A stretch of 64,000 nucleotides of DNA from Lepidodermella squamata (lineage: Eukaryota > Animalia > Gastrotricha). The notes below the pieces were generated by a model. The model worked only from the letters and a program-made list of their open reading frames with translations. It did no database searches and had not been told where the DNA came from. Each line of letters starts with the position of its first letter. The stretch's first letter is position 1. The translations under genes and the position numbers were made by a program. The stretch covers positions 372,001 through 436,000 of the forward strand of contig JBLDXI010000011.1 of the NCBI GenBank assembly GCA_047495785.1. The letters are read 5' to 3'. This document shows, one piece after another, positions 1-64,000 of the stretch.

Positions 1-49
1 GGGTAGGTATAAACTCCAGTCTGCCATTACTAGCTGGGAAAATCAAAGA

Positions 50-1302
50 ATGTGGTTGGTAGCGCTATCCTTACTGGTTGTGCTATTGTTCAGGATGGCA
101 TCTGTCATACAGGGCAATATGAGTTTCGATGAGATCACACGTATGCATGAAATTTTCCGCATTTCGTGCCCATTTGCTTTTTACAAATGGCTGCCTAACC
201 ACCTCATCAACGGTAGTGAGAAATCTCCCCCTGGTACGGACACTGATATCATTATAGTGTTGCTACCACCCGTCAAAATTCACGACACCGCCCGTCAGTT
301 ATCGATCGTCCATGAATTCACTGCGACTTGGCATTGGCCGTGTGACATGGATGCATTCTGTAGAAATCTTGCGGCTGTCAACATAACGGAATGCGATTTA
401 AAGTATTTCTACATGTATGCACCGCTGGGCGACGTATGGTACCCGACATTCCTCCACGGCAATGCAGTTTCTGATCCTGCGGCTATAATGGGGTGAGATT
501 TACCTTTCATTGAGACTCAGTGATATTGATTCCCACGAGAATTTGTCCACAATTACAATAAAGTGTAACCATATTTTTCAGGTCGATTGTACAGACGAGA
601 GTTAAAATCGAACCATTTTCCGGCGTTTCAAATTGGATGGCATCAGGAAAGCTGGATTCTCAGTGCTCTGAAGTCGGGCAAATCTCGCGGTTCCCTTTCG
701 ATACCTTTGAATGTACCGTTGTAATTCTGCCATTTGGGGACGTTCGACTTTCGAACGTTCAAATAGATCCGATTTTCTTGGAAGGTGGAGATGTTGGTCA
801 CGATGGCGATGTTTGGGCTTTCCAACGGCTCAACTATTCGTTCGAACACTGGCACAGTTCGATTCAGTTATCATTCAAACGCAAACCAGGCTTTATCATC
901 CAAAAAGTCATCGTGCCCTGCTACATCTTGGCTGTTCTTCAGGTTGTAGGGCTCATAATGCCTGCTCGGATGCCAGACCGGCCCGTTTACAACATCACGG
1001 TCCTACTTGCATTTTTCGTCATTCTCGGCATGGTATTCGAGGCGATTCCACAATCGTCAGATCCAATTTACTTGGTTATTTTGATTGAAGTGAAAATCGG
1101 TATAGGAGCTGTTATAACTCTATACACGCTTTTCACCCTCCGTTTTGCTAAACGGGACCTGTCAAAGCGACCGGTCATGCTAATACTTACCGTATCACTA
1201 ACCGTCATAGAAGTAATGGACATTGTTGCAGCAATCACTGTTATTGCCTTATCAGGCATTATCGATGGAGTTTTATTCCACAAAATGATAGAGTTTTATT
1301 AG
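50..1302 (+). CDS. Divergent Cys-loop ligand-gated ion channel subunit, copy 1 (exons 50-492, 582-1302; 387 aa)
   Basis: Signal peptide; WYP loop A; Cys-loop CSEVGQISRFPFDTFEC; four TM segments with M2 DRPVYNITVLL; GG|GTGAG...TTCAG|G phase-2 intron joins the two ORFs in frame. Confidence 0.92.
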
Positions 1303-1647
1303 ATTTTTTTCTCTGTTGATTGAAGGAAAAATAAAAAGATTGTTGTTTCTATGGTCGACGTTTTGGTTGACGTCGATGAATCGGTCGTAGTTTGAGTGGA
1401 TGCCGTTGTCGCGGGCTTAGTTTGAGTTGAAGTTGTTCTTGTAGTTGAAGTTTTTGTTGAAGCTGAAGTTGTGGGCGTGGTTGATGTCGCAGCTGCTGGT
1501 TCACTCAGGTACCAAAAGTAGAAGCGGCTCACCCGGACCCACGCGAAAGCGTTGTCCATTGAGCGGAATGCATCAGCGTTGTTGTATAGATAATTCCCAA
1601 TATTTGGCAAGTTCATCGGCGAGCTAATGATCGCGTTCGCACCAGAA

Positions 1648-1896
1648 CAGACCGGCCCGTTTACAACATCACGGTCCTACTTGCATTTTTCGTCATTCTC
1701 GGCATGATTTTCGAAGCGATTCCCCAGTCGCCAGAGCCAATTTACCTGGTCATTTTGATAGCAGTGAAAATCGCGATTGGAGCAATTGTAACCTTTTACA
1801 CCTTAGTCACCCTGCGCTTTGCTAAAGGGGGCTTGTCAAAGCTACAGGTCATGAACATTTCCTTTATTTCCTTTACCGTCATCGAAGCCATGGACA
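1648..1896 (+). pseudogene. Cys-loop channel fragment (M2-M3 to start of M4)
   Basis: First ~59 nt identical to copy 1 M2 region; lacks 5' part; cut at 3' end by repeat DNA at 1897. Confidence 0.85.
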
Positions 1897-2600
1897 GGTG
1901 TGGCGACAAGTGAGCAAACGACTATTCAACATGCGACAGCTCGGGACGACTATTCGGCAAACGTCAACTTGACGTTGAAAAACTAAAGGACCGAAAACGA
2001 CAATTCGGCAAACGATTATTAGGCAACGTGTCCTATTTCGACAATTCGGCAAAACGGCGACTCGGCATTTCGCACTAAATCACTAATATATGGAAACGAC
2101 AACCGGCAAACTGAAATTAACTCAACAATTCACGACAACTCGGCATTAGACTACTCAACATAAATTAATTATTGATGAATTTATAAAATATATAAATTCC
2201 GTAATATATGAAAACGACAACTCGGCAGTAACGTCAACTGGGCAATATTTGAGCAATATGTGAATTTTCTTGGCATGAGAGGATTGATATTCTCATTTTA
2301 ATAACTCAAAATAGCATGACCTTTCCAACACACGAGAACGGGGGATTCATTTATTTGCAACTTGCAGCCATTGCTATTCTACTGAATTTATGTGAAGTTC
2401 ACACAATGACAAATTTGTGAATGACTCTTCTACTTCGCTCTTTTGCTGCTTGCCCACAGGAGCTTCGATTGAGATTGAGGTGAAACGGCGATGCCAGACC
2501 TCAACGTTGTTCGCAGCCCTTGGTGGATGTTTATCACGAGAAGCCGGTTGTTGCTGATCGGGGTTCGTCGGATCAGGCATTTCTAATGAATAGAAATTTA
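1897..2600 (-). mobile_element. Mutator-like (MULE) transposon remnant
   Basis: Subterminal CGACAACTCGGCA-type repeats at 1897-2245; minus-strand PRAANNVEVWHRRF resembles the MULE transposase PRTNNxxExWH motif. Confidence 0.5.
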
Positions 2601-2803
2601 AATTTAAAATGAAAATAAATTATGGAAACCATTAACTTCAAAATAATAGCTTATGCAAGAACACAATAAATGAGTGAATTTTGTATTGATTTTCGTTCAT
2701 TACTGTCTGGGTTTATCAACATAAACTAGCGCGTGCGCTTTTTTCGATATCGCACGTTACCGCTTCACAGTTGCAGCGTTCACTGTTGTCGCCTTATCAG
2801 ACA

Positions 2804-2839
2804 CTAGTAACGTAGCAGGCGGCCGCTATAGCGGCCGCC
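2804..2839 (-). mobile_element. Helitron-like 3' terminus (element extends rightwards; 5' end not located)
   Basis: Perfect 22-bp GC palindrome GGCGGCCGCTATAGCGGCCGCC (2818-2839), followed 10 nt later on the minus strand by CTAG then T. Confidence 0.55.
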
Positions 2840-3079
2840 ATTGTACAACAAAGGGGGGAAATTCGAAACTCGGATTTTTGTTCGACATGTCAGGAGTTTC
2901 GAAATCTCAACGAAGGACACTTGCCAGAGATCAGCGCATGCCAAATTCATGAAAAGCATTTCGAATTCATTATATGGTAGCATGAGAAGATGCTCGAAAC
3001 AGAAAAAATATGTTCACTTCAAGCATATGCTATGGCTATGTATGCATGTATCACATAGCTAAGTCGAGTCAAACAACTC

Positions 3080-3380
3080 CTTAGGGGTGAAGGGTAACTC
3101 CCCGGAACTTCTACTGTTGTTTTTCGTATTCAGCATGTTTGATTTAGTAAGTAAGTGATCTTAGAAGATAGGATAGAAGATAAACTGAGTCTCGAATAAT
3201 CTCGCAAGAGAAGAATGGTCTTAGTTCACTTGACGAAAGTAAGCATGAACGTCCGATAGTTTCAAAAAGACGACCCCAATGTGCTTAAACATACATTGAC
3301 TACGCAGCTCTACTAAATCAACCATGCAGAGCAAGAATAACATTAGGAAAAACTTTGAGGAGTCACCCTTCACCCCTAAG
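3080..3380. mobile_element. MITE-like element
   Basis: Inverted termini CTTAGGGGTGAAGGGTAACTC / GAGTCACCCTTCACCCCTAAG; no ORF. Confidence 0.6.
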
Positions 3381-4260
3381 TATGTAAGATTACGCCTTAC
3401 GCAAGGTATACCTATGTAAGATGAAGGCCTGTGAATTAGACATAATTAATTTTTTTTCGATTATCTTATCTTCCACATGAATTTCTAATCAATTCGACCA
3501 TGCTGATCACGAATTTCACATACCCCGACCCCGGGGACGCGTCCTTGGTCAAGATTTCGGAACCCTAAGGTCAGGCGACGCGGCGACCGGCGACCTGAAA
3601 TTTTGAATTCCCCCACAAATGCGTTACCATGGAAAATTTAAAATTTAAAATAATTAAATTTGAAAATATTAATCAAGTTTTAAATTTTAAATTATTTAAA
3701 TAACACAATTAAAACACGTTCAAAATAAGAAAGCGCTTGATTTCTTTTTTGGCTGTTTTGACGCCGCCGGTTTGACGGAGTCAAAAAGTCAGAGTTTTCG
3801 CACCCATAAAATTTTATTCTCTATCTACTGATATCAAATTTATGATTATGGGCCATACGGAAGTATGATATTAAGCGTATGCGTCGAGCGTCCAATCAGC
3901 TTTGAGAAATTCAAATCTCAGCCGTTGAGTACCTCCGCCGTTTAGTAGTTTAGATTATCGACGGATTTCCGTTCCACAAAATGTTTGAGTGACGGTTTTC
4001 AAATTCATAACTTTTTGACATAATCCGCATGAATGACTACTTGCGGTAGTATAGTTTCATAATAGAGAAAAAATGTCATTTCTTCTATGAGTTTCATTTG
4101 TCATAATCGACGCAGGCTTGTTTCGCAAAGCTTTTGATTCTTAGCTTCATTTTGTAGTTTTTTTGCTTCGAACCCTGAATTTTTGCAGAAGGAAATTTAG
4201 TTGCAGAAGAAACTTTTGGAAGAATAAATCTTAGCAGCAACATTTAAAAGGCGATACATA

Positions 4261-5028
4261 CCGTATTTCTCGAAAATATACGACACACCTGTATATATCC
4301 CCGCTCCCTAATACAACCCGACGAAAAAATCGTTTGTTCATATTTAACCCAGGCCTCGAAATTGTACCACAGCTATTTTAATTTGGGCGAAGCATGCGTT
4401 GGAACAAAAGAAAAGCCTTATTAATGACGCATTATCGTAATCAGTGATTAGCTATCGCGTAAGCAGCTTCGCAACGTCTGATCTTGGCACCATTCATAAG
4501 CCAGCAGAAAATGCCCATTCAGCATTCACTAGCTGAGACACAGAGTTTTATTTTAACATTTTCATATCCTTCTTAATCGTTTTAACCTTCTGGAATCGAT
4601 GATGGCTGGCTCTCCTGATCGTCTTCAAGATTCCGTCCAGGTGTCCGAAGAAGACAAGCGAAAGCGGCACCGCAAGTATTCCCTCGCATACAAAATTCGC
4701 GTGGCTGATCATGCAAAAGCAATCTCAGCAAACGATGCCTCGAGAGTCTTCAAGGTCGATCGTCGATGCGTCAAGGAATGGCTACAACATCACCAACAGC
4801 TGCTGATTCTACAGTTCGCTGGCATGGAAAAGCGTCATCGTCTCCTTTTCACTGAATCGACAAATAAAACAATCTAAAAACGTCGTCTTAATACGAATTG
4901 CTCGCGGCTTTTTGTGATGATTCGCAATTAAACAGCACACCCGTATATATCCCCACTCCCTAATACAACCCGAATCAAAAATCATTTGTTCATAAATATA
5001 GCCGGCGGTAAATTTTCGAGAAATACGG
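4261..5028 (+). mobile_element. pogo/Tc1-mariner non-autonomous element retaining a Brinker-type DNA-binding domain fragment
   Basis: TIRs CCGTATTTCTCGAAAAT / ATTTTCGAGAAATACGG with TA on both sides; internal direct repeat at ~4284 and ~4936; ORF 4599-4877 RKYSLAYKIRV...ASRVFKVDRRCVKEW resembles the BrkDBD of pogo transposases. Confidence 0.8.
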
Positions 5029-5030
5029 TA

Positions 5031-5655
5031 ATATCGTTAGCGACGCGCCAAAACAACCACTTAGATGATTCATCCGAACGTACTTCATGAACGTAACGTA
5101 ATAATTCAGCTAGTACGTTCGGTTTTTTCATGACCTGAACGTAATTCGATTTTACGATCGACATGTAAGCGATTTTACGAGTCGAGGGTAGTGAACAAGT
5201 ACGATATTTTACCATCTGAATGTAAAACGCGTGTACGATAGGGTCGTGAACAAGGTTTACAGTCGAGATGTACTTAGCTACTACGAAGTGAGCGTAAACA
5301 CCAAGTACGAATGATTCGTACCCAACTTTTACGCCACGAGCGTACATGAAAATTACGTCCAGATAGTAAGCATGGTTTTACCACTGGACCGTACATTTCT
5401 CTTACAACCAGGACGTAAATTCCACGTTACATCAGACTCGTAATTTTATTTTACGTGCCGGACGTACTCGATTGTACGTTCAGTATTTTACGTTCTGTTC
5501 GTAAAAAATAATTACAACTGTATGGTAACAAATCATTACGTTCGCCGTTGATCGTAATATGCAATTTACGTTCAGCGGCCCGCAGAGCCGATCGTACTTT
5601 CCTGAAATGAACTAAAAATAGTAAAGTGGTTGTTTTGGCGCGTCGCTAACGATAT
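5031..5655. mobile_element. MITE with 32-bp TIRs and ACGT/CGTA-rich interior
   Basis: ATATCGTTAGCGACGCGCCAAAACAACCACTT and its exact reverse complement at 5624-5655. Confidence 0.8.
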
Positions 5656-6382
5656 CATGTCACATGCGAGTTGCACGGATCATCTCAAATGTTAACGTTC
5701 TCCTGTTTCCTACCGAATGTTTTACAGTTTATCCAGGTTTCACGTTTCATGTGTTGGAGCACTTCTTTTCGCCAATGGACTAATGACAAGTTTCCCTTCC
5801 CATATTTTCGCTGCGTATTTTGCATAAATAATGGATTTTACGAATTTCGGCCCAAATTTGACATCAAAAGGGATTTTCGTTTCAAACGATTAAATAGATT
5901 TAATCGAACTCAACTATATTCTTAAGTGAATTAATAACCCAGATTGATGTGCACTTGATCAGTAACCGATAACCGATAATCGATAATTGATCGATAGCTA
6001 ATTTGATATCACAATATTAATCAGCGTCATTACTAACCCAAACTTTCATCTTCACTACGATTCAGTAAGATTGCGATGATTTTCCGATTTTTCCTTTCCC
6101 CCCTGAAAAATCTCACGCCGAAACTCTACTATCGTCCTTGCAAATTCGGTCATCGCAGGAGAATTCAGCTATGTGTGAAGAGCGTCTGATCACATGTTTT
6201 GATCGCGTGATTTTGTTTGATCGGATATGAGATAAATTCAGAATTCACAGTAGCTTTATGTTCAAAGTCGCGTGAGAATTGCAATACCATGGCCATGTCA
6301 TTTTCCTATAGCAAGAGTAGGTACTGAAGCGAACTTCTGATATAATTCGCAATCTCTATCAGGATTTAATAACTTTGCAGCG

Positions 6383-7747
6383 ATGCGAATTATTCAACTG
6401 GCACTGGTGATCATTGAGCTGATGGCTGATCGCAGCAAAGCGGATCTCAAATTCGAGGAAAGCGAATTGATTCTTCAAATATTTCGAGATTCTTGTCCTT
6501 ACGCTACGTACAAGTGGCTGACGAACCACCGATCAAATGGAACCAATAAAGTACCTATTGAAATTTCATTGGATTTATCGTTACAAGCGCCCGTCGACAT
6601 CCGTGAAATTACCCGCCAGATGGCTGTTCTATTGTCGATTGATGTAAGCTGGTCCTGGCCGTGCGATTTCGATGCTTTCTGCAGAAATATCAAAGCTACC
6701 AGCATCACAGAATGCTCGTCCTCGGCTGGTATGAACCTTGGTATGAAAGTATCAATGGACCAGGTATGGATTCCTGAGGTTTACCACTTGAATGCGATAG
6801 CAAACCCAAAGGAAATAATGGCGTGAGATGATACTTGGTTCCTTCCATCATTGTAGTTATAATTTGTGTTTCAGATCTTTGGCGCTGTCGCCCGTAGAAA
6901 TCCGCCCGTTTCTCGGCCTTTCGGTATGGGGTACTGCAACCAAGTTGGAATCACATTGCTTGGAAAACTCGGGCATAGCTAAATTTCCTTTCGACAGCTT
7001 CGAATGTGCGATTCAAATAGCAACAACGTCTGACTCAATCATAAAAGAATTCACACACGAAGACAACTTCGAACAATACGAAGATGTCAGCAATGTTTGG
7101 ACATTCGTACGCAAAAATCATTCCATTGGCGATAGCTTCATCGTTATTCAGTTGTTATTCAAGCGCAAGCCGGGATTCATCGTCCAGCAAGTCATTGTGC
7201 CTTGTTACATTTTGACTGTGTTGCAAATTATAGGCCTGATAATGCCTGCCAAAATGCCAGACCGGCCTGTCTACAACATGTCAGTTCTCCTAGCATTTTT
7301 TGTCATTCTCGGCATGATTTTCGGCGCGATTCCACCATCACCTGAGCCGATTTATCTCGCAATCTTGATCGAGACGAAAATAAGCTTTGGAGTTGCTATA
7401 ACCCTGTACACACTTGTGGCTCTTCGTTTAGCTAAGCGAGAGCGGTGGAAGAAATTGTCGCACAACTCGATTAACTTACACTACATATGTACTAATTGGT
7501 TCAAAGTTAGCGGCCTGCGTGCCCTTTTGAAACCACGAATTTCTTTTTGTACCAAATTTTTATACGAAAGTATATTTTTCGAAATAAACATAATAATAAT
7601 AATAATAATAATAATAAAACGGCTTTGAAGAAGTTTTCCATTTCATTTGGAGCCATCGACGTCATGGACATTGCAGCAGCGTGTTTTTTCGTAGCATTAT
7701 CTGGCGTAATCGATGCTGTCCTATTCAGTAAAATGCTCGACAGGTAA
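6383..7747 (+). CDS. Cys-loop channel copy 2 (exons 6383-6822, 6875-), disrupted by a 164-bp insertion in the M3-M4 loop; possible pseudogene
   Basis: Family motifs present; 52-nt intron; the original M4 (KTALKKFSISFGAIDVMD...KMLDR) lies out of frame after insertion 7455-7618. Confidence 0.85.
7455..7618 (+). mobile_element. Short retroposon-like insertion with AATAAA and (AAT)n tail
   Basis: Interrupts the alignable coding sequence; a second copy lies inverted at 8172-8309. Confidence 0.8.
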
Positions 7748-8171
7748 TAACACTAACAACATTATGACAATGCTAATTGTTGATTGTTTTGATTTTTGAT
7801 ACTCTCCTGGTAATCTCTGAATGGCGTATCGAGATGTATCTGATTGGCGCTGTGTGTGAACTTTTGTTTGCGACGTAATGAAAACTTGGCAGGCTTTTCG
7901 CTATCTAACAAGCCTCAGTGTTCACGAATCGTGAAGCATTTGATCGGATTATTTGAACGGAAATTGAAAAAATGCCTGATTCCTGGCTGAGAGGTTTCGT
8001 CGCTGCGTTTATTGGGAAAAATAATCATTCGCGAATTTCTTTTACAAAACTGGCTCGAAAGATGAGATTGGCAGCGTTATTTTTACTGATAGATTTCACG
8101 CTTAAACATTTCGACAATGCGATTATAAGATTTGATGACATCACTGAAAGGCAATTTCGAATGCAGCATTG

Positions 8172-8309
8172 TTATTATTATTATCTTTATTTCGAAAACA
8201 TATTCAATCGTATAAAAAAAATCGGTAGGAAAGATTCGTGGTTTCAAAAAGGCACGCAGGCCGCTAACATTTAACCAATTAATACAATATAATTTTGATT
8301 AGTGCGACA
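8172..8309 (-). mobile_element. Second copy of the (AAT)n-tailed element
   Basis: Reverse complement matches 7456-7616 (TGTCGCAC...GTTAGCGGCCTGCGTGCC...GAAACCACGAAT...TTCGAAATAAA). Confidence 0.8.
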
Positions 8310-8369
8310 GAAAGAAGAGGGTGTTAGATCAGAAAAATGCTCAATAGGAATGAAATTAATACGAATATA

Positions 8370-9505
8370 CAGTGTGTCCGTCGAATAATATGAGCCTATA
8401 TATAGCATTTTAATTGCGCCTGTTCACGAGTCGTGCACGAGGCAAAAAAAACGCAGCACTGAATGATAGTACAGCTATTGTTGTTCATTGCTGGAATAAT
8501 ATCAATTATTGGTCCGCTAAAATTTGTATTATTTAATCAAGATAAAGAACATTCTTCGGAACGAAAGCATTAGCTTCGGGATTTTCACCTGCGAGCTTTG
8601 TACATTACTAAAGTTTTGGGGACAACGAGTTGCCCTGAATATTCATGCAATAAGATGAAACGCGCAACAATGTCAACCTAATATCTGGAAAAAATAGAAC
8701 CATTTAACTGCGATTTAATAGAAATTCTTTTTATCCAATTCAGTTAAAACTGTTTGTACTAGCCATTGGACGTATTCTTGCGGGTATGAGAAATTCACGT
8801 ATATAACGGTTAGCCGATAGCGCCCCGGATGCTACACAAATTGGCGAAAGCGACATTACCCCTTTATTTCAAATTCAAATTCATAACGCGGAACTTATTT
8901 AAAACAGATTACCAGGTCGTAATGGAAACTGCTTTAGTTGCTTCCATTGCATTTGTTGCATTTGTTGCATTTTATGCTTCAACGGCAGTTATTAAATTAG
9001 ACATGCAAGATTACGAAAAAAATTTAGAAAATGTCCCGCGGCTGTTGAAGACCCAAGTCGATGGGCAAGTCGATGTACGTGAAAAAGGGGAAACCCGATT
9101 CCAAAAAAGCGGTTTGTAAAACTGGCCATGGTCGAATTCAAAATGGCCCTTGCAAAACAAAAAACTGAAACGGCTGAGGGAGAAGATGATGATGACGGAG
9201 ATGAACCTGATAATTAAGATAATTTTTTAAAGGCGCGGCTCGTTAAGAGGAAAATATGAGCATTCCTGATGGTCAGAACATCACCTTCTCTATCACCTGA
9301 AAGAATTAAGACGAAGAAAGTTTAATCATCAACACTAGCTGATGCATACAAATTTTAACTAGCAGTAGTAAATAAAGCTTTAGATTTCATTGACGTATTA
9401 TTTTTTGCATCTCATGAAAAAAATGAGACGCCAGATCTGGCACGCGCCACGCTTGCTGTTGCTTTTGGACTATAAATAGCCTCATATTATTTGACGGACA
9501 CACTG
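8370..9505. mobile_element. Tc1/mariner-type non-autonomous element
   Basis: TIRs CAGTGTGTCCGTCGAATAATATGAG / CTCATATTATTTGACGGACACACTG flanked by TA; no recognisable transposase. Confidence 0.85.
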
Positions 9506-9603
9506 TATTCACAAAGAATGATTTATTTGAACACAACTAATTATAATATAATCGAGCGATATCGTCGTCATTTTTCGTTAGTTCATGTCCAAGATAAATC
9601 CCA

Positions 9604-10101
9604 CAGATTTGAAGATAACGAAGACGTTGGCGATGTTTGGGCCTTCCAACACTTCAACTATTCGTGCGAAGATAAACAGTGCTCAATTGACTTGTCATTC
9701 AACCCGGGTTTGATCCTACAACAAGTCATCGTTCCGTGCTACATTTTAGCTGTTCTCCAAGTTGTATGCCTGATAATGCCTGGTAAAATGGCGACCGGCC
9801 GGTTTACAACATCACGGTCCTCCTCGCGTTTTTCGTCATTCTCGGCGTCATTTTCGATGCGATTCCCAAGTCACCGCACCCGATTTTCCTCGTCATTTTG
9901 ATCGAAGTGAAAATCGCAGTCGGAGCGGTCATCCTTTGCACGCTCCGTTTTGCATAGCGTGTCCTGTCAAAGCGACTGGCTATGAAGTTGCCCTTTATTT
10001 CCTTCACCGTCATTGGCATCATGGATAGTGTAGCAGCAACCAGTATTATCGCCCTGTTGGGCGTGATCGACGGAGTTTTATTCTACATAATGTTTGAGTG
10101 A
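9604..10101 (+). pseudogene. Cys-loop channel exon-2 pseudogene
   Basis: DVGDVWAFQHFNYSCEDKQC...VIVPCYILAVLQ, then frameshifts, deletions and stops. Confidence 0.9.
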
Positions 10102-10727
10102 CCATGGTTTGAAGATAAGCCAGTAGCTCTGCAGAAGTCTGTTGCTACTAACCCCCCTCAAGCTAATTTCTTTTCTTTGTTCACTAAGTTATGCCTGTGA
10201 GCTCATTCATTGTTACGAAACAGTTTACAGCTGAGAGTTGCACCATTGTTCGGTCTTTGCTGAAAGCCTAAATTTAACAGTTACAGTTGACAGTTTAATT
10301 CTGCTGGCTATTTCCTACTTGAATTATCCGTTGAAGCCCCATTAGGCAAAAATAGTTTTTGTCTAGGAAATCAGGATCAAACAGCGTCTTGCATGCGTTG
10401 CAGAGAGCAAAGTAACGTAGGTAGGATGTAGGGATAATCCTTACCTGTTCCACAGGTTCGTACGGTGAACTCAGTCAAAGACCAAAGAGGAATACGGTCC
10501 ATTTTGAAGGACTGACGACAACTTGAAGTACGTGGATAAGCTTTCACCTATCTGAAGGGCGAAACAGGGTTCAAAAAAGGAAATGGCTCACGTAGAAGCC
10601 ATTTGCTAAATTGTCGATTCAAAAAAATGTACCAATGCACCCATCGGTACAAATCTATAAAGAATCTGCTCAACACTCGAAAGAGAAAATCATGACAATC
10701 CAGAAGTTCTATTTTATTTGCCGATTT

Positions 10728-12345
10728 TTAGCCTGGTGAGTCATCGTCATCAGAGCTTGCAGAATCTTCACTGCTGTCATCTGAAACGCTAACTTCTGAG
10801 GCACTGGTTTCAATATGAGAGGCAGATGGTTGTTTGTCGGCAGGCTCCGGCTTCTGAAAGGATTTTATCCAGTCCAGAACGGCCCGTTGAAGCCCGAGTG
10901 GACCAAACAACCGGGCAACATCAGATTCTGTGAATTTAGCCAACTCGTCAGCGTGCACGAAAGACTCTGCAATTATAAATAAAAATGAGATTCCTTTTCC
11001 ATCCTAGGAGAATTGAAGAATTGATAAGCCACTTCGTTCCAGGTGACGTAGATATCTACGGCACATGCTTCGTTCTGGCTTTATATCAAAGTTCTCGTTT
11101 CTCAACCCTAGGTTTTGCTGTAATTCTGTTTCTTCTTATTTTATGTATAAAAGGCTAGCTGACTAATAAATCTTACCTTGCATTCGGTTACATATGGCCT
11201 CCTTCAAGTAGTTGGGAATGATGGGGGAATCGCGAATCCTATTGAGATTCAGGATCTAGAAGATAAACAATTAAGTTATAAATCTTGTAAGGCCGTTACA
11301 TTATCCATCGCATAACTAAACGACTATCGCTGTAAAATTGTTCGCTTACATCCACGGTAATTAGGCTTGAAAGCACCGAAGACCGCTCGAAGTGTCTAGT
11401 CTGCTGCCGCATCAAATTCGCAACTTCCAGCTGCGTCTTCTGCCGCTCGATCGCTCGGTTCGATTTGTGAAAACCCTTGCGAAGAATCTCGTCAACAATC
11501 GCCGTAACCGTAGTCGCCCAAATTCCATGGCCCTCTTGGAAATTCTCAGTTTCCTCAAAGTTCGACTCGCCAGGCAGGCGTTGGACACCGAGAACGTTAC
11601 CAGTCGCTTTATCGACAATTGGAGCCCCAGCGACTGTTATCAAGTCTTTGCCGAAAGAATCGGGCAAATCTGCATCGGCCGAATGCTTGAACGTCTCGCC
11701 ATTGTCCTCCTTATTCAACGCTAGAATCAACCCGTTCGACCAGCCCCTTGGATAATGGAATAGCAGAATCGCTTTCTTGTTGCTGCCAAACGATAGCGAG
11801 CCAACAGTTGTTGATAAAGTGAGAAAATTATGATTCCGCCGGATTAAATGGCAAATCATTCGGCTTGATAGTTCGATAAAAGTGATATTGAGCCGCCGAC
11901 TGGCGAACCAAGCAGCGGAATCTAGGCCTAGTTGAATGATGACTTCATCCTCTCCACTAGCGGTGTGAAAATCAAGCCTCAAAGCCACTAAATTCGTCCG
12001 GCTGTTGATGAAGGTCGTCATTAGGCCGTAGACTATCGAGGAGCCGGTGCTTTGGAGGGGGAGACCGCATAGGAAACCGGTGCTGATGAGGGAATTCGCA
12101 TTTACTTTGCATACACCATAAGCGATTTGAAGGACTTCTTCGTCTGAAACCTCAGAAATCGGGGTTTCGACAGGTTTCGGCTCTTCAATCGGCTTTTCGG
12201 CCGGTTTTTCTGGTTTCAAGTCGGTTTTTTCGGGCTTCAAGCTGAGGCTGGTGGTTTTTCGTGGCCCTGATGTCGAGTGCATGGTCCCCGGCTCCCGAGT
12301 CATCGTCCGCATGAAGCTGACTTGCCTGCTGCTTTTTTCAGCCAT
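10728..12345 (-). CDS. Trypsin-like (serine protease fold) pseudo-protease with C-terminal SAM-like domain (exons 12345-11300, 11238-11177, 10966-10728; 448 aa)
   Basis: VCKV..STGFL, LMTT, ITFIEL, HYPRG, AGAPIVD..GNVLGV pattern of trypsin-2-like peptidases; GT-AG introns give an in-frame join to LVMRWI...HADELAKFTESDVARLFGPLGLQRAVLDWI (SAM-like). The first acceptor is uncertain. Confidence 0.65.
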
Positions 12346-13265
12346 TTTGTACGCTAGCGAACCTATGTATTGATTAAACAATGAAAACGAAAGTATTTTT
12401 TTACGCATGTGGTATCAACTTGGCTCCCTTGCTTTTTGCTGCGCCAATTTCGATGAATAATTGATGCCTGCAAAAAAGTAACCTATATCGATCGCAGCGG
12501 TCCGATGTCGATTCAAAAAAAGCGGCGTTATGCCAAATTTGCAATCGTTTTATTGATTTTTTTTGCGTGAGGACCAACAAGTTTTGATTTGGTTTGCTGC
12601 ATAACATGGGAAACAGTTTCCATTTCCAATGATGAATGATGTAACCTGGCTGTCTGGGCGGCTACTTCGGTGAAGATAACAGAATCCGGAGGTCGGCAAT
12701 GAGCATTGTGCCGAAGATGGACGCGCGTGGATATACACGGTGGAAATCAAGGAAATATAAAGGTTAAAGCCATATGACAAATCTTATTATGACAACTGCG
12801 TACTATTTTTTTCGATAGCTTCATAGCCATGAGGCATTTTTTAATGCGGCTTTCACCAGTCGATAGATCTAGTCTGCGGTAAACTTGCTTGATAATTTGG
12901 TGGGAAAGGGATTCGAGAGTCGACAGAAGAAATTAATGACGGAAATTTTGAAGATTTTTCATTAAATAGCCTCTCAAATTTGACGATACAGGGGCCTACT
13001 TTTTTTCTCGTCTGGTCTGGCCGGATACCCACCATCCGTACTGAAAGTCGCAGACTGATACTTTATTTGAGACCCGTCAAGCGATTTAGGCTTTGTCTAG
13101 CAAACTACGACGTTCTCCTCACATGTGATTCATGTTTTATTGCAATGTGTATCTTTGAGCGGATATTAAACCGCTGCGTTTATTAAAAAGCAGGTGAAGT
13201 ATTTATTCGCGAATGCCGGTTTCATTTCGATAAGTTGAAAAGTATTTCGCTGTAGAAATCAGTCT

Positions 13266-15261
13266 ATGCAATTGGCGACTCACTCTTTGCTGGTGCTGAT
13301 GGTGCATACGGCAATTATCAACGCCTATTATAGTTATGAAGAAATCGCTTTAATTCACCGAACGTTCCGTGATTCATGTCCGTTCGCTTTCTATAAGTGG
13401 CTGCCCAACAGGTTTTACGACAGCGAGGAACAATGGTTGCCCGAAATGCAGATAAGTATTTTCATGATACTTCGAGAACCCATCGATATCCGTGATACCG
13501 AACGCCAGCTGTCACTACGCACTGAATTATCTGTGTATTGGGATTGGCCGTGTGATAAAGACGAATTCTGTAAAAATCTCATGGCTGTCAACATCACAGA
13601 CTGCGCGGTAGATAGATTTGCCTTGGATGCACCCCTAGACGAGGTATGGTACCCGATTGTCAGCCATGTAAATGCTGCTTCCAGTCCAATGGCTATTATG
13701 GAGTAAGTTATATATCCTTAAGGGGCGATCTTGAGTCATCCTGGTGATCTCTCTGAATCTATAACCCGTAACCCCTGGAAGCTTCTAATATTGACTTTCG
13801 TGTTTTCCGTACTTGATTTAAGTTATCTTCTAGAGAGAGGTCATGACAACCCAAAGTCATTCCATTAGGTCACGATGGCACCCTAACCCACCCTAACTAA
13901 AGTTGGCTGATGAATATCCGTTGAGAATCGCAGCTTGAATTTTATCTCACTCTAGAACACCGGTTCCCAAAATTTCTGACGTGTATTACGCAGTCCTATG
14001 ATCATACCTTATAGGACACAATGAAATTGGAAATGGACAGAATTTATCTAGCAAAAAATTGATTGCTTGCCTTAATTGGTTTTTGGCCTTACTGGAAATT
14101 CAAAAAACACTCAGGTTTACGCGTAATTGAACTAGCCGTGCGAGCGAAACTAGGAAATCTTTTGAATTTTAAACTGAAAAACGGCATGTCACCTCCCACA
14201 AAGGAGACTGCGGGTTTTTCTAGACACTAGACCCTAGACCTCAGTTAACCCATTGTTTTCCAGAGGGTATTTCTAGCGATCTCGGATAAACACTAGTGAA
14301 TACACACTATAGATGCAATGGTAATTATTGACCATATTGAATTATTGAATTATTCAGTTCGCGGCCGTTTTACTCGGAGGAATTAAAGATAGGAGTACGC
14401 TCTATGCTTCGGGATTTCCAAATATGTGCCATTGAATAACGTGTACCACTTTTCAGGGCTATAATACAGTCGAAGGTCAACATCAAAATGGCATCCGGCT
14501 TATCTGAGTGGACAGCCAGAGGCAAGTTAGAATCTCAATGCCCGGAAAGCGCACACATTTCGAGCTTTCCATTCGATAATTTCGAATGCGCCATTATCAT
14601 CGACGGAATTAATTCAATTCGATTCAACAGTTTCGAACTAACAACCTCGTTCGACGATTCTGACATTGGTGAAGTTTGGACGTTCAAAGGGTATAACTAT
14701 TCAAGCAATTACGAAGGTGTATGCTGTATACAGCTTTCATTCATACTGAGGCCGGAATTCATCATCCAACAAGTCATCGTTCCCTGTTACATTCTGGCTG
14801 TGCTTCAGATTCTCGGACTCATCATGCCAGCTCGAATGGCCGACCGGCCTATTTACAACATCACAATCCTGCTTGCGTATTTTGTCATTCTCGGCATGAT
14901 TTTCGAGGCGATTCCCAAGTCGCCGCGTCCTATTTACCTGAGGATTTTGATCGAAACGAAGATTGGCATTGGGGCGGTTGTTACTCTATACACCCTGGTC
15001 ACACTTCGTCTTGCGAAATGGGAACCGTCAAAGCGACAGGTTATGAGGATGTGTTACGTGTCCTTCACTGGCATTGACATGATGGACGTGATAGCAGCGA
15101 TAACTGTAGTGACTATTTCGGCTATAGTTGATGGCATTCTGTTTCATTTAATGTTAGATCAAGATGAAATGAAGCACTACAATTCGTTGTGGCCCTTCGC
15201 TCAATGTTACGTATCGTTGTCAGTAATTATCAGTTATCAAATTATCAATAATATGCATTGA
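13266..15261 (+). CDS. Cys-loop channel copy 3 (exons 13266-13702, 14457-15261; 413 aa)
   Basis: Family motifs; in-frame phase-2 intron; extended C-terminus. Confidence 0.92.
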
Positions 15262-16271
15262 TTAACACAAAAAACCATGTTTGTCTGTCGGATTTTCTCA
15301 TGTGTTAATGACGAAAGTGGATATACTTCGGATTTTCGATGTGATTTATAGGATGCGTACATCGCTAGCATCGTTGTCGGATTAATAATGCTTGTTTACG
15401 TGAGTTTCAAGGCGCTGGTTACAAGTGAGAAGTCATTTGTGTTCCTCTAGGCTCTAGGTACACACTCCTCATGAAATGTTTCCATTTTGATGGAACAATA
15501 TGACCGGAAACAAGTGAAATTGGGGTTTGGCGAATTTTCTGTGTTTTCCAGCAAATGGCAAATGGTTGACTTGAAGAAGGATGATTCTTGGATTCCAAGA
15601 TTTTCCTACTCAGTTATTCTTGATGAGTTCAAATTTCCGAATTTCAGACATCTAGGATGCTCCTATCTTCCTTAAAATACGAAATACCCTGGATTCACCC
15701 TGGAAGGTCTTATTGGTTTGGGTTGTCGTAGAGACACTAATAACTTGATCCCGACATAATGTTTAAATATATCTAGCGAGATTTCTCACCTCAGGTTATA
15801 TATACCCTAAATAAATTCAACTGTGCTCAGGAAAATAGCATCAGAATTTATTGCGTAATTAGTAATTAATGCAATTAAAACTGAATTTTTTTAACGGAAA
15901 TTTTTTGAATTAGCATTTAACCTTTGAAGTCCATTTTCTCAGCCATCCTGATGAATATAAACCCATTTTTTCCCGTTCGTTTATCCCGTAGAAAGTGGCA
16001 TCAAAATCTCACGACGTCCAAAATGTCGCCAAACCCCACTTTTCACTTGTTTCCAGTCACATGAAATGTGAAAGCGAAATTCATGTTCTGGTATTATTTT
16101 GGCGGAAATGAAAAAATACCTGATCTGAATAAATTTCTGAAGCGCGATCGGCGAATCGGGCCTTGAGTGATCAAACAATTTCATAGATAACAATTCGATT
16201 GTTGATTCAAGCAATGCAGTGCCGAGATGCGTGTTCGTATTGGAAGGACTCTCAATTTTATCTAAGTTGAA

Positions 16272-17485
16272 ATGACGCAGTTGGCGAGGAACTTCCAGCT
16301 GGCTCTGCTAATAATCGCGCTGGCATGTAGCAGTACCTTCGCGGATTTAGAGTTCAGCGAGATCGAGACTATCGTCAACATCTTCCGCGATTCGTGCCCT
16401 TTCGCTCACTCTCAGTTGCTGCACAACCACCGCGTCAATGGAACCACGATGTCGCTGATTGACATTGAAACGAGCATCCTATTGAAAAACCCTGTTGACA
16501 TCCACGAAACTAGCCGGCGGATGGCAATGCTCGCAGATATTGGCGTGGCATGGCGTTGGCCATGCGAAATGGATGCTTTTTGCGAGAAGCTCACGGCGGC
16601 CAACGTATCTGGGTGCCCATCAGAAGGCGAATCGAAATTCTACATGTATGCGTCGATTGACGAAGTGTGGAGTCCTGCGATTTACCACAGAAATGCTGTC
16701 TCCAGTCCTAAAGTTGTAATGGAGTGAGGAAAGACTTTTTTAACGCATTTTTTTAACGGTGTTTTCTATGGTTTTTTTTCAGGTCCATACCGCAGTCCAG
16801 GATGAAAATCTATCCATTCAGGGGCTTCTCATCTTGGGGCACTTCAGCCAAGTTGGAATCGCAATGCTCGGAAAACTCGAAAGTTTCTCAATTTCCTTTC
16901 GACAGTTTCAAATGCACTGTAGTCGTCAGGCGCAACGAAGTCTCTATCAGCGACGCTTACGTCGAGGTCCGTCTCACGCCGGATGAGGAAGTCAGCAACG
17001 TATGGATGTTCAAACAGCATAATAATTCATGGAATGCAGTCCGTATCTCTATACAACTGACCTTCAAGCGCAAGCCGGGTTTCATCGTCCAGCAAGTCAT
17101 TGTACCCTGTTACATTCTGGCTGTGCTTCAAATCGTAGGACTGGTGATGCCGGCTGGGATGCCAGACCGGCCTGTCTACAACATCACAGTCCTGCTCGCG
17201 TTTTTCGTCATTCTCGGCATGATTTTCGCGGCGATCCCACCATCACCGGAGCCGATTTACCTGGTGATTTTGATCGAAACAAAAATCGTTATCGGAGCGA
17301 TTGTCACGCTTTACTCACTTGCAACCCTCCGCTTTGCGAAACGGGGTCTGTCGAAACGACTGATTATGCCGGTGTGCAATGTTTCACTCACAATCATCGA
17401 CGCGATGGACCTAGCTGCTGCAGTTAGTATCATAGCCCTCTCAAGCATAATTGATGCAGTTCTGTTCTACAAAATGATAGAGTGA
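16272..17485 (+). CDS. Cys-loop channel copy 4 (exons 16272-16723, 16783-17485; 384 aa)
   Basis: Family motifs; 59-nt intron. Confidence 0.93.
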
Positions 17486-18115
17486 ACGTGTCATCTTCTA
17501 TGGCTTCTGTTGTGAACATTTCGAGTAATTGATTACGAACGACGTCAACACAGAAGTCCTTGTTACGCCATCATTGTGGCACGCACTCCTGACCACTTCC
17601 AATTTTTTTTAATAATTTTATGCATGAAAAATGACTGGAAATTGAAGTACGTGTAAACTCGGGTCAAGTGTAACGTGTATCCACATTTCGCGTGCAGACG
17701 TGCAATTATAGCTCGGGTAAACCCGTATAACCAAATGTGTTAACACATTGACGTCACGTGTTAATCAGTAATCGCCTACATGCGCGCACCTGAAATTGTG
17801 CCATTGTTACGTAATCGACGCAAATGCGCCGCCAATTGGCGAGGATGGTCCTCAAGACAGGGTCAATAGGTGGGTGGTTGAGGAAAAAAACCCGAAAAAA
17901 AATCTCCAAGGTACCTAGCCGATAGCAAACACATCTACCACGTGTTACCACGTGCTGGTAGCTAAAGGGTTAAAACAGGCAAACGTTATAGTTTACAAGC
18001 TATACCAGGCTGCTGGTGACGGCTATATAAAAGGGGTCCATTGCGGTATAAGGAAAGCGGAAACAATATGACCCATCTGACATCAGCGTTGTAACTTGTT
18101 ATTTTGTATGCGTCA

Positions 18116-18888
18116 TCAGCGTCGACCGTTCCTATACACTATACATGCCAATACAGGTGGAGAGGCAGGAACGATCTCGTACATGAGAGATTTGTCTCCT
18201 TTCGCAGCAGTACAACAATCAGCAAAAGAGCTGAAAGTATTTTTCACAGCAGGAGATGACTGCAAGGAATAATAAACACAAGTATTAAATCGTAATTAGA
18301 TATAACAATTGATTCTTACAGTTGTTCCTGTTTTGAGAACTGAGTTGCATGCTCCAGCATTTGCCGTGCAGAATGGGACATTATCTTTTGTGTTTTGTGA
18401 CTGATGAATCACGGCACTGCGTCTTGGTTATAACACAATCTGTATGTGAGCTAATATTGGAAAATCGACATAATGAGAAATCTTTTTTTTTAATGGCTAG
18501 GCTTACGCTTACAGAGCTCGCGCAATAAGCTTGCCCATCGGGGCATTGAGTTGCTGTCGTTGCGATGCAATTTTTAGACGAAGTATCGCAAATATTGGCA
18601 GTTGGTGTGCAACTCTGGCCACCTTTCGCATGACGACGAGGCCGAGGATCCGGCACTTTTCGCAACGCAGCTGTTCGTTGCTGCATCGCATACGTTAGCA
18701 GCTGCCGCACAAGCCGATCCAGTGCTGCATTGCCTGGCGGTCGAATAACAGGCCTGGCCATTGGGGCAAGTTACTGGGAAATCAGCGGCAGCTGCCGACT
18801 TCGGACAAGGCGTTGTGGAGGCTGCAGGGCAAGCAGAGACAGCAGCACATAAAGCGGCAAAGATAGTGAGCTGGACGAAAAATTCCAT
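18116..18888 (-). pseudogene. Secreted Cys-rich repeat protein gene, frameshifted (pseudogene or sequence errors)
   Basis: Signal peptide MEFFVQLTIFAALCAAVSA; repeated C-x5-C-x6-C-x6-C units split across frames at ~18625; GTAAG...AG introns; last exon SSPAVKNTF...GRR*. Confidence 0.65.
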
Positions 18889-19464
18889 GTTGTCTGAGTT
18901 ATTCAGACAAAGTTATTCTGAGGTAATTATCAAGTAATTATCATTATCTGAAGAAATTATGGAGATAACAGATGCGGCCTCGGCGCTTAAATATCATAAA
19001 GTATGCGTAATATTTTTTTTGCATCACACCTTTTTAATAACTTCATAACTATGAGGAATTTTTTGAAGCGGGTTTCACCAGTCTGCGGTAAACTTTCCTC
19101 AAATTTTTGTTGGAATGGGGTTGGAGCATATAATCAAAGCTCTGGCTAGTTTGAGTCAGTTTCAAGGCGCTGGTGACAAATAAGTTATTTGTGTCTCCTC
19201 TACATTCTACATACTCGTGCAATTCTTCCATTTCGGTTGAACAATTGTAGATTATGACAGAGAAATTTATATATGTCATAGGGTATTTGGATATTTGTTT
19301 TATTCATTACGTATTGGGTATTGGCTTTATTTGAGCGGAAATGAAAAAGCCTGATCCTCATGTAGGTTCTGATGCGCGATCGGTGGAGCAATCAAACAAT
19401 TTCATAGATAGCAATTGGATTGTTGATTCGTATAGGAAGCACTCTTAATTCAATTGAAGCTGAA

Positions 19465-21151
19465 ATGAGTCAACTGGCGTCGAACTTCCCGCCGACTTTG
19501 ATAGTAATCATCACGCTGGTATGTAACATCACATTCGGGGATTTGGAGTTCAGCGAGATCGAGTCTATCGTCAGCATCTTCCGCGATTCCTGCCCATTCG
19601 CTCACTCTTCGTTGCTGCACATCCACCACTACAATGGCACCAAGATTTCGCCGATTGCTATTGAAGCGAGCATCATCTTAAAAAATCCTGTTAACATCCA
19701 TGACACTAGCCGGCAGATGGTAATGCTCTCGGACATTGGCGTAAAGTGGCATTGGCCGTGTGATATGGATGCCTTTTGTAAGCAGCTCGCGGCCGCCAAC
19801 GTCACTGGATGCCCGCCAACAGACAAATCGGAGTTCTACATGTATGCTTCGATTGACGAAGTGTGGAGCCCTACGATTAACCACAGAAATGCAGTCTCGA
19901 GCCCTACAGCTGTGATGGAGTGAGAATATAGACACCTAGTTTCCCAGGCTGTTTTGTATATTTTTCTAGCCATAGACGATGATATACAATTTCCCTGGCA
20001 GAAAACGTATATTGATTTTCCGATTTTCTCTCGTGTTGAAAAATTGATATTTTCTAGAATATCTCAGAACTTAGTAACGCTGTGAGAGAATTTTAAGTCC
20101 AATCAATATACACGCCCGAAAATTATTCGGGAATCAAAAAAATATCTGCCGGAAAAATTGTACATCGTCGGCACATTAGAGAAAAAACTAAATTAGTGAC
20201 TCGTATCCTCGGTTAGAGGGCCGCTTATATTATTCATGAGCAAAATTCCAAACTTTTTTGAAAGAGATACCTTTTGAAAGAGGCGACTTTTTCAATTTTT
20301 GAAATTAATTGAAATCAGAATAGGTGGAATATGGTGTTGGATGCCATAAAAAGTAGTCGCGTTCCGCACTCTTCAATTCAGCTCGAATAAATTCACTATG
20401 AAAAGATCGTTAGTTTCCTGTCTGTTACAGTGTTGTCTATGTTTCTAGGTCCATACCCCAGTCGAGGATGAAAATCTATCCATTCAGTGGCTTCTCGTCA
20501 TGGGGTACTGCTGCCAAGTTGGAATCGCAATGCTCGGAAAAGTCGAAAATTTATCAATTTCCGTTTGATAGTTTCAAATGCTCTGTAGTCCTCGGAGGCC
20601 ATGGAGGCTCTATCAATGACCCCTTCGTCGACGTCCGCCTTACGCCTGATGAGGAGGTCAGCGACGTATGGGTGTTCAAACAGCATAATACGTCATGGAA
20701 CGCAATTAAAATCTCAATGACTCTGACGTTCAAGCGCAACCCGGCATTCATCGTTCAGCAAGTCGTTGTGCCCTGTTACATTCTGGCTGTGCTTCAAATC
20801 GTAGGACTGGTGATGCCGGCTGGGATGCCAGACCGGCCTGTCTACAACATCACAGTCCTGCTCGCGTTTTTCGTCATTCTCGGCATGATTTTCGCGGCGA
20901 TCCCACCATCACCGGAGCCGATTTACCTGGTGATTTTGATTGAGACAAAAATCGTTATCGGAGCGATTGTCACGCTTTACTCACTTGCCACTCTCCGCTT
21001 TGCGGAGAGGGGTCTGTCAAAACGACTGGTTATGCGATTGTGCGATATTTCATTCGCAGTCATCGACTTAATGGACCTAGTTGCTGCAGTTACTATCATA
21101 GCCCTCTCAAGCATAATTGATGCAGTTCTTTTTTACAAAATGGTGGAGTGA
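19465..21151 (+). CDS. Cys-loop channel copy 5 (exons 19465-19919, 20449-21151; 385 aa), close paralogue of copy 4
   Basis: Family motifs; in-frame intron; upstream region also similar to copy 4. Confidence 0.93.
19971..20441. mobile_element. Intronic MITE (CATAGAC...GTCTATG termini)
   Basis: Short inverted ends; homologous to 27336-27868; makes this intron much longer than the 59-nt intron of copy 4. Confidence 0.7.
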
Positions 21152-22022
21152 GCATACCAATAAGATAATATGTCTTTTTGCATTGCGAGTAATCTCTTGT
21201 TAGTTTATTACGAAATAAAAAGCATATATGTCCATTCTCATAGCCAAGCTGAAACGTCCCACTGCATGTAAGAACGCTCGCGAGAAATCGTCTTGTTATG
21301 ATCGTCTTGGTATGCTTATAAGCGTTTTTAGCGGTGTCTTCCTCATTTCGTTTTTCTGTTCGCTTGGGGAGGGAATGAATCGAACATTTCGTCATGAGGA
21401 GTATTATATCCGCACGAGCATTAAATAACGTCGTATCAGTCGATTCAGTTGCGATTCAAGCGAAAGACCGGTTTCATTGTCCAACAAGCCAGCGTTAACC
21501 ACTTGCTGTAAATGAAAGCTTACCAAACAATGGGCTCTACATGGAATTCTCACACTTACATAAATAGTTCAAGTCAACTCAGTTATTACAATGCCCACGA
21601 ATGAACAAATTGTGTGAGCATTTAAGTATATGAATAACTGGCGATTAACGTGCTACGATCTCTTTAAAAAATCTTAATTCAATTTAGTACCTTTTCTCGG
21701 CGTAACTTTGTTACTGCAATTTTTTGTTCACAGTTTTTTCATTCGCAACTATTCACAATGCTTAGTTAACTTGAACTAATTATAGAAGTGTGATAATTAC
21801 ATTCTGAGCGTATTATTGAAAATGATGGAGAGTAATTTTCAAGAGGCGTCGATGAGGTGTGAATTCCAAAAAGCACCTTGATAAAAAACCACTATAGAGA
21901 AATGAACTGGACACAATTCGGCGCTTGGGAAATGTCTGAAGGTGGATGCCGGTGCAGCTTGAACTAGGCTGGACAACCAACAAGTTGTTCACACCTCAAA
22001 ATTCCTCTGTCACAAGCCGGTC

Positions 22023-22029
22023 TATAAAA
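22023..22029 (+). promoter_or_regulatory. Candidate TATA box of the M13 peptidase gene
   Basis: TATAAAA 47 nt upstream of the ATG at 22070. Confidence 0.5.
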
Positions 22030-22069
22030 GCAAGGCCTATAGCCGAAGCTTTCATTCCACCTGAAAACC

Positions 22070-24563
22070 ATGCTTCTTTCAACTTTAGCCGTCACTGCTC
22101 TACTGAGCTACGTTTCAGCTAAGCCGATTGATCCAACGGTCGGCGTTGGGTCGTGCACAACTGCTGGTTGCGTCAAGGCTGCTGAGTTCATCCTGAACAA
22201 CCTAGACCTATCTGCTGATCCGTGTGAAGACTTCTACCAATTCGCCTGTGGCGGATATGCTGACAATACGGTTTTACAAGAAGGCCAACACCATAAAAGG
22301 GCTATGGATGCCGTTTTCAATGACATGAAGCAGAGGGCAATGACGGACTTCATTACCGCAAATGTAACTAGCATCAGTCGGGCCGAGGGTAAGTTGCGGG
22401 AGTTCTTGATTTCGTGCGAGGCGGGTGCCGATCGCTTCGACGATGTCGAATCTTCTATCGCGTTTCTTCGCAATGTCGCTCGCGACGCCGGTGGTCTGTT
22501 CATCAGCGATCAGGAGGTCAAAGTGCCGCTGGAGTTTATCCTCGCGGCAACTTTATTCGATTCAAAAACTGCTTTCTTCGCGCTCGATATCGGTGTTAAT
22601 CCATCGAATGCCACCGAGCCTCAGTTAACGGTCGCTCCGAGAACAACGCCGTTTTTCGGCGATCTCGCCAAGGCTAAACGCTTGATCGATAGCGACGAAG
22701 ATAACGCAACGCTGAATGATGTCAAGGAGATGTACGTCACGGAGATGACTTCGTTCTTCAAGATGATCATCCCGAGGAAGGACAGATACACAGTTTCTGA
22801 TACCTACATCAAAGACCTGGTTGAGTTTGAGTTCGAGCTCGCTTTGGTTAGTTTAGTTTTTCGATATAGCAACCCACTTTCAAATGTCTCTTCCTGCAGA
22901 TTTCACCCAACGCCACGGAAGGTGGAGATAAGAGCAATAACGATGTGGCGAATGAGAATTTCATCGAAAATAGGGAGGATAGATTCGATGAGCGCGTTGA
23001 GGAGTTGCAGAAGGTTAGCCCGAATATCAACTGGCAGGAGGTTTTCCGAGCAATGGGTGGCATGGCGGAGGTTCCATCACTCGGCTCGAACGATCTTCGA
23101 ATCTCGTTCCGTGGGCGAAGCTACTTTGAGAAGCTGTCGCAGCTTATCAAGCGGACTCAGGATAAACTCGGCGCCGATCGAAGCAAACGAGTGGTTCACA
23201 ACTACGCCGTTCTAACATCTATGGAGCCATTTATCAGTCAAGTAGCCTGCGACATTACGGAACCGCTTTTCCGGCTTAGACAAGCTGCCCAATCGGTGGA
23301 GCAGCCATTGGATCAGGAGGAAACGCCGTTCTGCGACAAAGTTAAAGAAAAGCAGCCATCGTGCGATGCCTTGATCGAGGGTCAATTCAACGATCACTTT
23401 GTCGCCCGTCGCTTTTTGAAACGATTCTTCCCAAAGGAAAACATCGACTACCTAACGAATATGACGAATCTGGTGTTGGCCGAAATTCGTGACGGTTTTG
23501 ATAAGGTGACGTGGCTGGACGATAAGGCGAAGGCTGCTGTTAAGCTCAAGGCTGAACTCATTCGATTTTCGCTCGGCTTCCCGCCTGATCTTATGAGCGA
23601 CGATTACGATAGGAAGTACGATGCGCTCGCCGTCCCAGGCCCGGATTTCTTGCACAACTACAAGGCTGTCAGTGAATTCAACAGACTTAGTATGCTGAGA
23701 TCACTTAATGGCCCCATTGATCGTGTCGGTTTTCTGTAAGTGTTGCAAGATTTTAATCAGCTCATAGGTGAAGTTATCATCGTTAACAGGTGGCAAAAGG
23801 GTAAAGTCATCGATCAAAATGCATTCTATAACCCGGTCCTCAATTCGTTCGCGTTGAGCGCTGGTTTCTTCATTGCTCCTTCGTTCCGCTTCGATCTTCC
23901 CAGCGCTTGGAACTGGGGATTCCCAGGCCAAACTATAGGGCATGGTTAGATTCGTGATCTCTCTATCCTTCATAGACTCGTTTTTGTTTGTTTGTCAAAC
24001 AGAAATTAATCACGGCTTCGATAGCAACGGAATCAACTTCAATGCGTATGGCGAAATGAAACCCCTTCTGGAAGGAGCGGCTCTAGCCAAGTTTCAGGAG
24101 CAGCTGAAGTGTTTGATCGATCAGTTCCAAGGTCTACTGCCGGACCTGCCTGATTACGGGCTGAAAACTCTGGCTGAGAATGCGGCTGACAACGCTGGTC
24201 TCAAATTCGCCTATGTAGCTTTCAAGAAGGCCTTCGGCGAGGATGGCCTTAAGAGATACGACGTCCCTGGTGTTCCGTTGACCAACGACCAAATCTATTT
24301 CGTCAGCAATGCGCAAGCTTACTGCCAAGCTGTCACTGAATTTGCGAAGAGTATATTGGTTAGAGACGAGCATGCCTACAATCCATTCCGGTGAGATTTT
24401 CAACTGGTTGTTGTTCATTTGTTCATAGAATGTTTTGTTTTGTTTTAGAGTAAACGAGGGCATGAAGAACTTCGAACCATTCGCTACGGCTTTCAGCTGC
24501 CCAGTTGGGTCAAAGATGAACCCGGCCGGATGGAAACGCTGCGATATCTGGGCAACTCAGTGA
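22070..24563 (+). CDS. Secreted neprilysin/endothelin-converting enzyme-like M13 metallopeptidase (exons 22070-22846, 22900-23735, 23790-23944, 24003-24390, 24449-24563; 756 aa)
   Basis: DPCEDFYQFACGG, NAFY, GHEINH (HExxH, formed across an intron), ENAADNAG, DEH...R, terminal CDIW; four short GT-AG introns give an open frame. Confidence 0.95.
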
Positions 24564-25364
24564 AATGTTGCCTAACAATGACATGCAGCTATTGATAGGG
24601 ATTATTCAAGTAAATATTAGATTCTCCCCCACTTTCATGGCAGTCAAACGATCAGCTATGATTCTGGTTGATTGTTTGAGCTGTTGATGTTGGAATTGAT
24701 TTCCCACTCTAAGAGACGGAAATGATAAATAAATGGTAAATTCGAAGTATTGAATCGGGAACAGTTTTCATTTTTGGAAATGACATGACAAAGGAGACAC
24801 AACAATTCAGCTAATGGACCGAGCTGTGAACTTGCACAGAATTCCGAAAGGGTCTTTATGGCCGTGAAATAGTTGATGCTTTGAGCTTTGATGTGAAATG
24901 TGGGGAAAGAAGAGCCCTGTCCGGCGAGAAGATGAACTGGAACAACATGATTGTGGTGAAGATTGTGGAATCTACGGGTTCCTTGATGCTCGCAGAAGGC
25001 CAGGCCTAGTCAAACCTGTGGCCTAGCGGTAGCCTTGATACAAAACAGAATTCTAAATCTAGGTATTCGGCTTTTTCGAGAGGGTTATGCAGATTCCTCA
25101 GATTTTGCAGATGCAGCCATTGATGATAGTGCATGATACTATCGTAGCATCGGCGCTTCCGATTTTTCATACTATTTGACTACTGAAATTCATAATTTCC
25201 TGGCCATCACAAGTCGGTCGTCGGCTCCAAGCTTTGTGATCCTCCGCTTTTATGTGGATTGTTTGAGCGGATATAAAAACGACTGAGCTTGCTGGGTTTA
25301 TTGCATAAGCAACAACAAATACAACGCGATTTTCTCCTCGATATCTGGCAGTTGAAACAAGACA

Positions 25365-26587
25365 ATGCGCCCGTTGACATTATCCTTACACGTTTACATG
25401 CTGTGCTCGCTGGCTACAGTTATCAATGCACGGCTTAGGTCTAAACAAATCGCGTCAATCCACGAAATTTTTCGTGAATCTTGCCCGTTCGCGACCTATG
25501 AGTGGTTGCCTAATGCGTTTATGACAAGTAAAACTATAAACGGGCTTGAAATCGGAACTAACGTCTCTATGAAATTGCGAACACCCATCGATATCAACGA
25601 CACGGACCGCCAGCTATCAGTTATCTATGAATTTACTTTATCGTGGGCTTGGCCGTGTGACATTGACGCATTCTGTGCGAAGCTCGATGCTGCAAACATC
25701 ACAGCCTGCGAACTCAGCAAGTTTTACATGAAGTTACCCCTCGGCGAAGCCTGGTATCCTATCATCAGTCTCAAAAATGCTGTGTCCGGTTCCATGGATA
25801 TTATGGAGTAAGATTAAATAAATTGAGGGAAGCTCGCTTATTGCAAACCATTGTCTTTAGGGCGATACTACAGTCAAAAGTCACAGTTTTTATGTTTTCC
25901 GGCTATTCAGAATGGGATTCCAGAGGCAAACTAGAGTCGCAGTGCAATAAAACCGCGCAAATTTCACAGTTTCCGTTCGATAGCTTCGAATGTACTATTA
26001 TCATCAAAAGAGTCAACTACATCCGGATGGCCAGCTTCAATGTCTCGTCTAAATTGGATAGCTTAGACGCCGGTGACATTTGGACGTTCAAACGGTTCAA
26101 CTACTCTTGCGCCCATGGTTTAGAAGAGTGCTACGTTCAGCTATCTTTTCAACGCAAGCCAGGCTACATCATTCAACAAGTCATCGTACCTTGTTACGTC
26201 CTAGCTGTGCTACAAATTTTAGGCCTGATAATGCCTGCTAAAATGGCAGACCGGCCTGTCTACAACATCACAGTCCTCCTGGCGTATTTTGTCATTCTCG
26301 GCATGATTTTCGAAGCGATTCCCAAGTCGGCGCATACCATTTATTTGGTTATTTTGATCGAGACGAAAATTGGCATTGGAGCGGTTATTACTCTTTACAC
26401 ACTTGCCACCCTGCGCTTTGCGAAACGGGACCTGTCAAAGCGTCCAGTTATGCCGATAGGCTACATGTCATTCACAGTCATCGACGTAATGGACCTTGTA
26501 GCAGCAGGTGCTATTACGGCTATTTCTGGCATAATTGATAGCAATTTGTTCCATTTAATGTTGGATGGAGGTGAAATTGAGTCGTGA
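25365..26587 (+). CDS. Cys-loop channel copy 6 (exons 25365-25807, 25861-26587; 389 aa)
   Basis: Family motifs; 53-nt intron. Confidence 0.93.
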
Positions 26588-27160
26588 ATAATGGAAAGGT
26601 ACGAAAAGATGGACCTTTTCTCCGTATCCGACTTGACCTGATGTAAATGGGTTCTTTTCGTTTCGTGATCTCTGTAAAATCTATTTGGTAAGCTAGGTTC
26701 AGTAACTCAGTAAGTCAGAAACTCTCAAAGATTGCCGATCGCTCAGCAGCCGATTTGAAAATGGGCATTAACATCATTTTTGATCGCCCTTTTGAGGTGT
26801 GTCACGATTCGATGTTGGCATTTCGAAAAGCATTGGATTACTTTACACTTTACACATAAATTCGACATCAAGAAGACAGCGAGATGAATATTTGATCGAA
26901 TATCAAATTGATTTGGAGTTTATCATTCCTTTTCATAATCAAAATGCAGATCAAATGCTATAATCTCCAACTTACTTGAAGATGGCACGACTAGCTTCAA
27001 GGCACTGCAAATTTCTGATGAACGATTAAAACGCGAGGTGATTGGATTTCACGTTTATTTACACCACGTTACAGAGGTTCGCTGAGCAGATATGACTAGC
27101 TGCATAAGCAACCTACACGTTGACATGTTGATAAATTCTACATGATGTTCACATTCGTTC

Positions 27161-27335
27161 AGGAGAAATCGGCTGTCTGACGAAAACGCAGAAATTCTAC
27201 TAAGGGCGTTGCTGAATTTCGCCGTATTTTTTTACACTGGCACCTTTAATCAGTTATAATAAACACTCATAGTGAACAAAATATTTCGTGAATCTTGTCC
27301 ATTCGCTCTGTACAAAGGCCTGCCTAATCATCTTA
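27161..27335 (+). pseudogene. 5' remnant of a Cys-loop channel gene (copy 7/8 type)
   Basis: ATATTTCGTGAATCTTGTCCATTCGCTCTGTACAAA (IFRESCPFALYK); upstream similarity to copy 8; truncated by repeat. Confidence 0.8.
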
Positions 27336-27868
27336 TCGATTTTCCGATGTTTTCCAAGCTCGAAAAATTATTATTTGCTAGAATATTTCTGAACAAAGCA
27401 GCTCTGTGAGAGAATTCAAAGTCCAATATGCACAGCCGGAAAAAATCGGAAAATCGAAATAAATTATTCACCCTGTAAATTTTATATCGTCGGATAGAGA
27501 AATTTCTCAATGTTGATAAAGTAATTTTTTAAATTACCGGACGAGCCAACCGTGGCAGAGTTGCAATTTTGCCCAAAAAATCCGAATATTGCACTTTTTG
27601 GCGAATTTTAGAAAATAATCCATAAGGGACGACAAAGTGTTTCTGGTGTCATTAGATAGAGGGCCGCTTCTGGTATTTGGTATCAGCAGAAAATCAAAAT
27701 TTCCGAAAGAAGAACCTGCGGTACCTGAAAATAATTAAAATTATAATGGGCGGATAGGGCGTTGGGTGGCATAAAAAGTGGTCGCGTGCCGCCCTTTTTG
27801 CAATAACAGCTCGAATAATTCACTATGCAAAGATCGTTAGTTTCCTAGCTGTTACAGAGTTGTCTATG
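27336..27868. mobile_element. MITE of the same family as 19971-20441
   Basis: Shared blocks such as GTGAGAGAATT, TAGAGGGCCGCTT and CAGCTCGAATAA...AAAGATCGTTAGTTTCCT...GTTGTCTATG. Confidence 0.75.
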
Positions 27869-28059
27869 GATTCACTGCGCGAAGATGATACAACGAGCTG
27901 CGCAAAGCACAACATATTTCCAATGAAAGATTGATTGGTTTATTTACACAATTCAGAGTTACGCTGTGCGGATATGAGTAGCTGCATTCCATGCCCTTCC
28001 CTTATTGTTTATGAATTCTACATGATGAAAAAATTCGTTTCATCGAGAGATCGGCGTTG

Positions 28060-29446
28060 ATGGCGTTGCTAATTTTTACACTTTTCACGCTGACACCTTC
28101 AGTGGATGCGAGTCTCAGTTATGATGAAATTACGCTAATTCAAAAAATATTCCGTGAATCATGCCCGCTTGCTCGGGACAAATGGCTACCTAATCATTTT
28201 GTCCTCGAAAGTGACGGACGGCCGCCTCAAATCGATACTGGACTCACCATCTTCTTGTTCACCCCTGTCAACATTCGCGACAGCGACCGACAGTTATCTA
28301 TTCTCTTTAAAATTATGGCATCATGGGAATGGCCGTGTGATATGGATGCTTTCTGTGGGAACCTGACTGCTGCCAACATGAGCCAGTGCGAATTGAACTA
28401 TTTCCATATGGATGAACCCCTTGATGAAGTTTGGTACCCACACATCACCCACAAAAATGCAGTTTCGAATCCAACGGCTATAATTGAGTAAGATAACATT
28501 CGGATTCATACCAGGAGCTCATACTTTTCCATTCCACCAAAACATTCTTCAGCTTTACGTACTTAGTTCGTTATTAATTCTGTCATGCCGGCATTAATTC
28601 GGCAAAACTTCGCGAGAGCAATTTTTTGGAAGTAAAACCCAATCCCCCTCGCCAAAAATCCTTCTTTCTATGCTGCTAGCAAACTGTAATTTCCGTAATT
28701 TCAGGTCGATAGTACCGCCCCAAATCAGAATAGTTGTGCATTCTGGATCTTCGCAGTGGATGGCAACAGGCAAGTTGGAGAATCAATGCGATCAGGATTC
28801 CCAAATCTCAAAATTTCCATTTGATATCTTCGAATGCTCCATTATGATGGAGGGAAATGTTAATGTTAACTTCGTGGCAATTTACGCAGTACCCTTTTTC
28901 GAGCCTGGGGAAACTGTTGGGGATGTGTGGACTTTCATAAGCTACAACTATTCATTACTATTATTCAAATGCTCGATTCAGCTAGCATTCAAGCGAAGGC
29001 CGGGTTTCATCGTTCAACAAGTCATCGTTCCCTGCTATATTCTAGCTGTTCTCCAGATACTGAGCCTGATAATGCCCGCCAGAATGCCAGACCGGCCGTT
29101 CTACAACATCACAGTCCTGCTCGCGTTTTTTGTCATTCTCGGCATGATCTTCGAAGCGATTCCACAATCCCCCGAGCCCATTTACCTTGTTATCCTGATT
29201 GAGGTTAAAATTGCTATCGGAGCAGTAATAACTTTGTACACCCTGATAACCCTTCGATTAGCGAAGTTGAAGATATCGAAACAGCCGGTTATGCGGATTT
29301 TTTGCGTCCCAATCACGGTCATCAACCTAATGGACCTAGTTGCAGCGATTACTATGACGGCTTTAGCGGCCATAGTTGATGGCGTTTTGTTCCATTTGAT
29401 GTTGGATGGAAATGAAAATTATTCATTAAAAGCGGTAGAATTCTAA
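28060..29446 (+). CDS. Cys-loop channel copy 7 (exons 28060-28487, 28705-29446; 389 aa)
   Basis: Family motifs; in-frame intron. Confidence 0.92.
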
Positions 29447-30273
29447 CTTTATATCTTTCCTCCTCAACTTTATAATTTGTTATGCTTGGAGCCTCCGCTC
29501 GTGTGCTTTAATTCGCTTCTCCATCTAAGATTTGAGTGGCTTAATGGCATCTGCACATGGAAATATGCACAAGGCATTTATAAAACAGTTTTGGCGCTGT
29601 TCACCGTTGTTTCTGTCAGAATAGGTACAGTTCATTGTTCATTGCAACAGCACAATCAAATACTAGTTGTTTGAGGTTGAAGCATTAAATTAAATTACAG
29701 TTTCTTTATTCTTTGACTACTTTTATGTTATTTTTCATGATATTTTTTCATTCCCACAGCGCGTCCTAATCATTTTAAGTTGTAGGGAAAATACTTTTCG
29801 CAGCCCTGTGAGCTTAAAGGAAACCGCTGAGAACAATGGTAATAGTAGTTTTATCCGACTGCTGGGACGGACTTGAGCTGCTCCTTTGCCAATGAAGAAC
29901 AGGAATTGTTCGACCCTCGTCTATCATCAACGGATCCTCGGCAAGAAAAATAATGGCCATTTGGTTATTCCAAGATTTGATTTTACAAGTTTTCAGTTAT
30001 TGTATTGTACAGCATAGCCCGGGTTGGCTATGTCAACAATTGCAATATTGTAGATTTATAAAGTTTCCGAACATGATCAAGGATCAAGCTACCCATAAAT
30101 ATTCTGATACTTCAATTACAGTCATGTTTATTTACATAGCACAGGGATTCGTTGAGCGGATATGAGTCGCAAGAGTCGCAAGAGCAGCTCATGGGCATGG
30201 TGCACTTTTAGCAAAATTCTACTCGGCGTATAAATCTTTTCGCAGAAATCGGCTGCCTGGCGAAAACGAAGAA

Positions 30274-33238
30274 ATGCGACAACTGATAGCATTGCTGATT
30301 GTTATTGTTTTCACACTGGAACCTTTAATTGATGCTCGCTTCAGCTATGACGAAATCGGGCTAATTCGAAAAGTATTCCGTGAAACATGCCCATTCGCTC
30401 TGTACAAGTGGCTGCCTAATCACCTTGTCGCCGGCAGCGGAGAATCGGCGCCTCTAATCGATACTGATATCAGCATGAGCCTTCTGACGCCGGTCAATAT
30501 TCGCGACAGCGACCGGCAGCTATCTCTTATTTATGAAATGGGGGCAGAATGGCGCTGGCCATGTGATTTGGATGCTTTCTGTGCGAATCTCGCTGCAGTC
30601 AACATTAGTCAATGCAGATTGGAGTATTTCTGCATGGATGTACTGCTCGATGGAGTGTGGTACCCAACTTTCACCCACAAAAATGCAGCCTCTAATCCAA
30701 ATGCTATAATCGAGTAAGATACAATTTGTCTCTAATGCAGTTATCGTGCTACAACTGAATACATCATGCTCTCTTTTTGCGTGATCGAAGTCCGGTGTAA
30801 GGGGGTAAACAAACCCTCCTGGCTTTCGAAAATTGCAGAAGAATACCTGTTGATTTGCAAATTTTGGGCTCAAAATGCTCGATTTACCCCCCTCAGAGCT
30901 GGACCTTGTCGGATCATTTGCCACTGCTAGTTCTGAGACGGTGTTTGTTTCGTTACTTCGTCATCTCGCAAAAAAACTTTCGAAACAAATTAATGGTATA
31001 AAAGGAGGATTTGAACCCGGGACCACCGAGTATTGACCCATAAGGCGAGACCACTACCGTATAGAGCTAGGTGCTAGGTTTATGCGGTAGTCGTCTTCTT
31101 CAGACATTTTATATAACCAAACGAACGCTACACATAAAGCATCTGCAGCCAGTCTCGGATAAGATGGCTCCTATTGTATAGTTGGCTCAACCTAGGTTCG
31201 TAAAGGTCCCGGGTTCGAATCCTCCTTATGCCCGATCCTTTTTTTCTTTCGACAGTTTTTTGCGAGATGAACAAGTGACGCCTCAGAACTATAGGAACTA
31301 GCTAACCATGCCACGTGACCACGCGGACTATGATCCTAAATGCGCGATGTCTGAAAAAATTTGAAAAAATGCCTGGAAAAATCTGGATCGACAGGTGAAT
31401 CTTGACCAATTACCGGGGAGCGGTACAATTTTGATAAGGCCTAACGCCCAACGCTCTTTCTAAATTCCAAAAACCAGTATCTTCAGATAAAGAAAAATTG
31501 ATGACACTGTTAGAAAGTCCTTCACTTGAGCTTAATTTAAATATAAAGACATTTCAAAAATTTCTTCCCGTAATAGCAAGAAGTAATAAGGTACCATGTT
31601 TTACACTTGGCAGATAATGAGTGCCTCTTTTACATCATCGATCTAAATCAATCGATGATTCATCTTGCACCTGTGATTTTCACCATTGTATTCTACTTGG
31701 GTGAGGAGATACACAGAGTTAATTTTTCGATTTTTGTCGCCAATAATCAGTGCTTTGGATTTGATTTGATTTGATTTAGACCCTATTTTCACTGATTTAG
31801 ATTTAAAATGATTGATTTACGCGGGGAAGCATTTTGATTTGATTGATTTTGATTCAGCATTGGTGATACAATCGAAAAACTTGTTACCGCGAAACCAAGA
31901 TCTCTACCACTTTTTGATGAAATTTTGCAATGGAAAGAGACGGTTATTTCAAATTCGCGTTATTTTATTCATTTCTTTAAACTTCGAAGCTCCCAGCTTC
32001 CTGAGAATCCAGATGTTTCGCGATTTATTGTGATTTATGGGTGTCGATGATTTGATTTGATTGATTTAGTCCTGGAAAATTGGGACATTGATTGATTTTG
32101 ATTGATTGAAGGAGGTCCGTGATTTAAGCCGTAAATCAAATCAAATCAAATCCAAAGCTCTGCCAATAATCCGAATCAGGAAAAAACTCGATGCCCGTCA
32201 ACTGCAGGAATTTTTTGGAAATTTTATGAGGAACGGCCAAGGTGGACTGAAGACAAAATGGTGTCAAAGTGTACCATCCCCAGTGAGTACCCATCATTTG
32301 ATTATTATTACAAAAATGCCCGTTATACGCTGGAAAACATGGAATCTCACAATTGAAAATGATTTTTTAGTGAGTGGATGAAATGCACCCACAGTGATTG
32401 TGCGAAAAAAAACATTTTCATTGTCCCTTTTTAGCAAAAGCGTGAAGTGCTTGTGTATTACCGCGCAACCCTATGAACTGTATTCGCTTGAGAAAATGTA
32501 TTTGATAGTACCCAATCTTGAAATTTCAGGTCGATAGTACCGCCAGAAGCCAGAATATATATGTTTTCTGGCTATTCAACGTGGTTTGCAACCGGCAAGT
32601 TCGAGACTCAATGCGCGAACAATTCGCAAATTTCAAATTTTCCATTCGATAGCTTCGAATGTGCCATTATCATCGAGAGAAGACCGAGTGTTAAACTCAC
32701 CGGCGGCTTCGCCGTATTACCATTGTTCAAAACTGAGGAAACTGTCGGAGGTGTTTGGACTTTCAAACGCTACAACCATTCTTGCGACGATGATCAATGC
32801 TCGATTCAGCTATATTTCAAGCGAAGGCCGGGTTTCATCGTTCAACAAGTCATCGTTCCCTGCTATATTCTAGCTGTTCTCCAGATACTGAGCCTGATAA
32901 TGCCCGCCAGAATGCCAGACCGGCCTGCATACAACATCACAGTCTTGCTCGCATTTTTCGTCATTCTCGACATGATTTTCGAAGCGATTCCACAGTCCCC
33001 CGAGCCCATTTACCTTGTTATCCTGATTGAGGTTAAAATTGCTATAGGAGCAGTAATAACTTTGCACTCCCTGATAAGCCTTCGTGTTGCAAAATTGAGG
33101 ATATCGAAACAACGGGTGATGCGCATTCTCAACGTCTCATTCACAGTCATCGACCTAGCGGACGTAGTTGCTGCGTTAATCGCCATTACGTCTTCAGCCG
33201 CAATTGATGTAACTCTGTTCTTTAAAATGTTCGAGTGA
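30274..33238 (+). CDS. Cys-loop channel copy 8 (exons 30274-30713, 32530-33238; 382 aa)
   Basis: Family motifs; 1816-nt TE-filled intron; in-frame join. Confidence 0.9.
30928..31291. mobile_element. Fold-back MITE with tRNA-like B-box in both arms
   Basis: Imperfect inverted arms TAGTTCTGAG...CATCTCGCAAAAAA / TTTTTTGCGAGATG...CTCAGAACTA; GGTCCCGGGTTC(G/A)AATCCTCC in each arm. Confidence 0.7.
31748..32162. mobile_element. hAT-like MITE rich in GATTT repeats
   Basis: TIRs CAGTGCTTTGGATTTGATTTG / CAAATCAAATCCAAAGCTCTG; 8-bp TSD CCAATAAT. Confidence 0.9.
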
Positions 33239-34749
33239 CGATGATTGCAGGAATAAAATTGCTATTATCATTTCGTTTCGTGATATGCATCAAATAGTTC
33301 CAATCCCGAAAGCGAGCCGATCACTGTGTGAATTACTCAAAATATAGCGCTGAAACTTCTAAGGCAAATTCTAAATCTAAATCGTCGTACACAGTGTGCG
33401 AAGTAGAATCCAGAAGCTGAGGTGTTTTCTGACACCTCGAAGTGATCAAAGGGTCCCCCTGTTGTTTCTTCAGCCTTCCCCTGAGTTTCGGAGCTGGAGT
33501 GTCGCGACACCCCAGCGACACACTTTGCATCCTGGTCGTACATGGTTGACAAGCTAACACCAAAGCGAGTCAACACTAAAAAGATGTTCATCAAAGAAAA
33601 CCATATGCAACACGCCAGTCAAAATCACTAATTACTCAGGATTCGCTCAGTTTGCAAACAAACATCAGCTTCAGAATTCAGCAACTGCGCCTAAATTAGC
33701 TACGGTTGACTATCAGTCGAAGCCATTCGTCGAGACTACTATTCCAGGCGATAATTCAGCCGAATTTGGGGGAGAACTACTTCTGAACCGCCTTAGCAGT
33801 TGATCTAAGCCAAATCTAGAAAATCTAGGGGCAAATCTAGTTCAGTGGATAGCTGTCTGCTGTGCATTGAGCGTCATCCATTCAACGATGGGGTGTCTCA
33901 AACTAAATCCATCCATCTTTTTCGTTTTTCCTGAAAAATGTCCAACGAATTAAAAACAACGAGAACTCGTCTGAGATTAATCATAGGCCAAATTACTAAT
34001 GGGTTAATTATATATTTTCTTACGCTTACTCACAGGTAAAATCGCAGGCCATCACAGTTATGAAAAGACGTAATCCTCACTGCTCGCTTTTCGTAAAATG
34101 TTAATAAGGTTTATTTGCACCGGCAATAACGCGCTGAGAAGCGTTCACAATTTTGAATAATCACTGAGCATTTTCATCATCATCATCGCTATAATCATTG
34201 GACTCAGCTGTGAGTCTTCTTCGACCGCCATGTCGAGCGGTACATCGTCTCCGAGTTCAGGCGATCAATTGCAGGCTTTTTCTTCTTTATTGCCGAGATT
34301 TGGCCGCGAGTCTAGAAAAGACAAAAAGCCGAAACGGCTTTCTGCGAGGTCGTTCCACCTAGCACTGGCGGAAAATGAGCCAAGAGACCCTCTTGACGGG
34401 ATAGCCTAGGTGTTCTTGGCAACATGCGAGTCTTCTTGTTGGTCTTGTTGTAGCCGCCGTCGGCGAAGTTGTTAATGCGCTTGTCGAAGCCGCGGACATC
34501 AATCTATTCCGATTCAAACCAAAAAGTTTCGAATTACTCAAAGAAGTCGAATCAAGGTAAATACCGTTGTTCAGAGTTTAGAGGTCGCACAACCATCTTC
34601 AAACTGCCTTCCTGCGACTATAAGGAACCATGTTCAACATACTCAAAAATTGACAACTATCTGACTATGCCTCTTCATCTGACCTCAAAGATATCTGAAA
34701 GCAGCAAAGTACAGGTCAGACGTTTTATTTTGTATGAAAGCAAGGCCAC

Positions 34750-35013
34750 CATGCAACGCAAAGTAATGTTCTACCAGGGACCGAAATGCTACTGATATCG
34801 ATAAATCCGCGGCCATTTTTCGAGGTACTTGCTCGCGCGTTTCAAAAGAGGCTCCCAAACTATTACATATGCAATGGCTCGCCAAATCTTTATGCCAATT
34901 TTGAGGTCACTTTGCTTCAACCAATCGAAATCCCGGAATACGAACGTCGGCTGTCGCTTCTCGGAGATGTATCCGCGACCTGGCTTTGGCCATGTGACAT
35001 GGCTGAATTCTGA
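34750..35013 (+). pseudogene. Cys-loop channel exon-1 pseudogene
   Basis: RLPNYY...LLQPIEIPEYERRLSLLGDVSATWLWPCDMAEF* with a premature stop and upstream frameshift; no exon 2. Confidence 0.85.
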
Positions 35014-35338
35014 AAGAATGCAAAATCATCTGCTAAACCGCATAGTTTGGATTGTTGAACGCAGAATTCACAGGAAAAGGCGTCATAAGGCATCAGAGAT
35101 TTCAAATCAACAAATGCACCCATTGATTTTAGAGTCGCTGGCGCTGGTATATTGTTTGCTTTTTCGCGATTTATCGAAACTATTCGGGCAGAAATGAAAA
35201 TTTGTCACGGTATTTGCTCGATTGCATTATGGAAAAATGAGAGGTACGACCGGTGTTCGAAAAAACTTGATTAAAATCCGAGTTTTCAATATAAGCTTCA
35301 AATTCTTTAGCTTTTTTGCACATAACAGGGAAAATCAC

Positions 35339-37176
35339 ATGACACGACTCGTGGAATTTTTCTTACTGGTTTTCATGCTAGTAGCTGTTAACAAGTCAGA
35401 TATCAGTTTTGACGATATCTCTGCAATTCACCGAATCTTCCGCGAATCATGTCCATTCGCCTTTTACGAGTGGCTGCCTAACCAGCAAATGAACAGCGCT
35501 GACGGGGCGGTTCCTTTTATTGACACAGTAACCACTCTTGAATTGTTAACACCCATCAAAATCCACGCGACAGAACATCAGCTGTCAATTATGGGCGAGG
35601 TTGTGGTGGACTGGAATTGGCCCTGCGACCTGGATGCGTTTGTTGAGAACCTGTCAGTGGCTGTCAACATCACTGAATCAACTGTTGAATCGCTTTTCTT
35701 CATGCAAGCACCACTTGATGAAGTTTGGCATCCGACTGTAATACACCGAAATTCGGTCTCTAATCCCTTCGCTATAATGGAGTAAGTTTCATAATAATAA
35801 TGTTTTTATTTTTCCTCTTCGGGACTGAGCGTCGTGTACCGTTTCCGGTTTTGAAGAGGGCGAAGGCGAGCGAAGAATGATCCTCACCCACCCCCACAGT
35901 CGAGGATTCTGCTTTTTGTATAGAATTCGTAATTTTCAATCGAGTTTACAACCATGCGCCATTCATCTTTTTCGAAAGTAACCGATTCCACTAGTTGGAT
36001 ATCGGGAATAATTTTTATCTCAAAATCCTTTTCGCCGGCATTTTTCTTATTTTCTCGTTTCTTAGTGGTTATATTTTAGTGGGGTCAATATGGCGCCTTC
36101 TTAAATTTCAAGCACACGATGCTGTTTTTTGCTGGGAAACGGGCATGAATGATGCATTTTTCATCAGATCTAAAATTAGCTCGAATTAAAGTGGAGTAGT
36201 TTTAGGAATGTGAATATTTTCAAGAGGTGTCTTTAAACTAGGACATTCTTAGCTCTGCGCATAAAATCCTGGTAGAATGAGCTGTGAGTGTAAGATGAGG
36301 ATCAGAACCAATTTTTCTTTGATTTTTCTAACTCCTTCTTAATGTCTCGTCATTAGTTCTGATGATATACCTTGCGAGTACAGTGAGGTATAATTATTTT
36401 TCGAGCTCGAAATTCCGCCAAAACAATTTCTGTTTTCTCATTTTTTTAACGAGTTGAACTTTTATTTTAGATCGATTGTACAATCGAAGGTAATGATATT
36501 CCTGTTTTACGGCAAATCATCGTGGTCAACAACTGGCAATTTGGAGTCTCAGTGCTTGCAAAGCTCGTTAATATCGAAATTCCCATTCGATAGCTTCGAA
36601 TGCGCCATTATCCTTGAGGGCTATGGTCATACGCGATTCGACACTTTCGAAATCATGGATAGATTTCAGCCGGATGAAGCCGTCGGAGATGTTTGGACGT
36701 TCAAAGGCTACAACCATTCGTGCCAGCGAACGCAATGCTCCATTCAGATGTATTTTCAACGCAACCCTGGTTCAATCATTCAGAAAGTAATCGTGCCGTG
36801 TTACATTCTAGCTGTGCTTCAAATCGTAGGCCTGATCATGCCAGCTCGGATGGCAGATCGGCCCGTTTACAACATAACTGTCCTACTTGCGTTTTTCGTC
36901 ATTCTCGGCATGATTTTCGAGGCGATCCCAGAGTCGCCGCATCCAATTTACTTGGTTATTTTGATTGAAATGAAAGTTGGTATCGGAGCGATTATAACTC
37001 TTTACACCCTTGTGACTCTTCGCTTTGCAAAACGGAGCCTGTCAAAGCGGCTGGTTATTCAGGTACATCATCTGGCACTGACAGTCATCGATATCATGGA
37101 CATGGCTGCAGCGATTACGATAATTGTGGCGTCAGGCCTGATAGACGGCATTTTATTCTATAGAATGCTACAGTGA
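35339..37176 (+). CDS. Cys-loop channel copy 9 (exons 35339-35781, 36471-37176; 382 aa)
   Basis: Family motifs; in-frame intron. Confidence 0.92.
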
Positions 37177-38030
37177 TGCTTTGTAACAAACTTTGAACTT
37201 TGAAATTCAAATTCTAGATGATGACTTTTTCTCTTCTTACGTTCTTTATGTTAATAAAAGATCATTAGCAAGAGCATTTCAGGGGGTCCGAACTAAATTC
37301 TATCCCTCATGTAATTATTGACAAATCCTAGCCCCCAGCGCTTTGAGATTTAGGCAGAACAGAGACGAGCATGATTCAAGATAAATATTTGTTCAAGCTT
37401 TTTACGACCACTGGTCGGGTAAGTTCCAAAACGAAAGCATACTGATAGAAGCTATGAAAAAGTCTTATTGAAATAGAAATATCGATTCTTCGAGTTTGGA
37501 ATATCATATTCATATGTTCTTCACCCTCCCCCTTCATCCTCCATCGAAACTGATGCAAATCGAAATGGATGGGATCACCTTTTCAAACATACAGCTTCAT
37601 AAACTATTATTGTTTGCTTTGCCTACTTTGCCTACTTGGCTTGCTGTACGCTGTGACATGTGTATTGTGTGTTCCAATTCTCCCTGCATTCTGTTTTCTG
37701 GATGGCCTGCAAATTTGCTTCTATCTTGTTTTTTTCAATTTTCAACGCCGCTGACAACTTGACAACAGAGATTGCGGGGCTTATAGCAAGCAGGCAGTCT
37801 ACAGTGCACCGCAATGTTTTCAACGTAAATAAAGGCGTCCTTTTTTGTGTTTATTCAAGCGATAATTCGATATTTCGAGCGGATATCACCTGCCAGATGC
37901 TGTGGATGCTTTGCAGAAATGACGAAAAATGCACGGATGCAAACAATTTTTATCCTACATATATTATACATATATTGCACAAACTATCACCATTATTTTA
38001 CAATATTTTGTTAAAGATGCCTCTATAATA

Positions 38031-41000
38031 ATGGTATTTTCCTTACTAGTTTTCGCAGTTCTCGCATTGACACCTCTCATCTACGCGAATTCACGATTTG
38101 ATAAAGTTGATTCAATTTATCGAATATTCCGTGATTCCTGTCCATTCGCCATTTACAAATGGCTACCCAGTCATCTTGAGAGCAGCGATTCTTTAAATTA
38201 CATTGACATCGATCTTCAAATAGACCTGCGAACGCCCGTCGATATCGACAATGCTCACCGACGTTTGTCAATTTTCGTTGAATTAGACGCATTTTGGGAA
38301 TGGCCGTGCGATTCTGATGAGCTTAATAAGAATCTTGCAAACGTTACAAACGGCAAGTGGAAAGATTTCACGATGGTTATGCCCGTCGATGACGTGTGGA
38401 TCCCGACAATCATGCACGCCAATGCAGTTGGAAATTCTGCGGCTTTAATGAAGTAAGCTACAAATTACATAGCAGAAAATATAGTAGCGTAAGGTAAAAC
38501 GAGACCCCTATTATAGTTGATGATACAGTGCTCCCTCGATAAAAGCACTGGGTCGGGAGCCAGACGCGGTCTTTAAACAAGGGAAAGCTATAACGAGGGC
38601 TGTAATTGAATGCAGGAGCTAAAAATAGACCGTTTCTAAGTCTTAAGACAGTTGCCATAGCAAAGCGCTAAAAGAGACGGACACAGATTATGTGTAATTG
38701 CAAAATTTGCTCGCTGAAGGCTGTTAAACAATAACGCGATGAGTCATAAATTCGTCGACAAGTTTTTTTTCTTAGTTAAGGCGTGATTTGACTGGTTAGC
38801 CATTGTTTTAACTCTGATTTTCAGTCCTGCCTGGGATTAACGAACTCACTATAAAAACAGAAGCTGGAATCGCATTATTTCAATGTACTTCAATTAGCCA
38901 GCTAGTCTGCTGATTAAAATCGCAAAAAATTTCATTCAAAATCACAGCTCAAGAAATCCATCACCTTGGCCAAGATTGACCAGAATACTTCTGAATAAAT
39001 CACCAGCAAATTCAGCCTAACCTTCTCAAGACAATGCAGCGTCCAATTCAGAACTCATGCTTCGCCTAAAATTCGTAGAATTATTTAAAAAAATACTAAT
39101 TAATATGAAATTTGAAAAAAATTATGATGAAATATGTATTTTCGATAATTTTTTCGCTGTTAACCTGACTTTTTCTTTTTTAAATTCATGGCATTGAGCA
39201 ATCACGGACCAATTTCAAGGCATAAGACGTGCGTTTCCGTCAAGAGGGTACGATTCGATAGGTGTTTCGATTGAATGGAATAAATTTGTATCTTCTCAGG
39301 CGTGATCTGATTTGCATTCGACTGGCCTATTGCCTATTAAGATCAGAGAAAGGTAAAAAATCGGGCAGAAGCTCCCGCCGCCCCTCCTCGGGATGTTGCG
39401 ATTTTCAAAGTCAAAATCGAATGATTAACAGTTGTGAAAAAACCCGGAAAATTGCCAGGGCGTTGAGCAATGAAATCGTAGAGTAGTGACAGCCAGTTTC
39501 GTGGTAGATCAGGCCTATAGACTATCGAAAATCGGCTAATAATTCCGATAACTCAGGTCAACTGGAACGAATGAAATCGGTCTAATTTTATGAGAATAAA
39601 TCCACCTATCGGAATTAAAATAAATCTTAAAACAAGGACGTGATTCTTCATGATTACGCAACACAGCCGGGAACAAAATAGGGGAAAACCTTCTTAAAAA
39701 ACACGATTTATATCCTAATTTTATCATGCTAATAATGCCGGTAAATTTCAAGAGATTTTCTGGCCGGGAAAAAGCTAAAAAATGAAAAATAAGGGCGATC
39801 CAGATGAGTCTTTTAGTTGATCAGCAATTGACCTGAGAACAAATCTGCAAATCAAGAAGATAGAAGATTGACGGGCATTCTTATAGTTGGTGAAATAAAT
39901 TGCTGATTTTGTCTGATAAACTGGCGTAATTTCTGATGGAAAAGTTTAACGAAAAAGCAAGACGACTCGCAGCACGACTTGAGTGGCAGCTAATCCACGC
40001 ACTCTGTTGCATAATCACAGTCATTTCAAAGCCACAAGAACAGCTCAATGCACTGCTTATCTTTCAACTCGTTTGAACTAACCTAGAAATAACTGGATCT
40101 CTCAAAACCACGACACCGCGCCGCTAGGTTTCCAGGAACGCTTTATTATTTTAATTTTTCACGCTTAATTCTTTTAATTTATCGAATAATTATTTTTTGT
40201 TTAATTAAAAATTTACAAATAATTTATTTAGCAGGGTCCAAAATTACGGTCTACAAACGAGGGAGTTCTTTTAAGGAGGGTGCCACTAACGAGGGAGCAC
40301 TGTAAGTGTTACTCCGGTCTCCTGACACTAGCTAAATTATGCTTGACAGGAAAACAACTTCCTGTAAATGACTTCAGATGCCAGTAAAAACAATCAAAAG
40401 CGACGTAATTACCGATAAGGAAATTTTCACCATATTTTCGTTGTTTTGGGGCCGTGGGACGATTACAGTATTTTATCAACTAGTATCCTCAACCCGAGAA
40501 ATAGCCCTTAGGCTTGCTCTTTCGAATGTGTTAAATTTACAGTAAACGTCGCATACGGGCATCTTTCAAGGCGGCCCGAGCGCGGAGCGGCAAGTCAATG
40601 TTACCCGTCTGCGCACGGGCCGGCCGGAGGGCGTACGGGCCGACTTCGGACTCGGGCCCCAACACAAATGTCACAAAATGATGCCCCCTGATTATCAGAT
40701 TGCCCGAGTCCGTATTCGTATGTATGCCCGAGGTAATGATATTGTTGCAAGATGTAAAATAATAAATAATTGTTCACGTGTGAATAACGTATAATCAAAA
40801 TAAAAATTACACTTTAAACTTTCAGTTCAATAGTGCAGTCGAAGGTTCGAGTCCAAATGTATTCCGGCTTGTCATTTTGGACGAGTTCAGGCTTGGTGGA
40901 ATCTCAATGCCAGGAAAACTCCCAAATCTCGCAATTTCCCTTTGATAACTTCGAATGTGACATTATATTTGAGAGCTTTTATGATTCCCGAATCATATCA

Positions 41001-41534
41001 GCCGTTGTTACAACCGAATTCTCCCGAGGTGTCGGCGATGTTTGGTCTTTTCAACGCTACAATTATTCGCACGACAACTTGACATGCGCTATTCACCTCT
41101 CATTTCAGCGAAAGCCGAATTTCATCATCCAGCAAATCATCGTGCCCTGCTACATATTGGCTGCTATTCAGATTCTTGGCCTGATAATGCCTGCACGAAT
41201 GCCCGATCGTCCTGTTTACAACGTCACTGTCCTGCTGGCGTTTTTCGTCATTCTTAGCATGATTTTCGAAGCGATTCCACAGTCGTCAGATCCCATTTAC
41301 CTGGCCATTCTGATAGAAACGAAAATCGCAGTCGGAGCTCTTATAACACTTTACACTCTTATAACACTTCGGTTTGCAAAACGGGACCTGTCAAAGCGAC
41401 TGGTTAAGCAGGTTTTATATGTGCCACTCACAGTAATGGACGTAATGGACCTAATTGCAGCGTTCAGTGTCGTTGCTTTATCGGGCATCATCGACGGTGT
41501 ACTATTCGGCAAAATGCTTCAGCAAAATACTTGA
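38031..41534 (+). CDS. Cys-loop channel copy 10 (exons 38031-38452, 40826-41534; 376 aa)
   Basis: Family motifs; 2373-nt intron; in-frame join. Confidence 0.9.
38526..40302. mobile_element. Tc1/mariner-pogo-type non-autonomous element in the intron of copy 10
   Basis: TIRs CAGTGCTCCCTCG / CGAGGGAGCACTG flanked by TA. Confidence 0.8.
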
Positions 41535-42051
41535 GCTGACCTTATGTTTGAATCGAGCAAAATCATGTTTTGAATTACCGAATTGCCGTACTGTATTAGA
41601 GAGCCTTTTTCTGCCATATCACGATTGCTCGCGATCTCTGCAGAACTAAGGCGCAGAGCTCTTCCTCCTCGAAAGTAAAAACGGCACGACGTATCAGTTA
41701 TCAGTCAAAGAGAAAAAACAATTGAAAGTATATTTTTTAGGCCTGAGTAAGCATTTTATCTTCTGTCATATCGTTGTTTCTCGTCGTCAGAATGAAGGGA
41801 GTAAGCGCACTGTATAAACACAGCTGTTGAACAGCTCGGTTAACAAAGCGAGGAAATTCATCTTACTACAGACTACAGAATGTAATAAAGTCAACAATGC
41901 TTGCGAACTAATAAAAATTCTTAACAATCTCTCAGCTTCAGTGGTAGTTAGTCCTCAACTAGCTATCGTCTGCAAAATCGGAAATATTGTTTCGCATCAA
42001 ATCTAAATGAAAATTTGTTGCAACGTCGGACTGTGAAATAATTCAATTAAT

Positions 42052-43686
42052 ATGCTATTGTTACTGGCTCTAAATTTGTTTACCCTTGCGCCTAAAGCTA
42101 ACGCGGTATTTCAATATGATGAAATAAACCTAATCCACGATATCTTCAACACTTCATGCCCATTCGCGCTGTACAAATGGCTGCCAAATTATCTCAACAG
42201 TAGCACTTTCATGTCGATACAGGGCTTCAACATCCGCCTACAACCTCCTGTGACTATCCGCGACACGGACCGCCAGCTTTCGATCCTTGCTGAAGTAACC
42301 GCGATGTGGAATTGGCCATGCGATTTGGATGCGTTCTGTGGCAAACTTTCGGCTGCTAACATTAGCGAACCATGTGGAGTATTTGCTCAAAATGCGTTTC
42401 AAATGAATGCACCGCTGGACGAAGTGTGGAATCCGATTATTTACCACGAAAACGCTGTTTCTAGTCCTGACGCTATCATGGAGTAAGATAGATTTTTAAT
42501 CTATTTTCCAATTACTTGTTAGCTTATTAAATGTCCCTTTCTACCAGGGTGCGATCTTCGATCCCCGAGCTCCCGGGGATGAAAAATTTTTTTTTGCTGT
42601 TTTTGCCAAAATGACGAGTCAATTCGGCAAATAACCGAGCGAAGCGAGAAAATTTTTGAGATTTTCCACTAAAACACGCCCCAGAACATTCCAAAATTAA
42701 CAAAACAGTGGGATAAATTCTCATTTTGTTGTCTGGCCCGGCCGAGCTGGGGGGGGGATGATCCCCCCCATCCCCCCCTGAAAGTCGCCCACTGCTTTCC
42801 ACAAAAGGTTGTTTGTACCCCAAAAAAATTAGGGCCCATCAGAACACAATAGTAGGGTTCATTTTCGCTGCGAAAATTAACTAATGAGACATCGACAGTT
42901 AATTTGAAATCCCTTCTTACCTTTCTCATAATTAAACGAAAATATGTCTTTAGGGCGATTGTGCAGTCAAAGGTTCAGATTTTTATGTTTTCCGGGGAAT
43001 CATCGTGGTGGACGTCTGGCTTGTTGGATTCTCAATGTCTTGGAGGCTCGAAGATATCACAGTTCCCATTCGACCGCTTCGAATGCTCAATAATAATTTC
43101 TGGCTATAACGTTCGCTTCCGAGAGCTTCAAGTCGATCTTGAGTTTGAGACAGACGACGACGTCGGCAATGTTTGGACTTTCAAACGCTATAACTCATCA
43201 TGCAGCCCTGGGCAATGTTCAGTAAAGCTGTCATTTCAACGCAAGCCAGGCTATATTGTACAGAAAGTGATAGTGCCCTGTTACATCCTGGCGGCTCTTC
43301 AAATCCTGGGCTTAACCATGCCCGCTAAAATGCCGGACAGACCGGTCTACAGCAGCACAGTCCTTCTGGCTTTCTTCGTCATTTTCGGCATGATTTTCGA
43401 AGCGATTCCGCAAACTGCAGAACCGGTTTACCTGGCAATTTTAATCGAGACGAAAATCGTAATCGGAGCCGTCGTCACTCTATACACCTTGGTTACTCTC
43501 CGTTTAGCAAAGCAAGGCCTACTGAAGAATCCTATTCAAATAATGGCCATTTCATTGACATTTATTGATGTTATGGACCTGGTTGCAACACTTATCGTCG
43601 TGGTCACGTCATTCGTAATCGATGGCACTCTATTTTTCAAGATGCTCGAGTGGAGCGAACCTGAGGGTGAAGTCAACAAGTTGTGA
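42052..43686 (+). CDS. Cys-loop channel copy 11 (exons 42052-42482, 42954-43686; 387 aa)
   Basis: Family motifs; in-frame intron. Confidence 0.92.
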
Positions 43687-44306
43687 CAAGAGATATACCG
43701 TTATCTTCAAGGCTTTGCAATTACGGAAGTTGATAATATGTGCTAACATATGCAAATAAATGCTGCGCTTCATCGTAACTGGACTTTACGTAACGTTTCA
43801 AAGTTCTTGTAGAGTGATGCGACGGGATATGACGTGATCTTTAATGCTCTTCCAATACTGATTTGTGGACCAAACTCGCTCGGGGTTTGAGATCAGGGGG
43901 AAATTCCATTTCTCCATGGCTAGCTATAGAATAATCCTTCAGAGTACTACGTAGTGCAAATTTGAACGGAAAAAATGAAGGAGTGTATATTGGAAAAACA
44001 TTGGAGACACAGTCACAGTGCGTTTGAATATCAATTCTTAGTTTAGCCTAGCGCAGAAAAGTTTCGAACGGATGCTATAGCCTCTAACATCTCAGCTCGG
44101 GCTTCTCTCTGCAGTTCTCTGCAATAAAGCGTAAACGGCTTTATATTCAATAGGCGAATGGAGGACTGTTGTTGTCGTTGTTATTGGAAAAATTGTCAGA
44201 GATATTTGCTCGGATATTGAGCCTGCGCCGAACAAAACCTCTCGCCTCGTCTGTGCTGCTCCATCGATCAACATTTTTTGTGTCATTTATTTGTGCCGAT
44301 TTCACT

Positions 44307-46158
44307 ATGCGATCACTTAGTAATTCAGGATTATCCATCCAGCTTCTGTTCGGCATTATATTAAACGCTGAAGCCATAATTCCTTTTGAGGATCTCGCCC
44401 TTATTCCCCTAATAGTTCGCGAATCATGTCCTATGGCGTTCTACAAGTGGCTGCCAAACTATTTCAAAGGCAGCAACGAAACTCAATATATCAGCATAGT
44501 CATTAGCTTGAAAACGCCGGTCGATATACGCGATACCGACCGCCGACTATCCCTCCTAGCTGACATAATGCTGCGATGGGGATGGCCGTGCGACTTGAAC
44601 AATTTGTTTTCGAAGCTCGCAGCTGCCAACATCACAAGCATCAAAGTTCTACGGGATCATGGCTTTGATATAACTGCTCCGCTGGACGAAGTGTGGCATC
44701 CGGCTATATATCACACAAATGCGGCCGCCCCGGGGGCAATAATGGAGTAAGATATTTATTCAATTTCACGTTTAAAAATATTAAACATATAGCAATAATT
44801 AAAATTAATAACTACTAGGTAATTCTCCAAAGTTTTAAGCGTTTATTCCAATAGAACGTGATGCCGATATTTTTGACGGAATTTATGAACCACTTGTAAC
44901 TTGTTACTTATCATCGCCTAAAAAAACTTGAAAACAGTTAGCACCTTATACCCTGACCTACATTCGTATAGCATCCTGCCCAAAATTCGGCCACTTTGTA
45001 GGTTATTCCTACTTTTCTAGCCAGGGGCCAGGTGAAAATTTACAAAATATTCGGCATTCGGCAAATACAGAATATATGGTAGTTATTGAGCTATCGAATT
45101 ATGAGCTCTGGGGTCATCGCTAGACTGAGAGAAGGCCGATGTGAGGTAACCAAGAAGTGCCGAATTTAGTTCGCTGCACATGGAAGAGCATGTCCACCTG
45201 GAAGAGCGAAGCCAACTAACTGAAATCGCTGCAATTATCAATTAGCTTGGCGATACTAAACAGCAAGCAGTACTGTCGCTCCAGAAAGTGAGAAAAGTTG
45301 TAACTCGTCTACTCATCATTTTATGAATCCGAATTTACGCGTACTAATAAAAATGCGAATTTGCGAATTTTCTAATTCGCTAAATAGATAATCAACCGCT
45401 TTTTACCTAACTCCTAACTCAAAGTCTATTGATTTTGTTTCTGATTAACTAGGTCAATAAGAGAAGCCTCTGCGGATATCGATGTATTTTCTGGCATCTC
45501 TAACTGGAAAAGCACTATGATACTGGAATCTTACTGCAATGAAAAGCTGCGAATATCGAAATTCCCGTTTGATAACTTCGAATGCATTATACACCTGCAG
45601 CTGTCAATGCATTTCAGTCATCATTTATTGAGTGTGCTTTTCAAGAAAGATGCAGATTTCAACAGCATTTGGGCTCTCGAGCATTACAACCTTACAATCA
45701 ACGATGCTTTCGGCAGGTTCTATGTAAATTTGTCTTTTCAACGCAAGCCGGGATCCATCTTTCAACAAATAATCGTGCCATGTTACATTCTGAGTGTTCT
45801 CCAGATTCTTGGCATGATCATGCCAGCTAAAATGCCAGACCGCCCTGTTTACAGCATCACTGTTCTTCTCGCTTTTTTCGTCATCCTCGGCATGATTTTT
45901 GATGCGATTCCTCAATCATCCGATCCTGTTTATCTCGCTATTTTAATCGAGGCGAAAGTAGGCATCGGAGCGATCGTAACTTTGTACACCCTTGTAACCC
46001 TCCGCTTGGCAAAAAGGCAGCTTTCAAAGCATGTGGTGATCAAAATAGCCAGCATTGATTGCACAGCCATTGAATTGATGGACTTAGCAGCGACTGTGGT
46101 CTTGGTAGCCTTCTCGGGGATTATCGACGGAATTCTCTTCCGGAAGATGCTCGACTGA
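44307..46158 (+). CDS. Cys-loop channel copy 12 (exons 44307-44746, 45453-46158; 381 aa)
   Basis: Family motifs; in-frame intron. Confidence 0.92.
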
Positions 46159-47530
46159 GTCACAGCATCACTTAGACGTCTCAGTTTATATCAACCCTTC
46201 TTTCAGCAACCTTTTCAAGCAAAATATTACAGGAAAGGCGGATCGAAGTTAGTTTGAATGATGAATGATGAACCCTTGTGCTGGGTCAATGCAAAATAAA
46301 GCTTTTTCAATAGTCGCACGCCAACTTTTAAAACTCAAAAAATGTTTTGTTAACTAAATTCCGGCGGAAAAAAAAACGAGCAACATAACGGGCAGCAATT
46401 CAAGTGAATGTATTCACCCTGAATCTTTAAACTGTAAAGTATGCCACGTTTATTTCTAACAGCAAAGGAGTACACATAATTTTAGCCTGAATGAGGGTCT
46501 GCTCAAGTTTACTTCGACAGAGAAAGGAACAAAGGATCAGAAATAACACTGATTTTACGATATCTCGAGTTCCAATTGTCTAACAATGCTAAACATTTGT
46601 AGAATTTCACGCTGAAGGCGCTCGGATCGTTTGTTTCTACGCCTGAGCAACAGATTATCGAGTATCGATTATTGATTATCGGTTATTAATTATGAATGAT
46701 CGATTCCATCTAAAATAACGGAATCCGCTGTTAACCGCCGGTTAAACCGAAAAAAACGGGTTACTCTTCTAAAAGTTCGCAACCGAACAGAACCGAACCG
46801 GACAGATTAAAAATAGAAACAGGAACATCTCTAGGAAGAAATACAATATTGAGATGCATGAAAGGGGCATCATTAATGAAATACATCCATCCATTCTCTC
46901 GAAGACATCTGCTGTGCATTTGCAAGAAGAAATTCTGACTTTGAATTTATATAGTAGATTCAGAATTCAAGAAAAATATCCATGGTATGCAAAATACCTG
47001 CTGCAAGGTCTGCTACACCTAACACCTAATTTTCTGACCCGTGGGGGTCTCCTCTGAAGCAGTTCTCCGATTTTTTTTCGTGATTTGAAACTGATTGACA
47101 CTGCTATTTCGGTTCCGTAAAACTCAAATCTGAGACAAATGCTAGGTATTAGGTATCATTAGCCATAATACTTTGTTTTATTAGTCGTATGCTTTCGAAA
47201 CAAAAAAAATGTTGAACTCAATTCTGGTGGACAATACCTATACATCATATTCCATATGGGATGACGTATGGGACCACGCGGCACATTGGCATTTCATCGA
47301 ACAGGAAAGACCGCGATCAAAACAAGCCAGGGGTAGCGAGCAATATTGGCATTGGCTGCAATGTGCTATGAAATTGAGCCGTGGAGACTGTCTTAATTGG
47401 ATTTTGGAGACACCCATATTTGCCCGGATATGAAAGCTAAGGTCGAAACCTACGCGTGTCATAAAAAAGACTGTCGGGTAAAAACAGTTGCGTCCCCTCC
47501 GCATTTGACCTTGAATAGCTCAGACGAACC

Positions 47531-49102
47531 ATGGCTCGCCTCATCTCATCCAGCCTTCATTTTCTGGGTTTCCTATTCCAAGCCCACGCGCTTGTTCAGT
47601 TCGATGACCTAACTGTCATCCACAAAATATTTCGCGAATCCTGTCCCTTGGCCTTCTATCAGTGGCTGCCTAACTATTTCATCATGACAAATGAAACGCT
47701 GAGTTTCGACGTTTGGGTCTACTTACGATCACCCGTCGACATCCGCGATACGGACAATCACTTGTCCCTCCTCGGTGAAATACGGGCGCGGTGGGCCTGG
47801 CCGTGCGATTTGAAGGCTTTCTGTAAAAAGTTGGCAGTTGTCAACGTTACAGACTGCGAATTGCTGCGTAGCAAAGGCTTTTCGATGAAAACATCGCTCG
47901 CTGAAGTTTGGAAGCCAGCTGTGTATCACCGAAATTCAGCCTCATCTCCAGCGGCCATCATGGAGTAAGTGATCATTTCCATCTCAGATATTATATATGT
48001 CGTAGCTGTTGAAGCTATCGCTTGAAATGAAAGAAGTCGGGGCCCCAAGTTTTAAGCCATTCGTCATTATTGTTAAGCAGAGGTTCGTTGTGGGCATAAT
48101 CGGGCCAGATCATTGTTTATTTTCCACCCAGTTAGCGAAGTATGATCCTCGAACTTAGGGGGTATTTTCGATCCCCAATTTTATGACCAAAGGGTCCCGC
48201 AGTGGTTTTTGGGGATTTTTTCCACGTTGGCCTGCCAAACTGGGGGGTACGGTACCCCTCATTCTATACTTTGCGCCCTGCTTTAACCCGATTCACCCGA
48301 TTCGTATTACCGGGATACGATTGCAAAATGTATTTCTCTTAGGTCGATAAAAGATTCAGCATTGGAAATCCAAATGTTCAATGGAACTTCTGAGTGGCGA
48401 AGCACCCTCAAGTTGGAATCGTTTTGCCCAGAAAAGCTAAGAATATCGCAATTCCCATTCGATGCCTTCGAATGCGACATCCAGCTCGAACGGTCTGAGG
48501 CTGTATTCCAAAAGGTTTCATTTCATGTATTAATCAACAAAGACGAAGAAGATTTTAGCAAAGTGTGGAATTTTGAGCGCAAGAACGTTTCTTATGACAA
48601 GAAACAGGCCTCGATTCAACTGTCATTCAGACGCAAGCCGGGTTTCGTAGTTCAGCAGGTCATTGTGCCCTGTTATATTCTCGCTGTACTTCAAGTTCTA
48701 GGCCTGATAATCCCGGCTGATAAATCAGATCGGCCTTACTACAACATCACTGTACTCCTCGCTTTCTTCGTCATTCTCGGCATGATTTTCGAAGCGATAC
48801 CACCGTCTTCGGACACGGTTTACCTCGCGATCTTGGTCGAGATGAAAATTGTTATCGGAGCCGTTGTTACTCTGTACACCCTGGTAACTCTCCGTTTGGC
48901 AAACGGATGCCTATCGAAATACGCCGCCATCAAATTTGTCTACGTTTCGCTGAATGTCACCGACATAATGGACTTGGTTGCGGCGTTTGTTGTAATTGCG
49001 ATTTCGGGCATCATAGACGGAGCTTTATTTTACAAAATGATCGAACACAATAATCGCTCAATTTCTGACCTCTTTTCAGACTTTTTCCGCCCAGATGTTT
49101 GA
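47531..49102 (+). CDS. Cys-loop channel copy 13 (exons 47531-47964, 48343-49102; 397 aa)
   Basis: Family motifs; in-frame intron. Confidence 0.92.
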
Positions 49103-49878
49103 GAGTTGATAATGCGCAACCGAGCAGGTCATTCGTTATTTCATTTCGCCGTCTGATTTGGTTTGTTTCAATGTTTCGTGTCTCTTTGGTTGTATTTTCA
49201 TATTGGGGTTAAATGGACAATTTTCAAATTTTAATTAATTTTATGAATAAATGAAAAGTTTAGATAACGTTTCGTAACGTAACGTCACGACATCAAAAAT
49301 ATTAACGATGTTTTTCGGCAAATGACACGAAATATTTGCTTTTTAAATAATACAGTTTTCAAGATGATTGGTGGATCTAGTGGATCGAGTCGCTACGATA
49401 TTTCATGAAGCTGATTCATGAAGGGTTCACGTCCAGTTGAGAAACCTGCACACAACACACAACAATCCTTCAACCTAAGCACCAGAATCAATATCTGGGA
49501 ATCTATTCGCATTTTTGGAGCGTTTTTGTTAGTTCGTTCCAGAACCGTTAAAACAAATATGCCGAAACAATAATTCGCATAATTTTTACCAGTTCATCAA
49601 CAAACCTTTAAACGAGCAAGCGTTATCTGTTATTTTAGTCCGCTGCCAATCAATCTACAATTTTAACTTCGGCATAGTCATAGAATTTATTGCAAGGTAT
49701 CGCCAATACAGGCGATGTATTTTGTATTTGTTCGAGCGAAATTTCAATACTTCTAGCGGATATCGCAAGTTGAATGCTTGTAGCTCATTGAACCAACGAA
49801 CGAATTGATATCAGCTATTCTGCATATATTGCTAAAACTATAGCTTTGAATTCACAATAATTCATTAAGCTTCGTAGA

Positions 49879-51077
49879 ATGGAGTTTTCTTTACTGTTTT
49901 CCACAGTTCTCGCAGTGGTGCATATCATTGGCGCTGATATGCGTTATGATGAAGTTGATTCAATGCATCGAATATTCCGCGATTCGTGCCCATTTGCTCT
50001 TTCCAAATGGCTACCCAGTTATCTTGCGAACAACAAAGACAATTTGATGCATTCTATTGACTTCGATATTGATATAAGCTTGCGAACACCCGTAAATATC
50101 CTCGACACTGACCGACGTTTATCAATCTTCGTTGAATTCAACGCTTATTGGCGATGGCCGTGCAATTTTGATGTGTTCCGCAAGAATCTTGCAGCTGCAA
50201 ATTTGAGCGACTGCTGTTCTACAGAGCTCTTCATGGATGCGCCACTCGACGAGGTGTGGAGCCCAACAATCATACACTACAATGCGGTTGATAATCCTGC
50301 AGCTATAATGGAGTATGATAAAAACAGCATGAAGTGATGCTTTGCTACCATTTCAGGACTAACAGGTCAATATTGCGGTCGAACGTTCGAGTCGAAATAT
50401 TTGGAAACGGAGAGAACGGCGAGTCTAGTTGGTCTAGCTCAGGCATAGTGGTATCTCAATGCCCGGAAAACCCGCAAATCTCGCTATTCCCCTTCGATAG
50501 CTTCGAATGTGATATTGTCTTTGTAAAATATTATGATAGCCAAATCAGATTGGCTGATGTGTATAATGAGTTTAGCCGAGGTGTCAGTGACGTTTGGACA
50601 TTCAAACATTATAATTATTCTTACGTCGACTGGAAGTGCTCTATTGAGCTTTCCTTTCAGCGCAAGCCGGGATTCATCACCCAGCAAGTCATCGCGCCCT
50701 GCTATATTTTGGCGATTCTTCAGATTCTCGGCCTGATAATGCCTGCTCGAATGGCCGATCGACCTGTATACAACATCACAGTCCTCCTGGCGTTTTTCGT
50801 CATTCTCGGCATGATTTTCGAAGCGATTCCTCAGTCGCCAGAGCCCATTTACCTCGTCATTTTGATCGAAGTCAAGATCGCAATTGGTGCGCTGATTACT
50901 CTTTACACCCTTATAACATTACGCATTGCAAAACGCGACCTGGCCAAGCGACTGGTTATGCAGGTGTTTTATCTGTCACTTACAGTCATCGATATAATGG
51001 ACATTGTTGCAGCGTTCATTGTCATTGCTTCATCAGGCATCATCGACGGAGTACTTTTCAGCAAAATGCTACAGTGA
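49879..51077 (+). CDS. Cys-loop channel copy 14 (exons 49879-50312, 50366-51077; 381 aa)
   Basis: Family motifs; 53-nt GTATGA...AACAG intron. Confidence 0.92.
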
Positions 51078-51569
51078 TATAACCATTGAGGTGAACATTT
51101 TTTGCTGAAATGGTAATTTGACAAATAAAAACTCGAATATTGAAGGTGATGTCGTCGTATTAGAATTACTCTGCTTTTTGAAGCATAGTATGTCGTATAT
51201 CGTGGGCGACAGAACAATTTGCCTCGGTTTGAAATGTCGTAAAACGTAAAACTGTATGCAAAAAGTTGGTCTGATGAATCGCGAATTGCCATGTTGATCA
51301 CAAGTTTAGTTTGTGGCGAGACACAATCGCAATTGTTTGTAAGCAAAGAACCCTTTGCCCTTTGCCCTTAGTTTGTGGTACCACATGAGATTGAATTTCT
51401 CAGTTCATACTATTCCGACCCCTGACATTGTTTTTATCTGCCTTTGAAGGAGAGATTATTTGCTCGGGTATGAATCCATTTTATAAACAACACGTCAAGC
51501 CTGCATGCGGTAGAAAAAGAGCTTTTCAACAAATTTGGCCTCCAACAAATAGAAATCCGACAAGGCTAA

Positions 51570-52100
51570 TCATGACACAAATTTCATCCTGCCTTCTATT
51601 TTAGGCCTCCTAATCCAAACCCATCCGCTTGTTCACTTCGATGATCTAACTCTGCAATCCACAACATATTTCGCGCCTTTTCTGGCCTTTTACGAATGAC
51701 CTCGAAAGCCTCTGACATTTTTAGAGCTTTCTGGCTATTTTTTAGGGTTTTATACCGACATTGTTCAGGGATTTTTGGGATATTTCAAATTAATGGCGAA
51801 AAGACCCGGATAATAATGTATGAATTTTCGATCGGGGTATGGGCCGTTATGTATGTGATTTGTATGTGACGGGGTATGCGATTTGAAGTTTTTTTTACCG
51901 TTTTTCTTGGTGATTGCTTTCTCGATAATCTCTCAATGTCTCTCTATACCGCGGCTTAGCTGCCAGCCAGTGAAAGAGCGAGATTTGTCGCCGAACGGAA
52001 GCCTTCGGTCTCAAGACACTAGATTCAGGTTTCCTGAGCTAGGCCTAATAATCCCGGCTGATGATAAGCCAAATAGTCCTTACAATGTACATTCGAGGTG
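51570..52100 (+). pseudogene. Decayed copy-13-like Cys-loop channel remnant
   Basis: CTTGTTCACTTCGATGATCTAACT matches copy 13 exon 1; GLIIPADDKPNSPYNV matches copy 13 M1-M2. Confidence 0.7.
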
Positions 52101-52469
52101 ATTCCATAGTGACGCCAACATTGTGCCACCACGAAAAGATCCAAAAACAGGAAAGCTTGCAGAAACGATGTCCGCGGCCCATGTAACGGGAGCTTCGAAG
52201 CCGCGGCGTCCTATAGTACGTCTCATGTTTTATCATGGTTTTTCGGCATACTAGGCATAGGCATTGGCAAGTAACGTCAATACAGGCGATGTATTTTGTG
52301 TTTATTCTAGCTAAGTTTCAATACTTCTAGCGGATATCACGAGCTGTGGCGTAGCTCGTGGAAATAATGAAAGAAATGCAGGGTGCAAAGAATTGGAGCT
52401 ATTCACTATTCAGCATATATTGATAAAAATATCACTTTGAATTCACGTTAGTTCATTACGCTTCGAATA

Positions 52470-53835
52470 ATGGAGTTTTCCTTACTGGTTTTCGCAGTTC
52501 TCGCACTGGCGCCTTTCATCGGCGCAGATATGAGTTTCGATGAAGCTGATACAATGGTTCGAATGTTCCGCTATTCGTGCCCGTTCGCTCTTTACAAATG
52601 GCTACCAATCTATCTTAGGGACAACAACATTTACGTCGACATTTTAATAGACTTGCAAACACCTGTACATATCCTCGACACTGACCGAAGTTTATCAGTT
52701 TTCTGTAAATTCTATGCGGTCTGGAGATGGCCGTGCGATTTTGATGTATTCCATGAGAATCTTGCAGATGCAAATCTAACGGACTACTATTCGGCAGAGC
52801 TCGCTATTTACACGCCATTGGACGAAGTTTGGAGCCCAACAATCACACACTTGAATGCAGTTGATAATTCTGCAGCTGTAATGGAGTAAGCTACGTGCAC
52901 TGATGCTTTCTTTCCTTTAAGAGAATTATAAATTTAATTAAGGAAAATTGAGTCTATAAGAGAATTCAGTCTTCCTCATTTATTTATTTTTACGGTAACC
53001 GCAGACCGCCAGAGATGTTCGATGAACAATATCCAGCTTTTAGCTTGAACTGGTTATCATTATTTGAAAACCTTGTAAATTGTTAATCAATTATTCATTA
53101 TTCATGTATAAATCAACAATTATACTGTTAACTTGCAGGTCAATAATGCGGTCGAGCGTTCAGATCCTGATGTCCGGCGAATCATCTTGGTCTAGTTCTG
53201 GCCTGATAGAATCTCAATGCCCGGAAAACTCGAAAATCTCGCAATTCCCATTCGATGGATTCGAATGTGACATCATCTTTGGGAGCTTTTATGATTCTCG
53301 AATATTATCAGCTGAGGTGTCGACCGATTTCAGACGGGGTGTCGGAGACGTTTGGAAGTTCAAGCACTACAATTATTCGTACGACGGCGGTAAGTGCTCT
53401 ATTGAGCTCTCATTTCAGAGAAAGCCAGGATTCATAATCCAGCAAGTCATCGTGCCCTGCTACATATTGGCGATTCTTCAGATTCTGGGCCTCATAATGC
53501 CTGCTAGAATGGCAGACCGCCCTGTTTACAACATCACGGTCCTGCTCGCGTTTTTCGTCATTCTCGGCATGATTTTCGAAGCGATCCCACAGTCGTCGGC
53601 GCCCATTTATCTAGTCATTCTGATCGAAGTGAAGATCGCGATTGGAGCGCTGATTACGCTGTACAGCCTCATAACACTACGTATTGCTAAACGCGACGTG
53701 GCAAAGCGTCCGGTTATGCCGATATTCTTTATGTCATTTACAGTCATCGACGTGTTGGACATGGTTGCAGCGTTCATTGTTGTAGCTTTATCGGGCATCA
53801 TCGACGGAGTACTATTTAGCAAAATGCTTCAGTGA
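52470..53835 (+). CDS. Cys-loop channel copy 15 (exons 52470-52885, 53139-53835; 370 aa), paralogue of copies 14 and 10
   Basis: Family motifs; in-frame intron. Confidence 0.92.
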
Positions 53836-54155
53836 GATGATTCAGCTGAACGTTTGGTAAATACAGTGCAGAATCGTTGTAAAAAAACGGGTATATAACG
53901 GGCTTTTGTTGTAACATTGTAACATTGGGTGTTGTAATATTTTCGTTATCTGGAAAAAAGGACAAAATAAAAAGCTTTTCGTTTCGTAACGAACGAAGCT
54001 ACATTTTAGTTACGAAGGTCTTTATAACACTTTCGCTCATGCCCATATCCCGATTGTTTTCGGACCCTGTATATGGGCAGTTTCCAACATATACTTGTGC
54101 ACAAATGTTCATCCTATAAGGGGCTTATAAGCTCAAAACGTTTTCGAAGCAAAAT

Positions 54156-54243
54156 AAAAAAATAACTCGCACCTCGCACCAGGCATCGAACCAACGATTC
54201 TCTGTCACCTAAGCAGCAGTCTAACCACTAGACTATGAGCGCT
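54156..54243 (-). repeat. tRNA-derived (SINE-head-like) sequence
   Basis: A-box-like TAGTCTAGTGG, B-box-like GGTTCGATGCC, downstream T-run; no convincing cloverleaf. Confidence 0.55.
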
Positions 54244-54538
54244 GGATAAATCAAGCTGCTCAATTTTGGTATTTTAGTGGATTAGGTAAACCCATTGATA
54301 ATAGTTTTGTGGTCACCAGTGACTTGCGAGTCTTGTTTCAGTTTTGCTAAAAGCTTTCGATTAACTCGGTTGCGCCTCATCGTGAATCTCGGTATTTACA
54401 ACACATGTGGCAGCTGCGCTGTCTCGTTTATGATCGTAAACTTCCATATCCATACTATGGCCACGCGGTTTGCCTATCCGACTATCCGACTAATTATTTC
54501 CAGTAGCTTGTTTATTTAAAGAATCTTGGCGGAACACT

Positions 54539-54595
54539 GATGTAGCAGCGACGTTTCGACCTCACAGATAGGTCATCATCAGGCATTAAAACATC
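54539..54595 (-). ncRNA. Minimal type-I hammerhead ribozyme (Penelope-like element type)
   Basis: Minus strand GC-CTGATGA-T-GACCT-ATCTGTG-AGGTC-GAAAC-GTC-GC, with outer GATGT/ACATC pairing. Confidence 0.7.
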
Positions 54596-54789
54596 TAAAG
54601 CAGCGTGACGTCAATATATCTTATTCTATATTATACTTATTTCCATTGTCAAATGAAACGTTCTGCTGTACGAAATATCAAACTTCGACTGCTCGATAAA
54701 ATAGAGGATATTCTAACACTCTGCGAAAAAATCCCTCAGTCCGTTCGAGCTGATTTCGAACTTCCTGCTCGACAGGATTTACCGGGTTA

Positions 54790-54990
54790 GGGTTGGGCAC
54801 AGCCACTCGCCGATGTTCGCCATTTCTGGTGGAGTTCCGCAACGATCGCAAATCAGCCCCATCTTGTACTCACTGTACACAGCCGACCTCGTTCCGGACC
54901 TTTCGAGCGACGTGCTTCACGGCGTGTTTGCTGACGACCTCGCAGCTGCGAAAAACCTCAAGAGCGAGAAAATCGCTATCGACCGCTATC
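54790..54990 (+). mobile_element. Non-LTR retrotransposon reverse-transcriptase fragment
   Basis: GVPQRSQISPILYSLYTADL...FADDL matches the GVPQGSxLSP and (Y/F)ADD motifs. Confidence 0.9.
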
Positions 54991-55666
54991 GATTCCCCTC
55001 AAAAATCCTTTCAGCTTTCAGAATGAATCACTCGCTCAACTAACGCGTATCAGGCAGGCCACATGTCCTACTTTCAGCGCTGTGGCAGCCATACGTAAAA
55101 GGCCAACGCGCAAGATTCGCGGAATATTTTCTCTACTTCTATTTGAGGGAGAACATATTTGCCAGGATGTTAATATGCAAGTCAAAGCCACGAACCAAAA
55201 AATTGATTTAACAAGCTTCCAGGTGTAGTGCGAATTCGCGAATTCGCGACGAACACATGCGAACGAGGAATCATTGCATTCTCTTTTTTGGTTAAAACAC
55301 TGACATGCGATTGGTAACACCATCCCTACTTCTCGTCTTTGGCATTCTAATGCAAGCGCAAGCGTATATTCGTGTGTTCGATGACCTAGGTGTTACTAAC
55401 AAAATACCGTAAAATCCGAATTAGAAGGCACTGCCCTATATTTGAAACAATCGACCTCGAACCCCTGCCTTATAAACGAGACCTGCCCTGTATTTCGGGT
55501 CTGCCCTATATTTTTTCAAATGTCCACCTCGCATTGTGGCACATGTGAAAATTCCTATTATCAAGGTCGCGAATCATTTTCGTGTAGCCACCCCCTGGAA
55601 AGTGACCCATCGCGCTCGAGTTGTGTCAACGAATAGCGATCATTTGTTGACACTCGGGGATTAAGG

Positions 55667-57169
55667 TTGGGGCGTTGCCGGATTCGCCTGTCGTTCAAAC
55701 GCAACCCGGGTTCCATAGTCCATCAAGTTATCGTACCAACTTACGTTCTGGCTGTACTTCAGATTCTAGGACTGATAATCCCAGCGAAAATGTCAGATAG
55801 GCCATACTACAACATCACAGTCCTGCTCGCGTTTTTCGTCATTCTCGGCATGATTTTCGAAGCGATACCACCGTCTTCGGACACTGTTTACTTGGCAATT
55901 TTGATCGAGTCCAAAATAATTATCGGAGCAATTACCGTAAATTGGGGCAAAATGGCCGCGGGAAAAAAATGACCCCCTGTTTTTTCCGCATTTTTACACG
56001 TTTCAGGGGGTCCTGATTCCGATTTTATAGGAAGCTCATTTTGCCCCAGGTTTGGGGCAAATTGGACAGGTGTTTTGGGGCTAATTGGCCACCCTTATCC
56101 TTATAATGGGTTTTTAATGTTTAGTGATTGTGAGGGTCGAATGGTCGAGTGGTCATCAGAACTTGTGTGATCTGATGAACGAGGGTTCGATTCCTCATAG
56201 AGTAGCATTTTTTGCGTCGCTTTTAATTTTTTAATTTCTTGTTAATTTACCTTTTTAATTATTTTAAATTGGTTTCTTCGTTGTTTTCGTAATTTTACTG
56301 CTGAATAAATTTTAAAACGTATCCCGAACAAAAACTGCCTGGGATACGTGGCATGCAATAATTTAAAATAATTAAAAAGGTAAATTAACAAGAAATTAAA
56401 AAATTAAAAGCGACGCAAAAAATGCTACTCTATGAGGAATCGAACCCTCGTTCATCAGATCACACAAGTTCTGATGACCACTCGACCATTCGACCCTCAC
56501 AATAACTAAACATTAAAAACCCATTATAAGGATAAGGGTGGCCAATTAGCCCCCATTATCGAGTTTTCCATGGGGTAATTTGGCCTCAATCACCTAGCCA
56601 TACCTGTGCATCGCCTGGGGTCGCGGTTTTTTCTGCTGTCATCTACGACGAAGATGGTCGAAGGAAAAATTGTCAACTTAACATGAAACCTCGTGATTGG
56701 CTCCAGGTAATTCAATTGAAAGGGGTCATTTTTACCTCCCTAAACTCACCGTTATACAACAACATGCTGTGACCTCATTTTGGGACATACCTGGCTAAAA
56801 ATTTGCAGGTTTGTAAAGGGCTTGTTGATAATCCTCCCGGTAAATTTTTGTAGAGTTTGATGTTGTAGTTTTAGAGCCATCAATAAAAATGTGAAAACCT
56901 CAATTTCTGGCCAATTAGCCCCAAAGGTTCATTTTGCCCCAAACGACGGTATAACTCTGTACTCTCTGGTAACTCTTCGTTTGGCAAAAGGGCGATTATC
57001 GAAATACCCCCATGTCGAGTTGCTCTCCATGTCCTTCAGAGTTACCGATATAATTGACATCGTTGCTGCGATCACCGTAGTTGTCTCTTCAGGTATCATC
57101 GACGGAACCCTGTTTTACAAAATGATCGAACCGAATGATAACTCAACTTCTGATACATCTTTTGAATGA
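55667..57169 (+). pseudogene. Copy-13-like exon-2 pseudogene split in M3 by a transposon
   Basis: ...KIIIGAI|ITLYSLVTLR... rejoin exactly on removing 55935-56951; 5' part missing. Confidence 0.92.
55935..56949. mobile_element. pogo/Tc1-type non-autonomous element with internal 194-bp inverted repeat
   Basis: Imperfect TIRs CCGTAAATTGGGGCAAAATG / CATTTTGCCCCAAACGACGG; TA TSD defined by the interrupted codons; arms 56077-56270 and 56360-56553. Confidence 0.9.
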
Positions 57170-60100
57170 GAGCTGTTTTCCAGTTGACCGGTAATCGGTT
57201 TGGTGAAACAAAATTAGCAGTATCTCATTGTAAGGGCTTTTTCAAGGACACATCTCGGCTTTTATTCTCACATCTCACCCACCACCTCCCTGAGCAGCAA
57301 GTGCACGTTTTTTGCGAAATACTGCCAAGTTCCAGTGGGAATTGCAAGAAACTGCCTGAAAACGCCGTTTACTGCCATTTTTCATCTTTTTTCAAAACTT
57401 ACTGCAGTTTTTGGAAAAAACTGGAAGTTAAAAGCTGGAAACCGCAGTAGCTTCGCGAAATTGACAGTTGTTCATGAAACTGGGGAAATTCGGCATTTTG
57501 CGACCCGAAGTTAACTGCCAGGTAAAATATTTCTTCGCCGCCGTTAAAAACTTTCGATTTTTCTTTATTTTCACTGCGAAGTCAGAAATAGTGAACGAAA
57601 GTGAACGAAATTCGATGCCTCGGCCTCTAGTTTTTTGCCGAAAATTCCCTGGCTCGAAAACTGCCTTCTACCTATCCGGATCAATCTGTTTTTATTTATC
57701 ATGAAATTTCTCGTTTTTCTCGCTTTTACCTAATTTTTTCCTAATTATTTACCTGGATCCTAAAAATTACCGAATTTTCATTTTTTGCAGCCTGAACCAT
57801 CTAAAATTGAAGAATGACAGCAAAATTCGATAATTTGGATTTTGCCAAATTTTTAATGACTGAAAATTGTCGCTCTGAATAAAAGCTGAAATAGGGCAAA
57901 ATCATTGTTATTGGGGCGCTCGATTGTTGTGCACACAGGCCTCGGGGTGTTGCGTAATCACGCCATGCTTCAAAAATGTGGCTTTTTGGTTCCTTCAAAT
58001 CATCATATTTTTGTTTTCAATTCCAAAACATGTCCTATTTAGTAAGAATTTTTCGTCCGGCCTCAATTTCGCATTCTGAGCTTCATCGTTGCCTTGCTAC
58101 CAGGTGTGTCGACCATGCAATTTGGACAAGTCAGATATTTATCGAATTTTCAAGGTAATTTTGAAATTAATTCCGCTTTCTTTAATTTACCCGCAACTTT
58201 TGAAGGTTTGTCCTGCGAATCGAATTTGCAGTCGAACCAGTCTTAACGGGCCGGTCAGCAATTCGTAACGGTATCGATGAATAATTAACAAGGTATTTCA
58301 GTGTTCAATTAATTTCAATTATTAATTTCAATTATAATCTACAGGTTATCGGGCCTGCTCCAGTGGCGGTTTCTGCATCAGTCACAGCCGTTGTTCGAGC
58401 GTCTCGTGAAACATCATTCACTATTAACTTGACAATTTTTCAATTTTCTTTTATTGATCAGTTTTGATGAATAAAATGATACTTGCATCGACGGATTTGC
58501 GTGAAGGGTAAAACTGTCTTTTTTGAAACAGAGAGTGAAAGCCGCATTTCTTATAGTGAATGCGAAGTACAAATGGCCCTGAGTGAAAGTTCGAGTGAAA
58601 TTAGCAACGAGCAAGTGACTGCGCAGTAGAAACCATCTCTCACCACAAAAACTCTCACCGCAGAAAACCACCCAGAAAACTGTCCAGCTCGGCAAAAAAC
58701 TAGACTTTTGACAGAATACTGCCAACAGAAAAACTCTCGCTAATTTGCATATTTAGTTTTTTTGATCTAGGCAGTTAAAAGGCCCGAAATTGTCGCTCAG
58801 GGCTAATACATAGTAATTATTGAAATGAGCGGTTAACCCATGCTACGATTTGATTTTTGATCTGATTGAGTATAATCTTCTGTTTTCTTCAAATCTCACC
58901 TTTACGAATTTGTACGCCTTTTTTTTACTACCAGTATCAAGTGTTTGAAAATTCACGCATTTTTACATTAATAAAAAGTTTTGCACGCCGACGTATCGCG
59001 ACAAAAACATTCTATCACTTTTGACCTCGCGTGGGCACATTTGACCTTTGACCTGCAAAAAACCTAAGTCAAATGACGTATGATTTCGAAACGCCGTGCA
59101 ATAAAACTTATCCTAGAAGTTAGTAAAATTCTGGTAACAAACACCAACTTCTTGTATACCCCGGGGCTGCCAAAATAGTCGCATGGTTGGCCTGGAGTGC
59201 GACTTCTTGCGACTTCTTGCGGCTCAGCAGCGAGTTCGCGCCCTATTTTCCTGTGTGCCTGAGAATGATGATACTGACGTGTAGTGTTTCCCACCCCGAA
59301 TGCCACATGAAAAACAACGGCTGCAGCCTGTTGAAAGGAAACAAAATTGAATAGAGCTAAATTGCACTACCGGCATATGAGCGATCTTACTAAAACAGCA
59401 GCGAAATATAAAACGAGCTTTGCCATAATGTTTGTAGACAGGAAGACTGGATAAATTCACACTCTCTTGAAGATGACAAATGAACGATGATATGAGCATG
59501 GTGGAGTATCTCGAAAACGACTTTTTTCAGTCACGCGCAGAAGAAAAACATTGATAAGCGAACCCCGTCTTCGCATATTTTTTAGAATTATTTATTGACA
59601 TTAAATGACTACGAGCTACGAGCTGTGAGCTAGAGAAATTGGCCAGTAAACTTATACCCACGCCTTCGAACTAAAGCCTTGCACGTAGGAACATTTTCCA
59701 CTTTTATAATCAATTATGCAAATGAGTTTGAAATACAAGAATACAAGGATACAAGAAACCTGATTTATTCGTCGAACCTTTTGCTGGCAAATTTTTCTTG
59801 TATGCTGTATTTCTTAAACTCATTTGTATAATTAATTATAAAAGTGGAAAATGTTGCTACGGGTGTAGTCGGACAACAATCCACACTTGATACGGAAGCT
59901 AGAAATGACGGTAGGTATCACGCCATTTGACTCGCCTTCATAGTTGTTCAGTCTCCGTAGCCAGCGTAGTGAATTAGATAATGAGATAAAAAATGTGAAA
60001 TGTGAATCGAGCATGAAGACTGGCGACGGGATAGTTCAGACAAATATTTGCCCGGATATCGAGTCGGGCTGGCGCGAAACAAAATTCCACGTCGAAAAGC

Positions 60101-60210
60101 TCGTTCACTTTACAAATTTCGCCCCATAGTTTGTCGGAATAGGTTCTGCATAGTTAATAATGGAACCATTATCACATACCTATAGTTTTTTCTCTGAATT
60201 GAAATTTGCG

Positions 60211-62064
60211 ATGTCGCCATTCAGTACCGCAATATTTCTTCAACTTGTTTTCGGCCTAATTGCCAAAGCTGAGGCAATAGTGCCATTCGAGGAGCTCACA
60301 CGTATTAATGAAATATTTCGCGAGTCATGCCCTATGGCGTACTACCAGTGGCTGCCTAACTATAATTTGAGATTTAAAAACAATCGAACTCTGTATTGCA
60401 ACATGGAAATGACACTGCGACCACCTGTCGATATCCGTGACACCGAGCGCCGCTTATCGCTCCTTGCTGAAATCTCGGTCAGATGGCAGTGGCCGTGCGA
60501 CTTGGTTACCTTTTACGAGAAGCTAACAGCCGCCAACATCACCGACGTCGCTGTGTTGCGTCATGATAGCTTTCAAATCACTGCGCCAAAAGATGACATT
60601 TGGCATCCAGCTATGTATCACAGAAATGCAGCCTCCTCTCCAGGAGCAATTATGGAGCAAGATATTTCGTTTAATGATTATGAAAATTTTGACTCTTCTT
60701 ATAAATTTTCTGACCAGTTTTTGAATATATTCAACGGGGATGAATCATCATGAAAAAACTATGCCCCGCTAGAATGAAAGCCGATCTAATTCAGCTTTGG
60801 AATTCCCCTCACTTCGGGAAATATAGGGTAGAAATTGCGTTTATAACACCAAATTATCAAAATCCCTGCCTGGTGCCTGAGAGTTTCCTAATTCACTGAT
60901 TTTCAGCATTTATCTAAGTTCATTCTCAAAAATCACTCGAATATCTGAAAAAAGCTGACCAACCAAAAGCAGAAATTCAAGTCAAACTGAAAATGAAATA
61001 GGGTGATTTTTCTGGTGCTGGGGAAAAACAGGCAAAAACTAGGCTAATTATATGAGCACAGGAGACTTTATTATAGCTAATGCTAAATATCCTAAATAGT
61101 GTAATTAGCTATATTAGTTCGAATTTCACATTTGTTACTTCAGGGCTTTTTTCGGATAGCAAACTCTATTAAACCTATATTTTTTCGTCTGGACAAATTC
61201 CTATGTTCTGAGGGCATGTCCGTGGATGTAATTTGGAAACCCAGATATAAAAACTGATGTTAGCCTCTAGGATTGGAAGCCTAACCTAACCAGTGCGGAA
61301 ATTTGTTAGCGAAATATATCAAGTAGCCATAAACACCCATCTGATGTCAATTTTATATTAATAGCTCGGTAAGAGAATCCACTGTGGCTATAGATGTGTT
61401 CGGTGGATATTCCGAATGGATGAGTACAGTAATTCTGGACTCTTACTGCTTGGATCATGGGCGAATATGGAAATTCCCATTCGACATCTTTGAATGCGAG
61501 ATCCAGCTAGTGCTGACTACACACAGCAAAATTAATCTATCGAGTTTCATCTTCCAGAATGGTGAGCATATCAACAACGTTTGGACCCTGCAGCAGTATG
61601 ACCTTAGAATCGACGAGAAACAGCTCTTTATCGCACTGGCATTCAAACGCAAACCGGGGTTCATAGTCCAGCAGGTAGTTGTACCGTGCTATATTCTAAC
61701 TGTGCTTCAGATTATTGGCTTGATCATGCCTGCTAAAATGCCAGACCGGCCTGTTTACAGCATCACGGTCCTCCTCGCGTTTTTCATCATTCTTGGCATG
61801 ATTTTCGAAGCTATTCCACAGTCATCGGATCCTGTTTACCTGGCTATTTTGATCGAGACGAAAGTTGGCATTGGGGCAATAGTTACTCTGTACACCTTGG
61901 TAACAAACCGCTTGGCAAAGAGGCAGCTTTCAAAGCGTGTAGTGATCCAAATTTCCAGCTTTGATTTCACAACCATCGAATTAATGGACGTGGCTGCGAC
62001 TGTGATCATTGTTGTCTTCTCAATCATTGTCGACTGCATTCTCTTGCGTAAAATGCTCGAATAA
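60211..62064 (+). CDS. Cys-loop channel copy 16 (exons 60211-60656, 61365-62064; 381 aa) with a GC splice donor
   Basis: Family motifs; both exons intact; donor GA|GCAAGA at the position homologous to the GT donors. Confidence 0.8.
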
Positions 62065-62192
62065 TCCACGACGTTTTAGAGAAAAGGTTTCGTGTTATCA
62101 ATCAAAATGCCTGTTATTATGAAAATAATTTAACCAAGTGTAGCTATAACTGTTTCTTCAATCTTCAATGTCGCTTGCATGATAAATCCCAG

Positions 62193-63207
62193 CAGGGCTG
62201 CAAAACATGCTAGACTTCCCGCGCACCGATTTAAATTTCCCGCTAAACCCGCTCGCTCGCGGTGTATTCCGTTCTATATTTCGTATCAACCACGTACTGG
62301 CTTTTAGGGCTTATTTTATTCGTCTTCTGTGGCAGGGCGCGCGACCAACTAATTCACCGCGAATTTTTTGTTTCGAGCGATTTGACAGGAGACTATTAGC
62401 GATATTTTACTAAAATTTGCGTGTGCTCGCGTTACTGTGAATCAGAAATTAATAACTGCACGCGTTAGGACTCGTTTTTCGTGGGCAACCAGACGCGCGC
62501 GCTTGGAAAAAAATGATTCACTGATCGCACAAACTCGGCTTAAAAAGACAAAAATCAAGTTTTTGACAATGAGGAATTCCACAAAACAAATTAGATATTC
62601 GGATTCAGCGTAAAAAGTTAGGCAAGTGTGCAAATTTGCGCACGTTTATCTTCCAAAATGAAGAAGAAATGCGGTAGAACAGTTTAACTGTGTGTGTGTG
62701 TGCGCGCCTAATAAAACAGCGCGAGTGCTCTCAAATCTGCTCTCTCCAAGTCGAAAGGTGTAGTAAATGCGCGAGAGGTTGTGCGCGCGCAGCAACGCAC
62801 ACCGCACAAAAGCACACACACACACGCGCGCGCGCACTAACGAAATTGAGATTTATTCCCTCAATGTTTTCCCCATTTTTAATCGCAGCCGCGCGCAAAT
62901 ATGCCATCTAACTCAACTTTTTGCGCTGAATCAGAATATCTAATTTGTTTTGTGAAATTCCTCATTGTCAAAAACTTGATTTTTTTCATGATATCCGAGC
63001 TAAAAGAACGATTTTAGAATTTCCTCCGATTTTAAATATTCCATGGGCTAGAAAAATACGAGTTCCCCCACGGAAATTGTATTTTCTAATACTTCCCGGT
63101 AATGTTTTTTCCAAATTTCCCGGTGTTTTTTTGAATTTTCCAAGGCGAAATTTCCCAAAAATTTCCCGCGCACATTGTGCGCCATTTTTGCATGTTTTGC
63201 AGCCCTG
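62193..63207. mobile_element. hAT-like non-autonomous element
   Basis: TIRs CAGGGCTGCAAAACATGC / GCATGTTTTGCAGCCCTG; 8-bp TSD AATCCCAG. Confidence 0.92.
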
Positions 63208-63961
63208 AATCCCAGAATGCATTTCATCTCATTTTTATATTCATCCACTCAACTGTCATATCCGTATTCCGTATAAAGTTTGTGCTTGTATCTTGTATCT
63301 ATAACGAAATAAATTTGTCATACGTGAAGGGATTTATCCAGCTTTTTTGTCCGAGGTGATGGATTGAAAAGTTGAGGGGGTTTAGAGGTTAGAAAATTTG
63401 GATAATTAGGGAATTTGAGGAGCAGTGCTCGAAGTATGGGGAAAGGGTCGTACCCCTAGTTTGCAAGGCAAACATGGAAAATCCTCATAAAAAACCACAA
63501 GAGGGCTCTAGTTCCTACTTCGCGCACTGTTGAGAAGCAATACGTCGCTGAATGATGGCAAATGGTTTGGTGTTAAATATGGCCAGATCCGATGCAGGAA
63601 TATCCCAGAAAAGCGGAACATTTTTTTGATCCAGAAAATTTCTGCCAAGAAGCTGGCGGAGAATATGCTCATTGGTCTGTGTTTTGTAACATGTCTGTTA
63701 CAGGTTTCCTATAACGAATTTTTATGTGTCCATGAGCATTTCAGTCAATAAGCAGATTTCGTCAATTTATTGAACTCTTATTTACAATGGCCAAGCCAGG
63801 AGAACGGCTGCCAGGAGAATACAGAATACGCCTTTACATGTTTTACAACTGGAAGCAATTCGTTACATGAGGATATATGTCACGCGCAGTACTCTTCAAT
63901 AGCGCGCCAGCGGCTTCGCAAGCGGGAGCATGGCATTTGTAATCGCAAGCCCAGTCAGAAG

Positions 63962-63980
63962 TATTTGCTCGGATATTGAG
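63962..63980 (+). promoter_or_regulatory. Family upstream motif without a gene inside the window
   Basis: TATTTGCTCGGATATTGAG, identical to the motif upstream of copy 12 (44203-44221). Confidence 0.6.
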
Positions 63981-64000
63981 CCGAGAACTACGTCAAACAT

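Follow-up and report, generated by a model that had tools for sequence, protein, structure and literature searches.

The window, by which we mean the whole 64,000-nucleotide stretch of DNA analysed, probably harbors an old, lineage-specific tandem expansion of genes encoding compact and divergent cation-type Cys-loop channel subunits. In the mechanism that we propose with it, the subunits would assemble as homo- or heteropentamers that conduct cations and would be opened by a ligand that binds between subunits and is not acetylcholine, given that the loop-B tryptophan and the loop-C cysteine pair are both missing. The paralogues may differ in the ligands that they bind, since variation among them is focused in two N-terminal loops and in the stretches that correspond to loops B, F and C, and the pore and coupling elements are kept nearly invariant. 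Being devoid of an intracellular domain, such channels are presumably not anchored or regulated in the manner of synaptic receptors.

The array spans positions 50-62064 and comprises 16 exon-1/exon-2 pairs, all on the plus strand (Table 1), and a tblastn search recovered six extra relics besides these two-exon genes. The initial annotation had counted 16 complete copies and six pseudogenes on a single strand. The 16 two-exon genes and the six relics were recovered as such, but the frame of g02 is broken by an insertion, so that the array consists of 15 intact copies and a disrupted one; similarly, all 16 genes and five of the relics lie on the plus strand, but one relic lies on the minus strand, and the claim of 22 same-strand loci is thus nearly but not wholly right. 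The frequent gene death that had been noted was evident, with 7 of the 22 loci broken (the six relics and g02), i.e., about 30% dead copies. Uninterrupted proteins of 370-413 amino acids are encoded by 15 of the 16 genes. In g02, about 160 nt have been inserted downstream of M3, which leads to a stop at 7628, and M4 persists beyond the insertion, out of frame (7616-7738); rescue by an additional intron was ruled out, as no plausible splice sites were found. The dead exon 2 near the end of the array retains a degenerate extracellular part with a stop, followed by M1-M3 at 55682-55933 and then by about 1 kb of unrelated sequence that precedes the end of M3 and M4. The array is interrupted by a multi-exon M13 peptidase gene (22070-24391), and an orphan open reading frame of 370 amino acids is located on the minus strand within its span (11296-12408), for which a single-sequence search of a set of 5.8 billion proteins returned no match. 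Neither Rfam nor Tandem Repeats Finder found anything in the window.

Table 1. Channel genes and relics of the array, with exon coordinates and lengths of the encoded proteins.
Locus	Position	Strand	Exon 1	Exon 2	Protein (aa)	State
g01	50-1302	+	50-492	582-1302	387	intact, two-exon
relic	1650-1895	+				M2-M4 piece only, without extracellular part
g02	6383-7738	+	6383-6822	from 6875		probable pseudogene
relic	9548-10098	+				exon 2 with frameshift, in-frame stop and deletions
g03	13266-15261	+	13266-13702	14457-15261	413	intact
g04	16272-17485	+	16272-16723	16783-17485	384	intact
g05	19465-21151	+	19465-19919	20449-21151	385	intact
g06	25365-26587	+	25365-25807	25861-26587	389	intact
relic	27269-27337	+			23	exon 1 remnant
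g07	28060-29446	+	28060-28487	28705-29446	389	intact
g08	30274-33238	+	30274-30713	32530-33238	382	intact
relic	34744-35055	+				exon 1 with stop; first conserved Cys gone
g09	35339-37176	+	35339-35781	36471-37176	382	intact
g10	38031-41534	+	38031-38452	40826-41534	376	intact
g11	42052-43686	+	42052-42482	42954-43686	387	intact
g12	44307-46158	+	44307-44746	45453-46158	381	intact
g13	47531-49102	+	47531-47964	48343-49102	397	intact
g14	49879-51077	+	49879-50312	50366-51077	381	intact
g15	52470-53835	+	52470-52885	53139-53835	370	intact
relic	55080-55136	-			19	exon 1 remnant; E 1e-4
relic	55445-57154	+				dead exon 2; tblastn pieces 55445-55933 and 56951-57154
g16	60211-62064	+	60211-60656	61365-62064	381	open frame; GC..AG intron

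A phase-2 intron of 52-2373 nt interrupts the identical codon in 16 of 16 copies, in agreement with what had been annotated for the complete ones, with exon 1 ending ...ATG GA/GT and exon 2 starting AG/G TCG ATT; the donor of g16 is GC instead of GT. In the assembled contigs of one RNA-like run (X2, the type of which is a guess), coverage was low and exon-restricted, including exon 2 of g12 and both exons of g13, and the joint 50312/50366 that removes the 53-nt GT..AG intron of g14 was present. Upstream of the start codon, the motif CGGATAT occurs at a distance of 91-161 nt in 11 of the 15 genes; its 20 matches compare with an expectation of 7, and every shuffle gave fewer than 20.

The array genes encode subunits of pentameric ligand-gated channels and belong to the cation-type (nicotinic/5-HT3) branch, an assignment that rests on profile, profile-profile and fold searches and that upholds the initially annotated identity. 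The exon-2 profile matched nAChR chains of the PDB at E-values between 4e-14 and 1e-9 and 5-HT3A at 2e-8, and hhalign aligned the full-length family profile with ordinary nAChR-like proteins at a probability of 99.9% (E 3e-31) over 265 columns that include exon 1. An AlphaFold model of g14 exon 2 (pLDDT 86), comprising half an extracellular domain and M1-M4, was placed by Foldseek with muscle nAChR chains (E 3e-9, TM 0.64-0.68). The intron splits the domains, and the best E-values of single exons against the Pfam models Neur_chan_LBD and Neur_chan_memb, 1.8e-4 and 3.8e-4, remained below the cut-offs. Exon 1 alone had no significant match in PDB or Pfam, and a single-sequence search with exon 2 found no match in the 5.8-billion-protein set.

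Each encoded protein has a signal peptide, followed by a beta-sandwich of about 225 extracellular residues and by four membrane helices. The Cys-loop, with FPFD inside, is C-x15-C and invariant in all 16 copies, the canonical spacing being 13; an additional Cys pair is also invariant and a second one is optional. In alignment columns, the predicted disulfides join C45 to C103 and C109 to C122, and contacts are expected of an M3 Glu/Lys and an M4 Asp. The VWxP motif, ITVLL, the 20' Glu and the 23' Pro were all found as claimed, as was FPFD. The lack of acetylcholine-binding residues was likewise borne out: none of the 16 copies has a tryptophan between the Cys-loop and the VW motif, where loop B would supply one, and none has an adjacent Cys pair in loop C. 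In the nAChR-like template profile of the hhalign alignment, the loop-B Trp stands at a position where the window family varies. M2 begins with an invariant P-D-R-P and carries Asp at -1', Leu at 9' and Glu at 20'; its sequence, DRPVYNITVLLAFFVILGMIFEAIP, aligns with M2 of nAChR beta subunits and is nearly invariant among the copies. An acidic -1' residue together with a 20' Glu accompanies cation selectivity in this superfamily, but the -2' Pro and 0' Arg of P-D-R recall the P-A-R of anion channels, so that ion selectivity is not certain. The M3-M4 linker spans about 17 residues in the g14 exon-2 model and, according to the alignment, likewise in all copies. Animal Cys-loop receptors normally carry an intracellular domain of 70-250 residues at this place, and this long domain is absent from the array proteins. 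Judged by their sequences, the array proteins are a distinct, compact and very divergent subfamily.

The contrast between a variable extracellular half and conserved membrane segments, claimed at the outset, is pronounced, with a median pairwise identity of 43% in the extracellular domain against 78% in M1-M3 and 68% in the whole transmembrane domain. Pairwise omega is about 0.25 in the extracellular half and about 0.15 in the membrane half at a dS of about 1.4-1.9; the paralogues are under purifying selection in both halves, and the duplicates are old and not the product of a recent burst, with synonymous sites near saturation. The array genes are maintained, given that 15 frames are open at these values of omega and dS. 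Identical tracts are shared by g04 and g05 (170 nt, over M1-M3) and by g07 and g08 (110 nt), and conversion is limited to these two neighbouring pairs, since in the transmembrane domain of other pairs 20-50% of the third positions are different; gene conversion as a general cause of pore conservation was rejected on this ground. The seven broken loci and the identical tracts could be taken to mean that the array is debris, made up of functionless open frames that chance or gene conversion has preserved. We consider this very improbable, given that 15 frames, each about 380 codons long, have remained open despite near-saturated synonymous sites, omega is low, the conversion tracts are so restricted, splice sites are kept in all copies and transcripts were seen in the RNA-like run.

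The only close relatives are unnamed metagenome proteins (P0003, P0006, P0010, P0016, P0018, P0032 and about 40 more, from ENA/Logan metagenome assemblies), and the subfamily thus occurs in environmental eukaryote contigs as well. A model of the full-length relative P0006 (pLDDT 89), which has an M3-M4 linker of about 9 residues, matched the alpha7 nAChR at E 1e-22, and its family aligned end to end with the window family in hhalign (probability 100%, E 1.2e-54, 349 columns). These environmental short-linker proteins share with the array a length of 360-410 amino acids, a linker of about 10-17 residues, P-D-R-P/S at the opening of M2, an acidic residue in M4 and an N-terminal Cys pair (C..P...LP and W.PC); tandem clusters recur among them (three genes on L005), and one relative (L007) has the phase-2 intron at the identical codon. 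In contrast, their identity to the window family is only 22-31%, their Cys-loop spacing is mostly 13 or 14 and rarely 15, several are intronless and they come from other organisms. On one environmental contig, an Anti-LPS-factor-type gene adjoins a relative, which hints that this one contig may stem from a crustacean.

The array genes have a single origin, as all 16 group together in the tree (SH-aLRT 100), in a clade whose stem is 1.15 substitutions per site long. The environmental short-linker proteins are its sister (SH-aLRT 96), and the clade lies within a group of unnamed proteins, apart from nAChR-like proteins of the S-G-E-R type. Neither orthology to a named nAChR subunit nor a named close relative was found, and one-to-one orthology with named transmitter receptors, which the initial annotation had regarded as decisive against its reading, is absent. 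A profile search with the alignment of the relatives, in which the word filter was limiting, gave distant named matches only (a frog 5-HT3A-like protein, a millipede and a nematode). The best named matches of the exon-2 profile, among thirty clusters looked up that yielded names for bivalves only, were bivalve nAChR-like genes; these were rejected as members of the subfamily, being concatenated ordinary nAChR-like genes that score high because they contain several repeats. No description of this compact subfamily was found in the literature, an absence that is no proof that none exists. The proposal of a new family is therefore borne out as to its depth, its compactness and its want of a named orthologue, but the subfamily extends beyond the window to environmental eukaryote contigs.

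With regard to the role of these channels, long retention of the paralogues under purifying selection in both halves would suit a lineage-specific and possibly co-assembling set of subunits through which neurons, muscle or epithelia respond to a small molecule, a peptide, protons or ions of internal origin. The near-invariant M1-M3 would permit paralogues to co-assemble, and, to our knowledge, every characterised member of the nicotinic/5-HT3 branch, those of cephalopods excepted, responds to an endogenous ligand, to zinc or to protons. However, the aromatic box that serves amine transmitters is no longer intact, the intracellular domain by which receptors cluster at synapses is absent, and core signalling receptors do not usually show so high a rate of gene death or so large an array; internal signalling is thus possible, though somewhat doubtful.

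The initial annotation favored an ionotropic chemoreceptor family of sensory or epidermal cells, its paralogues sensing different external chemicals, independent of but parallel to the cephalopod receptors. The tandem array with its dead copies, an extracellular half that varies far more than the pore, the loss of acetylcholine-binding residues and of orthology to named transmitter receptors, low expression in the bulk RNA-like run and the upstream CGGATAT motif, which suggests a common expression programme, are all consistent with this reading, and nAChR-derived contact chemoreceptors are on record in cephalopods. On the other hand, pairwise dN/dS comparisons gave no sign of positive selection. 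Even the hypervariable loops have omega values under 1 (0.4-0.8), and these values are as compatible with relaxed constraint as with a diversification of ligands. The duplicates are, moreover, old, the hallmarks are common to the orphan nAChR-like expansions of molluscs and annelids, and special kinship to the cephalopod receptors was not detected, as their structures were absent from the best 60 PDB matches of both the window-family and the relatives' profiles. We therefore hold external chemoreception to be unlikely, if far from negligible, and the same low probability is attached to the idea that chemosensation by nAChR-derived channels arose a second time, outside cephalopods, in which case compact channels without an intracellular domain would have been independently recruited and their paralogues tuned to different external chemicals.

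The lineage-specific expansion of compact channel subunits, which is the reading we prefer, has wider implications. Textbooks present animal Cys-loop receptors as synaptic receptors that possess a large intracellular domain, and the array offers a naturally minimal eukaryotic version (about 380 amino acids, disulfide-braced and without that domain) that has long been kept in many copies, which indicates that the nicotinic scaffold was repurposed beyond classical transmission. The proteins are small and possibly well-behaved targets for structure and gating work, and they represent an unannotated branch of the superfamily that is barely visible to standard domain models. If their ligands were environmental, they would constitute a second, independent case of nicotinic-type channels turned chemoreceptors.

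Compared with known systems, the window family shares with nAChRs (alpha7, muscle and neuronal) and 5-HT3A the fold and superfamily branch, the FPFD Cys-loop, the VWxP motif, the M1 Pro and an M2 with ITVLL, 9' Leu, 20' Glu and 23' Pro. It differs from them in an identity of only about 16-20%, a Cys-loop two residues longer, the missing loop-B Trp and vicinal loop-C cysteines, a novel N-terminal Cys module, P-D-R-P where these receptors have G-E-K/R at -2' to 1', and the absence of an intracellular domain with its MX and MA helices. The cephalopod receptors CRT1 and CRB1, which established that nAChR-derived channels can act as contact chemoreceptors, are likewise nAChR-derived, clustered, without canonical acetylcholine-binding residues and expanded in a lineage-specific manner; their sensory role has been demonstrated, whereas one for the window family would be conjectural. 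Cephalopod receptors keep the C-x13-C loop and the intracellular domain. The orphan nAChR-like expansions of lophotrochozoans, with 52-217 genes in molluscs and annelids (e.g., Alpo4 of Alvinella), resemble the array in being big, lineage-specific sets of divergent proteins with orphan ligands, and bivalve genes of that type are the best named matches of the exon-2 profile. However, their M2 starts with S-G-E-R, their Cys-loop is C-x13-C, their intracellular domain comprises about 100 residues, and they form a separate clade. The prokaryotic channels GLIC and ELIC are also compact, with a short M3-M4 linker. Since eukaryotic nAChR/5-HT3 chains ranked ahead of them in both sequence and fold searches, and since they have no Cys-loop disulfide, the compactness of the window family is most likely a secondary loss.

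The gene models were built from stop-to-stop open reading frames on the forward strand, which recur as pairs of about 150 and then about 240 aa and were joined pairwise by an intron. A single intron at an identical codon and in identical phase is able to join each pair: exon 1 ends in ...ATG GA followed by GT, exon 2 starts with G TCG ATT after AG, and the intron falls after the second base of a Glu or Lys codon (2+1). The conserved phase-2 intron described in the initial annotation therefore recurs in all 16 models (g01-g16), which span 50-62064, with introns of 52-2373 nt and proteins of 370-413 aa; the donor of g16 is GC, not GT. The count of 16 channel genes holds for the models, 15 of which have uninterrupted frames, but g02 is broken by an insertion of about 160 nt between M3 and M4 that ends in an (ATA)n run and adds a stop. 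Its M4 is still detectable in a different frame at 7616-7738, and no plausible splice sites able to excise the insertion were found. The insert (7455-7617) is repeated in inverted orientation about 550 nt further downstream (8164-8286, reverse strand), which suggests a small repeated element or foldback.

HMM searches gave a divided answer. With single exons, both neurotransmitter-gated channel models of Pfam remained sub-threshold (best of 16, E 1.8e-4 and 3.8e-4), exon 1 giving essentially zero match, whereas a profile built from all 16 translated second exons significantly matched PDB chains of nAChR (E 4e-14 to 1e-9) and 5-HT3A (about 2e-8). When the spliced full-length profile was aligned with ordinary nAChR-like proteins (hhalign probability 99.9%, E 3e-31), the match began at beta1 in exon 1 and ran through M3. 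Exon 2 of g14, modelled with AlphaFold (pLDDT 86, pTM 0.79), comprises the latter half of the beta-sandwich followed by four helices (M1 102-124, M2 132-153, M3 162-189, M4 207-235), and the Foldseek matches of this model are muscle nAChR chains (E 3e-9, TM 0.64-0.68). Based on these profile and fold matches, membership in the pentameric ligand-gated channel superfamily, within its cationic nicotinic/5-HT3 branch, is secure and agrees with the identity first proposed.

Alignments of the window copies recovered the retained FPFD, within a Cys-loop of C-x15-C, as well as the ITVLL, 20' Glu and 23' Pro of M2 on which that proposal was based. An additional Cys pair (SCPFA and WPCD) is invariant, while a second is present in most copies and entirely missing in five. 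The stretch from the Cys-loop to the VW motif contains no Trp, hence the loop-B Trp is absent, and loop C is short and without adjacent cysteines; the residues that bind acetylcholine are lost. M1-M3 are nearly invariant, with M2 reading D-R-P-V-Y-N-I-T-V-L-L-A-F-F-V-I-L-G-M-I-F-E-A-I-P (Asp -1', Leu 9', Glu 20' and Pro 23', with Pro at -2', aligned to nAChR beta subunits). Charges are conserved within M3 (E-x-K) and M4 (D), and the M3-M4 connection of about 17 residues in the g14 model leaves no intracellular domain. Cation selectivity goes with an acidic -1' residue and 20' Glu. The window P-D-R, however, combines elements of the cationic G-E-K with those of the anionic P-A-R motif, so that cation selectivity is a prediction.

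The family profile, searched exhaustively against 1.84 billion representatives, returned 3273 matches. The top named matches are bivalve proteins in which several ordinary nAChR-like genes are concatenated; they were rejected as members of the subfamily because their high scores come from summing repeats and they are of the S-G-E-R (M2 start), C-x13-C type, in contrast to the P-D-R-P and C-x15-C of the window. The best single-domain matches (P0003, P0006, P0010, P0016, P0018 and others) are unnamed ENA and Logan metagenome proteins. Like the window family, they have 360-410 aa, P-D-R-P/S and a tail, counted from M2 to the C-terminus, of about 105 residues, although their Cys-loops are of 13-15 against 15 residues. 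They align with it end to end, N-terminal Cys motifs and M4 included (probability 100%, E 1.2e-54, 349 columns), and P0006 was modelled as an entire channel subunit (pLDDT 89), its M3-M4 linker nine residues long and alpha7 nAChR its top structural match. A tree of 75 proteins places all 16 window copies in a single clade (SH-aLRT 100, stem 1.15 substitutions per site) with six environmental proteins as sisters (96), the entire short-linker group being separate from S-G-E-R type proteins. The environmental members sit on eukaryotic contigs that are compact and poor in introns, occasionally in tandem (three on L005), near Sushi-domain, galaxin-repeat and Anti-LPS-factor/scygonadin-type genes. 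A Logan contig of another organism (L007:1-200) contains a 56-nt phase-2 intron exactly where the window family has its own, which makes this intron older than the window expansion; further relatives are intronless.

The contrast between a variable extracellular half and conserved transmembrane segments was reproduced, with a median pairwise identity of 43% in the mature extracellular half (ECD) against 78% in M1-M3. Median dN/dS (Nei-Gojobori) is about 0.25 in the ECD and 0.15 in the membrane half (TMD), and median dS is 1.9 and 1.4, with many pairs saturated, so the paralogues are old and purifying selection acts on both halves. Four stretches concentrate the variation: alignment columns 59-73, 119-133, 209-238 (following the Cys-loop and corresponding to loops B to F) and 248-257 (loop C). 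Among the seven closest pairs, dS was estimable in six, and there dN/dS in these stretches was 0.4-0.8, below 1, against 0.2-0.4 in the remaining ECD. Selection on them is relaxed or mixed, and positive selection is not demonstrable by this crude pairwise test. Identical tracts are shared by g04 and g05 (170 nt over M1-M3, 17105-17275 and 20770-20940) and by g07 and g08 (110 nt, pre-M1 to M2) in genes otherwise 75-88% identical, and represent local gene conversion between adjacent paralogues. In the remaining pairs, 20-50% of TMD third positions differ, so pore conservation comes mainly from selection.

Transcription and splicing are shown for a few copies and nothing beyond by X2, a low-depth set of assembled contigs of guessed RNA type, labelled as a different organism and mostly at least 99% identical to the window. 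It covers g12 exon 2, both exons of g13 and g14 exon 2, at zero intergenic depth. In one contig 50312 is followed directly by 50366, a GT..AG junction that is exactly the g14 family intron and puts the acceptor nine bases further downstream than the first candidate. Of 15 genes, 11 have the heptamer CGGATAT (extended roughly TTTGAGCGGATATGA) 91-161 nt before the start codon, often with TTTATT 25-30 nt further upstream, and GCGGAAATG variants precede g04 and g05. It occurs 20 times in the window against 7.05 expected, a number reached by none of 100 shuffles. Given the saturated synonymous sites, its conservation suggests a candidate common promoter or transcription-factor element.

A tblastn search with all gene models as queries found six further relics. 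The count of 22 loci stands, but not their common strand, as a 19-aa exon-1 remnant is reversed. The array also encloses a peptidase gene, at least three exons of which match Peptidase_M13_N and Peptidase_M13, and its intergenic stretches hold transposon debris. The intact 370-aa frame has zero matches in Pfam and in a search of 5.8 billion proteins.

Coordinates of relics, other genes, upstream sites and environmental relatives
Feature	Sequence	Position	Strand	Basis
M2-M4 fragment	window	1650-1895	+	tblastn
Frameshifted exon 2	window	9548-10098	+	tblastn
Exon-1 remnant	window	27269-27337	+	tblastn
Exon-1 remnant	window	34744-35055	+	tblastn
Exon 2 split by ~1 kb foreign sequence	window	55445-55933 and 56951-57154	+	tblastn
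19-aa exon-1 remnant	window	55080-55136	-	tblastn
Multi-exon M13 (neprilysin-type) peptidase gene, within array	window	22070-24391	+	Pfam
Reverse-transcriptase fragment, beside split dead copy	window	54717-55040	+	RVT_1, E 4e-5
ORF between g01 and g02	window	4557-4874	+	weak sub-threshold IS630/Tc1-type transposase HTH match, E 0.006
Intact 370-aa ORF, N-terminal stretch Pro/Glu/Lys-rich	window	11296-12408	-	
CGGATAT sites	window	6222, 13160, 25268, 27969, 30157, 37880, 44211, 47425, 49757, 52331, 60053	+	
Tandem intronless short-linker members	L005	10001-15047		
Tandem intronless short-linker members	L001	4103-5751, 10001-11191		

The array is a lineage-specific tandem family, maintained by selection, whose members are compact Cys-loop subunits of the cation type; a few are seen transcribed, the acetylcholine site is dismantled and the intracellular domain is absent. 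We infer that the subunits would form pentameric ligand-gated cation channels, with paralogues differing in ligand specificity. The initial annotation went further and read the array as a candidate chemoreceptor family, which is consistent with its genomic hallmarks; other roles would fit these too, and molluscs and annelids have large sets of orphan nAChR-like genes with the same hallmarks and no known function. We consider the chemoreceptor reading rather unlikely. Expansions of nAChR-like genes in single lineages are already known, as are chemoreceptors derived from nAChRs. A literature search gave no account of eukaryotic Cys-loop proteins that combine a minimal M3-M4 linker, a lengthened Cys-loop and this N-terminal Cys module, and no named relative was found.

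Follow-up and report, generated by a model that had tools for sequence, protein, structure and literature searches.

The window analyzed here, a 64,000-nucleotide stretch of the Lepidodermella squamata genome, holds a tandem array of 16 genes, each of two exons and all on the plus strand, that encode divergent Cys-loop (nicotinic-receptor-like) subunits, and the locus raises the question of what a short sequence recurring upstream of these genes, CGGAWAT, does there. The encoded proteins, which were compared exon by exon, carry a loop with FPFD followed by M1-M3 segments resembling those of known subunits; the exon-2 profile matched chains of nAChR and 5-HT3 receptors over the Cys-loop-to-M3 region at E values of 1e-13 to 1e-7, the matches at 1e-13 being nAChR subunits. 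The proteins reached Pfam Neur_chan_memb below threshold only, and their loop spacing is C-x15-C, not C-x13-C. An exon-1 profile search of 1.84 billion proteins returned just 11 weak relatives, and neither an exon-2 word search nor a metagenome scan with the exon-2 alignment found any relative. These orphan channel subunits form a large, lineage-restricted family. Spiralians also have lineage-specific expansions of nAChR-like or orphan Cys-loop receptors (PMC6896357, PMC10338036), to which the array compares in that its genes encode divergent subunits and stand in a large tandem expansion; those studies treat proteins, and we found no shared promoter element described in them. Neither the array family nor trans-splicing is mentioned in the gastrotrich genome paper (PMC11660948).

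Upstream DNA was visible for 15 of the 16 genes (G1-G15), and 14 of them have an exact CGGAWAT at a distance of 73-169 bp ahead of the ATG, on the same strand as the gene. All 14 core positions in the original prediction proved to be exact plus-strand matches, and the predicted distances held when the signal-peptide ATGs were located independently of the motif. The plus-strand sites are those of G1 (6214..6230, core 6222, ATG 6383 at 161 bp downstream, PWM score 23.7), G2 (13152..13168, core 13160, ATG 13266), G3 (16095..16111, core 16103 reading CGGAAAT, ATG 16272), G4 (19328..19344, core 19336 reading CGGAAAT, ATG 19465), G5 (25260..25276, core 25268, ATG 25365, overlapping a TATAAAAA), G6 (27961..27977, core 27969, ATG 28060), G7 (30149..30165, core 30157, ATG 30274), G9 (37872..37888, core 37880, ATG 38031), G11 (44203..44219, core 44211, ATG 44307), G12 (47417..47433, core 47425, ATG 47531), G13 (49749..49765, core 49757, ATG 49879), G14 (52323..52339, core 52331, ATG 52470) and G15 (60045..60061, core 60053, ATG 60160 or 60211). 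The least certain site is that of G10, a core-only match (41979..41985, plus strand, CGGAAAT, 73 bp before ATG 42052) with no flank signal, its flank score of -25.8 being that of chance matches. The fifteenth gene, G8, has CAGAAAT instead, a single core change with the flanks intact (35181..35197, plus strand, core 35189, ATG 35339, PWM score 18.0). The claim that the motif marks every gene holds, with an exact core in 14 of 15 genes and a core one base off in G8.

The signal is one of position rather than of abundance in the window. CGGAWAT occurs 34 times on both strands against 20.7 ± 5.1 expected, which is only mildly high; sites in family promoters make up 16 of the 22 plus-strand matches, and the other 18, counting both strands, do not exceed what chance would give. 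In an unbiased de novo 7-mer search of positions -250 to -1 of the 15 genes, CGGAWAT ranked first (14/15), while in control sets (-500 to -251, -750 to -501 and two sets of 3' flanks) the best words were AT-rich and reached 7-8 genes at most. No word was shared by more than nine genes in 100 random sets, and even the best 7-mer in coding exon 1 (12/15) fell below the motif. The proximal upstream DNA of the window's non-family genes lacked the motif, and a scan with a 19-column PWM recovered essentially family promoters only, together with relic promoters before decayed exon-1 remnants.

A fuller form of the element extends over ~13-15 bp, TTTG-NN-CGGAWAT-(G)A, with information content dropping to background outside -8 to +9; the extended form proposed earlier, TTG(A/C)(G/C/T)CGGAWAT, was roughly right. 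No conserved pairing partner or hairpin was found around the motif. Readings as a Zeste-like (YGAGYG), TCF-like (CTTTGWW), E2F-like or GATA-like site each fit some subfamilies only.

Three decayed copies (cores 7958, 27087 and 51465) have kept the motif ~95-105 bp before a relic exon 1. The first (7950..7966, plus strand, PWM score 16.8, flank score 6.0) lies outside the training set and 104 bp upstream of a relic exon 1 at 8062-8199 (tblastn E = 5e-4); it was absent from the original list of sites. The other two are degenerate plus-strand sites, CAGATAT at 27079..27095 (PWM score 17.6), ahead of a relic exon 1 at 27269-27364, and CGGGTAT at 51457..51473 (PWM score 18.2), ahead of a G12-like pseudogene whose relic signal-peptide region (51601-51696, E = 4e-5) is cut off by a repeat. 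No motif was found at a further relic exon 1 (34744-35034), the 5' part of which is missing. The degenerate sites, G8 included, and the orphan copy at 63970 were as originally described. The orphan (63962..63978, plus strand) has G11-type flanks, and any gene belonging to it would lie past the window end. Because it forms part of a 28-bp block matching the G11 promoter and its flank score stands at the 99th percentile of random positions, a 17th gene downstream, past position 64000, is likely.

The paralogues bearing the motif are old. Their exon-1 proteins are 35-46% identical, median identity at 4-fold sites is 0.35 (against 0.25 at saturation), and flanks can be aligned only within three or four young subfamilies, so that the motif is conserved well above the neutral background. 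With synonymous sites almost saturated between paralogues and most flanks beyond alignment, the sequences indicate that selection, rather than recent duplication, has kept the motif. The 7-mer search, the near-saturated 4-fold sites and the retention at decayed copies together bear out the predicted common cis-element. The contigs of five exon-1 relatives (L001-L010) showed no consistent CGGAWAT before an ATG, these relatives being too distant for a real negative; a single GGATAT turned up in L001, and in L002 a single CGGATAT on the reverse strand. In the literature, the motif string was matched only by primers and in unrelated contexts.

We consider it probable, with moderate confidence, that CGGAWAT is a transcription-factor site in each gene's own proximal promoter, kept by purifying selection. 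One sequence-specific factor would bind TTTG-NN-CGGAWAT-(G)A on the DNA, probably a few tens of bases ahead of where transcription begins, and would activate the gene; the element would have been passed on with each duplication and held by purifying selection, so that all array members would respond to the same factor. Upstream ATGs are depleted only in the last 40 nt before the main ATG (3 versus 11.4 expected) and not at +10 to +40 from the motif (13 versus 8.8 expected), and the mature 5' UTR is therefore short, with the motif outside it. If the transcripts are trans-spliced, a short mature UTR is uninformative about the primary start, which the motif could then coincide with or follow. Variable spacing, with TATA-like boxes 4 to 119 bp and the ATG 73 to 169 bp away from the motif, argues indirectly for an activator site over a core element; a TATA-box scan across the family found no consistent box or spacing. 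Contigs from one probable, very shallow bulk RNA run cover the exons of G12 and perhaps a part of exon 2 of G13, but not G14; they begin inside exon 1 and so reveal no transcription start.

As to the factor, an ETS-type protein is only weakly suggested as one candidate. The common ETS consensus is (A/C)C(C/A)GGA(A/T)(G/A)(T/C), with GGAA-G preferred. The motif has the GGA(A/T) core at the 16 aligned sites, that of G8 counted among them, with T after GGA in 12 and A in 4; only the 51465 relic (CGGGTAT) breaks it. The C that precedes the core and the A and T that follow agree with a loose in-vitro version of the consensus, but position -2 is mostly G, and both the predominance of GGAT and the A after the core, where the preferred G never occurs, are atypical of most ETS proteins. 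The conserved TTTG, two bases upstream of the core, falls outside any ETS site and suggests a longer or composite site. Promoters of many genes of one cell type or sensory system can share one short terminal-selector motif, as in the ETS-site 'DA motif' batteries of C. elegans neurons and the motifs conserved in promoters of the olfactory and vomeronasal receptor gene families; the array resembles such batteries in having a short promoter motif common to many genes, with an ETS-compatible core. Like the ETS identity, the co-regulation in one cell class that was originally proposed for the array is conjectural.

Possible, if unlikely, is that the motif is instead a core-promoter or initiator-type element where the primary transcript begins, in which case spliced-leader trans-splicing to an acceptor close to the ATG would remove the intervening stretch as an outron. 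The strict orientation of the motif speaks for this, as does an element rich in T and resembling TGTTTATT that precedes the core by ~28-32 bp, at TATA-to-start spacing, in G6, G7, G9, G13, G14 and the 27087 relic; roughly half of the genes, however, lack this element or have it in very degenerate form, and it is mostly common to related subfamilies. Homology within G3/G4 and within G9/G13/G14 begins only ~60 bp upstream of the motif, and out-of-frame upstream ATGs are all but missing after it in G5, G11, G12, G13 and G15; both observations count in favor of this reading. Against this, G9, G13 and G14 have a separate second block with a TATA-like and a start-like stretch 25-55 nt before the ATG (in G13 at 49822..49856, plus strand, CATATATTG ... 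TTGAATTCAC, with equivalents at ~37968-38002 and ~52413-52447), and the motif forms the end of an upstream conserved block set off from it by a variable spacer of ~50-80 bp. That 13 of 15 genes have an AG no more than 30 nt from the ATG is about the chance expectation and no evidence for acceptors, and the motif core is, to our knowledge, unlike known initiators, which also counts against such a role. An unvarying orientation would be seen with a transcribed or core element and with inheritance by descent alike.

It is decidedly improbable that the motif acts at the RNA level, as a 5' UTR or outron element for translation, stability, localization or trans-splicing. All copies do lie on the same strand, and at 8 of 16 sites an ATG forms within the motif (CGGAWATG), a possible tiny upstream start, but in many genes (G1, G6, G9) the motif is followed by 3-6 upstream ATGs before the main one is reached, which would be unlikely in a mature UTR, and the lack of a conserved hairpin or pairing partner and the uninformative flanks also speak against it. 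The motif itself was rejected as a trans-splice acceptor, since 9 of 17 sites have AT, GG, TG, CT or CC, and not AG, next to the core on its 5' side. That the motif is a functionless leftover of duplication or gene conversion is hardly credible: all copies have a common ancestor, and flanks are still alike in a few young pairs, but 4-fold sites are almost saturated, no word is common to more than 8 of 15 among the control non-coding regions of these paralogues, the best coding 7-mers are less widely shared than the motif, and conversion tracts of 7-15 bp within unalignable flanks are implausible.

Returning to the reading as a transcription-factor site, the layout gives each array gene its own promoter, and a comparable arrangement is known from the clustered protocadherins, neuronal surface-protein genes with a conserved sequence element (CSE) before each variable exon (PMC3333863, PMC7811963). 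Both are tandem paralogue arrays with a promoter for each member, and in both each of these separate promoters has one short conserved element, in the same orientation, ~100-200 bp before the ATG (PMC3333863, PMC7811963). They differ in that the protocadherin CSE has a CGCT box and is of CTCF type, neither of which was seen in TTTG-NN-CGGAWAT, and in that array members are whole two-exon genes whereas protocadherin units are alternative first exons; for the stochastic promoter choice, enhancer looping and methylation control of the protocadherin system no counterpart was seen in the array. That the array motif is also a docking site of a promoter-choice system, with each sensory cell activating one or a few members through it, is improbable.

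As a selected element of 13-15 bp, the motif can serve as a probe to pull out the regulating factor (probe sequence TTTGAGCGGATATGA) and, in a genome-wide scan, to find the co-regulated battery and unannotated or decayed members, as with the 7958 copy; it also offers the basis of a minimal reporter promoter in an animal group without genetic tools. If promoter choice were true, the array would be a gastrotrich Cys-loop-channel counterpart of protocadherin and odorant-receptor choice, independently evolved with a different motif and factor.

The original prediction placed a shared motif, with the core CGGAWAT (W = A/T), upstream of a family of 16 divergent Cys-loop genes (G0-G15, numbered along the window), and the positions it named (cores at 6222, 13160 and onward to 60053) were all exact plus-strand matches 73-169 bp 5' of independently located ATGs. 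Its claim that every gene carries the motif held for 14 of the 15 visible upstream regions; the corresponding site of G8 (35189) reads CAGAAAT, and G0 was left out of the motif counts because its upstream DNA lies outside the window. CGGAWAT was only mildly in excess (34 matches vs 20.7 ± 5.1 expected), and the signal is positional rather than one of total count: family promoter sites made up 16 of the 22 plus-strand matches (14 genes, the last, orphan motif at 63970 and a site at 7958 before a decayed copy), while the remaining 18 on both strands were at or below chance. In an unbiased 7-mer search that allowed one two-fold degenerate position, CGGAWAT ranked first at -250 to -1 (14/15). The peak was 7-8, with AT-rich words, in the same-gene controls (-500 to -251, -750 to -501 and two 3'-flank sets), 6-9 in 100 random sets and 12 in coding exon 1 (its first 250 nt).

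The 16 plus-strand genes, found from six-frame ORFs and a search for the F-R-x-S-C-P exon-1 signature, consist of two ORF blocks apiece, with start codons at 50, 6383, 13266 and 16272 (G0-G3), 19465, 25365, 28060 and 30274 (G4-G7), 35339, 38031, 42052 and 44307 (G8-G11), and 47531, 49879, 52470 and 60211 (or 60160) (G12-G15). Exon 1 (~145 aa) encodes a signal peptide and the first half of the extracellular domain and is closed by a canonical GTAAG/GTGAG donor; exon 2 (~225 aa) begins at a Cys-loop with FPFD inside it and extends through four membrane helices. Protein searches were run exon by exon. Between the Cys-loop and M3, a profile of exon-2 translations matched chains of nicotinic and 5-HT3 receptors (E 1e-13 to 1e-7), Pfam yielded a below-threshold match to Neur_chan_memb and nothing further, and the exon-1 profile of 16 copies gave 11 matches in 1.84 billion proteins at a cutoff of E<=0.001 (best 4e-12); exon 1 is very lineage-restricted. 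Distant exon-1-domain relatives were seen on compact eukaryotic ENA metagenome contigs (L002, L003, L005 and L007) beside Sushi-, DM9- and VWA-domain genes, some likewise split into an exon-1-like ORF of ~140-150 aa and a second ORF. A consistent motif was absent from the contigs of five relatives (metagenomes and one sequencing run), which are too distant to be informative, and the metagenome scan found no closer ones. The array is interrupted by an M13 (neprilysin-type) peptidase gene (22070-24394, plus strand), whose N-terminal domain is divided between overlapping ORFs, 22070-23215 and 22945-23739, that differ in frame, which implies a short intron or else a frameshift, and by a 370-aa minus-strand ORF (11296-12408), the sole sizeable opposite-strand gene there, which had no Pfam match. 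GC content was ~42% in the window and 43% in the published gastrotrich genome (PMC11660948).

The paralogues are old: their exon-1 proteins were mostly 35-46% identical and median identity at 4-fold degenerate sites was 0.35 (vs 0.25 at saturation). Flanks could be aligned only within G6/G7/psi-27087, G9/G13/G14, G3/G4 and, weakly, G11/G12/G15, and core-anchored columns were informative only from -8 to +9, giving T.TTTG.G-CGGAWAT-.A. Taken with the 7-mer controls, these observations show the element to be a 13-15 bp island that selection has maintained in no fewer than nine or ten independent lineages. With a 19-column PWM, family promoters scored above 17 bits, G10 alone excepted, and the plus-strand runners-up were 51465, 27087, 26897, 7958 and the orphan 63970. 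When the seven core columns were omitted (flank score), the untrained sites 7958 and 63970 scored 6.0 and 3.0 against a random 99th percentile of 2.9, and chance CGGAWAT matches scored -7 to -26. The G10 site is core-only (-25.8) but probably real, though the weakest of the set, because a core match within its 100-bp zone has a chance of only ~1%.

Sensitive tblastn revealed exon-1 remnants 3' of three runners-up, with inferred ATGs ~95-105 bp 3' of the motif: at 27269-27364 after 27087, at 51601-51696 after 51465 (resembling G12 and truncated by a repeat) and at 8062-8199 after 7958 (motif and relic spanning 7958-8199), the last absent from the original prediction. Another exon-1 relic (34744-35034) has lost its 5' part, and no motif accompanies it; further decayed fragments lie at 1644-1895, 9548-10113, 21440-21496, 55445-55996, 56924-57154 and, on the minus strand, 8164-8286. 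Because at least ten such exon-1 or exon-2 relics, three with the promoter motif, separate intact copies, the array turns over by birth and death. Stretches at 48156-48198, 51697-51799 and 52176-52228 had 10-30x local depth in a DNA run with loose ends on both sides and belong to multi-copy repeats; one of these stretches truncates the pseudogene after 51465. A 28-bp block, GTCAGA..TATTTGCTCGGATATTGAGCC, is common to the orphan site and the G11 promoter. The orphan, whose flank score equals the 99th percentile for random positions, lies 1.9 kb past the G15 stop, a gap longer than elsewhere in the array yet still intergenic. A 17th gene is likely beyond the window, with its ATG expected at ~64066-64130 by analogy with G11 and G15, although the window also holds relic promoters without intact genes.

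We favour an activator site tens of bases 5' of the transcript start over a core-promoter or initiator-type element, on the basis of upstream ATGs, conserved blocks and variable spacing. Upstream ATGs at +10 to +40 from the motif were at or above background (13 vs 8.8 expected), and depletion was confined to the 40 nt directly 5' of the ATG (3 vs 11.4, Poisson ~0.004). In G9/G13/G14 the motif forms the 3' end of a ~70-bp conserved block, followed by a variable, indel-rich spacer and a second block 25-55 nt 5' of the ATG, CATATATTG-N22-A-CAAT, which has TATA-to-start spacing; G3/G4 conservation runs from ~60 bp 5' of the motif to the ATG. Distances from the motif varied from 4 to 119 bp to TATA-like boxes and from 73 to 169 bp to the ATG. 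If spliced-leader trans-splicing applies, however, a short mature UTR would not place the primary start and the core-element alternative would still be in contention; 13/15 genes have an AG no more than 30 nt from the ATG, roughly the chance expectation, and this was not counted as evidence of acceptors. In one probable RNA run, the G12 exons were covered, with intron and intergenic cover absent except at repeats, and contigs first started at 47568, within G12 exon 1. Contigs of this 2015 run (47568-49045) matched both exons without mismatch, skipping intron and intergenic DNA. G14 had no cover in it, which hints that family members differ in expression level in whole animals.

The core is compatible with a loose ETS consensus, but even if the element is a factor site, ETS identity is a rather unlikely guess: GGAT rather than GGAA occurs in 12/16 sites, the next base is always A, and an ETS site leaves the conserved TTTG two bases upstream unexplained. 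The site may extend further or be composite. Readings as a Zeste-, TCF-, E2F- or GATA-like site each fitted some subfamilies only, and a splice acceptor was ruled out, 9/17 sites lacking an AG before the core. A T-rich word, TGTTTATT(T/C), lies 28-32 bp 5' of the core in G6 (27937-27945), G7 (30125-30137), G9 (37848-37856), G14 (52299-52307) and the 27087 relic (27052-27062), with a variant in G13; it could be forkhead-like or a weak TATA, and may be the second half of a bipartite site or mere subfamily inheritance. Between motif and ATG, G3 and G4 share a near-identical 35-nt block, ATCAAACAATTTCATAGATA.CAATT.GATTGTTGA (~16210-16244 and ~19403-19437), far better conserved than neighbouring DNA and containing an inverted CAAT..ATTG pair.

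Arrangements in which every member of a tandem neuronal-receptor array has its own promoter with a shared element in the same orientation are already known, with terminal-selector motifs and odorant and vomeronasal receptor gene promoters among the examples. The clearest example of a shared oriented promoter element in a tandem array is the protocadherin CSE (PMC3333863, PMC7811963). All of these differ in sequence from the gastrotrich motif. The gene family is a previously undescribed orphan Cys-loop expansion, and, to our knowledge, no promoter elements have been described in gastrotrichs. The motif is not mentioned in the spiralian Cys-loop expansion papers (PMC6896357, PMC10338036) or in the gastrotrich genome paper (PMC11660948). 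That the shared element serves promoter choice seems to us improbable, but if true it would make the motif considerably more interesting.
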